The translations under genes and the position numbers were made by a program. From the sequence record NC_106514.1: DNA of 64,000 nucleotides. One strand, 5' to 3'. This DNA is from Escherichia phage vB_EcoS_ESCO40. This document shows, piece by piece, positions 1 through 64,000 of this stretch. The number at the start of each line of letters is the position of its first letter. Position 1 is the first letter of the stretch. Below the pieces are notes generated by a model, which made no database searches, had not been told where the DNA came from, and worked only from the letters and a program-made list of their open reading frames with translations.

Positions 1-834
1 CGTAGATTAATTATTATTAGTGGTGCAGGTTTGAGTGTTGAAAGTGGTGTACGAGCCTTCCGTACTGATACTGCTAGTGGTAAAGCATTGTGGGATGATT
101 ATGATCTAGAAGAGGTGTGTAATATTCATGCCTTTCGTGGTAATTTTTACCATAAAACTCACGCATTTTACAATAAACGTCGTGAAGAGTTAGAAACTGT
201 TGAACCTAATCTTGCACACTTGCGTATTGGTGAATGGTATAAACAATACCCAGGTCAGGTAGTAAACTTGACTACCAACGTTGATGACCTTATTGAGCGT
301 GCTGGTGTTCCGCATAGTGACATTCTGCACATTCACGGATACTTAAAAGAGGTTGTTGTAGCTGATAGCTACAATAGTAGCAATAAACGAATTATTGATG
401 TTGGGTATAGCTCTATTGACCCAGATGATTATAAGTGGGTTAAACCTAATGTAATCTTCTTCGGAGAACATGCTCCAGCATACGCGGAGATGTACAATGT
501 TTTTGATGGTATTACCAGTCAAGATATGATTGTGGTGGTTGGTTGCTCTAACCAAGTAATTAACTTCTACTGGGAATTATTCCCTGTTCTTAATCGGACT
601 GCTGCGAAACTTATGGTAGTTAACTACTACGATAGTGCCTTAGCGGCGGAACCAGGCTATCAAGGTATGACTCGTAGTGATATGTACCAACTGGAAGATC
701 GTGATATTCCTTACTGGAGTAAAGGTGCGGTAGATGCTTTCAGTGACCCTGGTTTTATCGCTCGTGTAGAAGCTCATCTAGAGGGTAGACCTTATATGCC
801 GGAGAGAAGGGGAAACAGATATGTCCATAGTTAA
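1..834 (+). CDS. Sir2-family NAD-dependent protein (sirtuin-like), 5' end outside window
   Basis: Reading frame open to window edge; GAGLSVESGVRAFR glycine-rich NAD motif at codons 8-21, later TTNVDDLIERAG, HIHGYL and PNVIFFGE resemble sirtuin motifs. Confidence 0.7.
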   Translation, partial: RRLIIISGAGLSVESGVRAFRTDTASGKALWDDYDLEEVCNIHAFRGNFYHKTHAFYNKRREELETVEPNLAHLRIGEWYKQYPGQVVNLTTNVDDLIERAGVPHSDILHIHGYLKEVVVADSYNSSNKRIIDVGYSSIDPDDYKWVKPNVIFFGEHAPAYAEMYNVFDGITSQDMIVVVGCSNQVINFYWELFPVLNRTAAKLMVVNYYDSALAAEPGYQGMTRSDMYQLEDRDIPYWSKGAVDAFSDPGFIARVEAHLEGRPYMPERRGNRYVHS

Positions 835-1003
835 ATCTGTATATACACATCCCGATGATATATTTGTATGGGCGGATGGTAGTTGGTGTTATCGTTGTGA
901 GCTATGGGAAATGGACTATAAATCTGATGACTATGGTGTCATATATGTTGATACGGTTGAGTATGATACGTTCTTAGCAAGGGACAAAAATGGAAATAAG
1001 TAA
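821..1003 (+). CDS. hypothetical protein (60 aa)
   Basis: ORF overlapping the upstream stop by 14 nt; purine-rich stretch before ATG; no motif recognised. Confidence 0.35.
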   Translation: MSIVKSVYTHPDDIFVWADGSWCYRCELWEMDYKSDDYGVIYVDTVEYDTFLARDKNGNK

Positions 1004-1496
1004 TACTCCAATTATTTTTCTAGATATTGATGGGGTGCTCAACTCGAGCATCTCTCATCACCATGCACCTGATGATGAAAAGATTTTCTTTGGAAGTGAC
1101 TGGGTTTTTAAACCGCTTCTCAAGGCTTTTCAGGACTTTATTCGTCCTTCTCCAATAATGATTGTTGGGGTATCTTCATGGTTCTCTGTCAGGAATGAGA
1201 TGGAGAACGTTCAGATTATGACCGGATTAGATCTTATCGATCGTTTTCTTGGTACAACGGATTTTACTGGTGGTGGGCTATCTAGGGGTAATTCTGTTCT
1301 TCGCTTCGTTGAAAAGTATAAGCTCAAACATTGGTGTGTGCTGGATGACGCTGGTGCTATGATGTATCAGTATCCAACGGTTATAGTCAATGGTAGAACT
1401 GGAATAAATCTTCAAGATTTAAGAGCTGTTAGCTATATGTTAGAATTTAGTCCAGATCTTGAAATGTGTAAAGCCCTACAACAATTTAAGGTGTAA
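990..1496 (+). CDS. HAD-superfamily phosphatase-like protein
   Basis: FLDIDGVL (HAD motif I, DxDG) near N-terminus and VLDDAG (motif IV-like). Confidence 0.6.
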   Translation: MEISNTPIIFLDIDGVLNSSISHHHAPDDEKIFFGSDWVFKPLLKAFQDFIRPSPIMIVGVSSWFSVRNEMENVQIMTGLDLIDRFLGTTDFTGGGLSRGNSVLRFVEKYKLKHWCVLDDAGAMMYQYPTVIVNGRTGINLQDLRAVSYMLEFSPDLEMCKALQQFKV

Positions 1497-1498
1497 AT

Positions 1499-1927
1499 AT
1501 GTTTAATAATGTATTCTCTAAAGAAGCTAACCCAATATTGGTTAATTTTTGGCGTACTCTTCCAGACAACCTGTACAATGAGGCTATTAATGCCCTGAAA
1601 ATATGGTGTGAGAATAATGAAATCTCCTTTGCTTTTAGAGGTGAGGTTGAAGAATCTCCCTGTATTGGTTTAATTGTGCAGGTAGAGGATGGTTTTGAAG
1701 AGATTGTCGGCTGGAAAGAGTTAGATGAAATGGGCTTGGTTTTTGCATTAAACTATAAGCTGTTTATGCCTAATAAACACCGTATTGTTGTTAACTATAA
1801 AACCAATGAATCTCCTGGTTTTCAAGTTAATGAACATTACGGTTGGTCTTACTCACCGGAAGAGGTAAATGATGGTATCCAGAAACTTCGTCGTTTTGGT
1901 TATCAGATTCCTGGTTTAACTGCCTAA
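1499..1927 (+). CDS. hypothetical protein, paralog of adjacent gene
   Basis: 142-aa ORF; shares SF-F...PC-G...W-EL-MGL-ALN-LF-P...PGL pattern with the 1937-2329 product. Confidence 0.55.
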   Translation: MFNNVFSKEANPILVNFWRTLPDNLYNEAINALKIWCENNEISFAFRGEVEESPCIGLIVQVEDGFEEIVGWKELDEMGLVFALNYKLFMPNKHRIVVNYKTNESPGFQVNEHYGWSYSPEEVNDGIQKLRRFGYQIPGLTA

Positions 1928-1936
1928 GGGGACACA

Positions 1937-2329
1937 ATGGAACAAGTATATTGGCGTCAGATTGATCCTAGTTTGGTGAAGCGTGCGGAGAAGCTGCTAC
2001 AACGTTGGTTGGGGGTAAGACAAGCCTCCTTCACTTTTCCAGAGCAGCAAATAGATGATCCCTGTGTTGGTGTTTTCCTATCAGGCTACGCTAGGGAATG
2101 GGAATTGGATTGGAATGAATTGTCTGCTATGGGTTTAATTGTTGCACTAAATTTCTCTTTGTTCCATCCACGTGGTTTGGCCATATGTCGTGTGCCTGGT
2201 GACGGTTGTTCGCCCCATCTTTTACAGGTGGAAGATGATATTTGGGAGTACACTCCAGGTATTCTCAAAGAAGCTAAAGAACAATTAAATCGTGTTGGAA
2301 TCTATGTTCCGGGACTAAATGATGAATAA
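1937..2329 (+). CDS. hypothetical protein, paralog of adjacent gene
   Basis: 130-aa ORF; tandem duplicate of the 1499-1927 product by shared motif pattern. Confidence 0.55.
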   Translation: MEQVYWRQIDPSLVKRAEKLLQRWLGVRQASFTFPEQQIDDPCVGVFLSGYAREWELDWNELSAMGLIVALNFSLFHPRGLAICRVPGDGCSPHLLQVEDDIWEYTPGILKEAKEQLNRVGIYVPGLNDE

Positions 2330-2513
2330 AGAATATTGGGTATGTTATGGTAAAATTAAAAAGTGGAATAAGGGTCAACTTTCCGCTAAACAAGTAAAAT
2401 TTATGGCGAGATATTTGACTGATCCCACTTTCGATATTAAAAAGTTAAGTAGCTCAAACCGCGCTATTATACTTAAATTTGCTAATACTATTCGTGGTCT
2501 TTTTTATGATTAA
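2319..2513 (+). CDS. hypothetical protein (64 aa)
   Basis: ORF overlapping upstream stop; followed by a hairpin. Confidence 0.4.
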   Translation: MMNKEYWVCYGKIKKWNKGQLSAKQVKFMARYLTDPTFDIKKLSSSNRAIILKFANTIRGLFYD

Positions 2514-2521
2514 TCCGTATA

Positions 2522-2548
2522 ACCGAGTCATTTTGGCTCGGTTTTCTC
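2522..2548 (+). terminator. putative intrinsic terminator
   Basis: Stem AACCGAG/CTCGGTT with 9-nt loop followed by TTCTCT. Confidence 0.4.
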
Positions 2549-2589
2549 TGTACTCAAAGACACTGATAGCACCATCCGGAAAATTTTAC

Positions 2590-2618
2590 TTGCATGATAC
2601 TCAAAATCTTGATATAAT
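2590..2618 (+). promoter_or_regulatory. T5-type early promoter (family member P1)
   Basis: TTGCAT-17 bp-TATAAT followed by conserved initial transcribed sequence ATTTATATTGAATTGAGAGA. Confidence 0.7.
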
Positions 2619-3118
2619 ATTTATATTGAATTGAGAGACATTAGTAAAAATTGGTTTTACTAATTTTTCTTGTTTACAATCCGCGATACGGAACAGTTAG
2701 GCTGCCCCATTAAGGGTTGTTTTAACTGTTACGTGTTAGTTTTTAAACAAATAGTTAATAGAATACTTAGCGATCTGCGTCCCATAGGAACCCTGGTAAG
2801 GCCTCGAAGCAACCTAGTATGAGGTGGTTGTGAAGTGAGATGGGAGGAGTGAAAAACTACCGAGACGTGATTCTGTAAGTTATATTGCATCTAGTATGAG
2901 CTAGTATATGAAGCATTAGGTGAGCAAATCTGGCTTAGCGGCCATCCTCAAGGATTTGTGCGGTATAATGAGGCAGCAGCGCAGCGTGAAAGTGGAAGTT
3001 GCCACCCCACTTCAGTATTTGCGATTAATTTGTTGAGAAATTGACAGTAACAGTTGTTCTATTCTTTCTGAATAGTCCTAAAGAAAACTTATTTCATTTC
3101 CAACACAGGAGTATTGTT

Positions 3119-5908
3119 GTGTTTTCAATCCTACAAGGTCATGCAGGATTTCATCGCGATTTAGCCACAGGCAATTGGCGAGAAGTTAAAGCAGAAGATT
3201 ATCTTTTTGCTAAAAGATTTTCCTCAAAGCATCCTGAAGGTAAACCAGCTTCAATGCCCTTCAAGTTTGATGTAATTGACGAAGTTGATCCTCAAACCCT
3301 AGTAGAAATGCTCCCTCTTATGAGACGTTTAACGTCTGACCCTCATATCGTTGCGGTACGAGGTCGATGTCTTGCACCTAAAAATAATGTGCGGCGTAAG
3401 AAGGGCAACTTTAATGTATCTAATCCAAGTCATATAATCGCAATGGATGTGGATGGTATTGTAGATACAGGAGGTTGTAACAAGTTTGATCTTGTTGGCG
3501 TGGCTCGACATATTATTAGGATGTTAAATAGTATTAGTGAGGATATGTTTCCTCTTGATGCAGGGTTTATCGCTCATGCATCGTCTTCGGCTGGACTAAA
3601 ACCAGGTATCCGAATGCACTTAATACTAGAATCTAATGTTAAAGTTACACAGGGTCAGATCAAGTTCTTATTTACATCTATCAACGAAAGTAGTAGACAA
3701 AAGTATGGCTTTGATATTGCCGACTTAGCTTATTACTCTTCCGTACAGCTCCACTATTTCGCAGATCCTTTATTTATTGATGGTATAGTCGATCCGTTTA
3801 AAGCGGAGGGTGCTTCACGTCTGGTATTTGTTAAAGGCTCAAAAGTAAATTTACCTAATAATCTAGTTGACTATGAAACAACTAGAGGAGAGTTTAAAGA
3901 GGAATTCTACTCTTTACTCGATCAAATTAAAGGTAAAAAAGCTGCCTCTGATAAAGTAGAGGAAACTATCAGTGAGCTAGAAGAGGCTGATGATGGGGTA
4001 TACTTACGTATTATTCCAAAGCTATATCACCGAGCGTTAGAGGATGGGGTAGATTTTGGTTGGCTAGAAAAAGAAATCCGCCCAGCTTTATCAGAATATA
4101 TTGCAACTAAAGATAATAGCCGTAATATTCAGGATTATTTCAATAACGGACGGAAACAGGCATTAAAAGCCTTTGTGAATAACTCTAAGCGTGAGATCCC
4201 TGAAGTATTAAAAGGTATCCCCCTTAAAAAGCTAGAAACTAATTCACTAGAGACTGACAACTTCTTGAAATTAAATACTGTACCACCAGAAGGCTATATG
4301 ACTTTTGTAAAAGCAAGTCTAGGCACAGGTAAAACCACGGCGGTTGTGCGTTGGTTAGATTCAGGGGTTATTAAAGGTAATTTCTTAGCAATTACCAATA
4401 CTAGAGCACTGGTATCTTCAAATGCTAAGAAATTTAGTGCAGGACAATATGATAAGTCTGTAGATATGCTTAATTTTAAGCGTGGTGCTATTGACCGTAT
4501 GTCCACAACTATTCACTCTTTGCATAAATTCAAGAGTTTTATTGGTCAAATTGACGCAATCTTTATCGATGAATGTGATGCAGTAATGAATGACCTATTA
4601 TTCGCTCCGGTTGTTAAGCAACGTCGCGAGTGTATTCAGGTTCTTCGTGATATTCTTGCAACTGCAAAAATAATTATATTATCTGATGGGGATATTAGTG
4701 CAGAAACAATTGAAGCATATGGTTCTTTGATTGAGTTCGATAAACCAGTTGCATTTTACAATCACCACCGTAAAATGCTGTCAAAAGCTCATGCTTATGA
4801 GTTCCCTGATGAATCCAGTATTTGGGTTGCACTTCAGACTTCTCTAGAGATGGGTGAGAAATCTATTCTAGTATCTGATTGTGGCCCGGATGAGCTGAAT
4901 GAGAAAGGTATGGCACTGCGTCGTAATACGGGTGCGTTAGTTAAGGAAATCCATTCAAACTCTACCTCAGATGTGGATATTCGACGTATTCTGGATTACA
5001 CAACTAATGAACTAATTGATCAACAAATTGATTGCTTATTATGTAGTCCATCCGTAACGAGTGGTGTTGACTTTAACTATTTTGATAACGTATTTGTTAT
5101 TACTAGAACTAGTAATCAAGCGCCAAACATGCGTTTTCAAGCAATCAGGCGCGACCGTGGTGCTCAGAATATCTATTATTTTATTGATAAATCCACTAGT
5201 GGGTTCTCTGCTGGTTCTGAACAATATAATATTGATGAAGGTTGGCTGGAGTTAGCACAGCAGTTATATGCGCGTCGCAGGGAGCTAGAATCTAGGAACT
5301 ATACTAGTACTTTACGTTATTACTTGCTTGATCAAGGTGCAACTATTGATATTTTCAGCGAAAGCTGGGGAACTATTGAAGGTGCTGGTAAAGAGTACAC
5401 AGAAGAGCGAATCAAAGCTATTCTGCATTCAACTCCAGATTATTGTGCTCCACGTCATGCGGATGCGTATGAAGCTAAACTACTTCTTGTTCGCTATTAT
5501 CATCTTGAGTCTATTAAAGATGTAACAGTTGAGCATGTTGAACAATATATCAAAGATAAGCCGAATGATCGAGCTGCATTCTTCCATAAGATGCACGAGA
5601 TGTTCTGGGAAGATATTAAGAAGTGTTCAAATGTGACCATTAAACCATTCATAGAAGCTCTGAAAGGTAAGAAGAAGGACTTCTTCCTTAAAACAGGTCA
5701 GAGTGCTAACCCAAAATATGCTAGAATGTATCTTGGTATGATGGGTATTGGTAAAGATATGAACACGGAGAATATCGTAGACTGGTACAGAACCTATTGT
5801 AAAATCGAGTGTATGCCAATTCCTTATAAGTTCATGACTGACGAGGAAAAACATATGCACGATGAAGCAATGTCAGAGCTAGGTGCTAGAAATGACAGTG
5901 AAGAATAA
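3119..5908 (+). CDS. SF2 helicase-domain protein, putative replication initiator / origin-binding-like
   Basis: Walker A GTGKTT and DExD-like IFIDECD in central region; ORF open from 3041 (TTG); GTG at 3119 follows AGGAG by 7 nt; start uncertain. Confidence 0.6.
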   Translation: MFSILQGHAGFHRDLATGNWREVKAEDYLFAKRFSSKHPEGKPASMPFKFDVIDEVDPQTLVEMLPLMRRLTSDPHIVAVRGRCLAPKNNVRRKKGNFNVSNPSHIIAMDVDGIVDTGGCNKFDLVGVARHIIRMLNSISEDMFPLDAGFIAHASSSAGLKPGIRMHLILESNVKVTQGQIKFLFTSINESSRQKYGFDIADLAYYSSVQLHYFADPLFIDGIVDPFKAEGASRLVFVKGSKVNLPNNLVDYETTRGEFKEEFYSLLDQIKGKKAASDKVEETISELEEADDGVYLRIIPKLYHRALEDGVDFGWLEKEIRPALSEYIATKDNSRNIQDYFNNGRKQALKAFVNNSKREIPEVLKGIPLKKLETNSLETDNFLKLNTVPPEGYMTFVKASLGTGKTTAVVRWLDSGVIKGNFLAITNTRALVSSNAKKFSAGQYDKSVDMLNFKRGAIDRMSTTIHSLHKFKSFIGQIDAIFIDECDAVMNDLLFAPVVKQRRECIQVLRDILATAKIIILSDGDISAETIEAYGSLIEFDKPVAFYNHHRKMLSKAHAYEFPDESSIWVALQTSLEMGEKSILVSDCGPDELNEKGMALRRNTGALVKEIHSNSTSDVDIRRILDYTTNELIDQQIDCLLCSPSVTSGVDFNYFDNVFVITRTSNQAPNMRFQAIRRDRGAQNIYYFIDKSTSGFSAGSEQYNIDEGWLELAQQLYARRRELESRNYTSTLRYYLLDQGATIDIFSESWGTIEGAGKEYTEERIKAILHSTPDYCAPRHADAYEAKLLLVRYYHLESIKDVTVEHVEQYIKDKPNDRAAFFHKMHEMFWEDIKKCSNVTIKPFIEALKGKKKDFFLKTGQSANPKYARMYLGMMGIGKDMNTENIVDWYRTYCKIECMPIPYKFMTDEEKHMHDEAMSELGARNDSEE

Positions 5909-6125
5909 AAAATGGGAAACAAGGAAGTTTCCAGTAAAAGAACGTAAGGTTCCTGTTTATGATACTTCGGAAAAGCTATGTAGGGTGGTACCACACAGAT
6001 TAGCTGGTATCCCTAACATATCCGAGTGGTTACTTAAACAACGGAGGACTAGCGTATCCCTCCGCATAGGGTTTGAGTTAGATAAAGTATATGCTGAACT
6101 TTCTTCTTTGCTCAAAGAATCATAA
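5883..6125 (+). CDS. hypothetical protein (80 aa)
   Basis: ORF overlapping the end of the upstream gene; no motif recognised. Confidence 0.35.
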   Translation: MLEMTVKNKKWETRKFPVKERKVPVYDTSEKLCRVVPHRLAGIPNISEWLLKQRRTSVSLRIGFELDKVYAELSSLLKES

Positions 6126-6133
6126 AAAATTAT

Positions 6134-6162
6134 TTGCTTTCAGGAAAAATTTTCTGTATAAT
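6134..6162 (+). promoter_or_regulatory. T5-type early promoter (P2)
   Basis: TTGCTT-17 bp-TATAAT then AGATTCATAAATTTGAGAGAGGAG. Confidence 0.75.
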
Positions 6163-6193
6163 AGATTCATAAATTTGAGAGAGGAGTTTAAAT

Positions 6194-6898
6194 ATGGCTG
6201 GTTCTCGCAGAAAGAAACATATCCATGAAATCCCGGATGAAGTCTTTAAAAAAGTTATAGAGCATCTGGAGAACGGTGGTACTAAGAAAGCAGCATGTGA
6301 AATGCTCGGCGTATCATCCAATCCAACTATGGAAAGGATGATTGAAGAATGGCAAGACCGCCAGATTCAAGTTGCCGAAATGAAGAAAAAGAAACGTGGT
6401 ACACTCATTGAAGGTATTGAGTTGGCCAACGTTATTGAGCAGTATCTATCTGGTGACTCCTTTGAGGAGATTGCCGATCGTAATTATCGTTCTGTAGCAA
6501 TGGTTAAATCTGTTCTGGAACGATATGGTGCTCTACTTCGTTTGAACGATATTGTAGATCCATTGAATCCACCAATTATTCCTGATGATGCTGTAGCAGA
6601 AGAATTTGAGGTAGGCGAGCTTGTTTGGGTTCCTGGATACCAGTGTATCGGTGAAATCAAAAAGGCAATGGATAATCCTGTTGGTTGCTACCGTGTATGG
6701 CTTCTATCAGAAGGCAAACAACAGAACGTTCATTATATGAATTATGAATTAGCTTCTGTAAAGCATTTGGAAAAGTTAGGGGTTGACGTAAAATCTCTGG
6801 GGTACAAGTGGACTCGTGAAGAAGTTATTACGTTGATTAACGAAGCTGTTAAGGCTGCCCTGAAACTTGATAAAGAAAAAGGAAAACGCCGTGAGTAG
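6194..6898 (+). CDS. putative DNA-binding protein
   Basis: GAGAGGAG RBS 7 nt before ATG; N-terminal helix-turn-helix-like segment GGTKKAACEMLGVS. Confidence 0.6.
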   Translation: MAGSRRKKHIHEIPDEVFKKVIEHLENGGTKKAACEMLGVSSNPTMERMIEEWQDRQIQVAEMKKKKRGTLIEGIELANVIEQYLSGDSFEEIADRNYRSVAMVKSVLERYGALLRLNDIVDPLNPPIIPDDAVAEEFEVGELVWVPGYQCIGEIKKAMDNPVGCYRVWLLSEGKQQNVHYMNYELASVKHLEKLGVDVKSLGYKWTREEVITLINEAVKAALKLDKEKGKRRE

Positions 6899-7142
6899 AC
6901 TAACTGATTTACTTAAAGATGGGGAAGTAAAAACACTATATCGCAGAAGCTGGGGTAACGATAATAACGGCTTAGTGTTACTAACTTTAGATGCTGACTC
7001 GGATGTAGCTACCCAGCATACCTGGGTAGCCGGTAACTATCCATATAGCGAGGTCGTTTCATTAACAGTATGCGAAGCTATTGCGGACGATTGGGAGGTT
7101 GCCAGCATTGATGATATGCTCGCTGTTGGCCTGGTGGAGTAA
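6891..7142 (+). CDS. hypothetical protein
   Basis: GTG start preceded by AAGGAAAA, overlapping upstream stop (GTGAGTAG); the ORF track extends to 6867. Confidence 0.4.
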   Translation: MSRLTDLLKDGEVKTLYRRSWGNDNNGLVLLTLDADSDVATQHTWVAGNYPYSEVVSLTVCEAIADDWEVASIDDMLAVGLVE

Positions 7143-7159
7143 CTACTTAAAAATTTCAG

Positions 7160-7188
7160 TTGCTTAATCCTATAATTCTTGATATAAT
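7160..7188 (+). promoter_or_regulatory. T5-type early promoter (P3)
   Basis: TTGCTT-17 bp-TATAAT. Confidence 0.7.
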
Positions 7189-7245
7189 ATTCTCATAGTT
7201 TGAAAGAACTATTCTGTTTAATTCTTAATTAAGGAAATATAAAAT

Positions 7246-7656
7246 ATGACTACTCCAACTCAGTGGACTGATGAACTGTTCGAAAAAATGTCTTCCGAAT
7301 ACGTTGCTCGTATGGAGCAATTCCCAGAGGATGAACGTCCGAGTGTTAGTATGGAAATTGTTAGTGAAATTGCCCAAGAAAATGGTGTAACTCCGAACGG
7401 TTTTCGTATGAAGCTGACTAAAGCAGGTGTGTATATCAAGAAAGCTGCTGGTTCTGCTTCTAAATCTAGCGCATCTACTGGAGAAAAAGCTTCTGGTGGT
7501 TCTCGTACCTCCAAAGCCCAAGCTCATGCCGACCTGCGTTCAGCATTCTCTGATGCTGGCTTAGCACCAGATTTTCTGGATGATGCAATTATCGACAAAC
7601 TGACCGGTAAAGCGGCCGCTCATCTGGCAGAAGCAATCCGAGCTATCACTAAGTAA
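7246..7656 (+). CDS. hypothetical abundant early protein
   Basis: AAGGA RBS; codon usage dominated by host-preferred codons (CTG, CGT, GGT); Ala/Ser-rich. Confidence 0.55.
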   Translation: MTTPTQWTDELFEKMSSEYVARMEQFPEDERPSVSMEIVSEIAQENGVTPNGFRMKLTKAGVYIKKAAGSASKSSASTGEKASGGSRTSKAQAHADLRSAFSDAGLAPDFLDDAIIDKLTGKAAAHLAEAIRAITK

Positions 7657-7693
7657 TATTTAGATAAATCCACCAACAAAAGGAACTACAGTT

Positions 7694-7990
7694 ATGACCA
7701 AAGCTGAAATTATCGCACAGTGTGAAAAATTTGGTGAGTTTTATCTTCATTACGAGAAACTTCGTCAGAAAGGAACCACGTACCTTCAGGGTACAATGGA
7801 ATTTGATCCGGCCCAAGATAAATATCTGGCTGAGCGTATTAAACGTGAACGTATTCGTAAAGCGAAAGATGATGAAATCCTTGTCTTCTCTCGTACTAAT
7901 GATAGCTTCCGTTTTATTCCTGTCGAGAAAGTTCGTCGTGTGACTAGCCTCCAATCAGAGTTAGATCGTGCTTCTCCAGTAGGCCGATAA
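7694..7990 (+). CDS. hypothetical protein (98 aa)
   Basis: AAGGA RBS; followed by a strong intrinsic terminator. Confidence 0.5.
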   Translation: MTKAEIIAQCEKFGEFYLHYEKLRQKGTTYLQGTMEFDPAQDKYLAERIKRERIRKAKDDEILVFSRTNDSFRFIPVEKVRRVTSLQSELDRASPVGR

Positions 7991-8000
7991 GAAAACAATT

Positions 8001-8022
8001 AGCCCCTATATGGGGCTTTTTG
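8001..8022 (+). terminator. intrinsic terminator
   Basis: AGCCCC-TATAT-GGGGCT hairpin followed by TTTTT. Confidence 0.7.
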
Positions 8023-8040
8023 TGTATTTGGGATATGTAA

Positions 8041-8349
8041 ATGAGCGAACAGGTAAATCAAAACTATGAAGGACACGTTGATGACCAGTCCATCATACTT
8101 TGGGAGAAGGAGGGGGAACAAGTAAGATTAACAGTATCTGAATTTCGTGGGAATCTATACATGGGTATTCGTTACTGGCTTCTTGATATTAATGATGAAT
8201 GGTTTCCAACGAAATCTGGCTTCTCTTTTCCTTACACCCTAGAAACAACATCACAGCTTTTCTATGCGTTTACACAGATTCTTAGTGAATCTGAGGTTTT
8301 ACATGAAGTACAGAAACGAGCTGAAGAACTCAAAGCCAAGAATGCCTAG
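8041..8349 (+). CDS. PC4/YdbC-like ssDNA-binding protein
   Basis: LTVSEFRGNLYMGIRYWL...WFPTKSGFSFP resembles the PC4-like fold signature; bracketed by two terminators. Confidence 0.45.
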   Translation: MSEQVNQNYEGHVDDQSIILWEKEGEQVRLTVSEFRGNLYMGIRYWLLDINDEWFPTKSGFSFPYTLETTSQLFYAFTQILSESEVLHEVQKRAEELKAKNA

Positions 8350-8366
8350 TTCTTGGCTTTTTCTTT
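8335..8366 (+). terminator. intrinsic terminator
   Basis: GCCAAGAA/TTCTTGGC stem followed by TTTTTCTTT; overlaps the stop codon. Confidence 0.7.
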
Positions 8367-8376
8367 ATAAATGTAT

Positions 8377-8405
8377 TTGCTTTCAACTCAGTTTTGTTAT
8401 ATAAT
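8377..8405 (+). promoter_or_regulatory. T5-type early promoter (P4)
   Basis: TTGCTT-17 bp-TATAAT then ATTTATATAAATTAATGAGAGG. Confidence 0.75.
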
Positions 8406-8434
8406 ATTTATATAAATTAATGAGAGGATCAATC

Positions 8435-8635
8435 ATGGCAATGACAGTAACACTTCCCAAGATTCAAGCAAAACTTAATCTACTTTCCACAGCACGTATT
8501 AATTATCAAGATAGCATAGGCACAGTAAATCAAAAAGCGTACAAAGATGCGTTTCTGAAAGAATCTGCTGATTTGATGGATATGGTTACACAATATAATA
8601 AAGAACTCAAGATGGAAATCGCCGATGATGAATAA
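8435..8635 (+). CDS. hypothetical protein
   Basis: ATG 8 nt after GAGAGGA; the track ORF from 8420 would start inside the conserved promoter leader. Confidence 0.45.
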   Translation: MAMTVTLPKIQAKLNLLSTARINYQDSIGTVNQKAYKDAFLKESADLMDMVTQYNKELKMEIADDE

Positions 8636-9599
8636 TGTAAAAGGCTTTATTAGGCGTTGTCAAGAAGCATATTATCAAGGCATGTCTTTAATCTCTGATG
8701 AGGAGTATGATTGCCTGGTAAAACGCTTCCCGTTAGAAGAAGAGATCGGGCCTAAAGGTGATATTCCACATCTGTATCGTATGTATTCTTTACAGAAAGT
8801 TTATTATAATCGTGGAGATAAACCCCCATTTAACCCCTTAGGTCAGGTAGAAACTGATAAGTTAGATGGTTGTGCAATTTCTCTGTTATATATTAACGGC
8901 GAATTTGTCCAAGCATTAACCCGTGGTAATGGTATTCTAGGGAATGATGTCACAAGCAACGTAAGATTGCTGAACATTCCTAAAAAGATTTCCCAAAAAG
9001 TACCTACTCAAATCACTGGTGAAGTTCTAATTACAAAAGAAGTAGAAAATAAACGTAACTTTGCCTCTGGTGCTATTAACCTCAAAGATAGTGATGATTT
9101 CGTACAACGCATTGGAGAAGGCGGTTTAATCTTTGTTGCTTACGGTATCCAATGTTCTGCTGAATCTGTAGGTATTACAGAAGCATACTTAAAAGATATG
9201 CTTTGGCTAGAGAATGAGAACTTCTTAACAGTTGTTAATGTGCGTTCCTTCTTTAAATGGATTCCGACGGACGGTAAAGTTGTTCGTATTAATGACAACA
9301 ACAAATTCTTCCGTGAAGGCTGGACTAATAAATTCCCTCGTGGAGCATTCGCTATTAAAGAGGATGAAGAAGGCGAAATTACAACTCTTACTAAAGTTGA
9401 ATGGCAGGTAGGGGCTTCTGGTAAAGTAACTCCAGTTGGTTATTTCGAACCGGTAATTATTGATGATGCTACAATTGTTAAGGCGACTCTTAATAACGTT
9501 GATTATATTAACTCTCTCGATCTAGAGATCGGTTGCCAGATTCGAGTGATTCGTGCTGGTGGTGTAATCCCGTGCATAGTAGAGCGAGTATACGATTAA
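8625..9599 (+). CDS. NAD-dependent DNA ligase, N-terminal fragment (Ia-like, adenylation and OB regions)
   Basis: KLDG adenylation motif (KxDG); SDEEYD Ia-like segment; ends where a Zn-finger would follow in an intact LigA. Confidence 0.8.
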   Translation: MMNNVKGFIRRCQEAYYQGMSLISDEEYDCLVKRFPLEEEIGPKGDIPHLYRMYSLQKVYYNRGDKPPFNPLGQVETDKLDGCAISLLYINGEFVQALTRGNGILGNDVTSNVRLLNIPKKISQKVPTQITGEVLITKEVENKRNFASGAINLKDSDDFVQRIGEGGLIFVAYGIQCSAESVGITEAYLKDMLWLENENFLTVVNVRSFFKWIPTDGKVVRINDNNKFFREGWTNKFPRGAFAIKEDEEGEITTLTKVEWQVGASGKVTPVGYFEPVIIDDATIVKATLNNVDYINSLDLEIGCQIRVIRAGGVIPCIVERVYD

Positions 9600-9649
9600 T
9601 ACATAACCCTTTGCTACCCATCTACCATATCGGAATTATAAAGTGGTTA

Positions 9650-9678
9650 TTGACATTTTCGCCGCTTAGGTATATACT
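9650..9678 (+). promoter_or_regulatory. sigma70 consensus-like promoter in the ligase gap
   Basis: TTGACA-17 bp-TATACT. Confidence 0.6.
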
Positions 9679-9742
9679 ATTATCATTCAGTTGAGGGATA
9701 GAAAGTTATGGCGAGGGTAAGCAAAGTTAGTTAAAATTGTAG

Positions 9743-9771
9743 TTGCTAAATGCTTAAATACTTGCTATAAT
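9743..9771 (+). promoter_or_regulatory. T5-type early promoter (P5)
   Basis: TTGCTA-17 bp-TATAAT then ATTTATATAAATTGATAAGGAAG. Confidence 0.75.
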
Positions 9772-9801
9772 ATTTATATAAATTGATAAGGAAGAAATTT
9801 G

Positions 9802-10581
9802 ATGAAAATCGAAATTCCAACACAATGTCCCTCTTGTGGTTCTAAGCTAGATCTTGTCAACGGACAATTATTCTGTCGTAATAAGTCCAACTGTCCAGCG
9901 CAATCAAGTAAGTTAATTGAGAACTTCTGTACAAAAATGAAGTTAAAGGGCTTTGGCCCGAAAACTATTGAGAAGCTGGAGCTGACGAAGATTTCAGAAC
10001 TATTTTACCTAACCGAAGAAGATTTGGTTAGAGCCGTGGGTAGCAAGGTTGCCGCTAAGTTAATTAGCGAATTAAATACTAAAGTTCGCGGAGACATTGA
10101 CTTTGGTTCAGTTCTCGGTTCTTTAGGAATCCCTCTAATTGGAGAGGTTGCAGCAAAGAAATTGTCCCAAAATTGCACCAGTTTTCAAGATGTGAGAGCT
10201 GATGGCAAAGCTGGAGAAAATTATAAAGCCTGGCTAAATTCCCCACAAGGCAAGGATGTTATCGAATTACCGTGGAAATTCACAACTGGTATTAAAGGTG
10301 CTAAAGCTGGGGTCATCATTACTGATGGTCTAGTAGCCCAGCCAAATGGAATCACGGTGTGTATTACCGGGTCTTTGCAAGATTTTGCAAATAGAACGGA
10401 TGCAACAAATTATTTAGAAGGTCTAGGGTATACTGTTAAAAAATCAGTTACCAAAGACGTTAAATACCTAATCTGTGAGGATGAATCGAAGCGTTCTTCC
10501 TCATCTTATAAGAAAGCCGAAACGAATGGGATAGAAATCCTGTCGATTAAAGAACTATTGGAGAAAAATAATAATGTCTAA
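9802..10581 (+). CDS. NAD-dependent DNA ligase, C-terminal fragment (Zn finger, HhH, BRCT-like)
   Basis: CPSCGS...CRNKSNC zinc finger at N-terminus; ITGSL BRCT-like segment; TAAGGAAG RBS 8 nt upstream. Confidence 0.75.
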   Translation: MKIEIPTQCPSCGSKLDLVNGQLFCRNKSNCPAQSSKLIENFCTKMKLKGFGPKTIEKLELTKISELFYLTEEDLVRAVGSKVAAKLISELNTKVRGDIDFGSVLGSLGIPLIGEVAAKKLSQNCTSFQDVRADGKAGENYKAWLNSPQGKDVIELPWKFTTGIKGAKAGVIITDGLVAQPNGITVCITGSLQDFANRTDATNYLEGLGYTVKKSVTKDVKYLICEDESKRSSSSYKKAETNGIEILSIKELLEKNNNV

Positions 10582-11341
10582 ACTGAACTGGAACGTAGAA
10601 GGTGTAACCGAGTCTCTGAAAGCAAAAGCCACTGCTCTGGGTGTTGATGTAATCTCTCAAGAACAAGTAGCTACTATCGCTGCTGAACTGGCCGCTGAAA
10701 CTGGCAAAGACGTTACCGCTCGCTCTGTTGGCTCTAAGCTGCGTAAAGAAGGTTTCGAAGTACAGAAAGCTAACGAAGTACAGAAATCTCCGTGGACTCC
10801 TGAGCAGGAAGCTGAACTGGTTGATTTCCTGAACGCTCATGCTGGTCAGTATACTTATGCTGAAATCGCTGCTGCTGTAGCTGGTGGTCAATTTGGTGCT
10901 AAGCAGGTACAGGGTAAGATCCTGAGTCTGGAAATGACCGCTTCTGTTAAACCAACTGAAAAAGCTGCTGCTGTTCGTTCCTTCACTCCGGATGAAGAAA
11001 CTGACTTTGTTAATCAGGTTGTTGCTGGTGCTACTATTGAAGCTATCGCTGCTCACTTCGGTCGTAATATCAAGCAGATCCGTGGTAAAGCTCTGAGTCT
11101 GCTGCGTGAAGGTCGTATCGCTGCTATGCCGGTACAGGAAACTTCAAGTGCTAAAACCCGTGAAGATCTGTTAGAAGGTCTGGATCTGGCTAATATGACC
11201 GTTGCTGAGATCGCTGAGAAAACTGGTAAGTCTGAGCGCGGTGTTAAATCTATGCTGTCTCGTCGTGGTCTGGTTGCTAAGGACTATGATGGTGCCGCTA
11301 AGCGTGCTAAACTGGATGCAAAAGCTGCGGCTGCTGAATAA
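10574..11341 (+). CDS. hypothetical abundant protein with internal repeats
   Basis: Three to four internal copies of a TxxE(I/V)AxxxG...SL-R-G module; host-preferred codon usage. Confidence 0.55.
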   Translation: MSKLNWNVEGVTESLKAKATALGVDVISQEQVATIAAELAAETGKDVTARSVGSKLRKEGFEVQKANEVQKSPWTPEQEAELVDFLNAHAGQYTYAEIAAAVAGGQFGAKQVQGKILSLEMTASVKPTEKAAAVRSFTPDEETDFVNQVVAGATIEAIAAHFGRNIKQIRGKALSLLREGRIAAMPVQETSSAKTREDLLEGLDLANMTVAEIAEKTGKSERGVKSMLSRRGLVAKDYDGAAKRAKLDAKAAAAE

Positions 11342-11358
11342 TCTGGTAAATTAAACCT

Positions 11359-11390
11359 AAGGGGAGGGGGCTATGCTCCTTCCCCTTTTT
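11359..11390 (+). terminator. putative intrinsic terminator
   Basis: AAGGGGAGG...CCTTCCCC imperfect hairpin followed by TTTTT. Confidence 0.55.
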
Positions 11391-11423
11391 GCATTTAGAA
11401 GGCACGAAAGCGTGCAAAGGAGA

Positions 11424-12896
11424 ATGACCTTGTTTAACGTGCAAGCTGTAGTGTTGAAGATGCTTCTAGCTTCAGAACAGAAGCAAATAGCATTGGAAAC
11501 ATTCTCAAAACTGCATAAAGATCATTTTAATGACGCTTTCTCCTCAATTTACCAAGCCGTCCAGAATTATTATAAAAAATATAACACAATGCCGTCCATT
11601 GACGCACTGATGCTTGAGGCTAATAGGAACGCCCGCCTTTCTCAAGCTCTAGTCGTTTTAGCTAACACTCAAATTCCAGAAGTTAGCATGGAACAGGCAC
11701 TTGAAGTCTTAGAGGCCGAGTATACACAGGATTTATTCCTGAAGCTTCTAGAAACAGACGTGCTTCAAGATTTAACAATGCTGGATCAGGGAGAAATTCT
11801 TAACCGAGTTGCCTCCCTTCACTTAAAATTAGAAGAGAAAGTAACGAATACTGGAAAAGTATTCAACGCAGATAACATGCGTATTTTCCAGAGAGAAGAA
11901 GATACCAAACTGAACTTAATCGCTCTTGGTATTTGTAATGAGTTCGATGCTCAAATTGGTTTAGCTCGCACAGAAACGTTACTGCTTGGTGGTTGGCGTG
12001 GTACTGGTAAATCCATTATCTGTTCAAACATACAGGTTCAGCAATATTTGAATGGAGATATTGCTCCATACTTCTCAATTGAGATGAAAGAACATGAAGT
12101 ATTTAGACGTAATCTAGCCATGTTAGCTGGTGTATCAGCACTAGCAATGCGTAATAATACTCTAGAAGGTGCAGCTCTGTTGAGATTAGCCAGAACTAGA
12201 GCTAGGATGTTTAATGGTGGTGAGGAGCTTTTCGATAACTTCGTTAAACAGTACACAATGGCTAAGATGAGTGATTTCTACGATATGGAAAGTAAGCTAA
12301 TAGAAGGATATGAGCTACATACTCCTATGATTATTGTTTATGATCCTGAGCTGTCTATTACAACAGTTGACGTAGAATTAAATAAATTAGTTGCTAGATA
12401 TGGGGATAAAGTTACAGTAGCTTTACTGGACTATATTAACCAAACCCGACTTCCAGACTCTAAAACCATTGATATGTATGACTGGAAAGAACAGATGGTT
12501 GTTAGCTCGTCTTTCAAATCTATCTGCCAGAAACATAACGTGGCTGGTGTAGCCCCTTACCAGATTGATCAAGATGGTAGAACACGTATGTCAAAGGGGA
12601 TTCTTGATTCCGCAGACATGGCTGCTAATCTTAATGCTGCTAAAGCTGATAATGGTCAAGGTGCTATTATGTTTGACTTCGTTAAGACCCGTTCTTCTGA
12701 TAGCGTGAAGTTTATGCCTAAAATGAACTGGGAAACCCTGCGAATGGATAACACTACCAACCTAGCAATGGAAGATATATCTCAAATGGAAGCTGAGTTC
12801 GTTATCCCTATTGAGAAGGATAAGCCAGCTCAATCTAAACGTGCTAAGAAAGACAAAGCTGAAAATTCAACAGGTGAACAGGCCAGCGATATATGA
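11424..12896 (+). CDS. DnaB-like replicative helicase
   Basis: Walker A GWRGTGKS and FSIEMKEHEVFRRNLAMLAGVS similar to DnaB motif H1a; start ambiguous (11373, 11424 or 11460). Confidence 0.7.
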   Translation: MTLFNVQAVVLKMLLASEQKQIALETFSKLHKDHFNDAFSSIYQAVQNYYKKYNTMPSIDALMLEANRNARLSQALVVLANTQIPEVSMEQALEVLEAEYTQDLFLKLLETDVLQDLTMLDQGEILNRVASLHLKLEEKVTNTGKVFNADNMRIFQREEDTKLNLIALGICNEFDAQIGLARTETLLLGGWRGTGKSIICSNIQVQQYLNGDIAPYFSIEMKEHEVFRRNLAMLAGVSALAMRNNTLEGAALLRLARTRARMFNGGEELFDNFVKQYTMAKMSDFYDMESKLIEGYELHTPMIIVYDPELSITTVDVELNKLVARYGDKVTVALLDYINQTRLPDSKTIDMYDWKEQMVVSSSFKSICQKHNVAGVAPYQIDQDGRTRMSKGILDSADMAANLNAAKADNGQGAIMFDFVKTRSSDSVKFMPKMNWETLRMDNTTNLAMEDISQMEAEFVIPIEKDKPAQSKRAKKDKAENSTGEQASDI

Positions 12897-13783
12897 GTAG
12901 AATAACAGAACTACTTGATCTGAAAGGCATTGAATATAAAGACACAGGTGGGGACATCCTCATCTGTTGTCTCAATCCAGATCATGACGATAAACACCCA
13001 AGTTTGCGTATTGACCCTGAAACAGGTATTATGCACTGCTTGAGTTGTGGCTTCGGTAAAGGTATACCGAGCATTTACCATTATTTTAATGAGACTCAGT
13101 ACCGACAGTCCCCAAGGCTATCGCAAGTACGTAAAAAGATTTCAGAGATTAGGAATGGATCAACGAATCTTGCAATTCCTGAATCTGCTTACCTTTTCGA
13201 AGGTGATTTCCGGGGTATAAGTTCTAAGACCTTGAAGAAATATTTTGCTTTCCAACACCAAGAGAGCTGGGAAGGCAGAATTGTATTCCCAATCACAGAT
13301 GCTGTTGGACGCAATATCCTATTTTTGGGTCGTTCTATAAACAGTTCTGCCCCTCCTAAATACTTAGTAAAACCAAAACAAGTTTCACCGCCAATTTTTC
13401 CTGTACGATATAATACTCCAGTTCTTATTCTAGTTGAAGGCATCTTTGATATGCTGAACCTAGAGGATAATGGTATAGACTATGCTTCTTGCTGCTTTGG
13501 TACACATCAGTTTACTTCGGATAACATTGCAGATAAGTTCAGTCCTTATATTATTGCTGGGGTAAAAGTTGTTGTTATCTTACTAGATAATGATGCTTCC
13601 GGTAATAAAGCTGCACAAGCACTGGCCAAGCTAATTCGTACAAAAACGCGTTTAACACCTGTAGTTGCTAACTTTCTTCTGCCCGAAGGTAAAGACCCCG
13701 GTGATTTAAATAAAGAAGAGATTGATATGTTAGCAAAACGTATTGAAATTTTAGTTGCTGAATCACTTAAAGATTTGGTATAA
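12893..13783 (+). CDS. DnaG-like DNA primase
   Basis: CHC2-type zinc finger (CCLNPDHDDKHPSL...CLSCGFG); TOPRIM-like LVEGIFD and LLDNDASGNKAA. Confidence 0.8.
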   Translation: MSRITELLDLKGIEYKDTGGDILICCLNPDHDDKHPSLRIDPETGIMHCLSCGFGKGIPSIYHYFNETQYRQSPRLSQVRKKISEIRNGSTNLAIPESAYLFEGDFRGISSKTLKKYFAFQHQESWEGRIVFPITDAVGRNILFLGRSINSSAPPKYLVKPKQVSPPIFPVRYNTPVLILVEGIFDMLNLEDNGIDYASCCFGTHQFTSDNIADKFSPYIIAGVKVVVILLDNDASGNKAAQALAKLIRTKTRLTPVVANFLLPEGKDPGDLNKEEIDMLAKRIEILVAESLKDLV

Positions 13784-13809
13784 TAGTCCTAAATAACTGA
13801 GGAGCTACT

Positions 13810-14139
13810 ATGGAATATGTATATATTTATGAAGATGTTCCAGTATACGATAGTATAACACACGAAGAAGTTAAACTAGAGCTATTTACAGTACTAGAGT
13901 CCCTTAATAAACGAAAGGATTTCCATTTATTTGGTGATCCTAAATTACCTGCATCTTATATTTTCTTTAAAGTAAAAGATACAGGTCAAGAGGTGTATCT
14001 AACTTATGATTGGGCTGTTGTAGAAAATACTGAGCAATCTATGAAAGTGTTAGGTGCTTTTCTGCGTATAGATGAAGAATTTCGGTCACTAGAAAAGCAG
14101 CGCAATGAAATGCGTAAATTACTACATACCTATAAATAG
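13810..14139 (+). CDS. hypothetical protein (109 aa)
   Basis: GAGGAG-type RBS; no motif recognised. Confidence 0.45.
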   Translation: MEYVYIYEDVPVYDSITHEEVKLELFTVLESLNKRKDFHLFGDPKLPASYIFFKVKDTGQEVYLTYDWAVVENTEQSMKVLGAFLRIDEEFRSLEKQRNEMRKLLHTYK

Positions 14140-14142
14140 TAT

Positions 14143-14172
14143 TTGCTATTATCCCAATATTTTTGATACAAT
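14143..14172 (+). promoter_or_regulatory. T5-type early promoter (P6)
   Basis: TTGCTA-18 bp-TACAAT; downstream leader contains the inverted repeat GGTAAGT...ACTTACC. Confidence 0.6.
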
Positions 14173-14233
14173 ATATTGGTAAGTTAGAGAAGAAACACTG
14201 AAGTTATACTTACTTACCAAGAGGAGATTAAAT

Positions 14234-16801
14234 TTGAAAATCGCAGTAGTTGATAAAGCTCTAAATAACACTCGTTATGATAAACATTTCCAGCTATACG
14301 GCGAGGAAGTTGATGTATTCCATATGTGTAACGAGAAGTTGTCCGGTCGTTTGCTCAAAAAGCATATTACTATCGGGACTCCGGAAAACCCATTTGACCC
14401 GAATGATTATGATTTTGTTATACTGGTAGGTGCCGAACCTTTCCTATACTTTGCAGGTAAGAAAGGTATTGGTGATTATACTGGTAAACGTGTAGAGTAT
14501 AATGGATATGCTAACTGGATTGCGAGTATCAGCCCAGCCCAGTTACACTTTAAACCTGAAATGAAACCAGTTTTTGGTGCAACAGTAGAGAATATCCACG
14601 ATATTATCAATGGTCGTGAGAAGATTGCAAAAGCTGGTGATTACCGTCCTATTACTGACCCGGATGAGGCAGAAGAATATATCAAGATGGTGTATAATAT
14701 GGTTATCGGACCTGTCGCATTCGACTCCGAAACCTCAGCACTATACTGTCGAGATGGTTATCTGCTTGGTGTTTCTATGTCTCACCAAGAGTATCAGGGT
14801 GTATATATCGATTCTGATTGTCTCACAGAAGTTGCAGTATATTACCTCCAGAAAATTCTAGATAGTGAAAACCACACTATTGTTTTTCACAACTTGAAGT
14901 TTGATATGCACTTTTATAAGTACCATCTGGGACTTACTTTTGATAAAGCACATAAAGAACGCAGGCTCCATGATACCATGTTGCAGCACTATGTTCTAGA
15001 TGAACGTCGGGGTACTCATGGCTTGAAATCTCTAGCAATGAAGTATACCGATATGGGTGACTATGACTTCGAACTAGATAAGTTCAAAGATGATTACTGC
15101 AAAGCACATAAAATCAAGAAAGAAGATTTCACCTATGATTTAATTCCGTTTGATATTATGTGGCCTTACGCTGCGAAAGATACAGATGCTACCCTACGTT
15201 TACACAACTTCTTCTTACCGAAAATTGAGAAGAATGAAAAACTTTGCAGTCTGTACTATGATGTTTTGATGCCTGGTTGCGTATTCTTGCAACGTGTTGA
15301 GGATCGTGGAGTACCTATCTCTATTGATCGTTTGAAAGAAGCTCAGTATCAATTGACTCATAATTTGAATAAAGCCCGTGAGAAACTGTACACTTATCCA
15401 GAAGTTAAACAGCTAGAACAAGATCAGAATGAAGCATTTAACCCGAACTCTGTTAAGCAACTTCGTGTTCTTCTGTTCGATTATGTTGGTTTGACTCCAA
15501 CTGGTAAGTTAACAGATACTGGTGCAGATTCTACAAACGCAGAAGCTCTGAATGAGTTGGCAACCCAGCATCCGATTGCTAAAACTCTTCTAGAGATTCG
15601 TAAGCTGACTAAGCTGATCTCTACTTATGTTGAGAAGATTCTACTGAGTATTGATGCAGATGGTTGCATTCGTACTGGTTTCCATGAACATATGACTACT
15701 TCTGGTCGTCTGAGTTCTTCTGGTAAACTGAACCTGCAACAGTTACCTCGTGATGAATCTATCATTAAGGGTTGTGTAGTTGCACCACCTGGATACCGTG
15801 TAATCGCATGGGACTTAACAACTGCGGAAGTTTATTATGCTGCTGTTCTATCTGGTGATAGAAATATGCAACAAGTATTTATCAACATGAGAAATGAACC
15901 TGATAAATACCCTGACTTCCACTCTAACATCGCCCACATGGTATTTAAATTGCAATGTGAACCTCGTGATGTTAAGAAGTTGTTCCCAGCTCTACGTCAG
16001 GCAGCTAAGGCAATTACCTTTGGTATTTTGTATGGTTCTGGCCCGGCTAAAGTAGCACATTCTGTTAATGAAGCATTGCTAGAACAAGCAGCCAAAACTG
16101 GTGAACCGTTTGTTGAATGTACTGTTGCAGATGCTAAAGAGTATATTGAGACTTACTTTAGTCAATTCCCACAGCTTAAGCGTTGGATTGATAAGTGCCA
16201 CGATCAGATCAAGAATCATGGATTTATCTATAGTCACTTTGGTCGTAAACGTCGTCTACATAATATCCACTCCGAAGACCGTGGCGTTCAGGGTGAAGAA
16301 ATTCGTTCTGGATTTAACGCAATCATTCAGTCTGCTTCTTCTGATAGTCTCCTTTTAGGTGCTGTAGATGCAGATAATGAGATCATTTCTCTTGGCTTAG
16401 AACAAGAGATGAAGATTGTTATGCTGGTTCATGACTCCGTAGTTGCTATTGTTCGTGAGGATTTGATCGACCAATACAATGAACTTCTGATTCGTAATAT
16501 TCAGAAAGACCGTGGTATCAGTATTCCTGGTTGTCCTATTGGTATTGATTCAGATTCTGAAGCTGGAGGTTCTCGTGACTATTCTTGTGGTAAGATGAAG
16601 AAACAGCACCCATCAATCGCTTGTATTGATGATGATGAGTATACTCGTTATGTCAAGGGTGTATTACTTGATGCAGATTTCGAGTATAAGAAATTAGCTG
16701 CAATGGATAAAGAGCATCCAGACCACAGCAAGTACAAGGATGATAAGTTTATTGCTGTATGTAAAGATCTGGATAACGTGAAAAGGATTCTCGGTGCTTA
16801 A
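14234..16801 (+). CDS. DNA polymerase, family A, with 3'-5' exonuclease domain
   Basis: DSETSALY (Exo I), FHNLKFDMHF (Exo II), RQAAKAITFGILYGSG (motif B), LVHDSVV (motif C); 855 aa; TTG start 8 nt after AGAGGAG. Confidence 0.9.
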   Translation: MKIAVVDKALNNTRYDKHFQLYGEEVDVFHMCNEKLSGRLLKKHITIGTPENPFDPNDYDFVILVGAEPFLYFAGKKGIGDYTGKRVEYNGYANWIASISPAQLHFKPEMKPVFGATVENIHDIINGREKIAKAGDYRPITDPDEAEEYIKMVYNMVIGPVAFDSETSALYCRDGYLLGVSMSHQEYQGVYIDSDCLTEVAVYYLQKILDSENHTIVFHNLKFDMHFYKYHLGLTFDKAHKERRLHDTMLQHYVLDERRGTHGLKSLAMKYTDMGDYDFELDKFKDDYCKAHKIKKEDFTYDLIPFDIMWPYAAKDTDATLRLHNFFLPKIEKNEKLCSLYYDVLMPGCVFLQRVEDRGVPISIDRLKEAQYQLTHNLNKAREKLYTYPEVKQLEQDQNEAFNPNSVKQLRVLLFDYVGLTPTGKLTDTGADSTNAEALNELATQHPIAKTLLEIRKLTKLISTYVEKILLSIDADGCIRTGFHEHMTTSGRLSSSGKLNLQQLPRDESIIKGCVVAPPGYRVIAWDLTTAEVYYAAVLSGDRNMQQVFINMRNEPDKYPDFHSNIAHMVFKLQCEPRDVKKLFPALRQAAKAITFGILYGSGPAKVAHSVNEALLEQAAKTGEPFVECTVADAKEYIETYFSQFPQLKRWIDKCHDQIKNHGFIYSHFGRKRRLHNIHSEDRGVQGEEIRSGFNAIIQSASSDSLLLGAVDADNEIISLGLEQEMKIVMLVHDSVVAIVREDLIDQYNELLIRNIQKDRGISIPGCPIGIDSDSEAGGSRDYSCGKMKKQHPSIACIDDDEYTRYVKGVLLDADFEYKKLAAMDKEHPDHSKYKDDKFIAVCKDLDNVKRILGA

Positions 16802-17291
16802 TTTCAAATTGCCCGTCTATGCGTTACGGGCGTTTGTATCAATTGAGCAAGAAGGTGATTATTCCGTAATTACAACAAGATATAATAAATATGTGCTAGA
16901 TAACAGGAAGTTGCCTGGCACGTTTTCTCAACGTAGGCTTATTCTATTTGAGAAACGGAAAGAATTACCATACAAGCTTTATCCTATTAGGGGTAGAATA
17001 TCAATGTTGTCTCAATTAGTTGGGTCAAAGCGTGACCAATTTATAGATTCTGATGGAAATCTTATTAATTGGAAGAAAACTACGTTCTATGATGTTGTCA
17101 CCTCTAAAGTTTTGCATTCAGCTAGAATTTATAATGGAAAATACCAATGCTATGTGGCTAAAGTCCCTTATCCATTTGTACTATCCTATGTTCCAGCTTA
17201 TATAAGCTATATTCTGGTAAATAATAGCCCTGTTATTTATCAAGCCCATCAAGAGGAGCCTGAAATTCCTAGACTTAGAATAAAATTATGA
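16794..17291 (+). CDS. hypothetical protein (165 aa)
   Basis: ORF overlapping polymerase stop; no motif recognised. Confidence 0.45.
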   Translation: MLNFKLPVYALRAFVSIEQEGDYSVITTRYNKYVLDNRKLPGTFSQRRLILFEKRKELPYKLYPIRGRISMLSQLVGSKRDQFIDSDGNLINWKKTTFYDVVTSKVLHSARIYNGKYQCYVAKVPYPFVLSYVPAYISYILVNNSPVIYQAHQEEPEIPRLRIKL

Positions 17292-18640
17292 AGGTTGTTA
17301 TATCTAATAAAGCCTATTTCAAGCCCGATGATGAACTTTGGGATTATTGTAGTAAGCAAACCACTTATCACATAGAGACAATGACTAGTAAATACCCTAT
17401 TATGTATAAGAATAGTGGTGTTGTTGCCAAAGAGATTAAGTGGATTCCTATTACGCGTCTGGACTTACTAGATGCTAAAGGAGTAAAATACGAATTAGTC
17501 GATAAACGCACATTAGCTCCGGTAGATATACCAAAACCTAAGTTCAAACTGCGTGAAGAAGATCAGCTTCCAATATACGAAGAATGCGATGATACCTGTA
17601 TTATTAATGGTAAGCCTGGATTTGGTAAAACTATCCTAGCCCTTGCACTTGCGTATAAATTTGGCCAGAAAACTTTGGTAATCTGTACGAATACATCCAT
17701 TCGTGAAATGTGGGCGGCAGAAGTTCGTAAATGGTTTGGGTTTGAACCAGGCATCATAGGTTCTGGGAAATACAATATTGATCCACCAATTGTAGTTAGT
17801 AATATTCAAACAGTGAATAAACATGCGAATAATCTTTCTAAAGTATTCGGTACTGTTATAGTTGATGAAGTTCACCATTGTGTAGCTACAACTTTCACTA
17901 ACTTCCTAGAAATATCATGTGCTCGCTATAAAATTGGACTATCCGGTACACTAAAACGAAAAGATGGTTTGCAAGTTATGTTCAAAGATTTCTTTGGATA
18001 TAAAATCTTTAGTCCTCCAGTTAATAATACTGTTGCTCCTACAATCCACAGGTACTCCGTACCAGTTGAATTGTCTGGAAACCAAAACGTACCGTGGGCA
18101 TTACGTGCTAACGATGTGTATAATCATCCTGAATATCGAGAGACCATTATAAACCTAGCACATTTATATGTGAATATGGGACATAAAGTACTCATTGTAA
18201 GTGATAGAACAGAGTTAATCCAAACAGTACTAGAAGCACTATCTCAGAGAGGAGTCACAACCTATGAGATTATTGGCGCAACCCACTTAGATGACCGATT
18301 AAAAATTCAGGAAGATATAGCAAAAGGTGGGTCTTGTGTACTTGCAGCAGCTCAAAGTATCTTCTCTGAAGGTATTTCCCTTAACGAGCTGTCTTGTTTA
18401 ATAATGGGAAGCCTCATTAATAATGAATCTCTCATCGAACAGCTTGCAGGCCGTGTTCAACGTATTGTCGATGGTAAACTCGACCCTATTGTTGTAGATC
18501 TAATTATGAAAGGTGGCACTGGGTTAAGGCAGGCTTCTGGACGTATGGCAGTATATCGTAACAACGGGTGGAAAACTATTACTATGACTCCGGAGAAAGC
18601 AGTTCAATTAGCTAAAATTGCATTTGGCAACAGCTCATAA
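17288..18640 (+). CDS. SF2 DNA helicase (DEVH-box)
   Basis: Walker A GKPGFGKT, Walker B VIVDEVHH, C-terminal helicase motifs (QLAGRVQR). Confidence 0.75.
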   Translation: MKVVISNKAYFKPDDELWDYCSKQTTYHIETMTSKYPIMYKNSGVVAKEIKWIPITRLDLLDAKGVKYELVDKRTLAPVDIPKPKFKLREEDQLPIYEECDDTCIINGKPGFGKTILALALAYKFGQKTLVICTNTSIREMWAAEVRKWFGFEPGIIGSGKYNIDPPIVVSNIQTVNKHANNLSKVFGTVIVDEVHHCVATTFTNFLEISCARYKIGLSGTLKRKDGLQVMFKDFFGYKIFSPPVNNTVAPTIHRYSVPVELSGNQNVPWALRANDVYNHPEYRETIINLAHLYVNMGHKVLIVSDRTELIQTVLEALSQRGVTTYEIIGATHLDDRLKIQEDIAKGGSCVLAAAQSIFSEGISLNELSCLIMGSLINNESLIEQLAGRVQRIVDGKLDPIVVDLIMKGGTGLRQASGRMAVYRNNGWKTITMTPEKAVQLAKIAFGNSS

Positions 18641-18652
18641 ATGATGTATAAT
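18624..18652 (+). promoter_or_regulatory. T5-type early promoter (P7)
   Basis: TTGGCA-17 bp-TATAAT then ATATACATAAATTTGAGAGAGAAAG; overlaps the helicase gene end. Confidence 0.65.
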
Positions 18653-18723
18653 ATATACATAAATTTGAGAGAGAAAGTTTCGGATTGATAAGAAAGTCCG
18701 AAGCAGAAAAATAAAAATTTTAG

Positions 18724-18753
18724 TTGCTAAATTCTCTCGAAATCTAGTATAAT
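18724..18753 (+). promoter_or_regulatory. T5-type early promoter (P8)
   Basis: TTGCTA-18 bp-TATAAT then ATATACATAAATTCGAGGAGAAAAC. Confidence 0.7.
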
Positions 18754-18860
18754 ATATACATAAATTCGAGGAGAAAACAAAAATTAAATTCTTCGATTAT
18801 GAAAAGCTATACTTACTAGCTAGAGGAAATTCTGACCTAATTATTAAGCTATTCAAAAGA

Positions 18861-19145
18861 ATGCTTACAGAGCCTGATGCTCACCAATTATTGGTCGGTT
18901 CCTCATTTATTTTGAATGAATCAACAATAGTTGATAATCCAAATAAATTGTCTAATAGACAACTGGCAGAATATCTAGGAATTTTAAGTCTACGAAATTA
19001 TGCCGAATACAAGTTTACAAACGATCCTAGTTTGGACATACAATATGTTCCAGTATGGATACCACGTTTAGTAATCGACACTAACCCACTAATCGCAATT
19101 AACAAATCGAAATTAATCTTTAAAGAGGAAATAAAATATGGCTAA
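18861..19145 (+). CDS. hypothetical protein (94 aa)
   Basis: ORF with weak RBS; ends at the start of the next gene. Confidence 0.35.
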   Translation: MLTEPDAHQLLVGSSFILNESTIVDNPNKLSNRQLAEYLGILSLRNYAEYKFTNDPSLDIQYVPVWIPRLVIDTNPLIAINKSKLIFKEEIKYG

Positions 19146-19911
19146 GTCTTGGGGCGAAACTACTGGCGGTTCTAACGATAAAATCGAATTCCTGAAGTTC
19201 AACAACGGTATCACTCGTGTTCGTATCGTTTCTGGTGTTCTTCCACGTTATGTCTATTGGCTGACTAATAAAGAGGGTAGCGTAGCTCCTTTCGAATGTC
19301 TCCGTTTTAACCGCGACAAAGAGAGCTTTGTTCGTGGTAAAGCTGATCCGGTTCATGAGATGGGTTTCTTTGAGAAAGAGCTGGATAAAGATGGTAATCG
19401 CGTTCCGCTGAAACCGAAGAAAAACTATATCGCTTTTGTTATCGACCGTTCTGATAACAAACTGAAAGTAATGGAAGTCAAGGCTACTATTCTGAAAGGC
19501 ATCCAGTCTATCATGAAGCAGTTGAATCTGGCGACTCCGTTTGATATTGATATTTCTATTGAGAAGAAGGGTAAAGGTTTCGATACCGAGTATGATGTAC
19601 AGCAGATTGCTGCTATGCAGTTCCAAATTAAGCTGCAAGATCCTAACAGCGCAGAATCTAAGCAATATGCTGCGGATGTAGATCTGATCGGTGAAGCTAT
19701 GTGTGATGAAGATGGCGACATCATCAAGTTCGAAAAAGTTCCTTCTCTGGAACAAACATATCCGGTTCCTACCTATGAAGAGCAGAAAGAAGCAATTCAA
19801 GCCTTCATGGAAGGTCGTGAGAATAAAGATGATGATGCCAAATCTGGTAACAGCAATGCTGGTTCCCAGAAAGGTATTGACCAAGAAGCTGCAAGCGATC
19901 TGGACGACTAA
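19138..19911 (+). CDS. putative ssDNA-binding protein (abundant early protein)
   Basis: AAGAGGAAA RBS; host-preferred codons; acidic C-terminal tail EAASDLDD typical of SSB-type proteins; not confirmed by motif. Confidence 0.4.
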   Translation: MAKSWGETTGGSNDKIEFLKFNNGITRVRIVSGVLPRYVYWLTNKEGSVAPFECLRFNRDKESFVRGKADPVHEMGFFEKELDKDGNRVPLKPKKNYIAFVIDRSDNKLKVMEVKATILKGIQSIMKQLNLATPFDIDISIEKKGKGFDTEYDVQQIAAMQFQIKLQDPNSAESKQYAADVDLIGEAMCDEDGDIIKFEKVPSLEQTYPVPTYEEQKEAIQAFMEGRENKDDDAKSGNSNAGSQKGIDQEAASDLDD

Positions 19912-19918
19912 TAAATAG

Positions 19919-19942
19919 AGGGGCTTCGGCCCCTTTCTTTTT
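19919..19942 (+). terminator. intrinsic terminator
   Basis: GGGGC-TTCG-GCCCC hairpin followed by TTTCTTTTT. Confidence 0.75.
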
Positions 19943-19947
19943 AACTT

Positions 19948-20478
19948 ATGAGAAATAAGCTATATTCCTTATTTTTGGAAGACCCTAAAAAATTCATTTT
20001 ATTAGTAAATAAATTCAGAGAAAGATTTTCTTATGATCCTGAGTCCGGCCTACTCTCTAGGAAAGTAGGAACGGGTGGTCAGTTAGCAGGATCTATAGTA
20101 GGCACGGATAATGGAAAAGGGTATTTAAGAACCTCATTTAATAATGAGCAGTATCTTGTACATTTAATTATTTATGCCATGCAGACTAATGAAATGGCAG
20201 AAGTAGTAGACCACAAAGACTTAGATAAGAAGAATAATAGATGGAATAATCTAAGACCAACTAATAAATCAGGTAATGAAAGAAACACAAGCGTAAGATC
20301 TAATAGTACCACAGGTGTTAAAAACGTATATTGGATACCTGGGAGACATAAGTATAGGGTTCAGTTTAAAATCCACGGAGAAACAAAATACTTTGGATAT
20401 TATGATACTATTCAAGAAGCAGAAGTAGTAGCTGATAGGGAACGTAGGCGACTACACGGAGAATTTGCCAGATCATGA
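19948..20478 (+). CDS. HNH homing endonuclease with AP2-like DNA-binding domain
   Basis: VDHKDLDKKNNRWNNLR HNH motif; C-terminal GVKNVYW...YRVQFKIHGETKYFGYY AP2-like segment. Confidence 0.8.
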   Translation: MRNKLYSLFLEDPKKFILLVNKFRERFSYDPESGLLSRKVGTGGQLAGSIVGTDNGKGYLRTSFNNEQYLVHLIIYAMQTNEMAEVVDHKDLDKKNNRWNNLRPTNKSGNERNTSVRSNSTTGVKNVYWIPGRHKYRVQFKIHGETKYFGYYDTIQEAEVVADRERRRLHGEFARS

Positions 20479-21452
20479 AAATACTCTTTAGTGCTGATCA
20501 CCATATAAAACTTGGGCAAGATAAAATTCCCAAAGAATGGCAGAAGAAAAGATTCTTAATGCTGGGAGACCGTCTAAATGATATATTCCATAATCATAAC
20601 TGTGATTTGCATATTATTGGTGGTGATTTATTTGATCATTCCGACCCGTCGTCGGAAGAAGTAGAACTTCTAGAAAAATTTATGTCTAGGCTAGATCATA
20701 TAGGAATGGTATTTACAGGTAATCATGAATTAATAACTAAAACCATTTCGTGCCTATATCATTATGCGGGGGTTATTAACAAAGTAACTAGTGGGAAGTG
20801 GGAAGTAATTACCAAACCATATCGTTCCCCTGAATTTGATATTGTTCCGTATGATGAGATCCATAAATCTAAGTGGAAACCTCCTGTATCAAAACTATGT
20901 TTCACGCATGTTCGTGGTGAAATCCCTCCGCATGTAAAACCAGAAATTGATCTAACTAAGTACAACTGTTATGATACTGTAATTGCTGGCGATTTACATT
21001 CTTATACTAATAGCCAGACTATCGGATCTACTAGACTTCTCTACCCAGGCTCTCCATTAACTACATCGTTCCATAGAGAACGCACAAAAGGTACAAATGG
21101 TTGCTTTATCATTGATACCGACACATTAAAAGTAGAATGGATTGAACTAGGTGATTTACCACAACTGATTCGTAAAACAATCGGAGCAGGTGAAGAGATG
21201 GAACCTAGTGATTATGATCGTGTAGTCTACGAAGTTACTGGTGACGTTGTTCAATTAAAGTCTATTAAAGACTCTGATTTATTAGATAAGAAGATTAACC
21301 ATCGAGTTACTAAAGATGCTAAGTTAAATCTTGTTGATCTTGATATGTTGGGCGAACTTGAACTTTACTTCCGTGAAGTCGAGAAGCTATCTCAAGGCGA
21401 CATTGATAGAATCTTGGCTAGAGCTGCGAAATATGTCAAAGATTACAATTAA
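20475..21452 (+). CDS. SbcD/Mre11-like nuclease
   Basis: Calcineurin-like phosphoesterase motifs SADHHI, GGDLFDH, TGNHE. Confidence 0.8.
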   Translation: MKILFSADHHIKLGQDKIPKEWQKKRFLMLGDRLNDIFHNHNCDLHIIGGDLFDHSDPSSEEVELLEKFMSRLDHIGMVFTGNHELITKTISCLYHYAGVINKVTSGKWEVITKPYRSPEFDIVPYDEIHKSKWKPPVSKLCFTHVRGEIPPHVKPEIDLTKYNCYDTVIAGDLHSYTNSQTIGSTRLLYPGSPLTTSFHRERTKGTNGCFIIDTDTLKVEWIELGDLPQLIRKTIGAGEEMEPSDYDRVVYEVTGDVVQLKSIKDSDLLDKKINHRVTKDAKLNLVDLDMLGELELYFREVEKLSQGDIDRILARAAKYVKDYN

Positions 21453-23271
21453 GACACTAAAATTTAGTAACGTTATGTCTTACGGTAAGGACATCGTAAT
21501 TCATTTCGATAAGAATCCAGTTACTCAACTAATTGGTGGCAATGGGCTAGGGAAATCCACCATCGCTACGGTTATCGAGGAATTGTTTTATAACAAGAAC
21601 TCTCGAGGTATCAAGAAGGATGCTCTATTCTCCTGGGCTTCTCCGAAGAAAGAATACGATATGCACGCTTACTTTTCAAAAGATGATGATGAGTATGAGC
21701 TGCATAAAGTTGTCAAGTCAACTGCTAAAGTAACGTTGATTAAGAATGGGGAAGATATTAGTGGGCACACGGCAACCCAAACATACAAGATGATTGAAGA
21801 GATTATGGGTGGTGACTTTCAAACATTCACCAAACTGATTTATCAATCAGTGGGTTCTAATCTAGATTTTCTAAAAGCAACAGATGCAACACGTAAGGCT
21901 TTTCTTGTTAACTTGTTCAATCAGGAACAATACAAAGAAATGTCGGAAACTATTAAGGCCGACCGTAAAGAAATAGCAAATACCTTAAATAATTTGCAGG
22001 GCCAAATGGCTGTAATTACGAAAATCCTTAATGGAAAAAATAATCTAGGAACTTTGCAGGAACCTGTAGAGGTGCCGGAGTTTGATGAAGAGCCATTAGC
22101 GCAAGAACTTACTGAATCGAAAATTAAGGCGGCATTAGCCAAGTCTCAAGAGGCTAATATTACTAAGTTGCGTAATTTGGACAAAGCTGTACAAGTTGCC
22201 GAACAATCTTTCGAACCTTTCAAAAATTTGCCCGCGCCCACCGACCAAAATGAAGAGATCTCGAGTGTTACGCGTGACCTAACGATTGTGACCTCACGTG
22301 CGAGCGAAGTTAAGAAACGTTATCAGAAGTTCAAGCAAGAGGCTTCGAATACTGAATGCCCTACTTGCGGTACTCATCTAGATACAACTGCTGCTCAAAA
22401 AGCAATGGATATGGCTAGAGTAGAATATGATCCTCTGTTCAAAGAGAAGCAATCTCTTGAAGCTAAGCTAGAACAGTTGAAGAAAGAACAACTTGAGTAC
22501 GTTGCGTATACTAGAGCAAAAGATGCTCTTGATAAAGCGGTGGTAGCTAGAGACGAGTTCAAAAATTCAATGAGTGATGCTTCTTTTGAAGAACTCAATG
22601 TGCAAATCCTACAGGTGCAAATCCGACAATTAGAACAGGCAATCGCTGATGGACGTTCTAAGGTTGCAATTGCCAAAGAGCATAATGCAAATGTAGAATT
22701 AGCCAATGCAAAATATAAAGCAAAGTTAGAACAGATTGAGAAAGCAGAAGCAGAAATGACTGAGATTACTTCCAAACTGAATGGAGTAGCCGAAGCTGTA
22801 GCTGATCTTGATATTCTAATTGCTGCTTTGAAAAATCTGGTGGGGTATAAACTAGAGCATAGTGTGAAAGTATTTGAAGAACTAATTAATAAATACCTTT
22901 CCATTATGACTGGAGGTAAATTCGCACTTGGATTTGAACTGGATGAAACGAAGTTACAAGTAGTAATCTTCAATGATGGAAACCGTACCAGTATGGAGAA
23001 CTGCTCTACTGGTCAGCAAAGTCGAATTAATCTAGCAACCCTGTTAGCTATTCGGATGCTGTTAACATCTATTAGTAAAGTTAATATTAATCTTCTATTC
23101 CTTGATGAAGTAATTAGCTTTATTGATACGAAAGGACTTGATACTCTCGTTGAACTATTAAATGAGGAAGAAAGTCTAAATTCTATCATTGTTTCTCATG
23201 GGCATACGCATCCATTAGCTCATAAGATTACTGTCAAAAAAGATGCAGAAGGATTTTCCTACTTAGAATAA
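21433..23271 (+). CDS. SbcC/Rad50-like ATPase
   Basis: N-terminal Walker A GGNGLGKST, central coiled coil with CPTCG zinc hook, C-terminal LLFLDEVISFID Walker B/D-loop; start taken at ATG 21433 (MSKITIK). Confidence 0.8.
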   Translation: MSKITIKTLKFSNVMSYGKDIVIHFDKNPVTQLIGGNGLGKSTIATVIEELFYNKNSRGIKKDALFSWASPKKEYDMHAYFSKDDDEYELHKVVKSTAKVTLIKNGEDISGHTATQTYKMIEEIMGGDFQTFTKLIYQSVGSNLDFLKATDATRKAFLVNLFNQEQYKEMSETIKADRKEIANTLNNLQGQMAVITKILNGKNNLGTLQEPVEVPEFDEEPLAQELTESKIKAALAKSQEANITKLRNLDKAVQVAEQSFEPFKNLPAPTDQNEEISSVTRDLTIVTSRASEVKKRYQKFKQEASNTECPTCGTHLDTTAAQKAMDMARVEYDPLFKEKQSLEAKLEQLKKEQLEYVAYTRAKDALDKAVVARDEFKNSMSDASFEELNVQILQVQIRQLEQAIADGRSKVAIAKEHNANVELANAKYKAKLEQIEKAEAEMTEITSKLNGVAEAVADLDILIAALKNLVGYKLEHSVKVFEELINKYLSIMTGGKFALGFELDETKLQVVIFNDGNRTSMENCSTGQQSRINLATLLAIRMLLTSISKVNINLLFLDEVISFIDTKGLDTLVELLNEEESLNSIIVSHGHTHPLAHKITVKKDAEGFSYLE

Positions 23272-23274
23272 AAC

Positions 23275-23757
23275 ATGGCTGTAGATAGTAGAGAGAAAGG
23301 TAAACGTGGTGAATATCAGGTAAGAGATATTTTACGTGAGCGTACAGGTCTTGAGTGGGAACGTGTTCCTGGCTCTGGTGCTTTTGGCCAGAGCCACGGA
23401 CTGAAAGGTGACATCTACCTTCCACCACAAAGCGGACACATTAGTAAATACTGCTTCGAAGTTAAGTGGTATAAAGATGATAATATATCAAGTAATTTAT
23501 TTAATGTTGGTGAATCCACTCTAGAGAAGTGGTGGCAGCAGTGTTCACGTGAAGGTGAGCAGATGAACTCCAAACCTGCATTAATATTCAAAAAAGACAG
23601 AGGACAGTGGTTAATAGCTTTGGATAGCTCAGACCCGATGGTTGACAACTTAATGAGTCGTACCCATATGGTCTTAAATAAGAAAGGCATGGAAATCGTA
23701 ATCGGTTTATTTGAGCCGTGGCTACATAATGCATCTGTTGAGGACTTAATTAAATAA
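23275..23757 (+). CDS. putative PD-(D/E)xK nuclease (Hjc/VRR-NUC-like)
   Basis: GEYQVRDIL ... GDIYL ... FEVKW spacing consistent with E...D...EVK catalytic pattern. Confidence 0.4.
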   Translation: MAVDSREKGKRGEYQVRDILRERTGLEWERVPGSGAFGQSHGLKGDIYLPPQSGHISKYCFEVKWYKDDNISSNLFNVGESTLEKWWQQCSREGEQMNSKPALIFKKDRGQWLIALDSSDPMVDNLMSRTHMVLNKKGMEIVIGLFEPWLHNASVEDLIK

Positions 23758-24632
23758 TGAGTAAATCCTGGGGAAAATTTATTGAAGAAGAGGAAGCTGA
23801 AATGGCTTCCCGTCGTAACCTAATGATTGTCGATGGAACTAACTTAGGCTTTCGCTTCAAACATAACAACAGTAAAAAACCATTTGCCTCAAGTTATGTT
23901 TCAACTATTCAATCTCTGGCAAAATCCTACTCTGCAAGAACCACGATTGTTTTAGGCGATAAAGGGAAGTCTGCATTTCGCCTAGAGCATCTTCCGGAGT
24001 ATAAAGGGAATCGAGACGAGAAATACTCTCAGCGTACGGAAGAGGAGAAAGCGTTAGATGAGCAGTTCTTCGAGTATTTGAAAGATGCTTTCGAACTATG
24101 TGAAACTACATTCCCAACCTTCACTATTCGTGGCGTAGAAGCAGATGATATGGCAGCTTATATTGTTAAGCTCATCGGGCATCTATATGATCACGTTTGG
24201 TTGATTTCTACTGACGGTGACTGGGATACCTTATTAACTGATAAAGTTTCTCGCTTCTCTTTCACAACACGTCGTGAATATCATCTTCGTGATATGTACG
24301 AGCATCATAATGTTGACGATGTAGAGCAGTTTATCTCTCTGAAAGCAATTATGGGTGATTTAGGGGATAATATCCGAGGTGTTGAAGGTATCGGGGCAAA
24401 ACGCGGGTATAACATTATTCGTGAATTCGGTAACGTTCTGGATATTATTGATCAGCTTCCATTGCCTGGAAAACAGAAATATATACAGAATTTAAATGCT
24501 TCGGAAGAGTTGCTTTATCGAAACCTAATTCTGGTTGATTTACCTACCTACTGCGTGGATGCTATTGCTGCTGTAGGTCAAGATGTATTAGATAAGTTCA
24601 CAAAAGATATTTTGGAGATTGCAGAACAATGA
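23757..24632 (+). CDS. D15: flap endonuclease / 5'-3' exonuclease
   Basis: 291 aa; N-terminal MIVDGTNLGFRF and central GVEADDMAAY motifs of FEN/5' nuclease family; matches the T5 D15 exonuclease as recalled. Confidence 0.9.
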   Translation: MSKSWGKFIEEEEAEMASRRNLMIVDGTNLGFRFKHNNSKKPFASSYVSTIQSLAKSYSARTTIVLGDKGKSAFRLEHLPEYKGNRDEKYSQRTEEEKALDEQFFEYLKDAFELCETTFPTFTIRGVEADDMAAYIVKLIGHLYDHVWLISTDGDWDTLLTDKVSRFSFTTRREYHLRDMYEHHNVDDVEQFISLKAIMGDLGDNIRGVEGIGAKRGYNIIREFGNVLDIIDQLPLPGKQKYIQNLNASEELLYRNLILVDLPTYCVDAIAAVGQDVLDKFTKDILEIAEQ

Positions 24633-25075
24633 TTAAAATTAAATTAACTCACCCAGATTGTATGCCTAAGATTGGTTCCGAAGATGCCGCAGGTATGGAT
24701 CTGCGAGCATTCTTTGGTACAAACCCTGCCGCAGATTTACGTGCTATTGCGCCAGGCAAATCCCTAATGATTGACACCGGTGTCGCGGTAGAAATTCCGC
24801 GAGGTTGGTTCGGTTTGGTGGTTCCTCGCAGCTCTTTAGGTAAGCGCCATTTGATGATTGCAAACACCGCTGGAGTGATCGACTCAGACTATCGTGGTAC
24901 TATTAAGATGAACCTTTATAACTACGGTTCTGAAATTCAAACTCTGGAGAATTTTGAAAGACTTTGCCAGTTAGTGGTACTACCGCATTACTCAACCCAT
25001 AATTTTAAAATCGTTGATGAACTAGGGGAGACTGATCGTGGAGAGGGTGGATTTGGAAGTTCAGGAAGCAAATAA
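24629..25075 (+). CDS. dut: dUTPase
   Basis: AAGMDL, VVPRSSLG and GVIDSDYRG dUTPase motifs. Confidence 0.85.
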   Translation: MIKIKLTHPDCMPKIGSEDAAGMDLRAFFGTNPAADLRAIAPGKSLMIDTGVAVEIPRGWFGLVVPRSSLGKRHLMIANTAGVIDSDYRGTIKMNLYNYGSEIQTLENFERLCQLVVLPHYSTHNFKIVDELGETDRGEGGFGSSGSK

Positions 25076-25301
25076 TTTTACTGATCCTAATATGGTAGGT
25101 ATTGATACTAATGTGTCAACTTATCAGACTAAAACTACAGAACCGGAAAGATTTGTACTAAAAACAGACAAAGAAGGTAATGTTACTTTCTGGGATCCTG
25201 AAGGTTTTGTAGAGCTTTGTACTAATACAGATAATGAGCAGTTAAAATTACTATTAACTATTTATAATCTTGGTATTATAGAAGGTTGTAGAAGAGAATA
25301 G
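25038..25301 (+). CDS. hypothetical protein (87 aa)
   Basis: ORF overlapping the dUTPase 3' end; weak start signals. Confidence 0.3.
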   Translation: MERVDLEVQEANNFTDPNMVGIDTNVSTYQTKTTEPERFVLKTDKEGNVTFWDPEGFVELCTNTDNEQLKLLLTIYNLGIIEGCRRE

Positions 25302-25307
25302 TAGAGA

Positions 25308-25338
25308 AAACCCCAGTGGACAAAATCCGCTGGGGTTT
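25308..25338. terminator. bidirectional terminator between convergent early and late units
   Basis: AAACCCCAG/CTGGGGTTT stem with 13-nt loop; T-rich flank on both strands. Confidence 0.6.
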
Positions 25339-25686
25339 CTTATTATGATATTAGCTTATTAGCTAATATTTTTAGTTTGTCCCTATTTGAGTGGGTTATT
25401 TAGATGTTTTTAGTGCCACTATCCCTGCCCCCAAATCCTACGTTTGTTTACTTAGATACTAGACAAATCCTAGTAGACCACAAGGGTTGGGGCCTACTAA
25501 AGGCCTATCTCTATCCTACCAGTATCACGAGTGTCCTTTTAAGCTCCATTGCTATATTTGGTATATTAAGATGCTATACCCTCCCGTTGGCAATAACACC
25601 GAAGTTGGTAGGACTATGTACGCACAACATCAGAATAGGGTAGAAAATTCTACATCTGCAGAATTTTTAGAGGAATCCAGGTGGCG

Positions 25687-27366
25687 TTACTTCTGTACCA
25701 TTAGATTGACCAGTTCTCTGAGTTCAGCCAATTCAGCTTTCATCTCAGCCAACTCCCTATCCTGCTCCTGTACCACTGCCACGATATCTGCTAGTATCGC
25801 ACGATCGTTCAGGTTGAGCATTCCAGACATGCTACCGGAAAACGCGTAAATCTCATCCGCTTCTTTAGCTTCCTGAGCAACAAATCCGCGATCTTTGCGC
25901 CCATCTGATAGCCATTCAAACTCACGCGCAACAAGGCGGTTAATACGGTCACGTGGGGTGTTGCCTTCCGTATTGGTGGTGTCTGTGATCTTGTCTTTGA
26001 GGCGACGATCTGAACCGCCAGGTTGGATAAGGCCTAAATTAGTGTCGATACATGAATTTTCCCATTTAAACGCCCAATATTTATTACCTCCTACGGCTCT
26101 ATTAATATTTAGTTGTACGGCTCTAAATTGTGTATTACCTTCACGTATGCCACCAAATTCCCACCTATCGTCATACCAATGACCACGAATAATATTTACA
26201 TAGGTATTACCTTCGCTACTAGGAGTAACATTGAAAAACTCGATGGCATTGGGTTCTCCTGTATTACCTACGAAAAAACCACCTCTCCCTGGTACTGTTA
26301 CCACACCAATTGAGTTAACAGACATTACCTCCCGCAACGTACCTTCTTGTCCTTTTACTTCTAGTGCAGAATAAAAATCTGTCCCAAAAAGAATCTTGGT
26401 ACGCAATTGTGAGACATATGCTTCCGCGCCAGCAATATTGTATACAGATCGCACAGCACCGCCATAGGCCATTACGCCGTTAGATGGACTTGTCGCATCA
26501 CCATTAATAACACTCCACGAGGTATTCGCAGCCACGAACCCCCCAGAAGCACGGATTACCCAGACGCCGACAAAGTTTCGTGTAAGGATTTCGTCCCTTG
26601 ATGCCCCGTAGATAGGGCTTGAGCGTGAGGCGTCAAAATTTAATGTATTATAGCGCCCAGCTACTGCAATATTTCCTGTACTTGGAATTGCATCCCCATC
26701 CCCATTAGGAAAAATCGCATTATCAACAAAGAAAGCACCGCTAGCAGCAGAACCAAATACCTGAGCGTAACTACCCCCTGAGTAACTAGGAACAGCAGCA
26801 GTAATATTAGGCGCAGCGGATTCAAATAGCTGGCCATTTGCACCACTATTCCCACCATCACCACGACCGTAGAGAGCACGTATTGATCCTTGTTGCACAC
26901 CGTTCCTATCTGGCACACGGAAAGTAGTTGTACCGTCACCCAATGAGTATCTGCCACGCTGAAATTTATCTGCTAACCAAACTGAATCATCTATAGCCCC
27001 AACCATTTGTGCATACGCCCAAAGTTCAGGCCAGTCAGCCCTATTAAGAAGCTGTCCGTCAGAAACGACTTCGTATGGTTGAATATACGCACGACTATCT
27101 CGAAGGTGGAAATCACCAACACCGTAATTCATAACACCATTCATAGTGGGACCGACTGTACCGGTGTTAATCTTATTCTCTACCCAACGTTTAGTTGCGG
27201 CATCATAGTCCCCAACAGGATCCCCCGCAAGAGGGGTGGACCCAATAGGACGCACATTTAACCATGCTGCTGCACGGTCTGCAAGATCGGATAAATTGTT
27301 GTTTTTATCCATCTTTTCGTCTTTAAGTTTTGTAATATCCTGGGGGATATTAGTATAAGTAGTCAT
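25687..27366 (-). CDS. L-shaped tail fibre protein, distal part, with C-terminal intramolecular chaperone domain
   Basis: Gly/Ser/Asn-rich fibre-like sequence; C-terminal GGSDRRLKDKI...AELAELRELV resembles the autocleaving S74-type chaperone domain. Confidence 0.7.
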   Translation of the reverse strand: MTTYTNIPQDITKLKDEKMDKNNNLSDLADRAAAWLNVRPIGSTPLAGDPVGDYDAATKRWVENKINTGTVGPTMNGVMNYGVGDFHLRDSRAYIQPYEVVSDGQLLNRADWPELWAYAQMVGAIDDSVWLADKFQRGRYSLGDGTTTFRVPDRNGVQQGSIRALYGRGDGGNSGANGQLFESAAPNITAAVPSYSGGSYAQVFGSAASGAFFVDNAIFPNGDGDAIPSTGNIAVAGRYNTLNFDASRSSPIYGASRDEILTRNFVGVWVIRASGGFVAANTSWSVINGDATSPSNGVMAYGGAVRSVYNIAGAEAYVSQLRTKILFGTDFYSALEVKGQEGTLREVMSVNSIGVVTVPGRGGFFVGNTGEPNAIEFFNVTPSSEGNTYVNIIRGHWYDDRWEFGGIREGNTQFRAVQLNINRAVGGNKYWAFKWENSCIDTNLGLIQPGGSDRRLKDKITDTTNTEGNTPRDRINRLVAREFEWLSDGRKDRGFVAQEAKEADEIYAFSGSMSGMLNLNDRAILADIVAVVQEQDRELAEMKAELAELRELVNLMVQK

Positions 27367-27376
27367 TGATCACCTC

Positions 27377-27643
27377 TTATGCCCATTTGCGTACATCAGG
27401 ATTCTTAATAATGAATTGTTCGATGTCTGACAAGTCTATATTATCTCCTACTATCCTTATATTTATGTAATAACCTTCTTTACCAATAATAGCAGGGGTT
27501 TTACTTTTAGGGTCGTCTACCACAGGGATAAAACCAATTTCATCTATAAACACGTTACCGTAGTTTGTCTTAAGCCACCCACTATCAACGACAACATCCA
27601 GATAATGTTTTTCATCCTTGAATTGTAAATTAATATCTTTCAC
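27377..27643 (-). CDS. hypothetical protein (88 aa) between fibre genes
   Basis: Tightly packed between the two fibre ORFs. Confidence 0.45.
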   Translation of the reverse strand: MKDINLQFKDEKHYLDVVVDSGWLKTNYGNVFIDEIGFIPVVDDPKSKTPAIIGKEGYYINIRIVGDNIDLSDIEQFIIKNPDVRKWA

Positions 27644-30091
27644 TTAAACTTTCTCCCGCATTTGACTATCTGTTAATACTCTATTCCATATTCTAAGGTT
27701 ACGAATATGACCATACAATTTAGTTGAATCTGAAAGTCTACCGCCTATTTCTACTAGTGCGTCCGCGTCCGTTCCTTTCCATGTAAAACCGTGTGAGGTC
27801 TCACCCCTATTACCATTAACAAACGAGGTGACCTCTACATCGCCACGGAGAATAAAACCAAATACATGTGGAGAAAATTGTTTTTCAAATGAATAACCTC
27901 TGGACAGTATAGTTGATCCATCCTCAGTTACCACATACGTGTAAGGTGTAACGGAGGTTCTGTCAAATTCCGCAACAAATGCTTTTCCTCTTACGAAGTA
28001 GTGGTTGTTATCCACTATCATTGGGTATATATTATCTAAGTGAAAGCTATCCCAGTTAACACTTACCTCAGCAAGTAATGAAATATTTGTCCCGAAGAAA
28101 TTATTCCTTGCTGGTATAGTAACATAGTCTAGAGCCCTTGTTGCAGGCGTGCTTCCCGTAATAATGAAGGAGGATGCACAAAAACCCTTTTCAAATTGCG
28201 GGTTACAAAATGATATTTCATCCCCAACTTGTAAAGGCTGACCATCCACCCGACAATAATTCACCGAACCAATAGAATTTCCGCCAATCTCCACAAATTT
28301 ACACATAGCTTCAACTTTCAACCATCCGTTGTCTTCTCTATATATTCTATGTGCTATAGTCCCGCTCCCTTCTACTACAGAAGAAATTTCGCCGGTTCCG
28401 CAACTTATGACAGATCTAGCGCCGAGAATAAGTCCTCCGTCCTCACCTACTAAATAAAATTGAGGGGTAATATAGATATCCTGGCCTGCTTTTACTCGTA
28501 TGGATAAAGAGACATATTCATTTTTCTGACAGTTAATCGCATTTGCTGTTTCACAATAAAATAGGTTTGGCGTATCACCTTGACCATTTTGGTTTACAGT
28601 TGCCGTTGTGTATGTAAAACCATACTTATCAACACCATATGTAACATCGATACGATGTCTATCCGTATTTAAAGAAGCCGGGTCGTTACTGAAAGTAATG
28701 TGATTTGTCCTCTGCCCTTCAATCAAGAGTCCTTGCTTTTCAAATCTAGGCTCATCGATATTGGCAATACAAAACTCACCGTGTTTGTTTATATATGTTG
28801 CATTTGATGCGCGGGAGAAACTGACAACCTTATCCGAGGGCATTGTAATAACATCTTCACCAACTGTTATTTTCTTGTATCCTGGCGAGTAACCTGCAAG
28901 CATATCAAGCGAGTCATTAAAGGGAATCCATACGTCAGGGAATGGTTGAAGATCCGGAGCCCTGTTAGCTGCAATTTCCGCACGGTCTGCTTCTGCTTTT
29001 GCACGGTCTGCCTCTACTTTAGAGCTATTTGCACTACCAGCAGCATTGCTAGCTTGTTGCCCGGCCTCAACAGCACTATTACCTGCTTGTGTAGCAGAAG
29101 CAGCAGCTTGGTTTTTTAAAGTTGTTGTCTCAGATACCGCGCTATCCTTAATACCTTGTGTATCTGTTTTTAATTGCTCAACCTCTGCTTTTAAAGCTGT
29201 TGTCTCTGTTACAGCACTATTTTTAATGGCCTGGGTATCAGATTTTAACTGTTCGACATCCGCTTTTAAAGCTGTTGTCTCTGTTATAGCACTATTTTTA
29301 ATGGCCTGGGTATCAGATTTTAATTGTTCAACATCTGATTTAAGTCCTTGAATAGTAGTTACAGATTGGTTGGCGGAGGCTGCAGACCCTGCCGCATTAG
29401 TTTCGCTAGCCTTAGCTTTTGTTTCCGAGGTTTTTGCATTGGTTTCAGAGATTTTTGCCGCAGATGCCGATGCAGCAGCTTGCCCAGAAAATATTTCCGC
29501 CTCATTCCTAAAACCGCTAGAATCAGCTGCTGATTGAGCTGCATTAGTCTCACTGACCTTTGCATTACCCTCGCTAAGTTTTGCATCAGTAGCTGATTGA
29601 GCTGCATTAGTCTCACTTGCCTTTGCATTAGTCTCACTAATTTTTGCAGCAGCAGCTGATGCGTCAGCATTAGTTTCACTAGTCTTCGCATTAGTTTCAC
29701 TAGTCTTCGCATTAGTTTCACTAGTCTTCGCATTAGTCTCGGATATTTTAGCTGCGGCAGCGGACTCTGCAGACTTATTGGCTGACGCTGCGGACTGAGT
29801 AGCAGAGGTAGCAGACTGAGTAGCAGAAGCTTCTGAAGCTCCAGCAGAAATAGCAGCTTCCTGTTCAGAGTTCTTAGCATTAAGCTCTGAAGTCTTAGCT
29901 GCTATTTCAGAATCTTTTGCAGCCGCAGCAGACTTAGCAGCGGCCTCTATAGAGGATACTAACTCATTAGCAGTAATAGAGCTAATAGAATTTCCAAGAG
30001 TTACTGTGTATCTAGGAAATTTACTAGCAGTAGCTTTAGTATCATCAATATTTAATATTTGTTGTACAATAATCTTAGTAGTTATTGCCAT
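27644..30091 (-). CDS. L-shaped tail fibre protein, proximal part (repeat-rich shaft)
   Basis: N-terminal MAITTKII... then SETNAK heptad repeats and 24-aa DVEQLKSDTQAIKNSA repeats. Confidence 0.7.
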   Translation of the reverse strand: MAITTKIIVQQILNIDDTKATASKFPRYTVTLGNSISSITANELVSSIEAAAKSAAAAKDSEIAAKTSELNAKNSEQEAAISAGASEASATQSATSATQSAASANKSAESAAAAKISETNAKTSETNAKTSETNAKTSETNADASAAAAKISETNAKASETNAAQSATDAKLSEGNAKVSETNAAQSAADSSGFRNEAEIFSGQAAASASAAKISETNAKTSETKAKASETNAAGSAASANQSVTTIQGLKSDVEQLKSDTQAIKNSAITETTALKADVEQLKSDTQAIKNSAVTETTALKAEVEQLKTDTQGIKDSAVSETTTLKNQAAASATQAGNSAVEAGQQASNAAGSANSSKVEADRAKAEADRAEIAANRAPDLQPFPDVWIPFNDSLDMLAGYSPGYKKITVGEDVITMPSDKVVSFSRASNATYINKHGEFCIANIDEPRFEKQGLLIEGQRTNHITFSNDPASLNTDRHRIDVTYGVDKYGFTYTTATVNQNGQGDTPNLFYCETANAINCQKNEYVSLSIRVKAGQDIYITPQFYLVGEDGGLILGARSVISCGTGEISSVVEGSGTIAHRIYREDNGWLKVEAMCKFVEIGGNSIGSVNYCRVDGQPLQVGDEISFCNPQFEKGFCASSFIITGSTPATRALDYVTIPARNNFFGTNISLLAEVSVNWDSFHLDNIYPMIVDNNHYFVRGKAFVAEFDRTSVTPYTYVVTEDGSTILSRGYSFEKQFSPHVFGFILRGDVEVTSFVNGNRGETSHGFTWKGTDADALVEIGGRLSDSTKLYGHIRNLRIWNRVLTDSQMREKV
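29115..29335. repeat. 72-bp tandem repeat (about 3 copies) inside the fibre gene
   Basis: Near-identical units CTTTTAAAGCTGTTGTCTCTGTTA...CAGATTTTAA read directly. Confidence 0.8.
29667..29742. repeat. 21-bp tandem repeat (3.5 copies) inside the fibre gene
   Basis: GCATTAGTTTCACTAGTCTTC repeated head to tail, encoding TSETNAK heptads. Confidence 0.85.
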
Positions 30092-30513
30092 TATCTAGTT
30101 ACCCCATCACTGATAAATACTTTACCCTCCATTATACGAAAAGAGCTAATAGCTGATCCTATGACATCTCGTGTCATAATTATATCATAGTATCCTGCAA
30201 AACGTTGGCGAGGGTTATACTTATCTCTCTCTTTGGTAGCTTTTTCACCAATATTATCTACCGCCTCTACAGGTAAACTTATAGCTATGGCACCCTGAGC
30301 AGCATCAATAATTTTAGTAGTAAAAGATGCCAAAGTTTCCGCATTCTCATCAAGCCCGGCCTTTATAGTACCCCTTAGGGAATACCCTGTTAAGTTAACA
30401 GGGGTATTTGTAGGTGGATAAGTACTATCATCAACATCTAAGAATTGCATCATTAGACCATAAGGTACTTTCTCATCTATCACTAAGTCTATAACTCTAT
30501 TTTCAGTACTCAT
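30091..30513 (-). CDS. tail collar / fibre-attachment protein (p132-like)
   Basis: 140-aa ORF between the pb4-like and fibre genes; assignment by position and size only. Confidence 0.4.
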
Positions 30514-30519
30514 TATTTA

Positions 30520-32592
30520 TTACCTTATATGGATATACCCACTATTTAGGTCTATCTTCATCTTGTAGTATGCCTCAGGGTTTCCTGATAACGCAGCGTT
30601 CCTATCATAAATGATGTTAACACCGATCTGAGATAAGAAAGCATTTCCTGCTACAATTTTATCTGCCGTCACCGTTCCGTTAACAATCATGTTTCCATGG
30701 AGAACCATTGCAGGGTTAACCCAACCAGACCCATTCCATTGCCTTGTAAATGCTGATTGTGGGGCATTACTATTAAATTCAGTTAATACATCGTATTTAA
30801 CTGGTGGAGAACCGAAGTTACTTTGAAAGAAGGAATTAGCTTGTCCATCATCCCAACCACCTAAACCTGCTATACCTACAGAATACATCCCAGGACCACG
30901 TTGTCCATCATGCCCTATAGTACCTTCAGTACCACTCCACTGAACTACATCCGACCAGCTAGTACCCTCTAATAACCTATTAGTAACTGGATCAAGCGTA
31001 CCTGTAGTGGCATAGATATTTTGTGTCATATCTGTACGGTTAGGTGGAGTTTTTGACCAACCAGGAGGTGGATAATCTTGTTCTAGTGGTTTAGCCGGTA
31101 GAGATGTTGCTAACTTATAAACAAATACTGTCTGTTTACCTTGTAAACCAGTTTCAATATCTACGTCACCATTTGGTGTTCCAATTACTACACCACTAGA
31201 GATACGCAAAGTAGTACCATCATAACGTATCCATTGTGTAGCATTACCAATGTCTAATTTAGCTTTGGCAGAGGTATTATCCATACCCATCCAAATACCG
31301 GAGTTATTATCCCCCCAAGATTTACCTTGAGTGTAAATTGCTGGGTTATCCTTACCAGATAAGTTAGTCATGATAAAGTTCGCAGCATTAATATCCCTAG
31401 TAATTACTTTACCATCAACGTTAACAACACGGTTTATAGGATCAAAAGAAATAGGTGCTTTTCCTTCTTCATCTAGCAGACCAATGTTAATAGCACCAGT
31501 AGCTGCGTCGATTAAGAATGTCTGTCTCCAGATTTCTCCATCTTTCATGCTGCCCTTAATAAAGGCATAATTAACATCAATACCCGTCTCATTGACAAAG
31601 CTGTTGTCTAGAGGAGTATCTTCATTCAATATAAATGTTACAGGAGCTGATTCTGTTATATCTTGCTTATTTGGTCCCCAGGCAATTGATGATACCTTAA
31701 AAGTATGCTCAACTTTCCATGGGAATGATATAATCGTTGCAGCTCTAGCAGCCCCAACGTTTATCTTTTGAGCTTTAGCCCAACCAGTCTTAGCGTATTC
31801 TTCAGAGTTTATATAAGTAACCAGAAATTCACGGACATTAGCACCCGCACCACGTTCCCAGTCCCACTCTATTCTAACATCATATCGTTCCTTACCATCT
31901 GCGATTCGTGCAGCTTTAAAGGCAATGTTAGTAGGTGCAGTAGGTGGTACGAAATTATAAGCTACAGTGAAAATGCTAGGATATTCATAATAGCCAGATG
32001 AGTCAACTGTAACACCATCTGGCATAGTAACTTGACCAGATATTCTGATCTTATAGTTGCCAACAGGAACACCACCAAATTTGATAGTAGGTCCCAGCGC
32101 GCCTATATAATATTTAACCCATTCACTATCTTCTGATGCAGTACTTTTTAATTCAATAGTGCAGTAACTAGCTTCACCAGCAGTCTCTACAACAACTATT
32201 GGAGCACCAACACCAACATCAACGGGTTCTGATTCAGATCTTGCTGCAGTAATTATTGGCTTTTCCTTTGTTCTAAAGTTAGTTTCATTAGAGAGGTTGA
32301 TACCAATTTTTGCATTTAAAAGCTCTGAGTCGATAATTGAGTCATAGAAAGCCCCCTGAATCTCATAGGAGGTAGAGGGGGTTAGATTATTAATCATTAC
32401 GAAGAAAGTATCTATACCGGTGTAATCACGTCTATCTATACTTTCTCCTATTTTTAACCAAAAAGATCTACCAATAACATCATAATCAGTATAAATGGAG
32501 TGCTGGACATAAGCCAAAGTATATCCAGTCATTATACTATTTAAGACCATTTTGGCTGGTGCATTATTTGAAATCATTAAATGGATGCCCAC
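30520..32592 (-). CDS. baseplate / central fibre protein (pb4-like)
   Basis: 690 aa; position downstream of the hub gene. Confidence 0.6.
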   Translation of the reverse strand: MGIHLMISNNAPAKMVLNSIMTGYTLAYVQHSIYTDYDVIGRSFWLKIGESIDRRDYTGIDTFFVMINNLTPSTSYEIQGAFYDSIIDSELLNAKIGINLSNETNFRTKEKPIITAARSESEPVDVGVGAPIVVVETAGEASYCTIELKSTASEDSEWVKYYIGALGPTIKFGGVPVGNYKIRISGQVTMPDGVTVDSSGYYEYPSIFTVAYNFVPPTAPTNIAFKAARIADGKERYDVRIEWDWERGAGANVREFLVTYINSEEYAKTGWAKAQKINVGAARAATIISFPWKVEHTFKVSSIAWGPNKQDITESAPVTFILNEDTPLDNSFVNETGIDVNYAFIKGSMKDGEIWRQTFLIDAATGAINIGLLDEEGKAPISFDPINRVVNVDGKVITRDINAANFIMTNLSGKDNPAIYTQGKSWGDNNSGIWMGMDNTSAKAKLDIGNATQWIRYDGTTLRISSGVVIGTPNGDVDIETGLQGKQTVFVYKLATSLPAKPLEQDYPPPGWSKTPPNRTDMTQNIYATTGTLDPVTNRLLEGTSWSDVVQWSGTEGTIGHDGQRGPGMYSVGIAGLGGWDDGQANSFFQSNFGSPPVKYDVLTEFNSNAPQSAFTRQWNGSGWVNPAMVLHGNMIVNGTVTADKIVAGNAFLSQIGVNIIYDRNAALSGNPEAYYKMKIDLNSGYIHIR

Positions 32593-35426
32593 TCCACAGA
32601 CTGTTCTCCATCATCCCCTTCAGCTCTAATACGAAAATACAATTTTCTATTTATACCTAGAGCACCGCTGTTTTGGAGAGCAAAATCTGCCTTATTATAC
32701 GTTAATAAATAGTCATAAGTATACTGATTTTCAATACGTACACTTCTTAACATCCTATTTTGTGAATCGTGTATTTCAAGTGTATAAAATATACTCTCTA
32801 TTATATCTTCTTCAGGTATTCTATCCCAGGCTAGTTTCACATCTGGGCCAACAAACTCAGTTACATCTCCAGAAGCCGTATTAGTTACTCTAAAATTAGA
32901 TACTACACTAAGGTTTTTAGCAGAGTTAAGCTCTATGGACAGAGTCACCGGGGAACTTCTTCTACCATTAATATCTACTGCCCTTATCTCAAATATAGCC
33001 AGACCTGCTGGTTCCCCAATTATTTCTTGGATCATACGTTCATTAGGGTTGGTCTCTAACTGTTGTACTATGTAAGGTTCGGCATGGCCTGAGTGCACAA
33101 TAGAGTAATAAACTACATTATTGGTTAGACTCGGAAGCCAAGATAACTCACCATTTTTACCTATAGAGCCTACTAAACCGCCAGGAGTAGGGGTATACTT
33201 AAAGTCTCTAGGAGGAAGGACATTATTACTAATATCGGGAATATCATTACCGCTATTATCAACCTGCTCAGAGTTGATGAATACATCTTCTCCATACTCC
33301 TGTAGAGTAACATTTATCTTTCCTTCCCTAGAGTTTTCCACTTCGTCTACTAGGAAGTACTTCTTATCCCATCCGTAACGGTCATACGTGAATGCAATAG
33401 CATCATTGGGTTCAATCCCTATGAACTGGTATGGTAATGAGAAAGAAAGTGTTCTTGAGTATCTGGATTTCTTAAGTTCCCTATCAGCAAAACTTCTTGC
33501 AGTATAGTAATTAGTAATATTAGCAAAAGATAGTTGTAATTTTTTATCTAGGTTCTTGTCCTGTTCCTTATACTTGGAATTATAGAATGTAATAGAATTA
33601 GTTTTCCAGCTAAGGGCGGGATCTACGATAGATGCTTGAACTGAGTTGAATTTATTTCTACCAGTAGTATCTGATAGCTCCAAATCACCGTAAGTATCTA
33701 GAAAATTAATCTCTAAGGGAGTATTAGAGTATTTTTCTACAGTAACCCTATACTGGCCAGATAAATTGTTAATAGCCCCACCATAGGACTCTAACAAACC
33801 TTGCACATTTTTAAATACTGATTCAGATGTATCCAGAATAGTATTCATTTGTACTATTTGTCTATTTTCTGCTAGTGGATCAGTCCACCCAACGTATCTC
33901 CAATATGGCTGCCAAGATACCTGATAGGATTCATCTATAATATCTAAAATAGCTGCCTCCTGTATTAATTGCTGAAGAGGAAACTGATCAATGGTAATAT
34001 TAGCGCCATATCTATCAGAGGTTAAGTAATCAAGTGTTTGCCAAATACCATTTAAACTAGTACTATTAGCAGTTACTCTACCATCAGAATGATAGACTTT
34101 TACTTTTTTACCTTGAATTTCAGCACTAACTTCTGGAATCTCAGTCCTATTTTCATTAATAGTGAAGCGCACCACTGCGTATGCAGTATCTAGTAGCTTA
34201 TATCTAGCATCCCAGTACTCCGGCCCATTGCCATTCATATTCTGAAGGTAGAATCCACGTTCTTTAGCTATATCTACTAGTACTTCAGAGGCTGTTTGAT
34301 CAGATTTTCCGTGATAAGTCCAAATCCTTATGTCACCATTTCCATCATTATACTTATACTCTTGACCATGGACGGATGGACTACTAGAAGAGGTTCCAGA
34401 TGCTATCCTCTGCATTGTATCTCCTGCTATTTTTTTAGTACCAAAGCAGGTTCTAGCGGAGCTGTCATTAGCATCTACGCAGATCATAGGGTTATCACCA
34501 AAGGAGAAATCAAGAAAACCATCAATCTCCCCCTCAGCAAAGGCGTATACGACATAAACTATGTTGGGATTGTGTAGTTCTGTATCAGCAAAAATGGGTA
34601 TTCCAGGAATTTTTTGAACTCCATAAACCACCGGTATGTATTTAGCAGCAAGGTTAAAATCTATATCCACTTCCTTAGTGACAGTTTCATAGTATTTTTT
34701 AAGGCTGTAGCTTCTAGATAAACCAAATAATTTTTTCTTTGATTTTAGCTTGTATCTTTCTTCTTGAACCTGATATTTTGCTAGGATAGAGATACTTTTA
34801 TTAGAGTGGAAGAACCCATAGTCTTCTTGGTACTCAGGTCTTTTAGCCCCGTTAGATGGAACTAATTGTCCTGCTACAACTTCAAGCCCTCTATGGGAGG
34901 CGTCATCAGTATATCTACCGTTAACTCTATCAAAGTCATAGAATTGGTTAGAACAATTCCAGGTAATTGTAGAGGTTCCTACCCCAGAGGTACTAATATT
35001 ATCTTTAATGCCCCCTCCAGTAATCCTCCCCCTAAAGTATAGTAAAGGACCATTTGTATCTGGGTCTACTGGTAGAATAGAACCATCTTCGGTAATAATT
35101 GCTTGATGAATTGATACGGTTCTATCTAAGAAGGATACACCATTTTGCACTAGTTTTAGTACTTCATCCTGTGCTGTACCAGTAATAGTAAAAGATAGAC
35201 TACCAATAGATAAATCTCTATTTTGTTTGTGTGAGCTAATAGACTTAACTTTACCTGCCTGGTATAAGATGCCATTATATAGTACATCCCTAAAATAATC
35301 AGTTAAATAAATAAAAGCAGTACTAGTACCAGTAGAGCCAGGTAACTCTAGAGAAATTAGACTAGCAGTTTTTATTCTGCTATTATTTTTTAAGTAGTTT
35401 CTAGCACTATCTAGTATTTTTTTCAT
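32577..35426 (-). CDS. baseplate hub protein (pb3-like)
   Basis: 949 aa; position between distal tail protein and pb4-like genes. Confidence 0.65.
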   Translation of the reverse strand: MKKILDSARNYLKNNSRIKTASLISLELPGSTGTSTAFIYLTDYFRDVLYNGILYQAGKVKSISSHKQNRDLSIGSLSFTITGTAQDEVLKLVQNGVSFLDRTVSIHQAIITEDGSILPVDPDTNGPLLYFRGRITGGGIKDNISTSGVGTSTITWNCSNQFYDFDRVNGRYTDDASHRGLEVVAGQLVPSNGAKRPEYQEDYGFFHSNKSISILAKYQVQEERYKLKSKKKLFGLSRSYSLKKYYETVTKEVDIDFNLAAKYIPVVYGVQKIPGIPIFADTELHNPNIVYVVYAFAEGEIDGFLDFSFGDNPMICVDANDSSARTCFGTKKIAGDTMQRIASGTSSSSPSVHGQEYKYNDGNGDIRIWTYHGKSDQTASEVLVDIAKERGFYLQNMNGNGPEYWDARYKLLDTAYAVVRFTINENRTEIPEVSAEIQGKKVKVYHSDGRVTANSTSLNGIWQTLDYLTSDRYGANITIDQFPLQQLIQEAAILDIIDESYQVSWQPYWRYVGWTDPLAENRQIVQMNTILDTSESVFKNVQGLLESYGGAINNLSGQYRVTVEKYSNTPLEINFLDTYGDLELSDTTGRNKFNSVQASIVDPALSWKTNSITFYNSKYKEQDKNLDKKLQLSFANITNYYTARSFADRELKKSRYSRTLSFSLPYQFIGIEPNDAIAFTYDRYGWDKKYFLVDEVENSREGKINVTLQEYGEDVFINSEQVDNSGNDIPDISNNVLPPRDFKYTPTPGGLVGSIGKNGELSWLPSLTNNVVYYSIVHSGHAEPYIVQQLETNPNERMIQEIIGEPAGLAIFEIRAVDINGRRSSPVTLSIELNSAKNLSVVSNFRVTNTASGDVTEFVGPDVKLAWDRIPEEDIIESIFYTLEIHDSQNRMLRSVRIENQYTYDYLLTYNKADFALQNSGALGINRKLYFRIRAEGDDGEQSVEWASI

Positions 35427-36037
35427 AAACTTTCCCGTAAATTTAATGAGATGCCGGAATATGTTCCGTTATTGTTTAATGTAGATCCGAAAGCATCACC
35501 ATTCATGAGTTTTGTTCTAAACAGTATCCCATTAAATACTGGTTTTTCAGCTCCAGTAGTCGTTACAAATAAATCAGGGTATAGATTTATAGACCATGTA
35601 TTGCCTGATTTGTTAAATGATGTTATTTTGTAAACTTTTGGGTGATTGGATAATTTAAATAAATCACCTGGTTTAGGGATACCGGTAAGAACACCTTTTG
35701 TATCCATAGTAATATTGGAACCTTTTTGTCCTGCTGGTATATTTACTAAGTTAGTATTACCCCTAACCCTAAAAGCCTCATACTGAGGTAATATAACATC
35801 AATGTAGCCTCCTGTCCTCTTATACTCTAGAATAAAGGAATCTAGAACACTATATTCATCAGGAAACAATTCTGGGTAAGAAATATTTATACCCCAGTAC
35901 TGAGCAGATACCTTAACTTCGTTAACTTTACCATTAGGTAACTCATCACGAATTACTGGGTCATTATCAATCAGGTTAACACTTTCGAATCCTAATCCTG
36001 AAAGTTCTGGATTCGTGTATGGGTCTGGTAATCTCAT
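35423..36037 (-). CDS. distal tail protein (pb9-like)
   Basis: 204 aa; immediately downstream of the tape measure gene; AAGAGGAG RBS. Confidence 0.6.
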   Translation of the reverse strand: MRLPDPYTNPELSGLGFESVNLIDNDPVIRDELPNGKVNEVKVSAQYWGINISYPELFPDEYSVLDSFILEYKRTGGYIDVILPQYEAFRVRGNTNLVNIPAGQKGSNITMDTKGVLTGIPKPGDLFKLSNHPKVYKITSFNKSGNTWSINLYPDLFVTTTGAEKPVFNGILFRTKLMNGDAFGSTLNNNGTYSGISLNLRESL

Positions 36038-36064
36038 AGTTAATTTCTCCTCTTAGATACAATT

Positions 36065-36093
36065 ATTATAATAGTATTAGAAAATTTTATCAA
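36065..36093 (-). promoter_or_regulatory. sigma70-like promoter for the distal-tail/baseplate operon
   Basis: On the minus strand TTGATA-17 bp-TATAAT about 25 nt upstream of the RBS. Confidence 0.55.
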
Positions 36094-36111
36094 GAAATTT
36101 TTATTTTTCCA

Positions 36112-36139
36112 TAAAGAAAAGGAGGACTCAAAGTCCTCC
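36112..36139 (-). terminator. intrinsic terminator after the tape measure gene
   Basis: GGAGGACT-CAA-AGTCCTCC hairpin followed on the minus strand by TTTTCTTT. Confidence 0.6.
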
Positions 36140-36146
36140 TCCAGTT

Positions 36147-39100
36147 TTAAGAATTTCCTAGTGTTTTTAGGCTAGCACCATTCTCATTCAGAGCTAATTC
36201 TACTGCATCCCTCAGAGCACCGCTATTACTAGAGGCGAACTCTCTAAAACTAGCAGCATCCATAGCACTAATATTCAGGATGATAGGTCTTCCTGAGGTT
36301 GAATTAGAGGAATTTTTTAACTCATCATTAGGTGTAGCTTTCATAGGAATCATAGGTGTAATTACTTCTGTACCATGTTCTCCCATCTGGTAGCTAACCC
36401 CTGGGTACATATTACCACCTTCGGCACGAGGCACAAATGAATTAGCATTACCAATACCTTGATCACCACGTACATAGGATAGTTCCCCAGCATTAGCAGA
36501 CATAGATACATCAATGTTCTTCTGACGCTCCCCAAGAGTTAAATAACTAGTAGTATCCGCTCCAGAATCTGCAATACTTGACATACTAGAGGCAGAGGAT
36601 GCCTGCGCTAATGCCAGAGCACCTGCTAATCCTGCCGCTACCATTAGAGGGATAGAGAACGGGTATGGTACAGCTGTTGCTGCCTGCATAACTGCTACTG
36701 CAGTTTGGATGATAATCTGCTTCTTAGCTGCATCTTGTTGAATCTTCAGCTTTTCAGCTTCTAGCTTCTTCAATTTAGCTTTAGATGCCTCAGATTTACC
36801 ATCACGTTTCTGTTCGGCGGCGATAGCCTGATCAATGGCACTAACCTGCTGACTAGTACTATATTGAATCATGGAAGCCACAGTCTGCATACCAACTGCA
36901 ATAGTAGAAGTGGTATCTAGAGATCCCTGGGAGAACTGAATCATAGCATTGGCTAAGTTACCCATACTTTGTGCTACCGCAGTTGCTTCGGAGTTTAGCT
37001 CGGACAGCTTAGAGATTGCTTGGTCATAAGAAGCCAATTGATTTCCCATATCTGCAAATTTCTTATCTTCTCCAGATAACCCAGTAGTAGGGGTGTATAC
37101 AGCACCTAAAGAAGATCCAACAGAAGCTTGCATTTGAGCATTACGTTGCGCTGTTAAAGCAGACATTTGAGCCCTTGTCTTAGCTATTTCAGCATTCCAG
37201 CGCATCTGCTCATTAGCATTACCTTTAGTAAGTTCCTTCATCTGAGTATAAAAATCTAGCTGCATTTCCATTTTCTGCATTTCCCCAGCCAGAGGGAACA
37301 TGGAAGTTAGTGTATTTTCAAAGGCTTCTTGCCTTTTGCGGGTCATTTCAGCTTGCTGATCTTGGCGGAATTTCCAGATTTCACGCTCTATCTGTGCTTG
37401 AGCACGCCTAGATTGTTCAGCCTCTTTTTGTTTATCTGCCTGTTTTGTGTACCACTCATACTTTTCCTTTTCAATAGTCAGCTCTAGATTTAACTGCGCC
37501 AGACGATACTGAGTATCAGTCATAGTACGGTTATTCAAGAGAGCAATCTCACGATCTACACCAAGAATTTTATCTGTGTAATCCTTGACCTTCTTCTGAG
37601 CTTCCATACCCTGATTGGTAAGTTTAAGTTTCTCCAGCTGAATTTTTTCAATTTCTTTCTCAACAGCTTTATTCCCCTGGTTTGTTTTAAGAACACGGCG
37701 TAAAGCAGCTTCTTGCTCTTCTAACTGTTGCAACTCTAAACGTCTACCAGCTTCCTGAGCCTTTTCCTTATCCTTAGTTTGATTATACACATCAGCTATT
37801 TTCTGTTGAACTGCTAACTGATTTTTAGTTTCATTACCAGTTAGTTTAACATACTCAGATAGAGCCTGAGATGCAGTTTTCATTTCAGACAGGGTGTTAT
37901 AGCCCAGGTTAAGGTTTTTAACATATTCATCGGCACTCTTACCAGTGCCTAAGGATAGAGATTCTATGTTTTTTATAGCATCTGCTAAAGTAGCACTAGT
38001 TTTAGCAGCAGTATCTGTATTCTGAGCAACGTTCTGTATATCATTAGCTAAGTCACTAGCAGTTTTCTTAGTTTGATTATATGCTTTCTGTTGTTCAGTT
38101 AGCCCTTTTAATACTGTGGAGTTAAAGTCATATACAGCACCAGGATCAGTAGTATCCCTCTGTAGATTAATCTGTTTTTGGAATTCTGGATTAGCTTTTG
38201 CAGCAGCAGCACCCGCAGCTTGATAGGCTGACTTCCAAGCATTAAGGTTTTCAGTAGAATCTTCTACCTCCTTACCTAGTCTGGTTACTTGTAGACCCAT
38301 AGCTGCAGTTTCTTCTACGAACTTTTTATTAGCTTCGGAAGCACCAGCAGCAGCAAGACCAACAGGAATACCTTCACCAACTTGACGTATGGCTAATCTT
38401 GTATAGAAATCCGCTTGCTCCATTCGTTTATCGAATTCGGATTTTAGCTTATTACGCTTATCAAGAGATTCCTTATACATATCTAGAGCTTTATTATAGC
38501 CTTCTTCAGAAGCGGCCAAACTTAAAGCAACAGCACCAACGTTGGTAGGATCTATCTGTCTATTAGTTTTTTCTTGAGCTCTAGCTGCTTCAGCAGATAC
38601 AGAAGCCTGAGAAGTATAAAATACTGTGTTGATAGCATCAATTACTGGTCCTAAGTACTTAGCAGCAGCTTGTTGTATTGTTCTTAATGCAGCATCAGCA
38701 TTAGCAGCAAACTGCTCCCATGGAGTAGCACGCAGAACTTCATCTAGATACCCGAATTGTTTAGTAGATTCTGCTATAGCAGCCTTAGCGTATGCCTGCT
38801 GTTTCTGGAAAGTAGTAAGACTATTAATGTTATAAGTTATACCCGTGTTAGCAGCATTTAGCTGTTTAACATAGTCAGCATAAGCATCGTTAAGACGAAT
38901 AGTAATACCAAGTTCATCCATAAGTTCGATTTCTTGTTTAGATATACCCTTAATTACACGGTTAAGTGCATCAGTCATATCAACACCAAGAACAGCAGCC
39001 GCACGACGTGCTATCAAACCAAACTGCTCCAGTTGTTCAGCATCAAATCCGTACGCAGAAGCAGAGGATGCTTGTCTCATTGCTTCTTCAAAGGAGATAG

Positions 39101-39830
39101 CATATCCGGCAGCTTCTTGTAGTGATCTAGCAAGAGACTGAACAGGAGTACCTGTCTGAGTACCTACTATAACACCAAATTTTTCTAGACGATTTAGCTG
39201 GTCACCTAGTTTAAGTTGTTCGAATGCAGATTGCAAAACGAAGATGTTGGAAGCAAGAGCTGCGTACATAATAGGTAAACTACCACCTATCTTAGCCATT
39301 GCTGCAAAATCACGAGTTGCACCGCGTGCTGAACCAGAAGTATTACCAATAGCTCTAGAAGCCCTACCAGCAGCACCAGTAGTATCATTAAAGCCTTTAG
39401 TTGTACCACCTAAAGCTCTATTAGTATCGTATAACCTATCTTGAACTTTCTCTGTTGCAGATGCAACATCATTACCCATTGCTTTAACAGATCTAGAAAC
39501 CCCATCGAATCCAATTTCTAGCTTATCTGTTACTTCAATAAGTTGAATAGCCAGGTAATCTAGCTTATCACCAATACCCTCAATGGATTTAGTGATACCA
39601 GCCATACCCCTACTAGCTTGCATTTTAGTAAGACTTTTTGCTGCCCTGTCTGCTGCCCTCTCAATGGAGTATAGAGTTTTGGGCATTTTACCTAACTGTT
39701 CATTTGTCAGTTCGGAAGCAGCAGCAGCATTTTCTAATGCATCAGATACGTTTTCAATAGACTTCGCAGTACGGGTTGCCCCTTTCTGTTTAACGTCTAT
39801 TAGTAATTCTCGTATTAGCTTATCAGTCAT
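36147..39830 (-). CDS. tail tape measure protein (pb2-like)
   Basis: 1227 aa, largely coiled-coil/Ala-Gln-rich with Gly-rich C-terminal region; position between tail tube and distal tail genes. Confidence 0.8.
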   Translation of the reverse strand: MTDKLIRELLIDVKQKGATRTAKSIENVSDALENAAAASELTNEQLGKMPKTLYSIERAADRAAKSLTKMQASRGMAGITKSIEGIGDKLDYLAIQLIEVTDKLEIGFDGVSRSVKAMGNDVASATEKVQDRLYDTNRALGGTTKGFNDTTGAAGRASRAIGNTSGSARGATRDFAAMAKIGGSLPIMYAALASNIFVLQSAFEQLKLGDQLNRLEKFGVIVGTQTGTPVQSLARSLQEAAGYAISFEEAMRQASSASAYGFDAEQLEQFGLIARRAAAVLGVDMTDALNRVIKGISKQEIELMDELGITIRLNDAYADYVKQLNAANTGITYNINSLTTFQKQQAYAKAAIAESTKQFGYLDEVLRATPWEQFAANADAALRTIQQAAAKYLGPVIDAINTVFYTSQASVSAEAARAQEKTNRQIDPTNVGAVALSLAASEEGYNKALDMYKESLDKRNKLKSEFDKRMEQADFYTRLAIRQVGEGIPVGLAAAGASEANKKFVEETAAMGLQVTRLGKEVEDSTENLNAWKSAYQAAGAAAAKANPEFQKQINLQRDTTDPGAVYDFNSTVLKGLTEQQKAYNQTKKTASDLANDIQNVAQNTDTAAKTSATLADAIKNIESLSLGTGKSADEYVKNLNLGYNTLSEMKTASQALSEYVKLTGNETKNQLAVQQKIADVYNQTKDKEKAQEAGRRLELQQLEEQEAALRRVLKTNQGNKAVEKEIEKIQLEKLKLTNQGMEAQKKVKDYTDKILGVDREIALLNNRTMTDTQYRLAQLNLELTIEKEKYEWYTKQADKQKEAEQSRRAQAQIEREIWKFRQDQQAEMTRKRQEAFENTLTSMFPLAGEMQKMEMQLDFYTQMKELTKGNANEQMRWNAEIAKTRAQMSALTAQRNAQMQASVGSSLGAVYTPTTGLSGEDKKFADMGNQLASYDQAISKLSELNSEATAVAQSMGNLANAMIQFSQGSLDTTSTIAVGMQTVASMIQYSTSQQVSAIDQAIAAEQKRDGKSEASKAKLKKLEAEKLKIQQDAAKKQIIIQTAVAVMQAATAVPYPFSIPLMVAAGLAGALALAQASSASSMSSIADSGADTTSYLTLGERQKNIDVSMSANAGELSYVRGDQGIGNANSFVPRAEGGNMYPGVSYQMGEHGTEVITPMIPMKATPNDELKNSSNSTSGRPIILNISAMDAASFREFASSNSGALRDAVELALNENGASLKTLGNS

Positions 39831-39847
39831 AATTTATTTTTCCCAAT

Positions 39848-39878
39848 AAAAAAGGCTCTGGGCAAATCACCCAGAGCC
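39848..39878 (-). terminator. intrinsic terminator / hairpin module
   Basis: GGCTCTGGG/CCCAGAGCC stem followed on the minus strand by TTTTTTATTGGGAAAAATAAAT and then the tape measure ATG. Confidence 0.65.
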
Positions 39879-39912
39879 AAGCCTCATCGTGGAACGCCCA
39901 TTGGAGGAAACC

Positions 39913-40281
39913 TTACCGTGCTCGAGATTTGGCATGTGGCTTAACGTTAGGTATTCTACCGTTTTGCGGCTTATGCTTCTCAGCACGTTTACGTGCAGCG
40001 TCTACAGCTTTAGCATCAAATATATTGATAATGTGTAGAACAAATTCTTTTTCTATAGGATCAGTAATCCCATAAATATCAAATAAAACACCTAAAGCAG
40101 CTTTGTCTTTACCTATAAAGATAGGGAAGTCACCAGGTATGAAACAGTCAACTAGACTATTATAAATATTCATACTAATAGCTACAATAGGTGGAAAGTC
40201 TTCAAGTTCAACAGGCATAGCCTTAGGATCAGGTTCTATACCCATTGACTCACAAAGTATTAGATATTGTTGTTTAGTCAT
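39913..40281 (-). CDS. hypothetical tail assembly protein (122 aa)
   Basis: Position immediately upstream of the tape measure gene. Confidence 0.4.
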   Translation of the reverse strand: MTKQQYLILCESMGIEPDPKAMPVELEDFPPIVAISMNIYNSLVDCFIPGDFPIFIGKDKAALGVLFDIYGITDPIEKEFVLHIINIFDAKAVDAARKRAEKHKPQNGRIPNVKPHAKSRAR

Positions 40282-40342
40282 TTTAGATGCTGAGCTTTTA
40301 ATACACTTATCTGCAAAATCAGCAACAGCATCTAGTAATTCT

Positions 40343-40762
40343 TTACGCTTTTGAGCTACGAAAAGTATCTAAGTGGAACACTGTCTGGTTGATCCAAGAA
40401 TCAAACGCAGCAGAGTTCTGCATAAGCATTACAGCATTATCACGACTAAATGGAACTTCAGTAGCAGGATCAGCATCTGTTTCAATCAGCATCAGTTTTT
40501 CAACGTCACCTACAGTCAAACCAGTCCAACCTTTAATTGCAGCATCAACGAAAGCTTCGATAAACTTATCGTCATCCTGTACTTGAATTAGAGTACCATT
40601 AACCCACTCATCGCGTTTGGCAGAAGAGACAACACGTTTAGAAGTAGCACGAGACATGTAGTTAAGCTCTAGCTTAAAGTTTGGCATACCTGGGTATGAA
40701 AGAGTAATAGTACGGGTATCAAGAGTAATATCTTTTAAATTAATCATTTTTAATTTCTCCAA
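40343..40762 (-). CDS. hypothetical tail protein (139 aa)
   Basis: Position between tail tube and tape measure genes. Confidence 0.4.
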   Translation of the reverse strand: MEKLKMINLKDITLDTRTITLSYPGMPNFKLELNYMSRATSKRVVSSAKRDEWVNGTLIQVQDDDKFIEAFVDAAIKGWTGLTVGDVEKLMLIETDADPATEVPFSRDNAVMLMQNSAAFDSWINQTVFHLDTFRSSKA

Positions 40763-41642
40763 AGAAATCTATTCTCACTGGGTCTGAAGAAGCAGTAGGT
40801 ATAATATCCCACTCAACTTTATACACATCTGAGAAATCTAGGCGTTTTGTAATACGTGCTAAAGGAAAATCTATAGAAATATTATTATTTCTTATATTTA
40901 AAGGTACATCGGTTTCTGGTTCAATATTGTAAACCATATCTCCAGCAAAACGTTTTAAGTAATATAGAGAAATGGTTGCTGAAGCATTCATTTCATTTAC
41001 ATAGGCTCTTTTATTATTATAGATTTTATTTATATCAAAAACACTCTTATCTTCTCTCCAAGAGCATTGCTGTTGAAAAGATAAAGAAGCGGAAATAAGG
41101 CCAGGTAAGATGCTACCGTTAGTAGAAACTATTACCGGGCTATAAGACATTGCTTCACCTTGTATAATAGAAGCTGCTTCTCTATATGTAGATACCTCGG
41201 AAAATTTCCCTGATTCAATACCAACGTTAAGAATTGGTATATTCTTATCTAAAGAAAAATCTACAGTAGATACATAGCAGTTCTCAAAGTATACACAGTT
41301 ATTATCTTTATTTACTATATAGATATTAAACATAATAGGTTCAATATTGTTACTATATAGTGGTAGTAAGAAAGTATTACCTTTTCTATCAAAACCTAGC
41401 CATTCGAAAAAATTAGCTTCAGTAAGCGTATTACTAAAATTTACTGCTAGAGAGATAGAAGAAGGAGTTTGAGCATTTATAATAGAGTCTGCATAGTTAG
41501 TTCTACGATGAATAGTCCTACGAAGGGTCTTAAATTCTTCGTAGGAGGTTTGTACATCATAGTTTGATAGGGCATCAAAATGAAATGCCCTACCATCATA
41601 CTCAACTATAACTTTTGACTCTCGCATTAGAGAGTAGTACAT
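40740..41642 (-). CDS. hypothetical tail protein (300 aa)
   Basis: ORF directly downstream of the tail tube gene. Confidence 0.45.
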   Translation of the reverse strand: MYYSLMRESKVIVEYDGRAFHFDALSNYDVQTSYEEFKTLRRTIHRRTNYADSIINAQTPSSISLAVNFSNTLTEANFFEWLGFDRKGNTFLLPLYSNNIEPIMFNIYIVNKDNNCVYFENCYVSTVDFSLDKNIPILNVGIESGKFSEVSTYREAASIIQGEAMSYSPVIVSTNGSILPGLISASLSFQQQCSWREDKSVFDINKIYNNKRAYVNEMNASATISLYYLKRFAGDMVYNIEPETDVPLNIRNNNISIDFPLARITKRLDFSDVYKVEWDIIPTASSDPVRIDFFGEIKND

Positions 41643-41646
41643 TTAT

Positions 41647-43053
41647 TTATTCACCAGCACTAACTGTGATAGTTTTAGTACCTTTTACGCCAGAACCGTC
41701 TTTAGCTACAGCCTTCACAATAACTTCGCCCGTTTTAGAAACATCAGCAGTTAATAGTCCAGATTCGGCATCAATCGTAGCGGCATCACCACTAGAAATA
41801 GACCAAGTCACAGCCTTATTAGTAGCTTCTGGAGGGGTTACCTCAACAGACATCTGTAAAGTATTACTATTTGTTACAGAAGTAGCATCAGCAGCAGATT
41901 TAACTGTGATTGATTCGACCAGTTTTGGTGGAGTTTTAGCACCATCCCCCGTAGCAATCAGATTAGCCACAGTAGTTTTTGTATACTTGTTAGAAAATCC
42001 AAGATAACCTTCGTCACCAGTATCCAAATCTGTAGGAATAGCCTTAAACTCTACTGAAGTACCAAGTACATCATCAGTCTCAATAGTAGGAATGTTAACG
42101 TGCGCCTGTTTAGCAACTAACACAGCTGCCGGACGTTCATCATCATATTCACCACCAAGGATAAGTGCAATCTCAAACCTGTTAACTACCTTAAGAGTTT
42201 TAATTAGATCTTTATATAATTCCATAGATCCTAGAGCTTTATCGTTAAGGTATGCTGTTAGAGAACCAGTTAATTCAAATGCACCCGTAAATGAGCCGAT
42301 TGGAATATTTACACGTGACATAATATTCGGGGTTAGATACGTGATGTTGTTATTAATGGTAAAAGTACCACCAGTAATAGGAATATCATATGCCTTATCA
42401 GAATCCATATCCTTAATTTTTAGGATAGTTAACTTGTTCTTAATGTAAGAACTCTGAATAGTCATGTAGGTTTCATCATCAATACCTAATGCATCTGGAT
42501 CAAATGGTTGGCTATCTAACGGAATGAGCTGATTACCATTACCAGACCAAGTTACACGACCAATATCTTCAATATCAACGTTAACTTCTGCCTGGTTGAT
42601 CTGGCAAGAGTCAATATAGCTCCATGCTTTGTCAGTAAGAATGTAGATGTGCAGCATAGCCAACTCATGATAAGAGTTATCTTTAAAGTTAACCATGAAG
42701 TTAGCTTCATTATTATGCGCACCTGTGTCTCCCTCAAGGTTTAACGCTTTACCACTAGAAAGAGCATGCCATAACATGTAGTCGGGAACAATCTGTTTAT
42801 TAGAGGTTTTATCCTTGTATGGCAGGATATAAGTAGAAAAACTCCACTCAGCCGCATTCAAGGAATCGTTAAAACGTTTAGAACCACGAGTAGGACGCGG
42901 ACCAGCTTCGTTAACAGTAATATCTGTTGAGTTGCTGTCCTGACCCCAAGAAATATCATCCTGAACTAGAATCTCTTGCGTGTTGGTCTTATTGTGACCA
43001 GTCTTAACCGTAGACACGAAGATTCGAGTATTACGTAATAGTTGTAAAGACAT
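41647..43053 (-). CDS. major tail tube protein (pb6-like) with C-terminal Ig-like domain
   Basis: 468 aa; C-terminal TVKSAADATSVTN...VTWSISSGDAATID...GEVIVKAVAKDGSG BIG2-like segment. Confidence 0.75.
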   Translation of the reverse strand: MSLQLLRNTRIFVSTVKTGHNKTNTQEILVQDDISWGQDSNSTDITVNEAGPRPTRGSKRFNDSLNAAEWSFSTYILPYKDKTSNKQIVPDYMLWHALSSGKALNLEGDTGAHNNEANFMVNFKDNSYHELAMLHIYILTDKAWSYIDSCQINQAEVNVDIEDIGRVTWSGNGNQLIPLDSQPFDPDALGIDDETYMTIQSSYIKNKLTILKIKDMDSDKAYDIPITGGTFTINNNITYLTPNIMSRVNIPIGSFTGAFELTGSLTAYLNDKALGSMELYKDLIKTLKVVNRFEIALILGGEYDDERPAAVLVAKQAHVNIPTIETDDVLGTSVEFKAIPTDLDTGDEGYLGFSNKYTKTTVANLIATGDGAKTPPKLVESITVKSAADATSVTNSNTLQMSVEVTPPEATNKAVTWSISSGDAATIDAESGLLTADVSKTGEVIVKAVAKDGSGVKGTKTITVSAGE

Positions 43054-43079
43054 TTAATTATTTTCTCCTAATCTGTAAC

Positions 43080-43565
43080 TTATCTGCGAAGTGACCTACG
43101 TGGAGGCTGATACCTCACTGTTACATTTATTTCTGCTAAACCATATGGGGCCAGTAGACCCTCATCTGTACTAACTGATGTAATGCTCATATCAGTCGCC
43201 TCACATGGGAAGGTCGATCCATTAGGTTTACTAACAGTATATTCTAAATTTCCACCTGTGTCAATAACGGTTTTTATATCCGCTACGAGTTTTTCAAGTT
43301 GCTCTTGAATGTCTGTTTTCTCTTTATCGTACACCAGGATTGGAAGTTCTAAAAACATCCACTGTTGGCCTGAAGGAAGATACTGCCCAGTTTCAGTTCC
43401 GATATGAACTGCAACATAAGGAAACTCTCGTATCTCCTCAAACTTATAAGTTTGACGTGAGACGTTTCCATACAAGTTATTAAAATATTCATCTGGTTGA
43501 GAGCCATCCATTTGTTTGGCTATTCGGTCAACCAGAGCTTGTGCTATACTTGTTCTGTGATCCAT
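43080..43565 (-). CDS. tail completion protein
   Basis: 161 aa; position between neck and tail tube genes. Confidence 0.45.
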   Translation of the reverse strand: MDHRTSIAQALVDRIAKQMDGSQPDEYFNNLYGNVSRQTYKFEEIREFPYVAVHIGTETGQYLPSGQQWMFLELPILVYDKEKTDIQEQLEKLVADIKTVIDTGGNLEYTVSKPNGSTFPCEATDMSITSVSTDEGLLAPYGLAEINVTVRYQPPRRSLRR

Positions 43566-43568
43566 TTA

Positions 43569-44336
43569 TTAGGTTCCTTGATTAACCTTAATTTTGTATC
43601 TGGAGTGAATTAAGTCTCTTGCAGCTTTAGCTATCGCCTCTCCAATTAGTCTTTGAGGATTTCTAGCACCTGGGTAGGGTCGTAATGACAATCTTCGATA
43701 TGTAGATACTGCAGGATTAAATACTGAATATGGACGTACCATATAATTATATGTAACATTTAATTCAGGAGCACCTTTGCTAGTTCCAGCATCTCTAAGC
43801 ATAACATCTTTAACTTTTAGAGAATTTGCAAAACGACCTGTTCTAAATTTAAGTGGAGCTCCTGCTTTTTTCATATCCTTTATTAAGTATTCTTTAGCAA
43901 CCAACTCCAGAATAACCTTCATATTACTATTTGACACAAAACGACCAGAAGCACCGGTTACTGCACCAGAATATCCGTCTTCTACATCTCTAGGATCCCC
44001 AAAGTTTACCTCTACTCTACCAGTAGAGCGTTTTTTACCTACAGAAGATTTCTTGCCTGCGGTTGATTGAATAAGGCTTTCTAAAGCCCCTAGATCTCCT
44101 GTTAGGTCTAAGCTAGAAGAAACTGCTTTTAGAATAGAGGCTGTCCTAACACTAAGGAGATCCTGTGATACCGGTTTTGAGAATTTAAAAGATACTTGAG
44201 CAACAGTACCATCTCTAGTGGGATCTTTTAATCCTGTTTCAACAGAATATACAACAGTATTCTTATTGTTCTCGGAACGTCCAACATTATCTAGCTGCTC
44301 CTTAATAATTTGTGTAGCTAAATCAGAAAGAGACAT
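43569..44336 (-). CDS. neck / tail terminator protein
   Basis: 255 aa; position in the head-tail joining cluster. Confidence 0.4.
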   Translation of the reverse strand: MSLSDLATQIIKEQLDNVGRSENNKNTVVYSVETGLKDPTRDGTVAQVSFKFSKPVSQDLLSVRTASILKAVSSSLDLTGDLGALESLIQSTAGKKSSVGKKRSTGRVEVNFGDPRDVEDGYSGAVTGASGRFVSNSNMKVILELVAKEYLIKDMKKAGAPLKFRTGRFANSLKVKDVMLRDAGTSKGAPELNVTYNYMVRPYSVFNPAVSTYRRLSLRPYPGARNPQRLIGEAIAKAARDLIHSRYKIKVNQGT

Positions 44337-44848
44337 TATACTCTCCTGTAAACTTCAATAATAGTACGAATATGCTCTGGAATACCAGACTTAGTATTAT
44401 TAAAGGTAACTGTTTCTCCGCCAATTGTTTTAGCTTGACGGTAATCCTGTTTATGCCAATGATCTACTAGCATACATGCTGCAAGTTTGAGATCTTCAGG
44501 AATTGGGTTAAATCCACCTTGTGTGTATTCTACATCCATATAACCTTCCGGAGGATTAAATTTAAGAAGTATAACCCCATCAGAATACAACTTATACTGT
44601 TTGGGATCTATCTCCTTATCATTAATAGTCATTTTAGTTACTGAAGTAGCCGAGGGAGAACTTAAGAAGTATTTTTTACGAGTAGGTTTTGTATTGATTA
44701 ACTGGTCTACCGCATCAGCATCATCCATACCTAAGAGGCTAGTAATCAGCGCGTTGGCAGCAGTAATCATCATCTCTACTCCAGATTCTAGTTCCGGTCG
44801 TTTTAACCCGCCGTATAGTCTATAGTCTTCAGCTGTGATTATTTGCAT
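44336..44848 (-). CDS. head completion protein
   Basis: 170 aa; first gene after the capsid terminator module. Confidence 0.4.
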   Translation of the reverse strand: MQIITAEDYRLYGGLKRPELESGVEMMITAANALITSLLGMDDADAVDQLINTKPTRKKYFLSSPSATSVTKMTINDKEIDPKQYKLYSDGVILLKFNPPEGYMDVEYTQGGFNPIPEDLKLAACMLVDHWHKQDYRQAKTIGGETVTFNNTKSGIPEHIRTIIEVYRRV

Positions 44849-44862
44849 TTATTTTTCCCAAT

Positions 44863-44889
44863 AAAAAAGGAGAGCCGAAGCTCTCCTTA
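44863..44889 (-). terminator. intrinsic terminator / hairpin module after the capsid gene
   Basis: GGAGAGC-CGAA-GCTCTCC hairpin followed on the minus strand by TTTTTTATTGGGAAAAATAAAT and then ATG. Confidence 0.7.
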
Positions 44890-44907
44890 TCGGCTGAAAA
44901 GCCTGTA

Positions 44908-46284
44908 TTAAGATGCAGCGTAAGTACCAGATACAACGCCATTATTAAAGTAACGTTGCAGGTTAACACGCTGAGTAACGTAGTATGCATCACGCTGTTT
45001 ACCAGCTTGGCGCTCACGTTCAACAGTAACAGCACGCTGACGCGGCATTACGAAGTTATCTTTATAAACAATAACTGCGAACTCTGCTGAGTTAGCTTTA
45101 GCTGGGAAGAATTCAGAAACTACAACCGGCAGACCGTAAATACGACCAACTTGACCTTGCAGTTTAACAGCATCGTTACCAACCTGTGCAACATCCTGCC
45201 ATTCTTCATCTTCCAGCAGATCGTAGTAAGCATCCATAGATACGATCAGTACCAGCTTGCTTAGTTTCAGACCATGACGGCCCAGTTTACGACGCAGTTT
45301 AGAGATAGTCTTAGCGGTTACCTTTACGGAACCGTCAGCTTTAGCTTCTGTGACAACCTTAGCACTATCTTCACTAGCAAGGGTCAACAGACCTTTCGGC
45401 TTACCAGAACCATCACCAGTCATAAATGCTTCTTCGATAGAAACAGCGTGTGCTTCAATCAGACGTTTACGCAGCAGCGGTAGCAGAGAGAAGATTGCAT
45501 CTTCTTCAGTTTCATCAGTAATAAAGGACTTAGCAGCCAGTTTGTAGGTTTTAAAACTAATTTCAGTTAATGTACCTTTAACTTCGTTACCAGTAGTATT
45601 GTCAGTACCATAAGCGGAAGCATCTACCCAAGTAGCTTTACCAGCTTCTGGTTCAACCAGCATAGTAAGAATCTTACTAGACATCGGCAGTTCTTCGAAC
45701 AGTGCGCCAACTACCAGTTCTTTCTGCAGGTCACGAATGATACGGGTAGAGAAAATAGTTTCGTAGTTTTCGCTAGAAACCTGAACTGAGGAAGAAGAGT
45801 TTACAGCTTTAAGGTGATTCTGACCATGTTCAGTTTCGAATACGCCTTTTTCCATTACATAAGATAACAGAACCAGTTTTTCAACTTCATCTTCAAAGGC
45901 TTCCTGAGTACCGTACAGTGCTTTAGCAACACTATCACCAACGAAGGAACGACCTTCACGAGCTGTCAGCAGGGATTTGATTTCGTCCTGAAGACCAACA
46001 ATAGTTTCCTGCTGTTTTTCTACAGTTTGTGCAAACAGTTCTGCGCTCTTCTTAGATTTTTCATCCAGGGATTTAACCAGTTCCAGAGCTTCTTCCAGAC
46101 GCTTACGGTCTTCGCCAACTGCTTTAGAAACCAGGTCATTCATACGAGCCAGTTCTTTTTCTTCCTGCTCTTTACGCATACGTTCAGCTTCCTGAGCTTT
46201 CTGAGCAGCGGTCAGACCTTCCAGAGATTTAGCCAGATCACCCAGACCAAGTTCTTCTTTCAGCTTATTAATATCAATAGTCAT
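44908..46284 (-). CDS. major capsid protein precursor (pb8-like)
   Basis: 458 aa; N-terminal coiled-coil scaffold-like domain then HK97-fold-like body; host-preferred codon usage. Confidence 0.85.
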   Translation of the reverse strand: MTIDINKLKEELGLGDLAKSLEGLTAAQKAQEAERMRKEQEEKELARMNDLVSKAVGEDRKRLEEALELVKSLDEKSKKSAELFAQTVEKQQETIVGLQDEIKSLLTAREGRSFVGDSVAKALYGTQEAFEDEVEKLVLLSYVMEKGVFETEHGQNHLKAVNSSSSVQVSSENYETIFSTRIIRDLQKELVVGALFEELPMSSKILTMLVEPEAGKATWVDASAYGTDNTTGNEVKGTLTEISFKTYKLAAKSFITDETEEDAIFSLLPLLRKRLIEAHAVSIEEAFMTGDGSGKPKGLLTLASEDSAKVVTEAKADGSVKVTAKTISKLRRKLGRHGLKLSKLVLIVSMDAYYDLLEDEEWQDVAQVGNDAVKLQGQVGRIYGLPVVVSEFFPAKANSAEFAVIVYKDNFVMPRQRAVTVERERQAGKQRDAYYVTQRVNLQRYFNNGVVSGTYAAS

Positions 46285-46301
46285 TTTTAAATAATTCTCC
46301 G

Positions 46302-46934
46302 TTATTCTTTAACGTAGCCTAAAGCTATCGCAAGTTTTTCTAGTTCAGAAAGATTACGTTCTTGAGCTGGGACAGCTTTAGAACTTATTGCAGTAAAAGA
46401 TTTACGCCATTCAGTATAATCATGACCATTCATGCTCTTAGCGAGATTGAACGTTGAGTCCTGATTACAAGGTACAGAAACTACCGAAACTTCGTATAGT
46501 TCTAAATCTTTAATAATAAATATATCAGTAGCTTCATCCCACTCTGCATCTAGGCAGCGGAATCCGATACTAAAAGTTTTCAGTACACCGTTTTTAATTA
46601 GTGAAAAGATAGCCGGGTCAGAACTTTCATAGATCTCGCATTCGATTTCGAGACCCATTTCAGTAGGGTTAAGATCAATACACTTGCCGATTGGACGACG
46701 ATGATCGTGTCCGAAAAGAATAATCGGGTTTTTCATGTAGTTAGCAAGTGCATTAGATGTTTTCCACGCAGAAGCAGGAATTACATCACCAGCGCGATCT
46801 TTACTAATTGTGTTAGCGAATCCACGGATTTTTACAACACCTTCTTTGGATTCGCTATCAATAGATTTAATATAAGCATCTAAATGAACGGGTGCTGATT
46901 TTAACTTGTTATAGTCAATAGCAGCTTGTGTCAT
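46302..46934 (-). CDS. prohead protease
   Basis: 210 aa; ILFGHDH segment; position between decoration/portal and capsid genes. Confidence 0.7.
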   Translation of the reverse strand: MTQAAIDYNKLKSAPVHLDAYIKSIDSESKEGVVKIRGFANTISKDRAGDVIPASAWKTSNALANYMKNPIILFGHDHRRPIGKCIDLNPTEMGLEIECEIYESSDPAIFSLIKNGVLKTFSIGFRCLDAEWDEATDIFIIKDLELYEVSVVSVPCNQDSTFNLAKSMNGHDYTEWRKSFTAISSKAVPAQERNLSELEKLAIALGYVKE

Positions 46935-46937
46935 TTA

Positions 46938-47432
46938 TTAGCCTCCAGGAACAGTAGGATTAACTGTCACAGCACATGTAGTAGAGTCCTTGCTTACTTG
47001 CTTACTATCTGTTACAGTTACTTTATAGGCTCCAGAATCCTCCGTAGCTGCTGCAGGCTTAGTATAGGTAGCTCCTGAAGCATCCGGAATAGGAGAACCA
47101 TCTTTAGTCCATGCATAAGTATATGGACCAGTACCACCAGTTGCAGTAACAGAAAGTGTTAATGCTGTTCCCTCTTCAACGGACATGCTAGCAGTTAAAT
47201 CTTTAGAAAGAGTTAACGGTGGGGCCGGTGGAGCAGGAGGAACTGCTTTACCATAAGCCTCTACAAATTTCTTCCATACTTTACGGTTAGTATGCGCAGA
47301 TGAAAGTCCTAGTTCTCTACGCAGAAAAGCATAGCTAGGAACATATTTATGCGCAGCAACCGTAGCAAAGAAGATATGAGATTCTGGCAGTTTTTCACCA
47401 AAAATGGTCTTTAGACCATTATAATCAATCAT
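46938..47432 (-). CDS. capsid decoration protein with Ig-like domain (pb10-like)
   Basis: 164 aa; C-terminal LTLSVTATGGTGPYTYAWTKDG...YKVTVTD Ig-like (BIG2) signature. Confidence 0.6.
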   Translation of the reverse strand: MIDYNGLKTIFGEKLPESHIFFATVAAHKYVPSYAFLRRELGLSSAHTNRKVWKKFVEAYGKAVPPAPPAPPLTLSKDLTASMSVEEGTALTLSVTATGGTGPYTYAWTKDGSPIPDASGATYTKPAAATEDSGAYKVTVTDSKQVSKDSTTCAVTVNPTVPGG

Positions 47433-48646
47433 TCTTTATCTCCCTCGGTGGAACCTTGAGGTCTACCACCTTCTTGACCAGATACACCTGTTGCAGAACC
47501 AGCAACGTTAGCAGGAATACGAATCTTATCCATCTGCTCATCATCTAAAGGTTCAAGGTTCAGCTCTAAACGAGCTTCGTTACCAGTCATAATACCATTA
47601 TTAACCAATGAGGTTAAATGTTTAGCCTCAGCTTCTTTATCTGGGGTTAATGCAGCTACCTCCTTAGTATTAGGGGTAATCTTATAACCAAAAAAGAAAG
47701 TAAGAGAACTAGTCAGTTTGTTCAGCATAGGAATGATAGTCATATAATAGAACAATTCGATGTTTGGTCGAATATTCGCATTATTACCACCATCAAGCAG
47801 TACTTGCGGAACACCAAAGGCTAGACAGATAGATTTATTAAATCCTTCGATGTCTTCCTTAAAGTCTAGATCTTTAAAAGAGGATATTTGGGAGTACGGT
47901 TTAGCTTTCATACCACCATCTAGAATCAGGACAGAAGACTGACCCGTACTAGGATTATAATCGAGTTGTAATTCTTCTTGTTTACGCTCACGCAATTTCT
48001 TGTTCAGGATTTCATCCGTCTCAAGAATAAGACCAATCACGGTACCGTTATCGAGGAATTTCTCTTTAAAGTTAAGCATTTTAGAACGCTTCTCGAGAGA
48101 ATCAATAACAGTAGCAACACGAGATTGTCCAGAAATTTGAGAATTTGTGCCACACACGTAACTGTTATCCTTTATAAAGATAATCTCATCTACGCGATAG
48201 TCTATCTGATTATTAAATATAAATTTTTTGATAAACTTATTGGCATCTGCCTCGACCTGCATAAGAGCGGCCGGGACATGGTAAAGCGATGTGCCATCCC
48301 AATAGATGTATGCACAACCTTCAAAAAGTAGGTCAGTGACTACAAGTCTACGGAATGTGCTTATATCCATGAATGGATTAGGTCGTACATTTAAGAGAGT
48401 GTCTAGAGTCTTTGTCTTGATGCCATTGGCATACGTGACAATATTATATTTATCTCCGACAGTATAAGAACACTCCGCCGCACTATCTATAACCATATTG
48501 GCAGTTCGATTGAGAATCTCAATCTTGCTATAGGCTTGTCCAGTGGTAAAAGGCTTACGGTTAGTGCGATGACTAACTGGTTCCATGTCTCTTATAATAC
48601 GTTGACCCGGATTTAACTTTTCAGTAATCCAGCTTTTTAAACCCAT
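47429..48646 (-). CDS. portal protein
   Basis: 405 aa; position between terminase and protease; acidic Gly-rich C-terminus. Confidence 0.75.
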   Translation of the reverse strand: MGLKSWITEKLNPGQRIIRDMEPVSHRTNRKPFTTGQAYSKIEILNRTANMVIDSAAECSYTVGDKYNIVTYANGIKTKTLDTLLNVRPNPFMDISTFRRLVVTDLLFEGCAYIYWDGTSLYHVPAALMQVEADANKFIKKFIFNNQIDYRVDEIIFIKDNSYVCGTNSQISGQSRVATVIDSLEKRSKMLNFKEKFLDNGTVIGLILETDEILNKKLRERKQEELQLDYNPSTGQSSVLILDGGMKAKPYSQISSFKDLDFKEDIEGFNKSICLAFGVPQVLLDGGNNANIRPNIELFYYMTIIPMLNKLTSSLTFFFGYKITPNTKEVAALTPDKEAEAKHLTSLVNNGIMTGNEARLELNLEPLDDEQMDKIRIPANVAGSATGVSGQEGGRPQGSTEGDKE

Positions 48647-49083
48647 TATAAGAACCTTGCGAATCCTGATTTTATTTCAGTCTTGACTTGTGTCTTTTCT
48701 TGAGGATTCTGTAATTTGTCTTTCTGCTTTTGAACCCACACTTTTTGCTTATTAGCAGAAAATAAAGGAGGTTCTTTTGTGTAAACCTTATGTAATAGTT
48801 GGTGATGGTGTACACAAAGGGTAACAGTGTCTTCTACCAGCTCATGCCTATATCGATCATAGAATGCCGTCCTATTTGAAAGGACTGTTTCTTCGTCAGT
48901 GAAATCCAATTGGAGTTCTTTAGCAAATTTTTTAACTAGTAGAGACACCGTATGGTAATGATGAAGCTCTAATTCTTCAGCACAACCGCAGATAGCACAT
49001 TGAGAGTCTTTTTTATATTGACTTTTTATTCCGTCTCTCATAAGGGATATAGCATCGCGTTTATATTTTATATTGCTTGCCAT
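48646..49083 (-). CDS. HNH-type endonuclease-like zinc-finger protein
   Basis: CAICGC...HHYH...CVHHHQLLH Cys/His cluster; start taken at ATG preceded by GAGGAG (track ORF extends to 49170). Confidence 0.5.
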   Translation of the reverse strand: MASNIKYKRDAISLMRDGIKSQYKKDSQCAICGCAEELELHHYHTVSLLVKKFAKELQLDFTDEETVLSNRTAFYDRYRHELVEDTVTLCVHHHQLLHKVYTKEPPLFSANKQKVWVQKQKDKLQNPQEKTQVKTEIKSGFARFL

Positions 49084-49197
49084 AGTGTTCTCCTCAACTG
49101 TATGAATATAGTATACATAATCGTATCGAATTTGTAAAGGGGATTTTAAAATACAGGAATGGGATACCAACTGAGTAGTATCCCATCCTATACTTAT

Positions 49198-50514
49198 TTA
49201 TTTACCACGGGAAATAGAGTAAATTCCATAGCGGAGCGCATCACAAAGGTGAGAGTTAGCATCATGACGTGGTTTTTCACGTGATAATTTCTCTTCACCT
49301 TCTTGGAAATCCCACTTATAGTTCTGCAGTGCATGGATTAATGAGGAACATGAAGCATCTACAATAATCTTACCCTGTTGGAATAGTGCCTGCAGACATG
49401 CTAGGCCATCTAGGACAGATTTTTTAGCTGGAGCCGATGCGATTTCATGCTCATAAGCTAAGTCCTGTCGGAACTGAGCTGCTGCAGAGTCAACAAAAAT
49501 ACGATCAACTTTATAACGATCTATACAGTGCTGAATATAAGCAGCATGCTGAGCTGTAGTTTTCTCCGCCTGCTGGTACTCTTCTAATACATAGTAAGTA
49601 TCCGTATCGTAATGATATTTAATAGTAAGAACTGCTGTAGGATCACGATAACCAACGTCAATACCAAGCAACGTTTCGAATGCTTCATCATCTTTAAAGA
49701 AGTGACGCATACCTTTGAGGTCTTTAACATGATCGATAGCATTAAAGGTATCAAAGATCTGGCCCTCGAATACAGAGAAGTCAGCCTCGTATTCTTGGCG
49801 GAAGTAGTTTTTACTAACTGTACGGCGTGCTTCCTCAATATCATTCAAGTCAGCACGTGGGTTATCACGATATGTACCATGAATAGATACCCAGTTAGGC
49901 AACGTATCATCAAATCCGTAGGCGTAAAACTCTTTAAACCAGTTACCTCCACGAGGGGTGGAAATAAATAGAGCCTTAGAATTAGGTTTATCCAGAGTAG
50001 GACGCAGCTGAACCCTGAAAGCATCACCACCCACGTCGGAAATTGCCGCTTCGTCAAAGATGATAAAATCATATGAACGTCCAACTGCGGAGTCAGCCTG
50101 CGCCGCAGAAGCTAGTTTGAAGAGCGAGCCGTTTGCCAGCTCAATCTCTTTATCTTTGGCGTTTTCACGTTCGGTTTGTAGGCCATACTTCTTGATAAGA
50201 CCACGAATCTGTGACCAACCAATGTTAGCCAGTGAGTAGTTAGGGGCAACTACTAGTACCTTCACATTAGGTTCCAGCAATTTTAGGAACCCAAGTGTGT
50301 ATGCTATAAAGGACTTGCCTACACGGCGTGATACACACGCCGTTACAAAACGATGTCTAGGGTCTTCTAGGGCATTGATAATTGCTATTTGAGGGCCATT
50401 AGGCGTGATACCCTCTTGTGCTAGTATTCCGGAAACAGGTAAACGAAAGAAACGCTTATCTATTCCGAAATCAATAACATCTACTGTGTTAACATAGGGT
50501 CTTGATACTTCCAT
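49198..50514 (-). CDS. terminase large subunit
   Basis: 438 aa; Walker A-like VSRRVGKS, Walker B FIIFDEAA, C-terminal nuclease-like IDVGYRD. Confidence 0.85.
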   Translation of the reverse strand: MEVSRPYVNTVDVIDFGIDKRFFRLPVSGILAQEGITPNGPQIAIINALEDPRHRFVTACVSRRVGKSFIAYTLGFLKLLEPNVKVLVVAPNYSLANIGWSQIRGLIKKYGLQTERENAKDKEIELANGSLFKLASAAQADSAVGRSYDFIIFDEAAISDVGGDAFRVQLRPTLDKPNSKALFISTPRGGNWFKEFYAYGFDDTLPNWVSIHGTYRDNPRADLNDIEEARRTVSKNYFRQEYEADFSVFEGQIFDTFNAIDHVKDLKGMRHFFKDDEAFETLLGIDVGYRDPTAVLTIKYHYDTDTYYVLEEYQQAEKTTAQHAAYIQHCIDRYKVDRIFVDSAAAQFRQDLAYEHEIASAPAKKSVLDGLACLQALFQQGKIIVDASCSSLIHALQNYKWDFQEGEEKLSREKPRHDANSHLCDALRYGIYSISRGK

Positions 50515-50996
50515 TACTTTTTACCTCCAGTAGCTAGGGAAGTAATTAAGTCCATGTAGTTTTGGTCCCCAGCTCCAGCAATAATGTTATTCTGGATATT
50601 GGTCTGATTAGCAGGAGCACGGACAGCAGCTTTAGCTTTCTCTAACTCTACCATCATCTTCATTTCTTCCATCTTCATTTTGTGTGCCTTCCAGAGAATA
50701 TCCATAATATCTTGGTCAGAACCCATGCCAGTTTCTTCTAGCTCTTCTAGCTTACGCTTAATAACCTCATCTAGAACACCAAATAAACGATCCCTATTAC
50801 GGAATCCACTCTCCATAAAAATATCGTTTAAGTAGTTCTTAACTTCACTACGATTCATAATATCTCGAAAAGCAATTTCGGACATTCCAAGGCTACGTGC
50901 GGCAGAAGGCACATCGCTACCACACTGTAAATAAGCTTCAATCACATCCATCCCTTCAGGGGACATAAGATCTGGTACTAATACATCATTTGCCAT
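50514..50996 (-). CDS. putative terminase small subunit / DNA-binding protein
   Basis: 160 aa immediately upstream of terminase large subunit; HTH-like [16 protein letters not shown]. Confidence 0.4.
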
Positions 50997-51006
50997 ATTT
51001 CCTCCT

Positions 51007-52764
51007 TTAGGTAAGGCGCTGAACTGTTACTCTTAATCTAGGTAGGAAAACTGCGCTACCCAAACTCACGTGCATAACTACTCCTAACTCTACATTTCCA
51101 TTTCCTAAATTTTTAACAGTGTATATAAAACTGTTCCTACTTAGAGCATTGTTAGGTGTATATCTAAAAGCAGATGTAGTATGAAAAGGTACTAGATAAC
51201 CCACAGGTAGCGTTAAAATCTGGTGGAATATTGCATCTCCATTACTATAACTATGCGCTTTTCTTCCTTGTACTTGAAACACACCATTATTCCATGTATT
51301 AGCTGGAACACCCGCACAATTAAGATTACCTGATATAACTTCAGTAGTAAGAATTACTGTAGCATTTCCGCCTGGTATACCTAGCCCAATAGTTGATAAA
51401 CCAACGTATCTGTCCCCAGTTCCTGGATAGTGGGGTGTAATATCATCTCCCATATAAGAACTACCTACATTTCCACTAAAAAGTCGAAGTGGAACTGCTG
51501 ATGGTCCCCAAACAACCCCATGTTCATTACCAATAGTATTATTATTTGAGTTTACGTACCATTGTTTACCGGCCCCAAATTTATAAATGCTAATCTGTGA
51601 TTTAGCTCCCCCATAATCTACAGGAGACCACAACCCTCCGTTACTAGATCCTACAAGTTCACACCTTGCAGTGGTGTCCCCAAAAACCCCAGTATACGCT
51701 GCGTTATTCCCTATATACTCCATATCAGGACGATAACCTAGGTTACCAAAGGCATTCTGATTTATAAATTTATATCCGGTATTAGGGAGACTTACCCCTT
51801 TAATTATGAAATTAGAAGGAGATATAAGAATATCAGAACCAGTAAAGGGATTGCCGGAAATACTCATTCCACCATTAGAGTACCTTAAATTAAGAACATA
51901 CCAAATAACCTTAGTAGGAGTTATATTATACCAGTCCTGTAGTATTGTAGAGTCACCCGACTGGTTGGCCAGATTAGTAGTAGATCCCCTACAAACAAAT
52001 CTGTTCCCGCCGTCGTGGTACATAGTATTTACACTACCTGGGAGCCCTTGCCTAACCCCACCATACCCACGTATATTAGAATTACAAACATAAAACCAAT
52101 CATGCCCTCTATGCGCTGCCCCTAGGGGTGACATCCATCCAGGATCCCAATAGTACTGGTTATTCCCATCTACAGGTACTGTGCTACTATTAGTAGGAAA
52201 ACCTAATTGTGCAAAGGCTTCTGCAACAGTAACACCTACAGGAGCTCCCGCACCGGGCCTAACTATACCATGGTATGTACTATGTAACGTAGTACCCCCT
52301 GTGCCACTCCTAGAGATAGATTCTTCGTGCCCTATCGAGGGATTATAATTATAAGTTCCAGATGCTAGACTATTACCGAAGGCAAATCCACTGGTTTGAG
52401 AAACACTAGCAAAAGATCTAAAGGGATCTGCCTGGGTGGCAACTATAGTTTGACCAACTTTACTCTGAGTACCATTAAGAAAAGCTCTGTGAGTACCATT
52501 AATTTCAATAGCAGTTAGTATAACTCTACCAGGATCGTTAGATTTAATATTTACTATATCAGAAGGCATTTGACATACAAAAAACCCATTCCCGGCATTG
52601 CCTAATCCTGCCTCATAAGTACCATCAACTAGAACAAATGGCATATCACTATGAAAAATACTATTATTGTTTGGACTATAGTGACGATTAATGTCACCAC
52701 CAGATTCAGTATTTAAAGATAGTACGGTCTTACCATCGCTATATTTTCCAGCGAAAAAACCCAT
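51007..52764 (-). CDS. receptor-binding tail protein (pb5-like)
   Basis: 585 aa, Gly/Asn/Ser-rich; N-terminus MGFFAGK and C-terminus VQRLT resemble T5 pb5 as recalled; divergent from the lipoprotein gene. Confidence 0.7.
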
Positions 52765-52789
52765 ATAATCTCCTATTATAAAAATGTAT

Positions 52790-52818
52790 TTGCTTTCATC
52801 CCTCTATTTTGCTATAAT
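52790..52818 (+). promoter_or_regulatory. T5-type early promoter (P9)
   Basis: TTGCTT-17 bp-TATAAT then AGACTCATAAATTAGAAATGGAGAG. Confidence 0.75.
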
Positions 52819-52849
52819 AGACTCATAAATTAGAAATGGAGAGATAAAT

Positions 52850-53116
52850 ATGAAAAAGTTTGTAATTGCACTAGTTGCCACAGTTATGTTATCTGGTTGT
52901 GCACCTGCTCCCAAACCATTTTGTACGGGATTTGTAAAATCTTTTGGCGGTGCGGGAGAAGAACATTACGGTCTCAAGGTTCAAAAAGTTCGTATTAAGG
53001 GAGATCGCTTTCCAGTAGTACAGCTCCGTACTAAATTTGGGTGGTGGGATCTCAGTCAGTTTGACCTTAAATATGGTGATTGTAAATTTAAACTAGAGCA
53101 ATCTAATTACCTGTAA
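52850..53116 (+). CDS. llp: lipoprotein, Llp-like (receptor-blocking superinfection exclusion)
   Basis: Signal peptide with lipobox MLSGC; divergent arrangement next to the receptor-binding protein gene. Confidence 0.7.
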   Translation: MKKFVIALVATVMLSGCAPAPKPFCTGFVKSFGGAGEEHYGLKVQKVRIKGDRFPVVQLRTKFGWWDLSQFDLKYGDCKFKLEQSNYL

Positions 53117-53291
53117 TTAGTATAAAGCAAAAATACATCCAAGTAAACTAAATTTTTTATTTCTTGGATGGTATACTGGCAGAAAACACTATATAAAAAA
53201 GTAGAAGTCCTTCTAGGAGTTCACAGGCACGGTCGGTTATGCACAAATTGTAGAATATTTTAAATACCACACTTATAGGAGCATGAAAGAT

Positions 53292-53420
53292 ATGTCAAAC
53301 AAAAGAAAGAGCAGGCGTGGAGAAGTGTATGAAAGTTGGATAAATAGTTTTGGGTTCGGAACTATCCTATTCTTTATTTTCGTAGGTTTTTGGTTGGCAG
53401 CTATGGCGGGGTGGATTTAA
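53292..53420 (+). CDS. small membrane protein (42 aa)
   Basis: ATG 10 nt after AGGAG; basic N-terminus then one hydrophobic helix (FGTILFFIFVGFWLAAMAGW); not in the ORF track because it is under 60 aa. Confidence 0.45.
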   Translation: MSNKRKSRRGEVYESWINSFGFGTILFFIFVGFWLAAMAGWI

Positions 53421-53527
53421 TGGAATGGGTAATTATTGCACTGCTAGGGGTTGTTATTATCGGACAATGTATTTTAGATAATCACTTAGCTAGAATTGAA
53501 ACTTTACTAACGGAGAAACGTAAATGA
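53420..53527 (+). CDS. small membrane protein (35 aa)
   Basis: Start overlaps upstream stop (TAATG); hydrophobic helix WVIIALLGVVIIGQCIL. Confidence 0.4.
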   Translation: MEWVIIALLGVVIIGQCILDNHLARIETLLTEKRK

Positions 53528-53718
53528 TGGAAGTAGTAGCTACACTAATAGTAATACTAGTCTGGGCAACTTTCATTGTTTCTTATAACGCGTATGTTCG
53601 CCTAAAAACTCTAGAGGCTCAAGTAAAACAGCAACAATTTGCTATAGAAAAATTAGTAGAACTCCAACGTTGTGATAGTACCCGTATTCTGCAAATTGAG
53701 AGGGAATTAGATGTTTAG
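53524..53718 (+). CDS. small membrane protein (64 aa)
   Basis: Start overlaps upstream stop (ATGA); hydrophobic helix VVATLIVILVWATFIV then charged coiled-coil-like tail. Confidence 0.5.
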   Translation: MMEVVATLIVILVWATFIVSYNAYVRLKTLEAQVKQQQFAIEKLVELQRCDSTRILQIERELDV

Positions 53719-53950
53719 TATTATAGTTGCTTTTATTATCGGGATAATCGCGGGAGTTTTCGGAATGACTGCGGCTATTAACAAGCATCGTAAGTATACT
53801 GCGGAAGTATCGCGGGAGATTGCGGAAAGAGAGCGAAAGTTTGACGAGAAACGTGCGGAGTTTGACGAGAAACGTGCGGAGTTTGAGCGGGAGTGGAATG
53901 ATGGTTCAAGAAGTTCTCGGAGGAGATTCAAGATAAATGGCAAATCATAA
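53711..53950 (+). CDS. small membrane protein (79 aa)
   Basis: Hydrophobic helix IIVAFIIGIIAGVFGMTAAI then charged tail with duplicated FDEKRAE. Confidence 0.5.
   Translation: MFSIIVAFIIGIIAGVFGMTAAINKHRKYTAEVSREIAERERKFDEKRAEFDEKRAEFEREWNDGSRSSRRRFKINGKS
53838..53879. repeat. 21-bp direct duplication inside the small membrane-protein gene
   Basis: GTTTGACGAGAAACGTGCGGA occurs twice in tandem. Confidence 0.8.
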
Positions 53951-54434
53951 ACCTCTTCTATCATTAGAAGAATATAAGAAAAAATATGACTATGATCCAG
54001 AGGCAGGTATATTTACTTGGAGTTCAGGGAGTCGTAAAGGTAAACCAGCAGGTAGTAGAAATAGTTCAGGAATATCCCTATCAATGGGTAGTAATGGGTT
54101 GTATAAGGCTCATCGGGTAGCGTATCTATACATGACAGGAGAAGACCCGGGTGAGTTTCTCATTGACCACAAAGATCAAGACCCCTTTAACAATAGATGG
54201 AATAACTTACGTAAAGCAACAAATGCAGAGAATGGAAAAAACTCTTCGGGATGGAAGAATGAGTCTACAGGGGTTAAGGGAGTATATAAACGCGGAGAGG
54301 GAAAGTTCGAAGCAAAACTACGTGTAAATGGTAATAGAATTACCATAGGAACTTTTAAAACTCTTGAGCAGGCTGAAAAAGAACTTAGAAAAGCCAGGGA
54401 GCATTACCACGGTGAGTTTGCAAACCATAATTAA
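53937..54434 (+). CDS. HNH homing endonuclease with AP2-like domain
   Basis: IDHKDQDPFNNRWNNLR HNH motif; GVKGVYKRGEGKFEAKLRVNGNRITIGTF AP2-like segment; paralog of the 19948-20478 product. Confidence 0.8.
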   Translation: MANHKPLLSLEEYKKKYDYDPEAGIFTWSSGSRKGKPAGSRNSSGISLSMGSNGLYKAHRVAYLYMTGEDPGEFLIDHKDQDPFNNRWNNLRKATNAENGKNSSGWKNESTGVKGVYKRGEGKFEAKLRVNGNRITIGTFKTLEQAEKELRKAREHYHGEFANHN

Positions 54435-54554
54435 TTAGCACTAAAATGACTTTTGCCAAATTTCATAAGATTACACATGGAGGTGTGCTCACTGCCTCCG
54501 GCGAAAATACTTAGTCTCCTAACCGCCACCCCCGTTACTATTACTCTGCTAACT

Positions 54555-54591
54555 GTTTCACCCTGCAACCATTTTAATTGCAAGGTGAAAC
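54555..54591. terminator. long hairpin between convergent genes
   Basis: 14-bp stem GTTTCACCCTGCAA/TTGCAAGGTGAAAC (one mismatch) with 9-nt loop; no clear U-tract. Confidence 0.35.
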
Positions 54592-54608
54592 AATTTCAAC
54601 TTTAATTG

Positions 54609-55343
54609 TTAGGCAACTTTTAATTTCTCGATGTACTGTTGCGGGCTGCAACTATATTCTGCGCGTTCTTCCTCGGTCATACTTTCCCAGCATAATTTTA
54701 AACGGTCGGCTAGAAATTGATAATCATTATCATCCTCAAGAGATTCATCAATAAAGGTTTCACCTATCAATGTGACACCGATTGATAGAATATCGTTAAT
54801 AGCTTGCGCGTCCAGCGTTTTAAATCCGTATGATGCCGCCGCTGATAGCACGCCTTTATGATCATCAATCATAGTAAAATCAGCGTTCGGATAAAGCTGT
54901 TTAAATAACTCAAAGTAATGGCTTTTATATATAGCGTCTTTACTGTGGTATATTTCGCTAACTTTATCAGCTTCAAAATATTTGTGCAGTGTATCGCGGG
55001 AAAATACGCGGATATTACTATCCCCACGCCCTCGCAGTCCTTGCTTGCGTAGGTAATAATAATCGGACTTGCTCATCAGTCGAGCGGTGCAGATAATGTT
55101 TAACGTGTTAACGTCATTCATACATTGGCGCATATATGTAACAAGCGGCAAGAGTGTATCTTGCATTATTAAATCGTGTTTACATGCTTCATTCTTGTAC
55201 TTATTTAGATCTAGATTGCCGTCGCTATCAAAGCAAGGCGCTACGCGATGGAATGAATTAACGATAGTGCCATCTAGATCCCAAATCATGACGCGGGAAA
55301 TATGCGGGAAATTACGGGTAATATTCGTTTTAACTTGATTCAT
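54609..55343 (-). CDS. dmp: HAD-family deoxyribonucleoside 5'-monophosphatase-like protein
   Basis: 244 aa; MIWDLDGTI HAD motif I; position next to A2-like and A1-like genes. Confidence 0.6.
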   Translation of the reverse strand: MNQVKTNITRNFPHISRVMIWDLDGTIVNSFHRVAPCFDSDGNLDLNKYKNEACKHDLIMQDTLLPLVTYMRQCMNDVNTLNIICTARLMSKSDYYYLRKQGLRGRGDSNIRVFSRDTLHKYFEADKVSEIYHSKDAIYKSHYFELFKQLYPNADFTMIDDHKGVLSAAASYGFKTLDAQAINDILSIGVTLIGETFIDESLEDDNDYQFLADRLKLCWESMTEEERAEYSCSPQQYIEKLKVA

Positions 55344-55417
55344 TTTGTTACGTTCTCCTTTTAAGGGATTAAATTAAATTAATCCAGCCCACTGGATGGG
55401 CTGGACTATTCCAGCTA

Positions 55418-55813
55418 TCAAAGACCATAAGCCAACGCATCGGCGATGACGGTAATATCCTCGCCCGATACATCGGAACGAATGCCCGCGCATGTAAATA
55501 CCTTCGCACTCATTAGCTGATCATCCAGACAAGCGGGGCAAGGCGCGACAACTGCGAAAGCTAAACCTGATTTTACGGCGTCGATGATAGTCGTTTCCTG
55601 CTTCACTGTGTCAATATAAACGCCTTTCGCCTTGATGCGGCTGGATAGTTTGCCCGTGGTATAGGCGAAAGTCGTGATCTGTAGCGCCTCGTTAAACTCG
55701 ATTAAATCATCGACAACGTGACCGGCCTCAACGTGATACCGCTCACCATTTGAATAAACTAGGACGATGGAAGAACGAGCGCGATCGAATGGAATACGGT
55801 TAGAAATAGCCAT
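55418..55813 (-). CDS. pre-early protein, A2-like
   Basis: 131 aa; assignment by size and position between dmp-like and A1-like genes. Confidence 0.4.
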   Translation of the reverse strand: MAISNRIPFDRARSSIVLVYSNGERYHVEAGHVVDDLIEFNEALQITTFAYTTGKLSSRIKAKGVYIDTVKQETTIIDAVKSGLAFAVVAPCPACLDDQLMSAKVFTCAGIRSDVSGEDITVIADALAYGL

Positions 55814-55885
55814 GTTTATAGCTCCAATTAATTTAATAAACTTTTATAGCGGCTATATTTCAAGCCGCCAACCTGATTTATTGGC

Positions 55886-57559
55886 TTACTGTACAAAAAA
55901 TTTGCCGTTCTTAAAGTCGATCAAAGTGCGCTGGCCGTTCGCATAGGTAATAACATGCGTTTGCGTCCAGCTCGACGCGCCAACGTTATAGCCCATGTCC
56001 AGACTACCAGATACGCCAGCGGTATAAACGCCGCCGTAAATGCTGGCGGTGTGAGTGTGCCCCGTGTTTAATTTGCCCAATTTCTTAAATTGCTTCGGAT
56101 TGCCACGGCTCCCGTTAATGCCATTGTGACCGTGTACACCGCACTCAATGCCTGCAATCTTGAAAGATTGATCAGTGGTCAGGAAAATAGCGTTAAATTC
56201 ACAACCTGCAACCTTGCGCAGCGCATAATCCAGCACGTTGAAAGTATCGTCTTTTTCTGCAATAGCTCCGTAAATCGCAGCATTAAGGCGGTGATATAGT
56301 TCCGCGTTGGCTGGATCGTCTTTAATGTTAGCATTACGATCATCAAGCCAACGGGATAACGCCAGATCATGGTTAGATTCAACAATGATCGTTTGAGCAA
56401 AATCGCGCTCCATTGATTCCAGTACGCGCCCGGTATCGATAAGGTCATCCAGAACTTTATCACGTCCGGCGGCGTATTGTTTTGCTAGGAATACACCAGA
56501 AGCGCGGTTGTGATGATTGCGCGATGTAAAATCATGCACGTCATGCACGAATTGATATTTTGGTTTAAGAATATCAACAAGCCCGTAGGTATCACCATGC
56601 CCCCACGACGCAGCGGCGCACTCCTCATCCAATTTTTCGGCGTGTATGTCGCCATATTGCAAGCCTAAAACATGATCGGACGTTTCAAAGCATCCGGCGG
56701 GAGTGGCGCAAATATTCAAATCGTAAAACATGCCGCTTTCGTCCATCGTTTCAAGCTGGCGAACAAAAAATTCACCGTCCTCGTCAAACTCAACAATCAG
56801 CGCACCAAAATTATGTAGCGCCTCGGCCTTTTGCCCTGCCTTTTGCTGAATGTAGTTTTTGAGCGTTGCCGTTCCGGTCGAGTACATACGGCGCACTACT
56901 TCACCTTTTAAAGCTGGGACGCTTTCGGCGGTGATTTTAGCCGCTCCAATTGCCAGACCTTCCAGATTAAGCGCGGTTGCAGTTTCAGCGAATCCAGAAA
57001 GCGGATAATCTGCAGTTGGTAACACGTTAATCTCAGCCATGAAAGCAAAACGGCGATTATTCAAAAACACGTTTTTATTGCAGATATATTTATCAAACGC
57101 AGAATCATATTTGATTCCGTCCGCGCCCTCACCATTTTGAAAACCGTTTTTATTATAAATATACTTGCTAACCAGCAAATCAGCGCCAATAAATTGGGCA
57201 TATTGTTCAAGCGAGGATAAAAAGTTTTTATGCGGGAAAGTATTATTCTGAATCGATGTAATAATAAAGCGTTTACCTTGTTTTACTTCCCAGCTTTCCA
57301 CCGTGCTAGAAATAACTCCAGCGGCTTCAGGGCGGTCATCGTTTTTAATAGCTTTTACAGTTTTTGCCGCTTTTGGTTTCGCTGGTTTATTTGCTTCCAG
57401 CCAATCACAAATAGCGGTGGAATGCTTTGGAGTATCGTAAACCATTTTAGAAATATCGTCACATACTTCCAATTTAGTGGCGCGCAGACGTTTACCATAG
57501 AAATTAAAGTCAGCGGCCATTTTCAGGATAACGGTTTGTTTTTCTGCGGAAATAATCAT
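55886..57559 (-). CDS. A1: pre-early protein A1-like (metallophosphoesterase-type)
   Basis: 557 aa; calcineurin-like motifs GDIHAE, GHGD, NHD, GHTH in the C-terminal half; position and size match T5 A1. Confidence 0.6.
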   Translation of the reverse strand: MIISAEKQTVILKMAADFNFYGKRLRATKLEVCDDISKMVYDTPKHSTAICDWLEANKPAKPKAAKTVKAIKNDDRPEAAGVISSTVESWEVKQGKRFIITSIQNNTFPHKNFLSSLEQYAQFIGADLLVSKYIYNKNGFQNGEGADGIKYDSAFDKYICNKNVFLNNRRFAFMAEINVLPTADYPLSGFAETATALNLEGLAIGAAKITAESVPALKGEVVRRMYSTGTATLKNYIQQKAGQKAEALHNFGALIVEFDEDGEFFVRQLETMDESGMFYDLNICATPAGCFETSDHVLGLQYGDIHAEKLDEECAAASWGHGDTYGLVDILKPKYQFVHDVHDFTSRNHHNRASGVFLAKQYAAGRDKVLDDLIDTGRVLESMERDFAQTIIVESNHDLALSRWLDDRNANIKDDPANAELYHRLNAAIYGAIAEKDDTFNVLDYALRKVAGCEFNAIFLTTDQSFKIAGIECGVHGHNGINGSRGNPKQFKKLGKLNTGHTHTASIYGGVYTAGVSGSLDMGYNVGASSWTQTHVITYANGQRTLIDFKNGKFFVQ

Positions 57560-57655
57560 AGTAATAAAACTCCATTAAAGGGATTAAAAACGTTTGTTAT
57601 TGGCAATATTGCCAGATATAACGCCGCAAATGAGTGGCGTTATAATTTGCAACAT

Positions 57656-57853
57656 TTAACTAATAGGCATTAGGCTGGCACTAACCCCACAAGCAACGGC
57701 GGCGATTAAGCAAAGTAAACCCAACCGCCTTGCTAAATTAGCCTTGCGTTTAAAATAATATGAATCCAGATCATTTTGAAAATAAGCAAACAATAATGAG
57801 GCGGCCATAATAAATAAGCCTAGAATGAGGGATTCAGTAGGGTAAAAGATCAT
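57656..57853 (-). CDS. small membrane protein (65 aa)
   Basis: Two hydrophobic segments (LILGLFIMAASLLFAYF and LGLLCLIAAVACGVSASLM). Confidence 0.5.
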   Translation of the reverse strand: MIFYPTESLILGLFIMAASLLFAYFQNDLDSYYFKRKANLARRLGLLCLIAAVACGVSASLMPIS

Positions 57854-57909
57854 TTTAAAACTCCAGTCAAAGGGAAATTATAGTGGGGAATAATCCCCAC
57901 TAATTAAAT

Positions 57910-58326
57910 TTATTCGCCAGCGGCTTGTTTTACTTCATCGGCAACGCCTAACAGTTGCGCCACGGCGTCCAGCGTTTCCAATTTTGCACTTTCCAGCGAG
58001 GCCAGATCATCGGCGTCTTTGATAATACCGGAATCGATCGCATGTTTTGCAATAACGCGCACATAATGCGCTTTACGAATGGAACTACCGCCGCCAACCT
58101 TGCGAGGTTTATCGCTTTTCTGATACGCTTTCGCGCTGGTCAATTTTGAGCGAACAGACACGGGAGAAGTCGCGCCAACTGTTTTAGCAATCTCTTTCAG
58201 GCCGTCGCTGTTGGCGAACTCTAATCCATTTTCATTGATTAGCTGTTGATACATAGTAACAGCCTGTTGGGTGTTTTCTTCATTCCATGCGAATTTTGCA
58301 GATTTTTCGGTTTTAACGTTAGCCAT
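57910..58326 (-). CDS. hypothetical protein (138 aa)
   Basis: ORF in the leftward pre-early operon; no motif recognised. Confidence 0.5.
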   Translation of the reverse strand: MANVKTEKSAKFAWNEENTQQAVTMYQQLINENGLEFANSDGLKEIAKTVGATSPVSVRSKLTSAKAYQKSDKPRKVGGGSSIRKAHYVRVIAKHAIDSGIIKDADDLASLESAKLETLDAVAQLLGVADEVKQAAGE

Positions 58327-58422
58327 GATTATAACTCCTATTGAATTAATTTAAGGGATAAGATTAACATAATGTTAATCGTTATATCCCCCGAACTACT
58401 GGGGGATATAAAAGTAACACTA

Positions 58423-58674
58423 TTACGCTACAGCTTCAAATTTTTCGTTCCGCTGGACAACCTTTACAACGTCGCCGGATTTAACCCGAACGTTATAAAT
58501 AGTTTTCCCGTTGTTACTCCGTTCCGTTTCAGCATATACCGCATCAATCACATCGAACGGCATAAGCGCCGCGCCTTTGATGCGTTCGGCCTTTCCAGTT
58601 GCCTCATCCGTTTTAGTAACGAAAGGAATAAAAACGGATTGACCAATTTTAGGCGCGGTAATAACGTTTTTCAT
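58423..58674 (-). CDS. hypothetical protein (83 aa)
   Basis: ORF in the leftward pre-early operon. Confidence 0.45.
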   Translation of the reverse strand: MKNVITAPKIGQSVFIPFVTKTDEATGKAERIKGAALMPFDVIDAVYAETERSNNGKTIYNVRVKSGDVVKVVQRNEKFEAVA

Positions 58675-58901
58675 AGTATAAACTCCTAGTTATTTGGGGA
58701 TTGTTCCGCATTACCTGCTAGAAAGTAGCAGGTAATAAGAAAAAATCCGCTCGCCAATATAATCAATTTAAAGAACTCCACTCAGGCCGCTATATCCCAG
58801 TTAGGGGGCGGGACACATTATGGTAAGTGCCGACCGTCAAATTGTATCAAGTTATCGCTCTTATCGAACTGGGTACATCTTAAAGCCTATCGGCTAGGGT
58901 G

Positions 58902-59105
58902 TCAAACAATTTTTTGCAGTTTTTTATGATTTTCTTTCAGGTCAATCATAATATTTCGCCAGATCATTTCCAGACCTTGCTGGCGGCCTTTCTTGTACTG
59001 CGTGAATCTATATCTTACGGATTGTTGAGCTATTGTCAACAATTTTTTAGTATTGCCATCCAATTTTTTGGCTGGTTTACCAGTTATCAAAAGCGTTTGT
59101 TTCAT
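58902..59105 (-). CDS. hypothetical basic protein (67 aa)
   Basis: Lys/Arg-rich ORF; AAGGA RBS 9 nt upstream on the minus strand. Confidence 0.45.
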   Translation of the reverse strand: MKQTLLITGKPAKKLDGNTKKLLTIAQQSVRYRFTQYKKGRQQGLEMIWRNIMIDLKENHKKLQKIV

Positions 59106-59725
59106 ATCTGCGATTCCTTATATAATTGATAAGTTTACCGCCGATAGACTTTAAGATATACCCAATTTTTAAAGAGCGCGGCGGTAAACTTCCCGCCGTT
59201 GTAGTCCGTTGCCGTCCTACGAGATAAATAATAGCAAATACCAAAAATGGCGCAACCTTATTTTTGTAAAGAAACGTAAAGAAAGCAACACGTCCGGCGT
59301 TCACCTAAGTTTAAAGGAAACGGGCGCGCGAATACCACAAAACACAGCAGATAGGCAAGTAATTTTTTCATTTATATTTGCCTTGCCCTACTTGACAAAA
59401 CTTAAAAAGCTCAAGGCGACGATAAACGGCTTATCCCTTTATGATGGCATACCTGAAAATTTTACCGCTTTCTAGGACGTTTTAGGCGGCTTATTTTCGA
59501 CTTAACAAATATTTAACAAAAGCAAAATTGAAAAATAGTTTGAAAAGATATTGACTTTTTAAAATCAAGATTAAACGAGTTATTTTATAAAATTAATTAA
59601 TTGACTTTTATTTGACGTTGTGTATTAGAAAGATAGCAGACTAATAATTGCTAGGATGATAATCATGCTGGTGGATTGTAACAGCCTGAACTATTAGCAG
59701 ACTATTAATCACGGAAAATCTCATT

Positions 59726-59754
59726 AGCCAACTAACTATTTCCTGAGTTATAAT
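59726..59754 (+). promoter_or_regulatory. promoter-like element with T5-type downstream leader (P10)
   Basis: TATAAT followed by ATAAGCATAAATTAATGAGAT matching the conserved leader of the early promoters; weak -35 (AGCCAA). Confidence 0.45.
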
Positions 59755-59805
59755 ATAAGCATAAATTAATGAGATAATAATAATTATAAGAAATCGTAAC
59801 CAATA

Positions 59806-59897
59806 GAAATAATAACTATAAAAATAATAACTATAAAAATAATAACTATAAAAATAATAACTATAAAAATAATAACTATAAAAATAATAACTATAAG
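59806..59897. repeat. 15-bp tandem repeat, about 6 copies
   Basis: AATAACTATAAAAAT repeated head to tail. Confidence 0.9.
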
Positions 59898-59934
59898 AAA
59901 CTATCGGCCTAAGTGAGAACCACTATCATTTAAG

Positions 59935-59943
59935 TTATCCACA
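59935..59943 (+). promoter_or_regulatory. DnaA box (perfect 9-mer)
   Basis: TTATCCACA. Confidence 0.5.
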
Positions 59944-59994
59944 AGTTTATTAACAGCACTTTTTGACTTGACACGATAGGCGGCGATATAAGGG

Positions 59995-60044
59995 CTTATC
60001 CACAGACTTATCCACAGGTTATCCTACTGTATAAATATACAGGG
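59995..60044 (+). promoter_or_regulatory. composite element A: two tandem DnaA boxes plus a LexA-box-like palindrome
   Basis: TTATCCACA at 59996-60004 and 60008-60016, then TACTGTATAAATATACAGGG (CTGT-N8-ACAG) at 60025-60044. Confidence 0.55.
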
Positions 60045-60308
60045 TAGAAAGGTAGTGTTAACAACTGCAATCAATTTTAAGCGGCCTAAATCGCTTTCTA
60101 ACGAGCTAAATGCAGTGGGGTAATATTAAAGTAAAGCCTTCACCCGCCGCCCTGGTGGCTTCGCCGTGTTTTGCTCTTTACTATACCGCTGCGCGGTTAG
60201 CATAAAACTAGGCGTTAGGCAAGGAAAATAAAAAGGTAAAATAATATTTGCCCCTAGAAAGAAAATACCCTTATCATTCACTCACCGATTAACGAGGGAG
60301 TCCAACAA

Positions 60309-61286
60309 ATGAGGCTGTATAAACCAGATAATGCCACCGTCTTAAAAGGTGCGCTGCGCAACCTGCTGGACGGTAGCAGAACAACCAGCATTAAGCACTT
60401 TGTTAACAAGGCCGAAGATATTCACCAAAATTTTTTTGATGATTTCGATGCCTATGATATGAGTAGTTTTTTGCAATTGTATAAGCAAGGGGCAACGCTT
60501 GTTTTGTATAATCGAGATAATCACCTGCTTACTAGTAGGGGGCCGGATACTGATTTTATAATTGTAAAAGGTAGCACAGTAAAAGCCTATGACACTGGGG
60601 CGGGCTTAGAAGTTTTTTCAATAGAAAACTATGAAGCCAACCCCAATGATCTTTATGACGTTGAAAACTTTCTTGATTCATTTTGGCGTTATTTATCAGT
60701 TGGCTGGAATCGGTCAATTGGTGACGGTTATCGTCTGGCGGCTGTAATGGCTTTTGATGATGATGGCAATTTTTTGCTACCGTCGGAAATATACCCTTAC
60801 GTATATGATGGGGATATAGAAAGCGCGGGCTTTTCTTTCTGGAAGGAGGAAGATCAGCCTATTGACAATATAGAAAAACATGCGGTAAATTCTAACGCTC
60901 AAACCATTGAAAACAAAGGAAAAAATACCATGACCAAGATCGCTAATATCGTTGCCGCTAATAAGTCTGCCGTTGTAAATGCTGCAAAATTGGAAGCGGG
61001 TAAAATTGCACTGACTCAAATCACGAAAGTAGCGGCTAAAAAAGCGCCGTTTATGATTAAAGGCTATATTGATACGCCTATCGGTCGGGTAGTGATTGCT
61101 AACCTGCTTAGCGTGGTGGTTGACCAGTATGCCCCTAGCAACCAGAAAGCGAAAGCGGTAGCGGGTGCAGCTATGGAAGCGGCTATGTTAGAAATGGTGC
61201 AAAGTTTTAACATTGCTGAAATGATTGACGAAATGGTGAAAGGTATTGATATTTCTACTTTTACCGTTAACACCGAAAACGAGTAA
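60309..61286 (+). CDS. hypothetical protein (325 aa)
   Basis: GAGGGAG RBS 9 nt upstream; no motif recognised; first gene of the rightward cassette. Confidence 0.6.
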   Translation: MRLYKPDNATVLKGALRNLLDGSRTTSIKHFVNKAEDIHQNFFDDFDAYDMSSFLQLYKQGATLVLYNRDNHLLTSRGPDTDFIIVKGSTVKAYDTGAGLEVFSIENYEANPNDLYDVENFLDSFWRYLSVGWNRSIGDGYRLAAVMAFDDDGNFLLPSEIYPYVYDGDIESAGFSFWKEEDQPIDNIEKHAVNSNAQTIENKGKNTMTKIANIVAANKSAVVNAAKLEAGKIALTQITKVAAKKAPFMIKGYIDTPIGRVVIANLLSVVVDQYAPSNQKAKAVAGAAMEAAMLEMVQSFNIAEMIDEMVKGIDISTFTVNTENE

Positions 61287-61313
61287 TAGTTAACCTAGTG
61301 TAAAGTTTTGTAA

Positions 61314-61340
61314 AGGTCGCCATAATCGGCGGCCTTTTTT
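61314..61340 (+). terminator. intrinsic terminator
   Basis: GGTCGCC/GGCGGCC hairpin (one G-U pair) followed by TTTTTT. Confidence 0.6.
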
Positions 61341-61348
61341 GTTATAAT
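61340..61348 (+). promoter_or_regulatory. extended -10 promoter element
   Basis: TGTTATAAT (TGn-TATAAT) directly after the terminator T-tract. Confidence 0.4.
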
Positions 61349-61405
61349 GCCTTTACACCAAAACGGTGGATTGAAAATTTTCCCAAAAAATTTTGGAGGC
61401 TTAAA

Positions 61406-61636
61406 ATGGTTGCTTACTCTTCTTCTGACGCTCTTTTCACTGGAAAAGGCTGGGTATCAAATCGCTGGATCATTCAAGAAATGGTGCAAGAATATGGCAT
61501 TGCTAAAACTTACACTACCATTCAGGCGCTTTATGATAATGATCAAATCGATCAGCAAACGGCGGGCTTTTTGCTGGATACCCTAAAAGCGGAACATTGT
61601 ACTAAAAAACAAGCCGCAAAAATTATTTTAATGTAA
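61406..61636 (+). CDS. hypothetical protein (76 aa)
   Basis: GGAGG RBS 7 nt before ATG. Confidence 0.55.
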   Translation: MVAYSSSDALFTGKGWVSNRWIIQEMVQEYGIAKTYTTIQALYDNDQIDQQTAGFLLDTLKAEHCTKKQAAKIILM

Positions 61637-61682
61637 TTAATAACGGGGCGTTATTTTCGCCCCGCTAACTAGGAGAATGAAA

Positions 61683-61832
61683 ATGGTTATTTTTCGAGCT
61701 ATTCTGGCGGGTATCTTGGGCGCTATTTTATCACTTTTTGCCATAGCTTTCGGCGTTCACGCGGTTATTGTTGGCGCGGGTATCGCTGTATTTTCTTATC
61801 TGCTGGGCTGCATGACTAGTAAAGGAGAATAA
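61683..61832 (+). CDS. small membrane protein (49 aa)
   Basis: AGGAG 7 nt upstream; almost entirely hydrophobic (two predicted helices); not in the ORF track because it is under 60 aa. Confidence 0.45.
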   Translation: MVIFRAILAGILGAILSLFAIAFGVHAVIVGAGIAVFSYLLGCMTSKGE

Positions 61833-61834
61833 AA

Positions 61835-62047
61835 ATGATTCGTAACGTTTCCCTTGCTCGTTCAAAGGGTTTTAGGCTGGTGGACGTTAACACGTTCGAG
61901 CGGGAAGACTGTAAAATCGAATATGTAGCACGGAATAAAAACGCCTTCCGTGTTACAGAAAAGAAATTCGATAAGCGCGGCAACGTGATCGCTGAAACGG
62001 TTAAATATTTTGCCACCTTTTACGCTGCGTTTCGTGGGGTACTATGA
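61835..62047 (+). CDS. hypothetical protein (70 aa)
   Basis: AAGGAGAA RBS; Lys/Arg-rich. Confidence 0.55.
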   Translation: MIRNVSLARSKGFRLVDVNTFEREDCKIEYVARNKNAFRVTEKKFDKRGNVIAETVKYFATFYAAFRGVL

Positions 62048-62178
62048 AAAACGTTATTATTATTATTATCCTTGCAATGGTTGGCGGTTTTACCGCCACC
62101 TTGTTTAAGAATGACCCCCTTTTACTGGGGGTTTTTATGCTTTTATCAGGCTATCTGATCGGGAGGATATGCAAATGA
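62044..62178 (+). CDS. small membrane protein (44 aa)
   Basis: Start overlaps upstream stop (ATGA); hydrophobic VIIIIILAMVGGFTATLF and LLLGVFMLLSGYLIG; under 60 aa. Confidence 0.4.
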   Translation: MKNVIIIIILAMVGGFTATLFKNDPLLLGVFMLLSGYLIGRICK

Positions 62179-62519
62179 TCATTTACGAGGGCAATCGTTT
62201 TGTTACTAATTGCCGCCCAGCATTATTAGCAAACTATTTAAACCAGCTTTCGCCAGCTTATAAGGGCGTTATTAATATTTATGAAGGCAAGGCGCACTAT
62301 AAAATCAATGCGGTCGTTGCCCGTGAACTAGCGTTTCAATTTTTGACCTTTGCATCTTGCGACGTTCAGGTTATGGGTGAGGCATTAATCGCAGAAAATG
62401 AAGATGATTTTATTAATATTTTCCGTAAGGTGTGCACCGAGCGCCTGATAATGAAAGGCGCATATATTCAATCCACGGCTGATAGTATTGAAACAGCGTT
62501 TCGAAAGGTGGCGCAATGA
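62169..62519 (+). CDS. hypothetical protein (116 aa)
   Basis: GGGAGG RBS upstream; no motif recognised. Confidence 0.55.
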   Translation: MQMIIYEGNRFVTNCRPALLANYLNQLSPAYKGVINIYEGKAHYKINAVVARELAFQFLTFASCDVQVMGEALIAENEDDFINIFRKVCTERLIMKGAYIQSTADSIETAFRKVAQ

Positions 62520-62611
62520 GATTATATATTTTCGCGGGCAATGTTGAGGCTGCAAATGATTCCGCTGGTGGCGATAACGTTCGCCACTACTGGCAAAAAT
62601 ATATTTACTAG
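62516..62611 (+). CDS. hypothetical small protein (31 aa)
   Basis: Start overlaps upstream stop (ATGA), fills an otherwise empty 100-bp gap. Confidence 0.3.
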   Translation: MRLYIFAGNVEAANDSAGGDNVRHYWQKYIY

Positions 62612-62619
62612 GGGTTACT

Positions 62620-62814
62620 ATGAGCAATAAAATTATTGTGACCAAAACCACCACAACGGTTGACGTTTTTTATGTGCCCGATACGCCGGAAAACCGGCAA
62701 GCGGTCGAACGTGGTGAATATGATAGCGTAATTTATGACGCTGATGGTTATTATCAGCATTTGGTCGATTCCTATGGGGAAGAGGAGAAGATCACGCATC
62801 AATTACCAGACTGA
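62620..62814 (+). CDS. small acidic protein (64 aa)
   Basis: About 14 Asp/Glu against about 5 Lys/Arg; last gene before a terminator. Confidence 0.55.
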   Translation: MSNKIIVTKTTTTVDVFYVPDTPENRQAVERGEYDSVIYDADGYYQHLVDSYGEEEKITHQLPD

Positions 62815-62820
62815 CAACAA

Positions 62821-62844
62821 ACGGGGAGCAGATCCCCGTTTTTC
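62821..62844 (+). terminator. intrinsic terminator
   Basis: ACGGGGA-GCAGA-TCCCCGT hairpin followed by TTTTCAC. Confidence 0.7.
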
Positions 62845-62954
62845 ACACCTGCAACCAGATAACCCCTTGTTTTAGTATCCCCGCCAAAATTAAACGCGTT
62901 AGAATGCGATCTAGGACGTTTTAAGCCTATATTAGAATTATTCACTGCATAGGA

Positions 62955-63064
62955 ATACTGTATAAATATACAGTAGAATAACCTGGGGATAAGTCTGTGG
63001 ATAACGCTTCAAAATGGCTAGGATTCTGTCAAGGCAAATCGTGCTGTTGATAAGTCTGTGGATA
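62955..63064 (-). promoter_or_regulatory. composite element B: LexA-box-like palindrome plus two DnaA boxes, inverted relative to element A
   Basis: TACTGTATAAATATACAGTA at 62955-62974 (one mismatch to the SOS-box consensus as recalled); TGTGGATAA at 62995-63003 and 63056-63064. Confidence 0.55.
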
Positions 63065-63093
63065 ACCTAAATAACAGTGTTTCTCACTTCCAT

Positions 63094-63290
63094 TCTTAAA
63101 TGAGAATCATTATCATTCGCATTCCACTATCTAACCGATAATCATTTCCTTTCTTAAATGAGAATCATTTCACTTTTTGAATAGTTCTCATTCTCTTTCT
63201 TAAATGAGAATCAATCTCATTTCATTTTCTAAATGCGAATTATTATCATTCTCATTCCGCTTTTTAAATGATAATGATTCTCATTATCAT
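63094..63290. repeat. array of about 5 AT-rich direct repeats (TCTTAAATGAGAATCAT-type)
   Basis: Copies at about 63094, 63153, 63198, 63227 and 63262; the last contains GATAATGATTCTCATTATC, 17 of 19 matches to the Fur-box consensus as recalled. Confidence 0.7.
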
Positions 63291-63328
63291 TCGCATTCAG
63301 GCGAGCAGGGCAATTGCCCTGCGCTTTT

Positions 63329-63929
63329 GTGCAAATCCGACAATTGCTCCAAGGGTTACGTGCTGGCGTGTATGTGCAAATCCGACAATTTTTGGTAGTG
63401 TGCAAATCCGACCCGAAAAATTTTTATAGTGTGCGAATCCGACAATGAATTTTCCTAAAAACTCCAGCAATCACGAACTGCGTTCGAATCCTGTGGGATA
63501 TGTGCAAATCCGACACGGTTTTTCTAGGATTAAGATGTGCGAATCCGATGAAGTTTTTGTGAGTTCGATTGGAAGGTGTGTGATTGTATGGGTTTGTGGA
63601 GAAGGTGAGAGAGCGAGAGAAATTTGGTGGGCTAGAAGGATGTGGTCGCAGGATTGGTGTGGAGCACCTGGTTTGCGGGGATTTTGGGGAAGAGTTGAGA
63701 TAATTTGGGGAAATTTGAGATAGGTGCAGAAAAAGTAAAATTTTATTAGCAAAATGGGGCAAAATAGCTTGACAAGTGAAAATTCTTGTGGCTCTAAAAA
63801 CTCAGGCAATCATGGGCCTTCGGCCCGAAATAATGCTGCTATTTTCAGGAGAGTAAGAGTTCCTAAAAACTTAGGCGTTTGTGCAAATCCGACCATAAAT
63901 TTCTAGAAACACAATGTGCGAATCCGACA
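63329..63929 (+). repeat. eight dispersed direct copies of a 14-bp motif GTGC(A/G)AATCCGA(C/T)
   Basis: Copies at 63329, 63374, 63400, 63431, 63502, 63537, 63881 and 63916, all in the same orientation, each followed within 12 nt by a T-run. Confidence 0.85.
63575..63730 (+). other. G+T-rich strand-asymmetric tract
   Basis: About 150 nt almost devoid of C on the plus strand (GGTGTGTGATTGTATGGGTTTGTGGAGAAGGTGAGAGAGCGAGAG...). Confidence 0.7.
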
Positions 63930-63970
63930 GTAATTTCTGGAAATGTGTTTTCAAAAAATGTCTTCTAGAA

Positions 63971-64000
63971 ATAACCGCCCTCCCTATAACCGCCCTCCCT
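63971..64000 (+). repeat. 15-bp direct repeat, 2 copies, at window edge
   Basis: ATAACCGCCCTCCCT twice in tandem. Confidence 0.8.

Follow-up and report, generated by a model that had tools for sequence, protein, structure and literature searches.

A zinc-less sirtuin and a capless HAD phosphatase of the T5-type early operon as a candidate NAD+-dependent RNA-end-healing module

The 64,000-nt stretch of Escherichia phage vB_EcoS_ESCO40 DNA analyzed here (NC_106514.1; the window) derives from a T5-like phage and opens with the orthologues of T5.102 and T5.105, which encode a Sir2-family protein and a HAD-superfamily phosphatase. Following the prediction of Iyer et al. (2022), we tentatively read this pair as the NAD+-dependent RNA-end-healing module of T5-type phages, with a confidence somewhat short of even. 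The gene and its pairing are already known: T5.102 has been annotated as Sir2 since the T5 genome of 2005, which settles a point left open by the earlier note on this DNA, and the neighbourhood of a T5-like sirtuin and a "Swiss-army-knife" HAD was described and interpreted in 2022 (Iyer et al., 2022; PMC9503650, section 3.7.3). The same study predicted Tpt1/KptA-like removal of RNA 2'-phosphates by the sirtuin (PMC9503650), so that novelty would lie in demonstrating it. A literature search returned no biochemical or genetic study of the phage-clade sirtuin, T5 Sir2 or the T5-type HAD, and HIDEN-SEQ coverage does not extend to T5 genes. If RNA 2'-phosphate removal were true, the enzyme would rank as the first sirtuin to act on nucleic acid and would add a new arm to phage counter-defence against RNA-cutting immunity; if it were a deacylase, phages would be shown to rewrite host protein acylation. 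The sirtuin is a small protein that looks well behaved, and either outcome is within reach of simple assays.

The sirtuin gene occupies nt 1–834 of the + strand (277 codons plus stop), and its ATG lies just left of the window. In IrisVonRoten, the closest relative (97.3% identical), the gene is bas32_0053 ('Sir2-like protein') and its ATG is located 3 nt upstream of the equivalent of the window edge; nt 1 of the window is therefore the first base of codon 2. A TTG start at position 31 was rejected as a window-edge artefact of an ORF that runs off the left edge. Residue numbers of the sirtuin are counted from the first codon in the window. The HAD phosphatase had been taken for the next gene. 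It belongs to the same operon (nt 990–1496, + strand), but it lies two genes downstream, with orf60 (nt 821–1003, + strand) in between. The latter is a conserved 60-aa ORF of the T5.103/T5.104 family (phrog_5116, E = 3.4e-29) that overlaps each neighbour by 14 nt and was assigned to no family in a Pfam profile search.

Downstream of the HAD gene, on the same strand, are two paralogues that encode DUF7415 proteins. The T5.106 orthologue (nt 1499–1927; PF24187 in two stretches, E = 3.1e-31; phrog_2502) is kept after Sir2 across Demerecviridae. The T5.107 orthologue (nt 1937–2329; PF24187, E = 6.2e-31) is 35% identical to ORF299c of Aeromonas phage Aeh1, located directly 3' of rnlA. In this phage the operon closes with a 64-aa ORF (nt 2319–2513, + strand; phrog_29527, E = 7e-38) that is seen in a subset of T5-like loci only. 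An intrinsic-terminator-like hairpin (nt 2521–2543, + strand) with a 10-bp stem followed by a T-rich tail marks the operon end (minimum free energy -14.5 kcal/mol, z = -3.5 versus shuffles). The T5 RefSeq record has a promoter annotated before T5.100 and a terminator after T5.107, at the place equivalent to this hairpin, and no promoter signal exceeding shuffles was detected inside the operon. The sirtuin and HAD genes sit mid-operon (T5.100–T5.107 in T5), downstream of nrdD; in relatives, nrdD and two or three small ORFs precede the sirtuin gene immediately upstream on the same strand. The pair had been placed at the start of the early block, an appearance that arises because the window begins there. 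The neighbourhood consists of nrdD, small ORFs, the HAD and DUF7415 genes and the primase gene. This layout points to an early operon in which Sir2 and HAD are predicted to be co-transcribed with orf60 and the two DUF7415 paralogues. The composition profile revealed no GC anomaly at the operon, and therefore no sign of recent acquisition. A scan of the whole window at Rfam gathering thresholds returned no RNA family, and ARAGORN found no tRNA.

The sirtuin ORF matches Pfam SIR2 (PF02146) over profile positions 1–178 of 180 (E = 2.6e-24; 86.6 bits, cut-off 24) and PHROG phrog_2162 'Sir2' (E = 7.5e-119). All the Sir2 and HAD motifs quoted in the earlier note are present in frame 1, with profile matches far beyond chance. 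In the sirtuin they are GAGLSVESG (residues 8–16, nt 22–48), TTNVDDL (residues 91–97, nt 271–291), HGYL (residues 112–115, nt 334–345) and PNVIFFGE (residues 149–156, nt 445–468). The proposal of a Sir2-family enzyme is borne out: neither refuting outcome named in the earlier note (a missing Sir2 profile match or lost catalytic His/Asn positions) was observed, and by its residues the enzyme is catalytically intact. GAGxS (G8-A9-G10-L-S12), the cofactor loop with its SGxxFR (S15-G16-V-R-A-F20-R21), T-N-V-D with N93-V94-D95 of the nicotinamide (C) pocket, the catalytic H112-G113, FGE, GxS and N208 do not vary among 47 phage homologues. N93-V94-D95 and H112 align with the N-I-D and the HMHG His of CobB, and the clade has an invariant Thr at the position of the TQN(I/V)D Gln in CobB. 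To our knowledge, nearly all sirtuins have Gln in this motif. The Cys4 zinc module is missing: no Cys was found between H112 and K148 in any member of the phage clade. In the AF2 model this segment is a confident three-stranded sheet, with a Cys-free beta hairpin replacing the zinc cysteines. Loss of the zinc module was likewise reported for Vibrio phage Sir2/CobB (PMC5107563).

Structure prediction gave a sirtuin fold (AF2, pLDDT 90), in agreement with the family assignment. In a Foldseek search against the PDB, the model retrieved CobB, Sir2Af1, SIRT5 and Sir2Tm with E-values of 1e-13 to 2e-17, the best match being CobB (E = 2.2e-17, target TM-score 0.84). The best PDB match by sequence is E. 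coli CobB (1S5P; E = 5.8e-18 with the single sequence and 3.4e-31 with a profile). The NCBIfam matches are all to 'NAD-dependent protein deacylase' models. Scores against the CobB equivalogs NF040867 (90.8 vs. 320 bits) and NF001753 (101.6 vs. 243 bits) are below both cut-offs, so the sirtuin is a divergent relative and not a CobB orthologue. The acyl-lysine pocket sites known from engineered CobB variants are conservatively kept (A76, Y92, I131 and V187 correspond to C40, Y57, V94 and V151). Y57, located through the Y92A variant (6RXS), is clade-invariant. So is R60, which from the same alignment and by comparison with class-III sirtuins in general we take to be the counterpart of CobB R95. 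The calculated pI is 5.5 for the sirtuin and 5.3 for the HAD (clade medians 5.2 and 5.4), and no RNA-binding surface is evident on them because both are acidic and their clade-specific invariant residues are non-basic; pI and net charge are a crude proxy for such a surface and weak evidence only.

The zinc-less sirtuin is present in about 1,000 sequenced phages. A pattern-limited search of 185,579 species genomes for the phage-clade signature motifs yielded 5 loci only, weak or MAG-borne, and there is therefore no cellular counterpart for comparison. The sirtuin thus (i) belongs to an old, phage-restricted clade; and (ii) is CobB-like: its pocket for NAD+/nicotinamide, its catalytic His and the Tyr/Arg anion pocket of class III are intact, and the zinc cysteines are lost.

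The HAD ORF matches HAD_SAK_2 (PF18143) over profile positions 1–138 of 139 (E = 3.4e-19; 70 bits, cut-off 27.5) and carries DIDGV at residues 12–16 (nt 1023–1037) and VLDDAG at residues 117–122 (nt 1338–1355). D12-I-D14-G-V, S62/S63, R99 (probably the K/R of motif III) and D119-D120 are invariant in 15 homologues. The protein has a HAD Rossmannoid fold and is capless. A PDB sequence search returned no relative at E <= 1, and its structural neighbours include the protein phosphatases SCP1, Fcp1 and UBLCP1. Capless HADs usually act on macromolecular substrates, and the Pfam family HAD_SAK_2 is named for RNA-repair proteins. As judged from the sequence, nt 990–1496 encode a capless HAD_SAK_2 phosphatase with a complete catalytic set, whose activity on RNA termini is a prediction.

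The pairing of the two genes, as claimed at the outset, recurs among relatives: the Sir2-(orf60)-HAD-DUF7415 arrangement was found in 28 of the 31 Demerecviridae (T5-family) loci sampled, as a tightly packed operon. In one locus with a rearranged order (L008, nrdD-HAD-x-x-Sir2) the linkage is kept, and a natural 1.3-kb deletion in another (L025) takes out Sir2 and orf60 along with the N-terminus of the HAD. The dN/dS values of all five genes are 0.05–0.2 (about 0.08 for the sirtuin and 0.06–0.11 for orf60), and purifying selection on the sirtuin and HAD genes is strong. In the Sir2/orf60 segment, identity drops to 51% between phages that are 92–99% identical in the flanking genes; such an allelic hot spot would fit an arms-race role. 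In a CRISPRi-ART screen of T5, T5.102 and T5.105 were scored 'Not Fit' and T5.107 'Fit' (PMC11879866 supplement). The Sir2-HAD module thus appears to consist of accessory, dispensable early-operon genes.

Iyer et al. (2022) defined as type 3 the neighbourhood of a phage-clade sirtuin and a SAK-like HAD with no adjacent Macro gene, the rV5/Mydovirus-like arrangement being type 2 (PMC9503650). The window is of type 3, with a sirtuin, HAD_SAK_2 and no Macro domain in the operon. In rV5/KP12-like phages, Sir2 orthologues (58–62% identical) end a same-strand cluster of Metallophos, RNA_lig_T4_1, cREC and AAA_33 kinase genes (11–13 loci), and a 608-kb jumbo-phage contig has the order Rnl1-arginase-x-Sir2. 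HAD_SAK_2 homologues are located 1.6 kb from a kinase-Rnl1-phosphoesterase cluster in three loci (L031, L036 and L037) and three genes from rnlA in Aeromonas phage Aeh1, where a DUF7415 gene directly follows rnlA. In phi92-like phages, some 30 kb separate Sir2 from the RNA-repair cluster. By Pfam, many Sir2 neighbours in other phage types are without family; others are nucleoside deoxyribosyltransferase-like, NAMPT and, in one jumbo contig, Rnl1. Elsewhere, Sir2 and HAD recur with RNA ligase, kinase and cyclic-phosphate enzymes as partners, and this context census supports a link to RNA repair. Three T5 relatives have Sir2 and no HAD. The association is partly a lineage effect, which counts against RNA healing. 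When the window and 49.6 kb of IrisVonRoten (pre-early region excluded) were searched by phmmer, no Rnl1, polynucleotide kinase, cREC, rV5-type phosphoesterase, Prs or NAPRTase was found. A Pfam search of the 10 larger hypothetical proteins returned Band_7, Toprim and DUF7022 only, and no RNA ligase, kinase, cREC or phosphoesterase. The RNA-repair pathway in T5-likes is therefore incomplete.

The proposed healing reaction would act on tRNA or mRNA that a host nuclease has cut so that the broken ends carry a 2',3'-cyclic phosphate or a 2'-phosphate. The sirtuin would move ADP-ribose from NAD+ onto the RNA 2'-phosphate, and the ribose 2''-OH, activated by the His, would resolve the adduct, so that the RNA is left with a clean 2'-OH while nicotinamide and ADP-ribose 1'',2''-cyclic phosphate are set free; this step would amount to Tpt1/KptA chemistry on a sirtuin scaffold. 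The HAD would strip the terminal 3'/2'-phosphate from the RNA or dephosphorylate the ADP-ribose-phosphate by-product. For lack of an RNA ligase gene in T5-likes, sealing would fall to a host enzyme, and the module would be of use only where the host attacks RNA. By analogy this chemistry appears plausible, given that sirtuins and Tpt1 both attack C1'' of NAD+ and proceed via 1'',2''-cyclic species formed from the ribose 2''-OH. Tpt1/KptA uses NAD+, frees nicotinamide and makes a 1'',2''-cyclic ADP-ribose product. With more caution, the phage sirtuin clade at large may act on nucleic acid and not on protein and be an NAD+-dependent remover of RNA 2'-phosphates (a sirtuin-fold analogue of Tpt1/KptA) whose HAD partner acts on the RNA phosphate or on the by-product, tying RNA repair to NAD+ recycling. 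The kept acyl-lysine pocket speaks against RNA healing, as it is exactly what a plain deacylase would show; the acidity of both proteins and the presence of a KptA in E. coli itself also count against it.

Protein deacylation is a close rival, given the intact acyl-lysine pocket and the lack of an RNA ligase in T5-likes. The sirtuin might be an ordinary NAD+-dependent lysine deacylase of the CobB/SIRT5 type that remodels host or phage acylation early, the HAD being unrelated or protein-directed; we regard this as possible without favouring it. The nearest relatives by sequence and structure, CobB and then Sir2Af1, SIRT5 and Sir2Tm, are all deacylases, the NCBIfam models matched are deacylase models, and a deacylase is also what the standard database annotation gives. 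The catalytic His, the C pocket, the FGE loop and pocket residues C40, Y57, V94 and V151 are kept, and so is R60, the counterpart of the Arg that recognizes acidic acyl groups in CobB/SIRT5. The sirtuin is acidic like the CobB core, and the protein phosphatases among the structural neighbours of the HAD would suit a protein-directed partner. A plain deacylase fits less well with scores far under the CobB equivalog cut-offs, with an old phage-restricted clade that lacks the zinc module and has Thr for Gln, and with a knock-down that had no fitness effect; it has no known target, and it leaves unexplained why other phages repeatedly have Sir2 beside genes for RNA ligase, kinase and cREC. We consider it rather unlikely that Sir2 and HAD are functionally independent accessory genes that are neighbours only by sharing the variable region bounded by nrdD and the primase gene, since the pair is linked in most Demerecviridae loci, survives the L008 rearrangement, is lost jointly in L025, and each family separately co-occurs with RNA ligase genes elsewhere. 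Independence would nevertheless account for the Klebsiella Sugarland-like phages and Pectobacterium DU_PP_V, which keep Sir2 and DUF7415 without HAD (orf60 being present in the Klebsiella phages only), and for the non-T5 Sir2 loci and distant HAD homologues, most of which lack HAD and nearby Sir2, respectively. Between IrisVonRoten and DaisyDussoix, Sir2 is 51% and HAD 90% identical, and both genes therefore have different recombination histories. Moreover, orf60, a neighbour of Sir2 in the majority of T5-like loci and in two loci outside the T5 group (L087 and L089), tracks Sir2 more faithfully than HAD does.

The earlier note had suggested a small nucleotide/NAD-metabolite module. This can be kept as a possible but weaker reading, in view of a capless HAD from a family named for RNA repair and the RNA ligase, kinase and cyclic-phosphate partners elsewhere, and we judge it improbable. 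On this view NAD+, or a signal derived from NAD, would be turned over by the sirtuin, in metabolism or counter-defence, and the HAD would take the phosphate off an ADP-ribose phosphate or a mononucleotide and so be a functional counterpart, without homology, of Adpp, the Macro-domain ADPR-1''-phosphate phosphatase of NARP1-AP. In genomes of the Serratia phage ChuuTotoro type, a Prs-like and NAPRTase-like pair, the NARP1 Adps/Namat architecture, is overlapped at its start by a HAD_SAK_2 homologue; NARP1 pairs lie 2–3 kb from the RNA-repair/Sir2 cluster in rV5-like phages, and one contig has NAMPT directly upstream of Sir2. The allelic hot spot between near-identical phages, often a property of host-interaction genes, fits as well. 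We also counted in its favour that phage phosphatases feeding ADPR into NARP1 are known (10.64898/2026.01.28.702374) and that some T5-like phages carry an NAD+-rebuilding NARP3 pair (PMC13464706). A HAD_SAK_2 relative was found within 6 kb in only 3 of 80 NARP1-like loci, none adjacent and with weak E-values, and the NAD-module explanation was demoted on this ground. The Prs/NAPRTase pair is lacking from the window and the 49.6 kb of IrisVonRoten, the usual substrates of capless HADs are macromolecular, and the sirtuin keeps a full substrate pocket and not NADase features, with no match to a defence or anti-defence model. The SIR2 domains of bacteria are mostly familiar as effectors that deplete NAD+, and the earlier note had framed the sirtuin against them. 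A defence-like NADase or toxin that depletes NAD+ for host shut-off or superinfection exclusion is nevertheless very improbable here. T5 itself probably depends on NAD+ through its NAD-dependent DNA ligase, and the knock-down was neutral. The framing itself did not survive: the protein is a canonical CobB-like PF02146 member with no sensor partner, and the defence-type reading was dropped because a PADLOC scan of all five operon proteins was empty (no match at E <= 0.01). The few defence-type phage sirtuins described are HerA-linked and Macro-linked (Iyer et al., 2022; PMC9503650), and no HerA, SLOG, Macro or antitoxin partner was found in the operon.

Returning to the RNA-end-healing reading, the nearest relative of the phage sirtuin is CobB (PDB 1S5P, 6RXJ), a class III sirtuin and NAD+-dependent protein deacylase. 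Both have GAGxS, SGxRxFR, N-(I/V)-D, the HG His, FGE, GxS, the FYNxRR Tyr/Arg and similar hydrophobic pocket positions. At about 24% identity, the phage protein differs in that the four zinc cysteines are gone, Thr replaces the TQNID Gln and an invariant Cys stands at A76. Unlike CobB, it has a conserved C-terminal helix region (GAVxAF...FI..VE.HLEG, unalignable by sequence) followed by a variable tail, and it is encoded by a virulent phage. The NADases ThsA, DSR1/2, SIR2-HerA and pAgo-associated SIR2 have superfamily and cofactor in common with the phage sirtuin, which in contrast is PF02146 only, without PADLOC match and without sensor or partner domain. The sirtuins of rV5/Mydovirus-like phages are orthologues that share the invariant residues and likewise lack the zinc cysteines, and they too are placed in a conserved early cluster. 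Their partners are a calcineurin-like phosphoesterase, T4-type RNA ligase 1, cREC and a polynucleotide-kinase-like P-loop protein, whereas the T5-type locus has none of these and carries the HAD_SAK_2 phosphatase, orf60 and the DUF7415 proteins instead. Tpt1/KptA has an ART fold, in contrast to the Rossmann fold of the phage sirtuin, which falls outside the Tpt1/KptA family; the likeness is a functional analogy only, and RNA 2'-phosphotransfer is a prediction for the sirtuin fold. NARP1-AP (Adps-Adpp-Namat) has in common with the Sir2-HAD pair the concept of a phage phosphatase acting on ADP-ribose phosphate, but Adpp is a Macro-domain protein and not a HAD, and T5-likes are without Adps and Namat.

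Among HADs, the capless MDP-1 (1U7O), SCP1, Fcp1 and UBLCP1 are eukaryotic protein or sugar phosphatases with 12–16% identity to the phage protein. The 'Swiss Army Knife' HAD_SAK_2 domains and the T4 Pnkp 3'-phosphatase have the DxDx(T/V) motif and the complete catalytic set in common with it. Like them, the phage HAD is small, capless and suited to polymer ends; unlike those kinase- or ligase-fused domains, it is a stand-alone protein of 168 aa.

The first 3 kb of the window matched 529 phage records, nearly all T5-like, and are 97.3% identical to Escherichia phage IrisVonRoten (Bas32, Tequintavirus). The IrisVonRoten gene bas32_0053 ('Sir2-like protein') starts 3 nt ahead of the position equivalent to window nt 1; thus the window opens at codon 2 of the sirtuin gene (1–834, + strand), and the TTG at nt 31 is an edge artefact. 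A small conserved ORF of 60 aa (orf60, phrog_5116, 821–1003) follows, with a 14-nt overlap with both the sirtuin and the HAD gene (990–1496, + strand), and then two DUF7415 paralogues (1499–1927 and 1937–2329) and a 64-aa ORF ahead of a strong terminator-like hairpin (2521–2543, −14.5 kcal/mol, z −3.5). Promoter-like sites within the block were not in excess of the shuffled expectation. Given the tight packing, the end hairpin and the absence of an internal promoter signal above the shuffles, the stretch from Sir2 to the hairpin looks like a single transcription unit. The T5 counterparts are T5.102 (Sir2), T5.103 and T5.104 (the small ORF, duplicated), T5.105 (HAD) and T5.106 and T5.107 (DUF7415), and the T5 record has a promoter ahead of T5.100 and a terminator behind T5.107. 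The GC content of the operon is unremarkable.

Downstream of the operon, the primase/origin-binding gene starts near 3041; it is separated from the terminator by a non-coding, AT-richer gap of ∼500 bp (2544–3040; GC 0.33 at 2251–2750), and T5 has an annotated promoter in the corresponding interval. Within the 64-kb window, neither tRNA genes nor Rfam families at the gathering threshold were detected; in the closest relative, the T5-type tRNA cluster is located upstream of nrdD/nrdAB, beyond the opposite end of the Sir2 operon. The phrog_5116 ORF is present in two tandem copies in T5 and in one in the window and IrisVonRoten, is absent from some T5-like loci (L067, L068, L072 and L073), and is also found behind Sir2 on two ∼90-kb contigs of non-T5 phages (L087 and L089).

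The two domain identities and the linkage proposed in the earlier note hold: the motifs it quoted were all found in place, the first ORF matches Pfam SIR2 (E 2.6e-24) and PHROG 'Sir2' (E 7.5e-119), and ORF 990–1496 matches HAD_SAK_2 ('HAD domain in Swiss Army Knife RNA repair proteins', E 3.4e-19). Other parts of its description and interpretation are off. The HAD gene is not the next gene, since orf60 intervenes, and Sir2 does not start the early block, since in every relative it is immediately preceded, on the same strand, by nrdD and two or three small ORFs. No PADLOC defence model matched the sirtuin, so the parallel drawn with NAD-depleting Sir2 defence domains does not hold for it. Nor is annotation lacking: the T5 Sir2 annotation goes back to the 2005 genome paper, the label is routine in T5-like records, and the window carries exactly the pair described by Iyer, Burroughs, Anantharaman and Aravind (Viruses 2022, PMC9503650, section 3.7.3), who reported a distinct phage sirtuin clade in three conserved neighbourhoods. 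The feature is already known, and the prediction that is its most interesting reading has already been published.

The sirtuin model (AF2, pLDDT 90, pTM 0.88) gave CobB (1S5P) as its best Foldseek match (E 2.2e-17, target TM-score 0.84), followed by Sir2Af1, SIRT5 and Sir2Tm. Among 47 phage homologues (54–85% identity), the invariant residues, numbered from the window's first codon, are G8-A9-G10-x-S12, S15-G16, F20-R21, F56-Y57-x-x-R60-R61, P69-N70, H73, T92-N93-V94-D95, H112-G113, K148-P149-x-V151-x-F153-F154-x-E156, G181-x-S183-x-x-V186 and N208. The acyl pocket was mapped through engineered CobB entries (titles A76G, Y92A, I131C/L and V187Y), whose mutated sequences are visible in the alignments. 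CobB A76 corresponds to C40 (a Cys invariant across the clade), Y92 to Y57, I131 to V94, V187 to V151 and the His of HMHG to H112. R95, absent from the variant titles, presumably corresponds to R60, judging by the same alignment and by the known features of class-III sirtuins. The phage protein thus retains its NAD site, its catalytic base and the anion-binding Tyr/Arg pair of class III.

All four HAD motifs (D12-x-D14, S62/S63, R99 and D119-D120) are present and invariant in 15 homologues, and the model (AF2, pLDDT 93.7) shows a minimal HAD core whose sole addition is a beta-hairpin flap. In the established classification of HADs, capless members act, as a rule, on macromolecular substrates, which weakly favours a polymer end or a protein over a small NAD metabolite as the substrate. 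T4 Pnkp was absent from the top 60 matches. phrog_18062, labelled 'Sir2 (NAD-dependent deacetylase)', hits the HAD protein over its C-terminal half (E 1e-57); this annotation artefact is probably the source of the RefSeq 'Sir2 (x2)' listings and of T5.105 (NC_005859) being called Sir2. The true Sir2 is mislabelled 'tail assembly protein' in DU_PP_V and vB_Kpn_3.

The published proposal is that the sirtuin removes RNA 2'-phosphates in a KptA/Tpt1-like, NAD+-dependent reaction (PMC9503650). We tentatively adopt NAD+-dependent healing of RNA ends by the pair, at somewhat less than an even chance. Sirtuins 58–62% identical to the window's end a same-strand cluster in rV5 and Klebsiella KP12-like phages, with a calcineurin-like phosphoesterase, RNA_lig_T4_1, cREC ('cyclic-phosphate processing receiver') and an AAA_33 kinase; clusters of this type were found in 11–13 of 59 IMG/VR sirtuin loci. 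The order Rnl1-arginase-x-Sir2 occurs on one 608-kb jumbo contig, and on three contigs a kinase-Rnl1-phosphoesterase cluster has a HAD_SAK_2 relative 1.6 kb away. The T4-like Aeromonas phage Aeh1 has the order td-HAD_SAK_2-nrdA.1-denA-rnlA-DUF7415, so that two T5-operon members bracket an RNA ligase gene in an unrelated phage; its 77-aa DUF7415 relative (L116 6296–6526) directly follows rnlA (RNA ligase 1), with HAD_SAK_2 three genes upstream. Such co-placement in several independent lineages lends real, if circumstantial, support to a link with RNA repair. Against it, no RNA ligase, polynucleotide kinase, cREC or related phosphoesterase was detected in the window or in 49.6 kb of its nearest relative, the sirtuin of phi92-like phages lies ∼30 kb from the RNA-repair cluster, and both proteins are acidic, with no conserved basic patch seen in either. 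The conserved pocket also counts against it, being just what a protein deacylase would show; that the sirtuin is an ordinary protein deacylase is accordingly a serious possibility, although we lean against it.

A role in NAD-metabolite chemistry, the earlier note's own idea, appears improbable to us. In its favour, genomes of the Serratia phage ChuuTotoro type carry HAD_SAK_2 homologues that overlap a Prs-like/NAPRTase-like pair at its start, this pair has the architecture of the Adps/Namat pair of NARP1 (NAD+ rebuilding), NARP1 pairs lie 2–3 kb from the rV5-type RNA-repair/Sir2 cluster, and recent work showed that a Macro-domain ADPR-1''-phosphate phosphatase extends NARP1. However, a HAD relative lies within 6 kb in only 3 of 80 NARP1-like loci, never adjacent and with weak matches, and NARP1 is missing from T5-like phages (window and 49.6 kb of the nearest relative). 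This role and RNA-end healing are not mutually exclusive, because a Tpt1-like reaction would yield an ADP-ribose phosphate needing a phosphatase. In two ChuuTotoro-type loci (L009 7001–10217 and L010 7001–10569), HAD_SAK_2 overlaps the pair or sits one small gene upstream of it, and may be a HAD-type counterpart of the NARP1-AP Macro-domain Adpp phosphatase. In rV5/Mydovirus-like phages (∼145 kb), the NARP1-like pair (NAPRTase and Prs) lies only 2–3 kb from the phosphoesterase-Rnl1-cREC-kinase-Sir2 cluster and is transcribed divergently from it (L079, L081–L083, L093, L101, L102, L109, L124–L129 and L184), which makes a predicted NAD+-consuming sirtuin and an NAD+-rebuilding pathway near neighbours. 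That Sir2 and HAD are merely neighbours, a chance estimated independently of the other readings, we consider rather unlikely. The sirtuin was found in 1,006 phage records (T5-like, rV5-like and phi92-like phages, Klebsiella myoviruses, Vibrio schizoT4-like and jumbo phages) and the HAD in 493, almost exclusively T5-like. T5-family loci with Sir2-(orf60)-HAD-DUF7415 made up 28 of 59 IMG/VR sirtuin-bearing loci; one T5-like contig has the rearranged order nrdD-x-HAD-x-x-Sir2, and three T5 relatives (two Klebsiella Sugarland-like phages, both with orf60, and Pectobacterium DU_PP_V) keep Sir2 and DUF7415 and lack HAD.

All five operon genes show dN/dS of 0.05–0.2 against four relatives. In the T5 CRISPRi-ART knock-down screen, T5.102, T5.103, T5.104, T5.105 and T5.106 were all 'Not Fit', and T5.107, the second DUF7415 paralogue, was the operon's only 'Fit' gene (PMC11879866 supplement). 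Relative to other T5-like phages, the 108-kb genome IMGVR_UViG_2706796320 (L025 7769–8012) carries a natural 1.3-kb deletion of the whole of Sir2, orf60 and the first ∼60 HAD codons, including the catalytic DxD. The pair is conserved and under selection, yet dispensable in the laboratory, a pattern typical of a condition-dependent accessory function. The HAD of Salmonella phage SP_Thor is recorded as truncated (117 aa).

Between the T5-like BASEL phages IrisVonRoten and DaisyDussoix, the flanking PhoH, nrdD, small ORFs and primase share 92–99% protein identity, when compared with only 51% for Sir2, 53% for orf60, 90% for HAD and 70–72% for the DUF7415 proteins; the Sir2/orf60 segment (1–1003) appears to be an allelic hot spot. 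The window's Sir2 is 62% identical to a Klebsiella myovirus sirtuin and 52% to the DaisyDussoix allele, and this pattern suggests cassette exchange between phage families.

Our literature search found no experimental study of any member of the phage sirtuin clade. Signature peptides of the clade occurred at only five loci in 185,579 species-representative genomes, the best two on short MAG contigs, consistent, within a pattern-limited search, with a phage-restricted lineage. The closest solved relative by sequence is E. coli CobB (E 5.8e-18 with the single sequence, 3.4e-31 with a 47-sequence profile). In contrast to CobB, the phage clade (i) lacks all four zinc cysteines, a loss noted already in 2016 for a Vibrio phage Sir2/CobB, the segment being modelled as a confident Cys-free beta sheet; and (ii) has an invariant Thr in place of the Gln of the usual TQN(I/V)D motif. 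The window's sirtuin scores only 91–102 bits against NCBIfam CobB models with cut-offs of 243–320. It is a divergent relative of CobB and not its orthologue.

Follow-up and report, generated by a model that had tools for sequence, protein, structure and literature searches.

A probable large structured RNA ahead of the replication helicase gene of T5-like phages

The interval ahead of a replication helicase gene in a T5-like phage almost certainly carries a real structured RNA on the + strand. The RNA is 330-430 nt in size, and its folded domain comprises ~330 nt and roughly 11 helices. The window, i.e., the whole stretch of 64,000 nt from Escherichia phage vB_EcoS_ESCO40 (NC_106514.1) that was analysed, comes from a member of Tequintavirus. 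A sequence-only reading of the window had proposed a structured RNA or a long leader at this place, and the proposal was supported, since diverged relatives show strong compensatory base changes and the interval keeps its length. The best reading is that the interval represents a new family of large phage RNA outside the catalogued families. The full model, in which this RNA would be co-transcribed with the helicase gene, freed by RNase III and used as a scaffold or regulator, is judged to be evenly balanced between right and wrong.

Locus and downstream gene

No ORF of at least 60 aa was found on either strand between 2514 and 3040, as had been noted from the sequence. Such a gap is indeed unusual in this packed genome, in which six ORF-free stretches of at least 200 nt, including this one, were counted in 64 kb. 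In nearly all genome records, the RNA is unannotated or miscalled as short "hypothetical proteins", and some records put 2-5 short hypothetical ORFs in the interval.

The gene downstream of the interval likely starts with a GTG codon (Table 1), and its 929-aa product was identified as a UL9-like SF2 helicase (Pfam Herpes_ori_bp, E = 3e-7; PHROG 3712). The homologous genes of relatives are labelled "replication origin binding protein" or "DNA primase". By gene order, the replication module opens with this gene. The N-terminal domain of the helicase showed no match to PDB sequences, and its single-sequence AlphaFold model was uninformative (pLDDT 33). Primase-polymerase motifs may be present in this domain.

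Table 1. Features of the locus in the window. Helices are those of the predicted fold.
Feature	Position	Strand	Description
Intrinsic terminator of upstream small ORF (2319-2513)	2521-2543	+	10-bp stem, then T-run; same terminator annotated in relatives
T5 early-type sigma-70 promoter	2590-2618	+	TTGCAT 2590-2595, 17 nt, TATAAT 2613-2618
S1, A/U-rich 5' hairpin	2634-2670	+	inverted repeat AGAGACATTAGTAAAA / TTTTACTAATTTTTCT, then U-rich tract; -12.3 kcal/mol, z = -3.85
S2 motif	2685-2710	+	GATACGGAA-CAG-TTAGG-CTG-CCCCAT; small hairpin 2694-2696 / 2702-2704
P0 5' strand, long-range closing stem	2723-2766	+	overlaps right arm of the inverted repeat
P1a and P1, 5' strands	2770-2780	+	P1a 2770-2772; conserved 2-nt AU bulge 2773-2774; P1 CTGCGT 2775-2780
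P2 three-way domain	2781-2844	+	P2 2781-2785 / 2840-2844; P2a CCT-GGTA-AGG 2792-2801; P2b
P2b	2803-2806 / 2836-2839 plus 2809-2814 / 2826-2831	+	GAA / GAAGT internal loop; 11-nt loop TAGTATGAGGT
P3 hairpin	2846-2861	+	GGAGT-GAAAA-ACT(A)CC
Joining strand	2862-2869	+	GAGA(A/C)GTG; found in type A, L049, both Pectobacterium phages and Klebsiella type
P4 helix	2888-2922	+	CATCTAGTATG / CATTAGGTG; less certain part of the model
P5 around hairpin P5a	2924-2959	+	P5 2924-2931 / 2952-2959; P5a 2932-2935 / 2940-2943; invariant CTTAGCGG 2934-2941
P1 and P1a, 3' strands	2979-2987	+	P1 2979-2984; P1a 2985-2987
P6 hairpin, conserved loop	2990-3012	+	AAGTGG AAGTTGCCACC CCACTT; recovered in each independently folded type
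P0 3' strand, long-range closing stem	3015-3056	+	duplex -39 to -49 kcal/mol in most types
P7 hairpin	3059-3075	+	CTATTC-TTTCT-GAATAG; between P0 and ribosome-binding site; z = -6.5
Helicase gene with ribosome-binding site	3107-5908	+	Shine-Dalgarno AGGAG 3107-3111; 929 aa; GTG 3119

Inverted repeat and long-range stem P0

The inverted repeat that had been noticed in the interval does exist (2688-2699 / 2723-2734; 12 nt, 92% complementary, 23 nt apart), and its local hairpin is stable (-23.1 kcal/mol, z = -4.9). However, this local pairing is not the conserved one. In most T5-type phages it contains a C-A mismatch, and Pectobacterium phages lack it. Instead, the right arm AACTGTTAC (2724-2732) pairs with GTAACAGTT (3047-3055) in all lineages, forming the base of the long-range stem P0. 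At the pair 2728/3051, a path of G-C to G-U to A-U was traced, and the P0 alignment column pair 16-150 held four GC, three AU and one GU.

Separate predictions for 11 representatives all gave P0, with 23-38 pairs between the flanks, of which 3-10 are G-U. Between types, the identity of its strands is only 38-66%, and the duplex reached z = -4 to -6 in most types. The hairpin formed by S2 and the inverted repeat cannot coexist with the outer part of P0.

Parts of the folded RNA

In the predicted fold, a three-way junction lies inside P0, with a multi-helix core of ~210 nt (2770-2987) closed by P1a and P1 as one arm and hairpin P6 as the other. The invariant nucleotides lie in loops and joining strands, i.e., the CUUAGCGG hairpin loop, GAGAAGUG, the P6 loop and the S2 motif. 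The model predicts that the CUUAGCGG loop, GAGACGUG and the P6 loop would be exposed, and that P0, P1, P2, P5 and P6 would be protected.

On the 5' side of P0, S1 and S2 were recognized. A hairpin of different sequence occupies the S1 position in the Pectobacterium, Klebsiella and Providencia types. Relatives with G for the A of the window form a U-G pair in S1, which is allowed on the + strand only. S1 may stabilise the 5' end or serve as a weak attenuator. S2 is the best sequence-conserved motif. It hardly varies among Tequintavirus, Epseptimavirus and the two Pectobacterium phages, and in L049, a metagenomic relative, CAG/CTG is replaced by CGG/CCG. A boxA-like antitermination signal picked out by eye in the P0 5' strand (TTTTTAAACAAAT) was dropped, as it is missing in T5-type sequences.

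Within the core, P1 occurs as CUGCG/CGCAG, CUACA/UGUAG, CUGUA/UACAG, CUACAC/GUGUAG, CUAGAA/UUCUAG and CUGUG/CACAG, and 100% of its alignment cells pair. In P2 and P2b, 98-100% of cells pair, with double-sided change in most pairs. P5 (helix 9) showed double-sided change in 8/8 pairs with 97.6% of cells pairing, and P4 in 8/9 pairs with 86.9%. P3 is the weakest helix (78.8% of cells), with double changes in 5/5 pairs. The 8-mer CTTAGCGG was found in 48 copies in 41.6 kb of upstream (+) regions and in none in 383 kb elsewhere.

The P6 stem is AAGGGG/CCCCTT in NBSal005-type phages, and other stems are found in the T5, Klebsiella and Pectobacterium types. A trans target of the P6 loop was searched for within the phage, giving a second match at chance level only. 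P7 is likewise represented by a hairpin of different sequence in other types. It was ruled out as a terminator because no U-run follows it, and the terminator scan was negative there.

Covariation and strand

Base changes in related phages were compared, as the sequence-only reading had suggested. In a MAFFT-only alignment of 7 sequences, RNAalifold gave 50 pairs, 28 of them compensatory. In this alignment, base pairing holds in 94.5% of cells; shuffles gave 80.8% and slid partners 37-46%, and 0/500 shuffles reached the observed value. With 21 distinct sequences, the proportion of pairing cells was 93.8%, compared with 76.3% after shuffling and ~39% when partners were slid, and 37/50 pairs change on both sides; the shuffle statistics are inflated both by the fitting of alignment A4 to the model and by the relatedness of the sequences. 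MAFFT left the P5 module and P0 partly out of structural register, so per-sequence folds and the 8-mer enrichment were used for these parts.

A covariance model (R1) was built from one subgroup, without the T5-type and Klebsiella-type sequences. It recovered the T5, Epseptimavirus and Klebsiella-phage versions at full length, at the boundaries predicted by eye. G-U pairs make up 131/935 paired cells, and reading the minus strand drops pairing to 79.8%. The abundant G-U pairs therefore place the RNA on the + strand. Single-sequence folding energy was modestly unusual (z = -2.47 on the + strand, -2.11 on the - strand).

Conservation and spread among relatives

The interval was matched by 536 phage records, and it remains about 600 bp long in records in which only 48-60% of it aligns. 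Its central ~300 nt have diverged nearly past alignment among >500 relatives with unchanged length. Eight sequence types have a core of 212-222 nt, and a ninth has one of 236 nt. The central part takes the form of very different "cassettes" between near-identical flanks, and some relatives carry a 97-nt insertion.

Such cassettes and insertions, and the 2-5 short ORFs of some records, would suit a region without RNA function, i.e., a decayed gene, small protein genes, a degraded intron or the scar of a mobile element. However, the ORFs are not common to the types: no ORF is shared across 10 types, and those of at least 30 aa vary in position, frame and strand. Length and base pairing survive near-complete sequence turnover, and the interval gave no match to intron or other Rfam models. 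The degraded intron named in the sequence-only reading has to be given up, as no intron model was hit even at E <= 10 and the element lies between the upstream terminator and the start codon, with no flanking exons. The explanation without RNA function is thus extremely improbable and close to refuted.

The same gene is preceded by a long promoter-led ORF-free region in Klebsiella, Pectobacterium, Proteus, Providencia, Aeromonas and Vibrio relatives. In Aeromonas phage TS3, the region is enlarged to about 1.25 kb. The invariant CUUAGCGG loop was found again in Proteus, Providencia and Aeromonas phages, and the likeness of Vibrio phages is limited to the long ORF-free region. Model R1 run with filters off on the Proteus, Providencia, Vibrio and Aeromonas loci returned noise only, the expected Providencia site scoring 8.3 bits, which is not significant. 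The proposed homology in Proteus, Providencia and Aeromonas phages therefore draws on the CUUAGCGG module and on analysis by hand.

A degenerate S2 pattern searched in IMG/VR hit T5-like contigs and seven others. The core was present in 0/7 of these, which were rejected as chance matches. By blastn, no similarity to the element was found in 5,426 complete E. coli genomes, and therefore no obvious host RNA is mimicked. No T5 study covering the interval was found in the papers searched. No mention of T5-like phages, Tequintavirus or Demerecviridae was found in the HIDEN-SEQ essentiality preprint, in which phage T5 occurs in a plaque-assay legend only. Rad, the anti-retron factor of the T5 family, is a protein and is unrelated to the RNA.

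Transcription unit

The terminator of the upstream small ORF splits the transcription unit of the RNA from the upstream genes. The strong promoter named in the sequence-only reading is present at 2590-2618 and belongs to a family of TTGC-N19-TATAAT(AT) sites, with seven in the window against 1.05 expected. It is kept in 12 diverged relatives with a perfect TATAAT and unchanged spacing. A generic scan skipped it because its -35 hexamer has only 3/6 matches. Transcription probably starts near 2625, if the promoter behaves like PN25 of T5. Of the other six sites of the family, five have a + strand ORF ~15-58 nt past the -10 box, and the site at 18624 has its next ORF ~200 nt away. With ~500 nt to the next ORF, promoter 2590-2618 has an unusually long leader within its family. 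The internal TATAAT that had been pointed out is present (2964-2969). However, it is not a conserved promoter, as the closest relatives have TATAGC or TATAGT.

No terminator was predicted between the promoter and the helicase gene, and no discrete 3' end was predicted in the window. Host RNA polymerase would thus start near 2625 and read the whole interval into the helicase gene. By the layout of promoters and terminators, the RNA is always in one transcription unit with the helicase gene in Markadamsvirinae. GC skew is +0.27 to +0.41 over 2750-3050, i.e., the transcript is G-rich and C-poor. Such a composition would fit an untranslated RNA that needs to escape Rho.

This co-transcription fits equally well a purely cis-acting leader, i.e., an operator or sensor that would respond to a small molecule or to a protein of the phage or host, set translation, stability or read-through of the helicase mRNA and never become a free RNA. 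In the window, and in every member of Markadamsvirinae that was looked at, only one promoter is nearby; the RNA fills the space from it to the helicase start codon, with no terminator, and its place directly ahead of the gene is kept across the family. The exclusive S2/inverted-repeat hairpin (-23 kcal/mol) and outer P0 could also form a switch. However, no expression platform was recognized, and no terminator follows the domain. Neither the MFE nor the centroid fold pairs the ribosome-binding site with the conserved domain, and ~50 nt and P7 separate this site from P0. A domain of 330 nt and roughly 11 helices (~1.25 kb in TS3) also far exceeds known protein operators.

The relatives bear on this leader as well. 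In Proteus phage Stubb, a second promoter with a perfect 12/12 consensus lies between the RNA and the helicase gene, and in Aeromonas phage TS3 and Vibrio phage D145, strong terminators lie directly ahead of the helicase gene. These arrangements suggest that other lineages have the RNA as a gene of its own, and they speak against a leader that acts only in cis, which is considered rather unlikely.

Search for known RNA families

A covariance-model scan with Rfam gave 0 matches at gathering threshold in the whole window. The families covered include GOLLD, ROOL, group I and II introns, 6S, RNase P, tmRNA and riboswitches. With Rfam 15 at E <= 10, nothing was found in the core when 2400-3250 was scanned, and in 12 diverged relatives nothing was found in the RNA region at E <= 0.1. 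A hit to MicF sRNA (RF00033) of 33.7 bits, against a gathering score of 79, was rejected; it lies at 2462-2549, outside the element, and mostly covers the terminator of the upstream ORF. The absence of a tRNA signature was confirmed, since ARAGORN found 0 tRNA or tmRNA genes in the window.

Processing and possible role of the RNA

In the predicted fold, the ~40-nt 5' strand of P0 pairs with its 3' strand, ~300 nt downstream, into a long irregular double-stranded stem. A double-stranded stem of ~30 bp is a classic RNase III substrate, and therefore P0 is probably a processing stem, by analogy with the stems that flank ribosomal RNAs. Cleavage of P0 would free a stable RNA of ~300-330 nt and would leave a helicase mRNA that starts just ahead of P7 and the ribosome-binding site. 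The released RNA would most likely be a protein-binding scaffold or a regulator tied to the replication module that it heads. The free RNA species depends wholly on the putative RNase III step because no terminator or discrete 3' end is predicted in the window. As modelled, excision at P0 is a proposition that could go either way, and action in trans, and not only in cis, is put forward tentatively and slightly on the doubtful side.

The position of the locus also brings a replication origin into consideration, in which a primer or activator transcript would start DNA synthesis beside the initiator gene by a persistent RNA-DNA hybrid or by duplex opening. The locus lies directly ahead of a gene annotated as origin-binding protein, at the head of the replication module, and at about 48-49% of the 121,750-bp genome taken to be T5. 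Electron microscopy by Bourguignon et al. (1976; cited in PMC3632103) reportedly placed an early origin near the centre. The G-rich transcript favours R-loops, A/T-rich DNA flanks the core, and RNA II of ColE1 is also a structured pre-primer of ~550 nt.

However, no iterons, tandem repeats or repeated protein-binding boxes were found in the interval, the direct repeats being two short 2-copy families, and no convincing antisense (minus-strand) promoter was found within 2514-3118. The closed multi-helix core and the conserved hairpin loops resemble a folded free RNA and not a hybrid-forming primer, and a separate gene of the phage is annotated as DNA primase. In a published T5-like phage, the GC-skew minimum taken as the "origin" is ~3.5 kb further upstream of the locus (PMC5519627; gene map). 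An origin with such a transcript is considered very unlikely.

A bolder form of the free, folded RNA would make it an integral part of replication initiation in the T5 family. It could be an RNP partner bound in cis by the nascent helicase, loading the helicase at a nearby origin, or a self-assembling "ornate" particle of the GOLLD/ROOL type. In the RNP-partner version, the helicase may also be a primase-polymerase. This is regarded as quite unlikely.

Comparison with known systems

GOLLD and ROOL are large ornate noncoding RNAs associated with phages (Weinberg et al. 2017, PMC5737381; cryo-EM preprint 10.1101/2024.12.08.627333). The RNA described here is likewise phage-encoded, noncoding and several hundred nt long, with many covariation-supported helices and conserved loops. 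However, neither model matches it at gathering score or at E <= 10, and it stands ahead of a replication helicase gene, whereas GOLLD and ROOL are found near tRNA genes. It is also closed by a long double-stranded stem and co-transcribed with an mRNA, and its self-assembly into multimers would be hypothetical.

Processing stems for RNase III are found in the flanks of 16S and 23S rRNA, in the early R sites of phage T7 and in the N leader of phage lambda. Like these, P0 is a long irregular stem with G-U pairs (23-38 bp) formed from the flanks of a folded RNA, and the transcript runs on downstream. Unlike in these systems, cleavage of P0 is only predicted, and the enclosed RNA is neither rRNA nor tRNA. 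The T7 and lambda sites are simple hairpins of ~60 nt without structured cargo, unlike P0.

Transcription-activated origins include ColE1 RNA II, the R-loop origins oriF and oriG of T4 and the primary origin of T7. The common points are a strong promoter and an untranslated transcript of ~500 nt (structured in the case of RNA II) beside replication functions. In contrast to ColE1 RNA II, no antisense promoter like that of RNA I was found, and an origin at the RNA locus is putative. The RNA is a closed ornate domain, unlike a row of stem-loops that runs up to a hybrid-forming segment.

Among riboswitches and protein-binding leaders, the ribosomal-protein leaders and the operators of T4 genes 32 and 43 are known examples. 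Like them, the RNA is a conserved folded domain within the 5' UTR of the gene that follows. It differs in that no expression platform was found and in its much larger size, and in Proteus, Aeromonas and Vibrio relatives an intervening promoter or terminator makes it independent of the gene.

Significance for the T5 family

T5 is a founding model phage, and its relatives belong to the most commonly isolated enterobacterial phages and are common in phage-therapy collections. The RNA heads the replication module of this family and shows covariation of ribozyme or riboswitch grade. At the minimum, the covariance model and the CUUAGCGG signature allow correct annotation in >500 genomes. To our knowledge, the list of large structured phage RNAs is very short and all of their functions are still unknown. 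If the RNA is functional, a new family would join this list, with a tractable genetic system for such RNAs, i.e., E. coli K-12 with T5 or BASEL phages, and it may be relevant to how T5 starts its replication. If it truly takes part in replication initiation, a large functional RNA would have been missed for 60 years in a classic model phage.

Genomic Context of the Interval

The window belongs to a T5-like phage, and its region 2300-3400 showed 99.5% identity to Escherichia phage IrisVonRoten (Tequintavirus, Demerecviridae) and 99.2% to Salmonella phage S130. A sequence-only reading had pointed to about 600 bp at 2514-3118 as an unusual gap in the ORFs. The gap was confirmed, i.e., no ORF of at least 60 aa was found on either strand at 2514-3040, one of six such stretches of at least 200 nt in 64 kb. 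Further ones were located at 53117-53523, 62815-63203, and 18641-18860, the last coming after another T5-type promoter. The stretch 59476-60308 (833 nt), which likewise has no ORF of at least 60 aa, contains clustered promoter-like sites and a tandem array at 59776-59896 (15-nt unit AATAATAACTATAAA, 7.9 copies).

The promoter claimed at 2590-2618 is present as TTGCAT-17-TATAAT and was passed over by a generic promoter scan only because its -35 hexamer has three of six matches. Seven T5 early-type promoters were found in the window against 1.05 expected, and the site at 6134 reads like the classical T5 PN25 promoter. For five of the six others, a + strand ORF begins about 15-58 nt past the -10 box, and about 200 nt lie between the 18624 promoter and the next ORF; from the -10 box of promoter 2590 to the gene, the gap is about 500 nt. 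The interval is driven by a strong early promoter, and within the window no terminator separates it from the helicase gene. The internal TATAAT noticed near 2968 was placed at 2964-2969; the closest relatives do not conserve it.

The downstream gene product matched Pfam Herpes_ori_bp (E = 3e-7) and PHROG 3712, 'replication origin binding', and is labelled 'DNA primase' or 'replication origin binding protein' in relatives. The protein seems to correspond to the UL9-like SF2 helicase called 'D2' in PMC3632103, a name applied inconsistently among T5-family annotations. The gene heads a same-strand replication module, followed by ligase, helicase, primase, polymerase, and SSB. The N-terminal 390 aa of its product (3119-4288) carry AMDVDG, SSSAGLKPGIRMH, and HYFADP, which are similar to motifs I-III of archaeo-eukaryotic primase-polymerases; on these motifs alone, we suspect a primase-polymerase/helicase fusion. 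This part had no match among PDB sequences, and its single-sequence AlphaFold model had a pLDDT of 33. Just upstream of the element, tandem paralogous genes (1499-1927 and 1937-2329) carry two DUF7415 repeats each.

Coordinates of features in and around the interval (window positions)
Feature	Position	Remarks
T5 early-type promoter family	2590, 6134, 7160, 8377, 9743, 18624, 52790	(+); TTGC-N19-TATAAT(AT) pattern
Upstream 64-aa ORF	2319-2513	Own intrinsic terminator at 2521-2543
S1 (5' hairpin)	2634-2670	
S2 (conserved motif)	2685-2710	
P0 (long-range closing stem)	2723-2766 / 3015-3056	
P1a	2770-2772 / 2985-2987	Conserved AU bulge at 2773-2774
P1	2775-2780 / 2979-2984	
P2	2781-2785 / 2840-2844	
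P2a	2792-2794 / 2799-2801	
P2b	2803-2806 / 2836-2839 and 2809-2814 / 2826-2831	
P3	2846-2850 / 2856-2861	
P4	2888-2898 / 2914-2922	
P5	2924-2931 / 2952-2959	
P5a	2932-2935 / 2940-2943	
P6	2990-2995 / 3007-3012	Hand-placed
P7 (hairpin)	3059-3075	
929-aa downstream gene	GTG 3119, likely start	AGGAG at 3107-3111 in front

Core RNA Structure and Covariation

The core of the element is a multi-helix domain closed by P1a/P1. Seven sequences (window 2772-2987, three variants of its own type A, the metagenome relative L049, and two Pectobacterium phages) were aligned with MAFFT alone and analyzed with RNAalifold. In this comparison, a check proposed by the earlier reading, 50 pairs were predicted and 28 showed compensatory double changes. 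Base pairing was thus kept through central sequence turnover, which bears out the structured-RNA candidate. Of the cells in this alignment, 94.5% were paired, against 80.8% in column-shuffled alignments and 37-46% with partners slid, and none of 500 shuffles matched the observed value on any measure.

The covariance model R1, built from the same seven aligned sequences, found T5-type, Epseptimavirus, and Klebsiella-type sequences, all outside its training set (18-21 bits, rough E-values 0.002-0.007). These matches were full-length and ended exactly at helix P1 as set by eye. For 21 distinct sequences, 93.8% of cells were paired (76.3% shuffled, about 39% slid) and both sides changed in 37 of 50 pairs, levels reached by none of 500 shuffles; these figures are generous because the alignment is model-fitted and its members are relatives of one another. 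Both the MAFFT-only result and the boundaries, which were recovered blind, speak for a genuine signal. P1 alone occurs as CUGCG/CGCAG, CUACA/UGUAG, CUGUA/UACAG, CUACAC/GUGUAG, CUAGAA/UUCUAG, and CUGUG/CACAG. G-U pairs account for 131 of the 935 paired cells and would turn into A-C on the opposite strand, which assigns the RNA to the + strand. The case for the structure is strong; the model is less secure at P3, P4, and 2862-2887. The RNA also contains a direct repeat, CTAGTATGAG(G/C)T, at 2814-2828 (P2b loop) and 2891-2905 (within P4), which may be a duplicated module or a common recognition motif.

Rfam 15 matched no family in the whole window at gathering score, in the interval at E <= 10, or in 12 relatives at E <= 0.1, and the window has no tRNA or tmRNA genes; the first reading had seen no tRNA T-arm signature in the interval. 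A weak MicF-like match at 2462-2549 (+), scoring 33.7 bits (E = 0.006) where the gathering threshold is 79, spans the 3' end of ORF 2319-2513 and the terminator, and is probably due to the terminator and A/T-rich sequence. The degraded intron that had been offered, like junk sequence or small ORFs, is scarcely credible, being opposed by the covariation, by sequence types with no common ORF of at least 30 aa, and by the negative Rfam results.

Long-Range Stem P0

The sequences flanking the core pair into P0, which appeared in both MFE and centroid folds of the full length. By RNAduplex, P0 reached -39 to -49 kcal/mol, whereas shuffled partners gave about -23 to -28; seven of the ten types had z = -4 to -6, with weaker values in L049, Providencia, and, most of all, Klebsiella phages. 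When nine types were folded one by one with a tetraloop substituted for the core, all nine gave P0, a three-way junction with P1a/P1 and P6, and then P7. Eleven representatives had 23-38 flank-to-flank pairs, 3-10 of them G-U (overall stem about 30-40 bp), although P0 strands share only 38-66% identity between types.

The inverted repeat described earlier was located (arms 2688-2699 / 2723-2734), with a local fold of -23.1 kcal/mol (z = -4.9). However, its right arm AACTGTTAC (2724-2732) is also the outermost part of P0, with GTAACAGTT (3047-3055) as partner. At 2728/3051, type A has G-C, T5 itself has G-U, and most phages of the T5/Epseptimavirus type B have A-U (alignment columns 16-150: GC 4, AU 3, GU 1). 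The left-arm C is unchanged, and therefore faces an A as a mismatch in the A-U phages; in Pectobacterium phages the repeat pairing is wholly absent. Because 2728/3051 covaries while the local pairing breaks down, P0 is the pairing maintained by selection; the local hairpin may form during transcription as a transient alternative to it.

Conservation and Deeper Relatives

The interval was matched by 536 phage records among those searched, with a length of about 600 bp even where only 48-60% aligned. In an alignment of IMG/VR loci, the 5' 150 nt or so (promoter, S1, S2, and inverted repeat) and the final 75 nt or so (P7 and ribosome-binding site) were near-invariant. The central 300 nt or so has at least two forms, i.e., window-like type A and type B, which are equal in length and scarcely alignable apart from common islands including GATCTG, GGCTTAGCGGCC, and CAGC. 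S2 together with the core was confined to T5-like contigs in IMG/VR, and E. coli genomes contained nothing similar to the interval. A 97-nt insertion in NR01-, DT57C-, and HildyBeyeler-type loci (L032, L015, and L027), directly past S1 (window about 2672), is flanked at both ends by TTTTTCTT and includes a separate hairpin, ATTTACGG...CCGTAAAT; it may represent either a small mobile insertion or an additional RNA module.

The layout of terminator, promoter (perfect TATAAT, 17-18-nt spacer), and ORF-free leader (474-767 nt) recurs in more distant lineages, namely Klebsiella phages, Pectobacterium phages DU_PP_V and My1, L049, Proteus phage Stubb, and a Providencia phage. The 8-mer CTTAGCGG, the P5a loop with its closing pairs, had 48 occurrences in the 41.6 kb of upstream (+) regions and none in 383 kb of other locus sequence (both strands). 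It lies between complementary arms in Stubb, Providencia phages, and Aeromonas phage TS3 (twice), lineages in which R1 detected no match. In the Providencia RNA, P1 (CUUUG/CAAAG, 222 nt apart), P2, and P0 were found by hand. Ahead of the helicase gene, the TS3 locus (L056) carries a densely folded stretch of about 1.25 kb without ORFs (270-1530), with CTTAGCGG modules at 498 and 742 and a 14-bp long-range helix (about 815-835 with about 1445-1462), and may be a greatly expanded relative. An unannotated stretch of about 640 nt to 1.6 kb precedes the gene in TS3 and Vibrio phages Brizo and PG07, and about 700 nt with only very short annotated ORFs in Vibrio phage D145. A long ORF-poor region (fold z = -0.8) is the sole likeness found in Vibrio phages.

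Possible Function

A purely cis-acting leader is a somewhat unlikely reading. The RNA is co-transcribed with the helicase gene in Markadamsvirinae, and alternation between the S2 hairpin and P0 could act as a switch, but no expression platform of any kind was found and the RNA is uncoupled from the gene in other lineages. Stubb has 12/12 consensus promoters at 705-733, before the RNA, and at 1435-1464, between RNA and gene; TS3 has a strong terminator (1478-1525, -28.4 kcal/mol, then U6) about 90 nt ahead of the gene, and D145 has two directly ahead of it. Because Proteus, Aeromonas, and Vibrio relatives interpose such elements, an RNA with its own job is favoured over a mere leader.

An origin or primer RNA would suit the replication neighbourhood, the near-central locus (about 48-49% along the 121,750-bp genome contig), and the G-rich transcript. 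It is nevertheless improbable, since iterons and an antisense promoter were not found in the interval, a hybrid-forming primer does not need a closed, ornate fold, and the published GC-skew minimum of a T5-like phage lies about 3.5 kb further upstream (PMC5519627).

The conserved RNA domain is closed by the irregular stem P0, and its invariant nucleotides gather in loops and junctions. A protein or nucleic-acid partner may recognize the invariant CUUAGCGG hairpin, S2, and the P6 loop. Stems as long as P0 are standard RNase III substrates in E. coli RNA processing, and, as in rRNA precursors, the flanks pair around a folded cargo. Excision by RNase III would thus be expected to release an RNA of about 300-330 nt and to trim the helicase mRNA to a new start just before P7. 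The G-rich, C-poor composition and dense structure may shield the 500-nt untranslated stretch from Rho.

The full-text literature searched, which leaves most subscription journals outside its scope, describes no RNA at this locus, and an older description is possible. The RNA is a member of no described family and is a new one within the large structured phage RNAs. P0 processing, action in trans, and the link to replication are proposals. Because the RNA is fixed at the head of the replication module, the most economical guess is that it serves in replication control or initiation.

Follow-up and report, generated by a model that had tools for sequence, protein, structure and literature searches.

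The recurrent promoters of this phage are best read as the host sigma-70 early promoters of a T5-like phage (Tequintavirus), with a transcribed leader (initial transcribed sequence, ITS) selected for promoter escape; we put the probability of this reading at about 85%. The family and the conservation of its leader are real but ordinary, being already known, with the full set present in GenBank. The window, that is, the whole stretch of 64,000 nucleotides that was analyzed, represents the early, late and terminal-repeat part of the genome and is collinear with T5 from 56.5 kb to the right end. All of the promoter sites proposed in an earlier note on this DNA exist, each with the elements described for it, and they are given below together with three further sites. 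Scores in bits refer to a family position weight matrix (PWM) trained on 22 promoters of the T5 left arm only, a region absent from the window; +1 positions are predicted from the published P_N25 numbering.

2578 to 2638, plus strand: long-leader early promoter of obp (T5P32; an unnamed promoter in AY543070), 39.0 bits; -35 TTGCAT at 2590, -10 TATAAT at 2613, +1 at 2625, variant ITS ATTGAATTGAGAGA; a terminator-like hairpin (2521-2543) lies immediately upstream.
6122 to 6182, plus strand: P_N25 ortholog (D2 gene; 'promoter P-N 25' in the T5 record), 54.2 bits; -35 TTGCTT at 6134, -10 at 6157, +1 at 6169, ATG at 6194 (+26); the ITS ATAAATTTGAGAGAGGAGTT does not differ from that of T5.
7148 to 7208, plus strand: P_N26 ortholog (D3 gene; 'promoter P-N 26' in the T5 record), 44.2 bits; -35 at 7160, -10 at 7183, +1 at 7195, ATG at 7246; the variant ITS ATAGTTTGAAAGAA is predicted to fold into a 5'-terminal hairpin.
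8365 to 8425, plus strand: T5P35 (the ligA promoter in T5), 45.1 bits; -35 at 8377, -10 at 8400, +1 at 8412; -10 and leader form T5 'repeat b'; a terminator-like hairpin is found at 8332-8360.
9638 to 9698, plus strand: P-K28b ortholog ('promoter P-K 28b' in the T5 record), below 12 bits; TTGACA-17-TATACT from 9650, ITS ATTCAGTTGAGGGA; in tandem with, and upstream of, P-K28a.
9731 to 9791, plus strand: P-K28a ortholog (ligB), T5 'repeat b copy 5', 54.2 bits; -35 TTGCTA at 9743, TGn-extended -10 at 9766, +1 at 9778, start codon at about +22/+25.
13744 to 13804, plus strand: the copy at 13755, overlooked earlier, 33.7 bits; TTGCTG-17-TATAAT, -10 at 13779.
14132 to 14192, plus strand: pol-proximal promoter, 29.6 bits; -35 TTGCTA at 14143, -10 TACAAT at 14167.
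18612 to 18672, plus strand: P31A ortholog ('promoter P31A' in the T5 record; T5 'repeat c copy 7'), 37.9 bits; -35 TTGGCA at 18624, within the terminal part of the D10 helicase gene, -10 at 18647, +1 at 18659; a strong hairpin is predicted in the leader at 18677-18704.
18713 to 18773, plus strand: P31B/T5P38 ortholog ('promoter P31B' in the T5 record), 50.9 bits; -35 TTGCTA at 18724, 18-bp spacer, -10 at 18748, +1 at 18760, with a leader of ~100 nt to the ORF at 18861.
36045 to 36105, minus strand: ortholog of T5P39, an annotated T5 late promoter, 19.1 bits; TTGATA-17-TATAAT AATTGT ATCTAAGAGGAGAAATTAACTATG, without early-type discriminator and ITS.
49090 to 49150, minus strand: related promoter in the late-gene block, 21.5 bits; TTTACA-17-TATACT, discriminator ATATTC, then ATACAGTTGAGGAG and on to ATG; shared with T5 up to +2.
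52778 to 52838, plus strand: early promoter of the llp-like gene (T5P41), 44.1 bits; -35 at 52790, -10 at 52813, +1 at 52825, ATG at 52850 (+26).
59714 to 59774, plus strand: weak or degenerate copy, located in the terminal repeat (pre-early region), 21.4 bits; TATAAT at 59749, then ATAAGC and ATAAATTAATGAGA; no ORF follows, and a 15-bp tandem array lies next to it.

The assignment to the T5 early class, which the earlier note had also made, is supported by orthology: three T5 records and that of Bf23 carry the corresponding annotated promoters. AY587007 carries T5P32-38 and T5P41, with 'repeat b' and 'repeat c' features that span the -10 element and leader; AY543070 carries P-N25 (6134 in this window), P-N26 (7160), P-K28b (9650), P-K28a (9743), P31A (18624) and P31B (18724); and the T5 GenBank records also mark promoters of obp, ligA, pol and llp, without naming them. 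T5 counterparts exist for 10 of the 11 sites listed earlier: 59726 has none, yet is kept in about 200 relatives, and at 14143 the match to the T5 pol promoter is confined to discriminator and leader. There the A-tract, -35 and -10 were brought by a 375-bp insertion and joined to the original pol discriminator ATATTG and leader GTAAGTTAGAGAAG (the Bf23 record remarks of this locus 'absent in T5 phage'), while the upstream half of the original T5 pol promoter, at 13755, is now joined to a foreign leader and drives an inserted 109-aa ORF (13810-14139). The motif does find the early sites, as had been claimed for it; the set it was to define is, however, already annotated in GenBank, and a tenth strong copy (13755) has to be added to the nine strong sites.

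Positions, genes and architecture are the same as for the T5 early promoters P_N25, P_N26, P_K28a/b, P31A/B and the other 'T5P' promoters (Gentz & Bujard 1985), although the phage is distinct from T5, with a DNA identity of about 87-98% in the early region. The N25 copy is unchanged from the -10 element through the start codon, but lacks one T upstream and has a single substitution in the spacer; the insertion, with its replacement -35/-10, splits the pol promoter; and the ligA promoter drives an additional 66-aa ORF (8435-8635), not in T5, before ligA. In the published start of P_N25, TATAATAGATTCAT spans -12 to +2 (Klimuk et al. 2020), which our +1 assignment fits. Use of host E-sigma70 and early-class expression have been published for T5, from primer extension of Ppol and P15A and from N25 in vitro.

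The core of the family consists of TTGCWW (TTGGCA at 18624), a spacer of 17 bp (18 bp at 14143 and 18724 among the listed copies), TATAAT (TACAAT at 14143), a 6-nt A/T-rich discriminator and a ATAAATTnGAGAG-like sequence. TTGCWW-N17/18-TAYAAT occurs eight times on the plus strand and not at all on the minus strand of the whole window, against 0.56 ± 0.77 expected for both strands together (maximum 3 in 100 dinucleotide shuffles). The motif search suggested in the earlier note, run over the window with the T5-left-arm PWM, places the family far above chance, the nine sites scoring 29.6-54.2 bits compared with a maximum of 11.0 over 20 shuffled windows. Only the family-specific motif discriminates the sites from background; a scan of 1-20 kb with the generic sigma-70 consensus was uninformative (57 sites, 58.6 expected). 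The copies are not 'near-identical', as they had been called, since mean pairwise identity is 58% over -47 to +14 (range 43-70%) and 41% for the spacers. Nor is 9650 a weaker copy: by its elements and PWM score it is a different promoter type, outside the TTGCWW/TATAAT/ATAAATT subfamily. The other proposed weaker copy, 59726, retains the -10 and leader at 21 bits, with a poor -35.

Upstream of the -35 element, a conserved A-tract (AAAAtT, about -45 to -39) that was missing from the earlier description has the consensus tAAAAtT in the nine copies, and an A-rich block around -43 is found in all six genomes compared. Five of the nine spacers end in a TGn-extended -10 motif, and the early-class discriminators are ATTTAT, AGATTC, ATTCTC, ATATTG, ATATAC and AGACTC. 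With +1 taken from the published N25 numbering, (A)TAAATT begins 7 nt after the -10 element, exactly in six of the nine copies and as a variant in three. Information content per position is 0.65 in the discriminator, 0.67 at +1 to +8 and 0.56 at +9 to +16, and falls to 0.17 at +17 to +30 (0.14 far upstream). When sites were picked by core elements alone, the 13-mer leader (≤2 mismatches) stood exactly at +1 in 5 of 16, for a chance rate of ~1e-4 per position. As a free 13-mer it was not enriched across the window (15 matches, 12.2 expected); the leader thus gains significance only through its fixed spacing from the -10 element, and we discard the idea of a self-standing binding site or RNA element. 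Coding overlap is likewise out as the cause of leader conservation, in agreement with the earlier note, because upstream genes touch only the -35 or spacer of some copies (13755 lies in the 3' end of the primase gene, 18624 in that of the helicase gene) and downstream ORFs start at or beyond +20.

Comparison with relatives locates the constraint. The early-promoter discriminator and +1 to +14 block are kept in Demerecviridae of Escherichia, Salmonella, Klebsiella, Proteus and Vibrio, and over 22 pairs of orthologs shared with phages of Klebsiella, Proteus and Vibrio, identity amounts to 34% upstream, 44% in the spacer, 61% in the discriminator, 75% at +1 to +7, 50% at +8 to +14 and 35% at +22 to +40. 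Since the discriminator and +1 to +7 are kept while spacers and flanks are near-random between genera, purifying selection is required, and the proposal that the leader is under selection is borne out. On this comparative evidence, the constraint is strongest on the discriminator and +1 to +7, and the promoter architecture persists in the Klebsiella, Proteus and Vibrio relatives.

Each promoter forms a compact five-part module: a UP-like A-tract (about -45 to -39), a -35 close to consensus (TTGCTW), a spacer of 17-18 bp, the consensus -10 TATAAT and an A/T-rich discriminator of 6 nt that ends in a pyrimidine. We propose that transcription starts at the A of ATAAATTnGAGAGA. The very strong upstream contacts would make escape the slow step, so that the first ~14 transcribed bp would come under selection. 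The selected ITS, A/T-rich at +1 to +7 and purine-rich on the non-template strand at +9 to +14, would favor bubble expansion and forward translocation and cut abortive cycling; in copies with a leader of ~25 nt (roughly 55-60%) the purine run extends into a Shine-Dalgarno sequence at +15 to +20, with ATG at ~+25. The precedent is P_N25, the ITS of which is described as a model of promoter escape since 1986 (Kammerer): replacement of +3 to +20 is reported to yield ~10-fold less productive or full-length RNA through impaired escape, and escape is reportedly aided when the ITS is rich in purines and has GG/GA dinucleotides near +6. At P_N25, the one member for which this has been measured, experiments show escape to be limiting. 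The copy starting at 6169 has this same N25 ITS, changes in which affect the abortive/productive ratio and output. The N25 precedent and the cross-genus constraint together support promoter escape, the first reason offered in the earlier note, and from the evolutionary constraint we infer that the same mechanism may underlie conservation in all copies beyond P_N25. In vivo, N25 reportedly falls short of T7 A1 and lambda PL, even though it is strong in vitro, so 'optimized for escape' is a relative term. N25/N25anti and T7 A1 (Kammerer 1986; Hsu laboratory) resemble the present promoters in their strong upstream contacts, in limiting escape (here proposed) and in a purine-rich, A/T-rich ITS, which supports productive synthesis. 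That work is single-promoter biochemistry, whereas here the ITS type recurs at least 10 times per window, ~30 times per genome and in several genera. The T7 A1 ITS also contains GAGAGGG.

It is improbable that the leader is instead kept for reasons at the RNA level, with an A/U-rich, unstructured 5' end and a purine tract serving as an S1 enhancer/Shine-Dalgarno module or stability determinant. The modal layout (Shine-Dalgarno at +12 to +19, ATG at +25/+26), the purine fraction up to +20 (0.79 in 42 short-leader copies, 0.55-0.56 in long-leader copies) and the predicted unpaired state of the first ~8 nt in most copies fit such a role, which accounts, however, for +15 to +20 only. The +1 to +14 block ATAAATTnGAGAGA is independent of ribosome-binding sites, being equally present in 26-32 copies without a nearby start codon, among them tRNA-gene promoters and leaders of 100-500 nt. 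In the 26 copies from six genomes that lack ATG at +18 to +33, +9 to +14 is 87% purine against a 55% background (P = 2.6e-18) and ATAAATT is matched at a mean of 4.96 of 7 positions against 2.05 at random; a check for hidden mini-ORFs found any ATG at +18 to +33 in only 6 of 32 long-leader copies. A Shine-Dalgarno origin is accordingly discarded for +1 to +14 and accepted for +15 to +20 in short-leader genes. A structured 5' element is also out, as an Rfam search of the 64 kb gave no matches and folding of the nine leaders and two orthologues gave no common structure, the conserved 5' end being mostly unpaired; in the long-leader copies with -10 elements at 2613, 7183 and 14167 the ITS deviates from the consensus, and these copies have predicted 5'-terminal hairpins instead. 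Less unlikely, though still doubtful, is that the discriminator and start region are mainly a class label, read by a phage factor (for example the RNAP-binding gpT5.026, or D5/C2) for early shutoff and late onset. According to Klimuk et al. (2020), it is mainly the discriminator that sets T5 early promoters (consensus ATATT) apart from late ones, gpT5.026 weakens RNAP binding to the -5/+2 non-template segment by a factor of about 8-10, and a gpT5.026 mutant has more early and less late RNA; D5 is annotated for early shutoff in the T5 record, the discriminator is 61% identical between genera, and the late promoter ortholog at 36070 (minus strand) has neither early discriminator nor ITS. Against a label stand the 'early' ATATTC discriminator of the promoter at 49115 (minus strand), inside the late-gene block, the N25 ITS effect with pure host RNAP and no phage proteins, and the lack of free-standing leader copies that would point to a separate protein-binding site. 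A broader version, in which the discriminator and +1 to +14 would be a Demerecviridae-wide handle by which conserved RNAP- or DNA-binding phage proteins (gpT5.026, D5 and C2 homologues) shut off early promoters as a class, and promoter modules would double as preferred recombination joints in the gain and loss of small genes, is somewhat less likely again.

It is very improbable that the similarity is due to copying alone, in which duplication or recombination would carry promoter-leader cassettes along with gene modules and the leader would hitch-hike. T5 annotators did list -10 plus leader as repeat families, and the existence of two discrete subfamilies, 'repeat b' (ATTTAT and ATAAATTGATGAG) and 'repeat c' (TG-TATAAT, ATATTC and ATAAATTTGAGAGAG), suggests common descent or gene conversion as one source of the similarity. 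Inside promoters there are also three indel junctions relative to T5, one in the -10 (13785/14162), one at +15 (8426) and one at +2 (49102, minus strand). The orthologs of these promoters in other genera nevertheless keep the discriminator and +1 to +7 despite diverged spacers and flanks, and the motif blocks are short within an overall identity of only 58%. The inserted ORF 13810-14139 (49 phage records; PHROG 'unknown function') is at the equivalent position in Bf23 and SP15, the two relatives checked, and the comparison of positions in these two gave no evidence of mobility, so it was not retained as a mobile cassette. In T4-type phages, early promoter cassettes (PeSL elements) occur at module junctions, where repeated early promoters border optional small genes, much as the three junctions here lie inside promoters. 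In contrast to PeSL elements, no associated stem-loop repeat is present and no movement between loci was detected; T4 early promoters have a -35 unlike the T5 type, and we know of no conserved ITS in them.

Promoter escape remains the preferred reading of the leader, on promoters whose architecture is the same as that published for the T5-like phage AKFV33 (TTGCTw, 17-18 bp, TATAATA, AAAAATT near -43, TAAATT at +1; 32 promoters per genome; Niu et al. 2012, PMC3326045). The AKFV33 paper treats the +1 region as AT-richness only, with neither the +9 to +14 purine block nor its separation from the Shine-Dalgarno sequence. The discovery value is small, given the GenBank annotation, the published consensus including TAAATT at +1 and the textbook status of the N25 ITS as an escape model. 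N25 is also the basis of widely used expression vectors. What is added is that the +9 to +14 purine block belongs to the promoter itself rather than to a ribosome-binding site, that constraint is focused on the discriminator and +1 to +7, and that the architecture is kept across Demerecviridae infecting different hosts; together, these make the early promoters a natural set of ITS variants for studies of promoter escape or of T5 early shutoff.

The sites that the earlier note took for T5 early promoters are already annotated as promoters in the T5 GenBank records: AY587007 labels its T5P sites "putative early promoter" and holds "repeat b" and "repeat c" copies that are −10-plus-leader stretches, and AY543070 has further promoters, without names, ahead of obp, ligA and pol. 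The correspondences are listed by −35 start.

2590 (+): T5P32 (AY587007)
6134 (+): T5P33 (AY587007) = P-N25 (AY543070)
7160 (+): T5P34 (AY587007) = P-N26 (AY543070)
8377 (+): T5P35 (AY587007)
9650 (+): T5P36 (AY587007) = P-K28b (AY543070)
9743 (+): T5P37 (AY587007) = P-K28a (AY543070)
18624 (+): P31A (AY543070); −10 and leader among the AY587007 "repeat b"/"repeat c" copies
18724 (+): T5P38 (AY587007) = P31B (AY543070)
52790 (+): T5P41 (AY587007)

Between the −10 and the start codon, both included, the N25 copy matches T5 without differences. As the whole T5 genome carries ~30 such promoters, on whichever strand bears early genes, about one third of the family lies in the window. Intrinsic-terminator-like hairpins lie immediately upstream of promoters 2590 and 8377 (2521–2543 and 8332–8360, +), and these terminator–promoter pairs match the T5 annotation. 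Site 59726 alone lacks a counterpart in T5, lying in a pre-early/terminal-repeat segment (59605–59912) that has no T5 match and is 80–95% conserved in ~200 T5-like phages. Directly downstream of this weak element, a 15-bp unit (AATAATAACTATAAA) is repeated 7.9 times in tandem (59776–59896, +), and no ORF follows the element and array on the plus strand.

A 4-kb probe from the region matched 445 phage records (best matches, 97% identity), almost all of them from T5-like Salmonella and Escherichia phages, and T5 (AY587007) is collinear with the window, from ~56.5 kb to the right end. The plus strand carries early replication genes to ~25 kb (obp, D2, D3, ligA/B, D5, helicase, primase, pol, D10–D15) and the minus strand late tail and head genes from ~26 to 52 kb, followed by llp and the terminal-repeat (pre-early) region; the sign of the GC skew flips at the early/late block borders. 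The window end (62811–63996) maps to T5 9185–10341, beyond the terminal repeat's inner end and into unique left-arm sequence, so the source assembly seems to hold a single repeat copy, in a circularly joined representation. An HNH homing-endonuclease ORF (19948–20478, +; 176 aa) lies between D11 and D12 and is missing from T5; the reverse holds for two T5 endonucleases, hegI upstream of P_N25 and hegJ ahead of primase (T5 62.3–62.9 kb and 69.6–70.1 kb), which ESCO40 lacks.

The described elements were present at all eleven coordinates listed earlier. The strict core TTGCWW-N17/18-TAYAAT matched eight times on the plus strand of the window and never on the minus strand, against 0.56 ± 0.77 expected for both strands together from dinucleotide-preserving shuffles. 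To avoid circularity, a position weight matrix was trained only on 22 T5 left-arm promoters, none of them within the window; it scored the nine main sites at 29.6–54.2 bits, compared with a best score of 11.0 in 20 shuffled windows. Of the two sites proposed as weaker copies, 59726 stands as a weak member (21.4 bits), whereas 9650 is a different promoter type (TTGACA/TATACT). The list was also short of a tenth strong copy (−35 at 13755, −10 at 13779; 33.7 bits), and the matrix scan found two related minus-strand promoters in the late block (−10 starts at 49115 and 36070). Also unremarked were an A-tract (AAAAtT) conserved upstream of the −35 and, in five copies, a TGn extended −10. To call the copies "near-identical" was an overstatement, mean pairwise identity being 58% over −47 to +14 and only 41% in the spacers. 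Information content is 0.65 bit per position in the discriminator, 0.67 at +1 to +8 and 0.56 at +9 to +16, and 0.17 past +17. With a generic sigma-70 scan the region could not be told apart from shuffles (57 sites versus 58.6 expected), nor was the leader 13-mer alone enriched (15 matches versus 12.2 expected); the leader owes its significance entirely to lying at a constant 12 nt downstream of the −10's first base.

By the published N25 numbering, in which TATAATAGATTCAT spans −12 to +2, the A of ATAAATT is the transcription start, so the conserved 20 nt comprise a 6-nt discriminator plus +1 to +14. In the modal layout the ATG lies at +25/+26 and the Shine–Dalgarno sequence at +12 to +19, and a ribosome-binding site was considered as the cause of the whole leader. 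Among 74 promoters from six genomes, ascertained by core elements alone, A-T-A-(A/G)-A-T-T-n-G-A-G-A-G-A is kept both in the 42 that have a start codon nearby and in the 32 that do not, and this explanation was rejected. In 26 copies without any ATG at +18 to +33, purines make up 87% of +9 to +14 (background 55%, P = 2.6e-18) and drop to 56% at +15 to +20, where short-leader copies still show 79%; the Shine–Dalgarno sequence thus accounts for +15 to +20 only. An Rfam search of the whole window gave no matches, and folding of nine leaders found no common structure: the 5′ AUAAAUU is left unpaired in most folds, and the downstream hairpins differ gene by gene.

The same promoter architecture precedes orthologous genes in Salmonella phage STG2 (Epseptimavirus), Klebsiella phage IME260 (Sugarlandvirus) and Proteus phage 2 (Novosibvirus), and it recurs in two Vibrio phages with polymerases only 51–58% identical. 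In 22 orthologous promoter pairs formed with IME260, Proteus phage 2 and both Vibrio phages, positions are 34% identical far upstream, 44% in the spacer and 61% in the discriminator, then 75% at +1 to +7, 50% at +8 to +14, 47% at +15 to +21 and 35% at +22 to +40; the −10 value (97%) is uninformative, the −10 having served as pair anchor. Copying was weighed here against selection, and the retention of the discriminator and +1 to +7 while the far upstream and spacer sequences diverged is purifying selection, concentrated on those two blocks.

In published work, P_N25 forms an extremely stable open complex with escape as the rate-limiting step; replacing +3 to +20 ("antiDSR") lowers full-length RNA ~10-fold and raises abortive products; and escape is favored by purine-rich, A/T-rich initial transcribed sequences (ITSs) and by GG or GA near +6, and disfavored by TG. 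In this family a UP-like element accompanies a good −35 and a perfect −10, and such tightly bound early promoters would be kept productive by an ITS selected in all members. The early-specific discriminator (ATATT) could instead underlie class-specific regulation by the RNAP-binding gpT5.026, which is published to weaken RNAP binding to −5/+2; however, the 49115(−) promoter, in the late block, bears the "early" discriminator ATATTC, and the ITS effect requires no phage protein. Selection of the ITS for productivity in every member, an extension from N25 to the other copies, is the most economical reading, and regulation through gpT5.026 may be an additional function.

The variant-ITS copies (−10 at 7183, 14167 and 2613; ATAGTTTG, GTAAGTTA and ATTGAATT) are the only listed family members that depart from ATAAATT, and all three have long leaders with hairpins predicted from +1 (7195–7212, 14179–14217 and 2625–2680, +). 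The pol leader stem GUAAGU/ACUUAC becomes GUGACU.../...AGUCAC, a compensatory change, in Vibrio phage phi 3 (L007, the relative's sequence compared, 19853–19878), and the predicted hairpin may stabilize the 5′ end or act as a translational operator for pol. Between the 2590 promoter and the obp start, ~490 nt (2625–3119, +) lack a convincing ORF, and the first 56 nt of the transcript form a strong predicted 5′ stem-loop (−13.7 kcal/mol, z = −3.3). The distance is similarly long in IME260, and Proteus phage 2 has a family-type promoter ~760 nt upstream of obp and a second, core-pattern promoter immediately before the gene; the long leader may be non-coding RNA or a transcript related to an origin. 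The P31A transcript contains a very stable hairpin (18677–18704, +; −14 kcal/mol, z = −6.3), with no T-run after the stem, between the tandem P31A and P31B. The P-K28b transcript (9673–9735, +) starts with a Shine–Dalgarno-like GAGGGA and an 8-codon mini-ORF (ATG at 9707, MARVSKVS) that terminates within the A-tract of P-K28a, the next promoter downstream.

Three indel junctions between ESCO40 and T5 fall within promoters. A 375-bp segment missing from T5 (13786–14161) sits exactly between the −10 and discriminator of the pol promoter: the upstream half of the T5 promoter now drives an inserted 109-aa ORF (13810–14139, +; PHROG 35630), and the insert brings its own A-tract, −35 and −10, joined to the original pol leader. 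Just 49 phage records contain this ORF, and in the two whose position was checked (Bf23 and SP15) it lies at the corresponding place; the Bf23 record annotates the pol-proximal promoter as "absent in T5 phage". At 8426–8628 (+), the ligA promoter is followed, after +15, by a 66-aa ORF (8435–8635, PHROG 8267) that T5 lacks. At the 49115(−) promoter (junction 49084–49102, −), T5 and ESCO40 agree through +2 and differ from there on, T5 carrying an extra ~740-bp T5-specific ORF. Promoter/leader modules may act as recombination joints.

Homologies among T5 promoters outside the −35 and −10 were reportedly already pointed out by Gentz and Bujard in 1985. For the T5-like phage AKFV33, Niu et al. 2012 (PMC3326045) described 32 promoters with TTGCTw, a 17–18 bp spacer and TATAATA, together with "AAAAATT" near −43 and "TAAATT" at +1, and ITS function is covered by the Kammerer/Bujard and Hsu work; the promoter family with its conserved leader is therefore already known. 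The additions made here are incremental: the +9 to +14 purine block set apart from the Shine–Dalgarno sequence, the constraint profile, and conservation across Demerecviridae genera.
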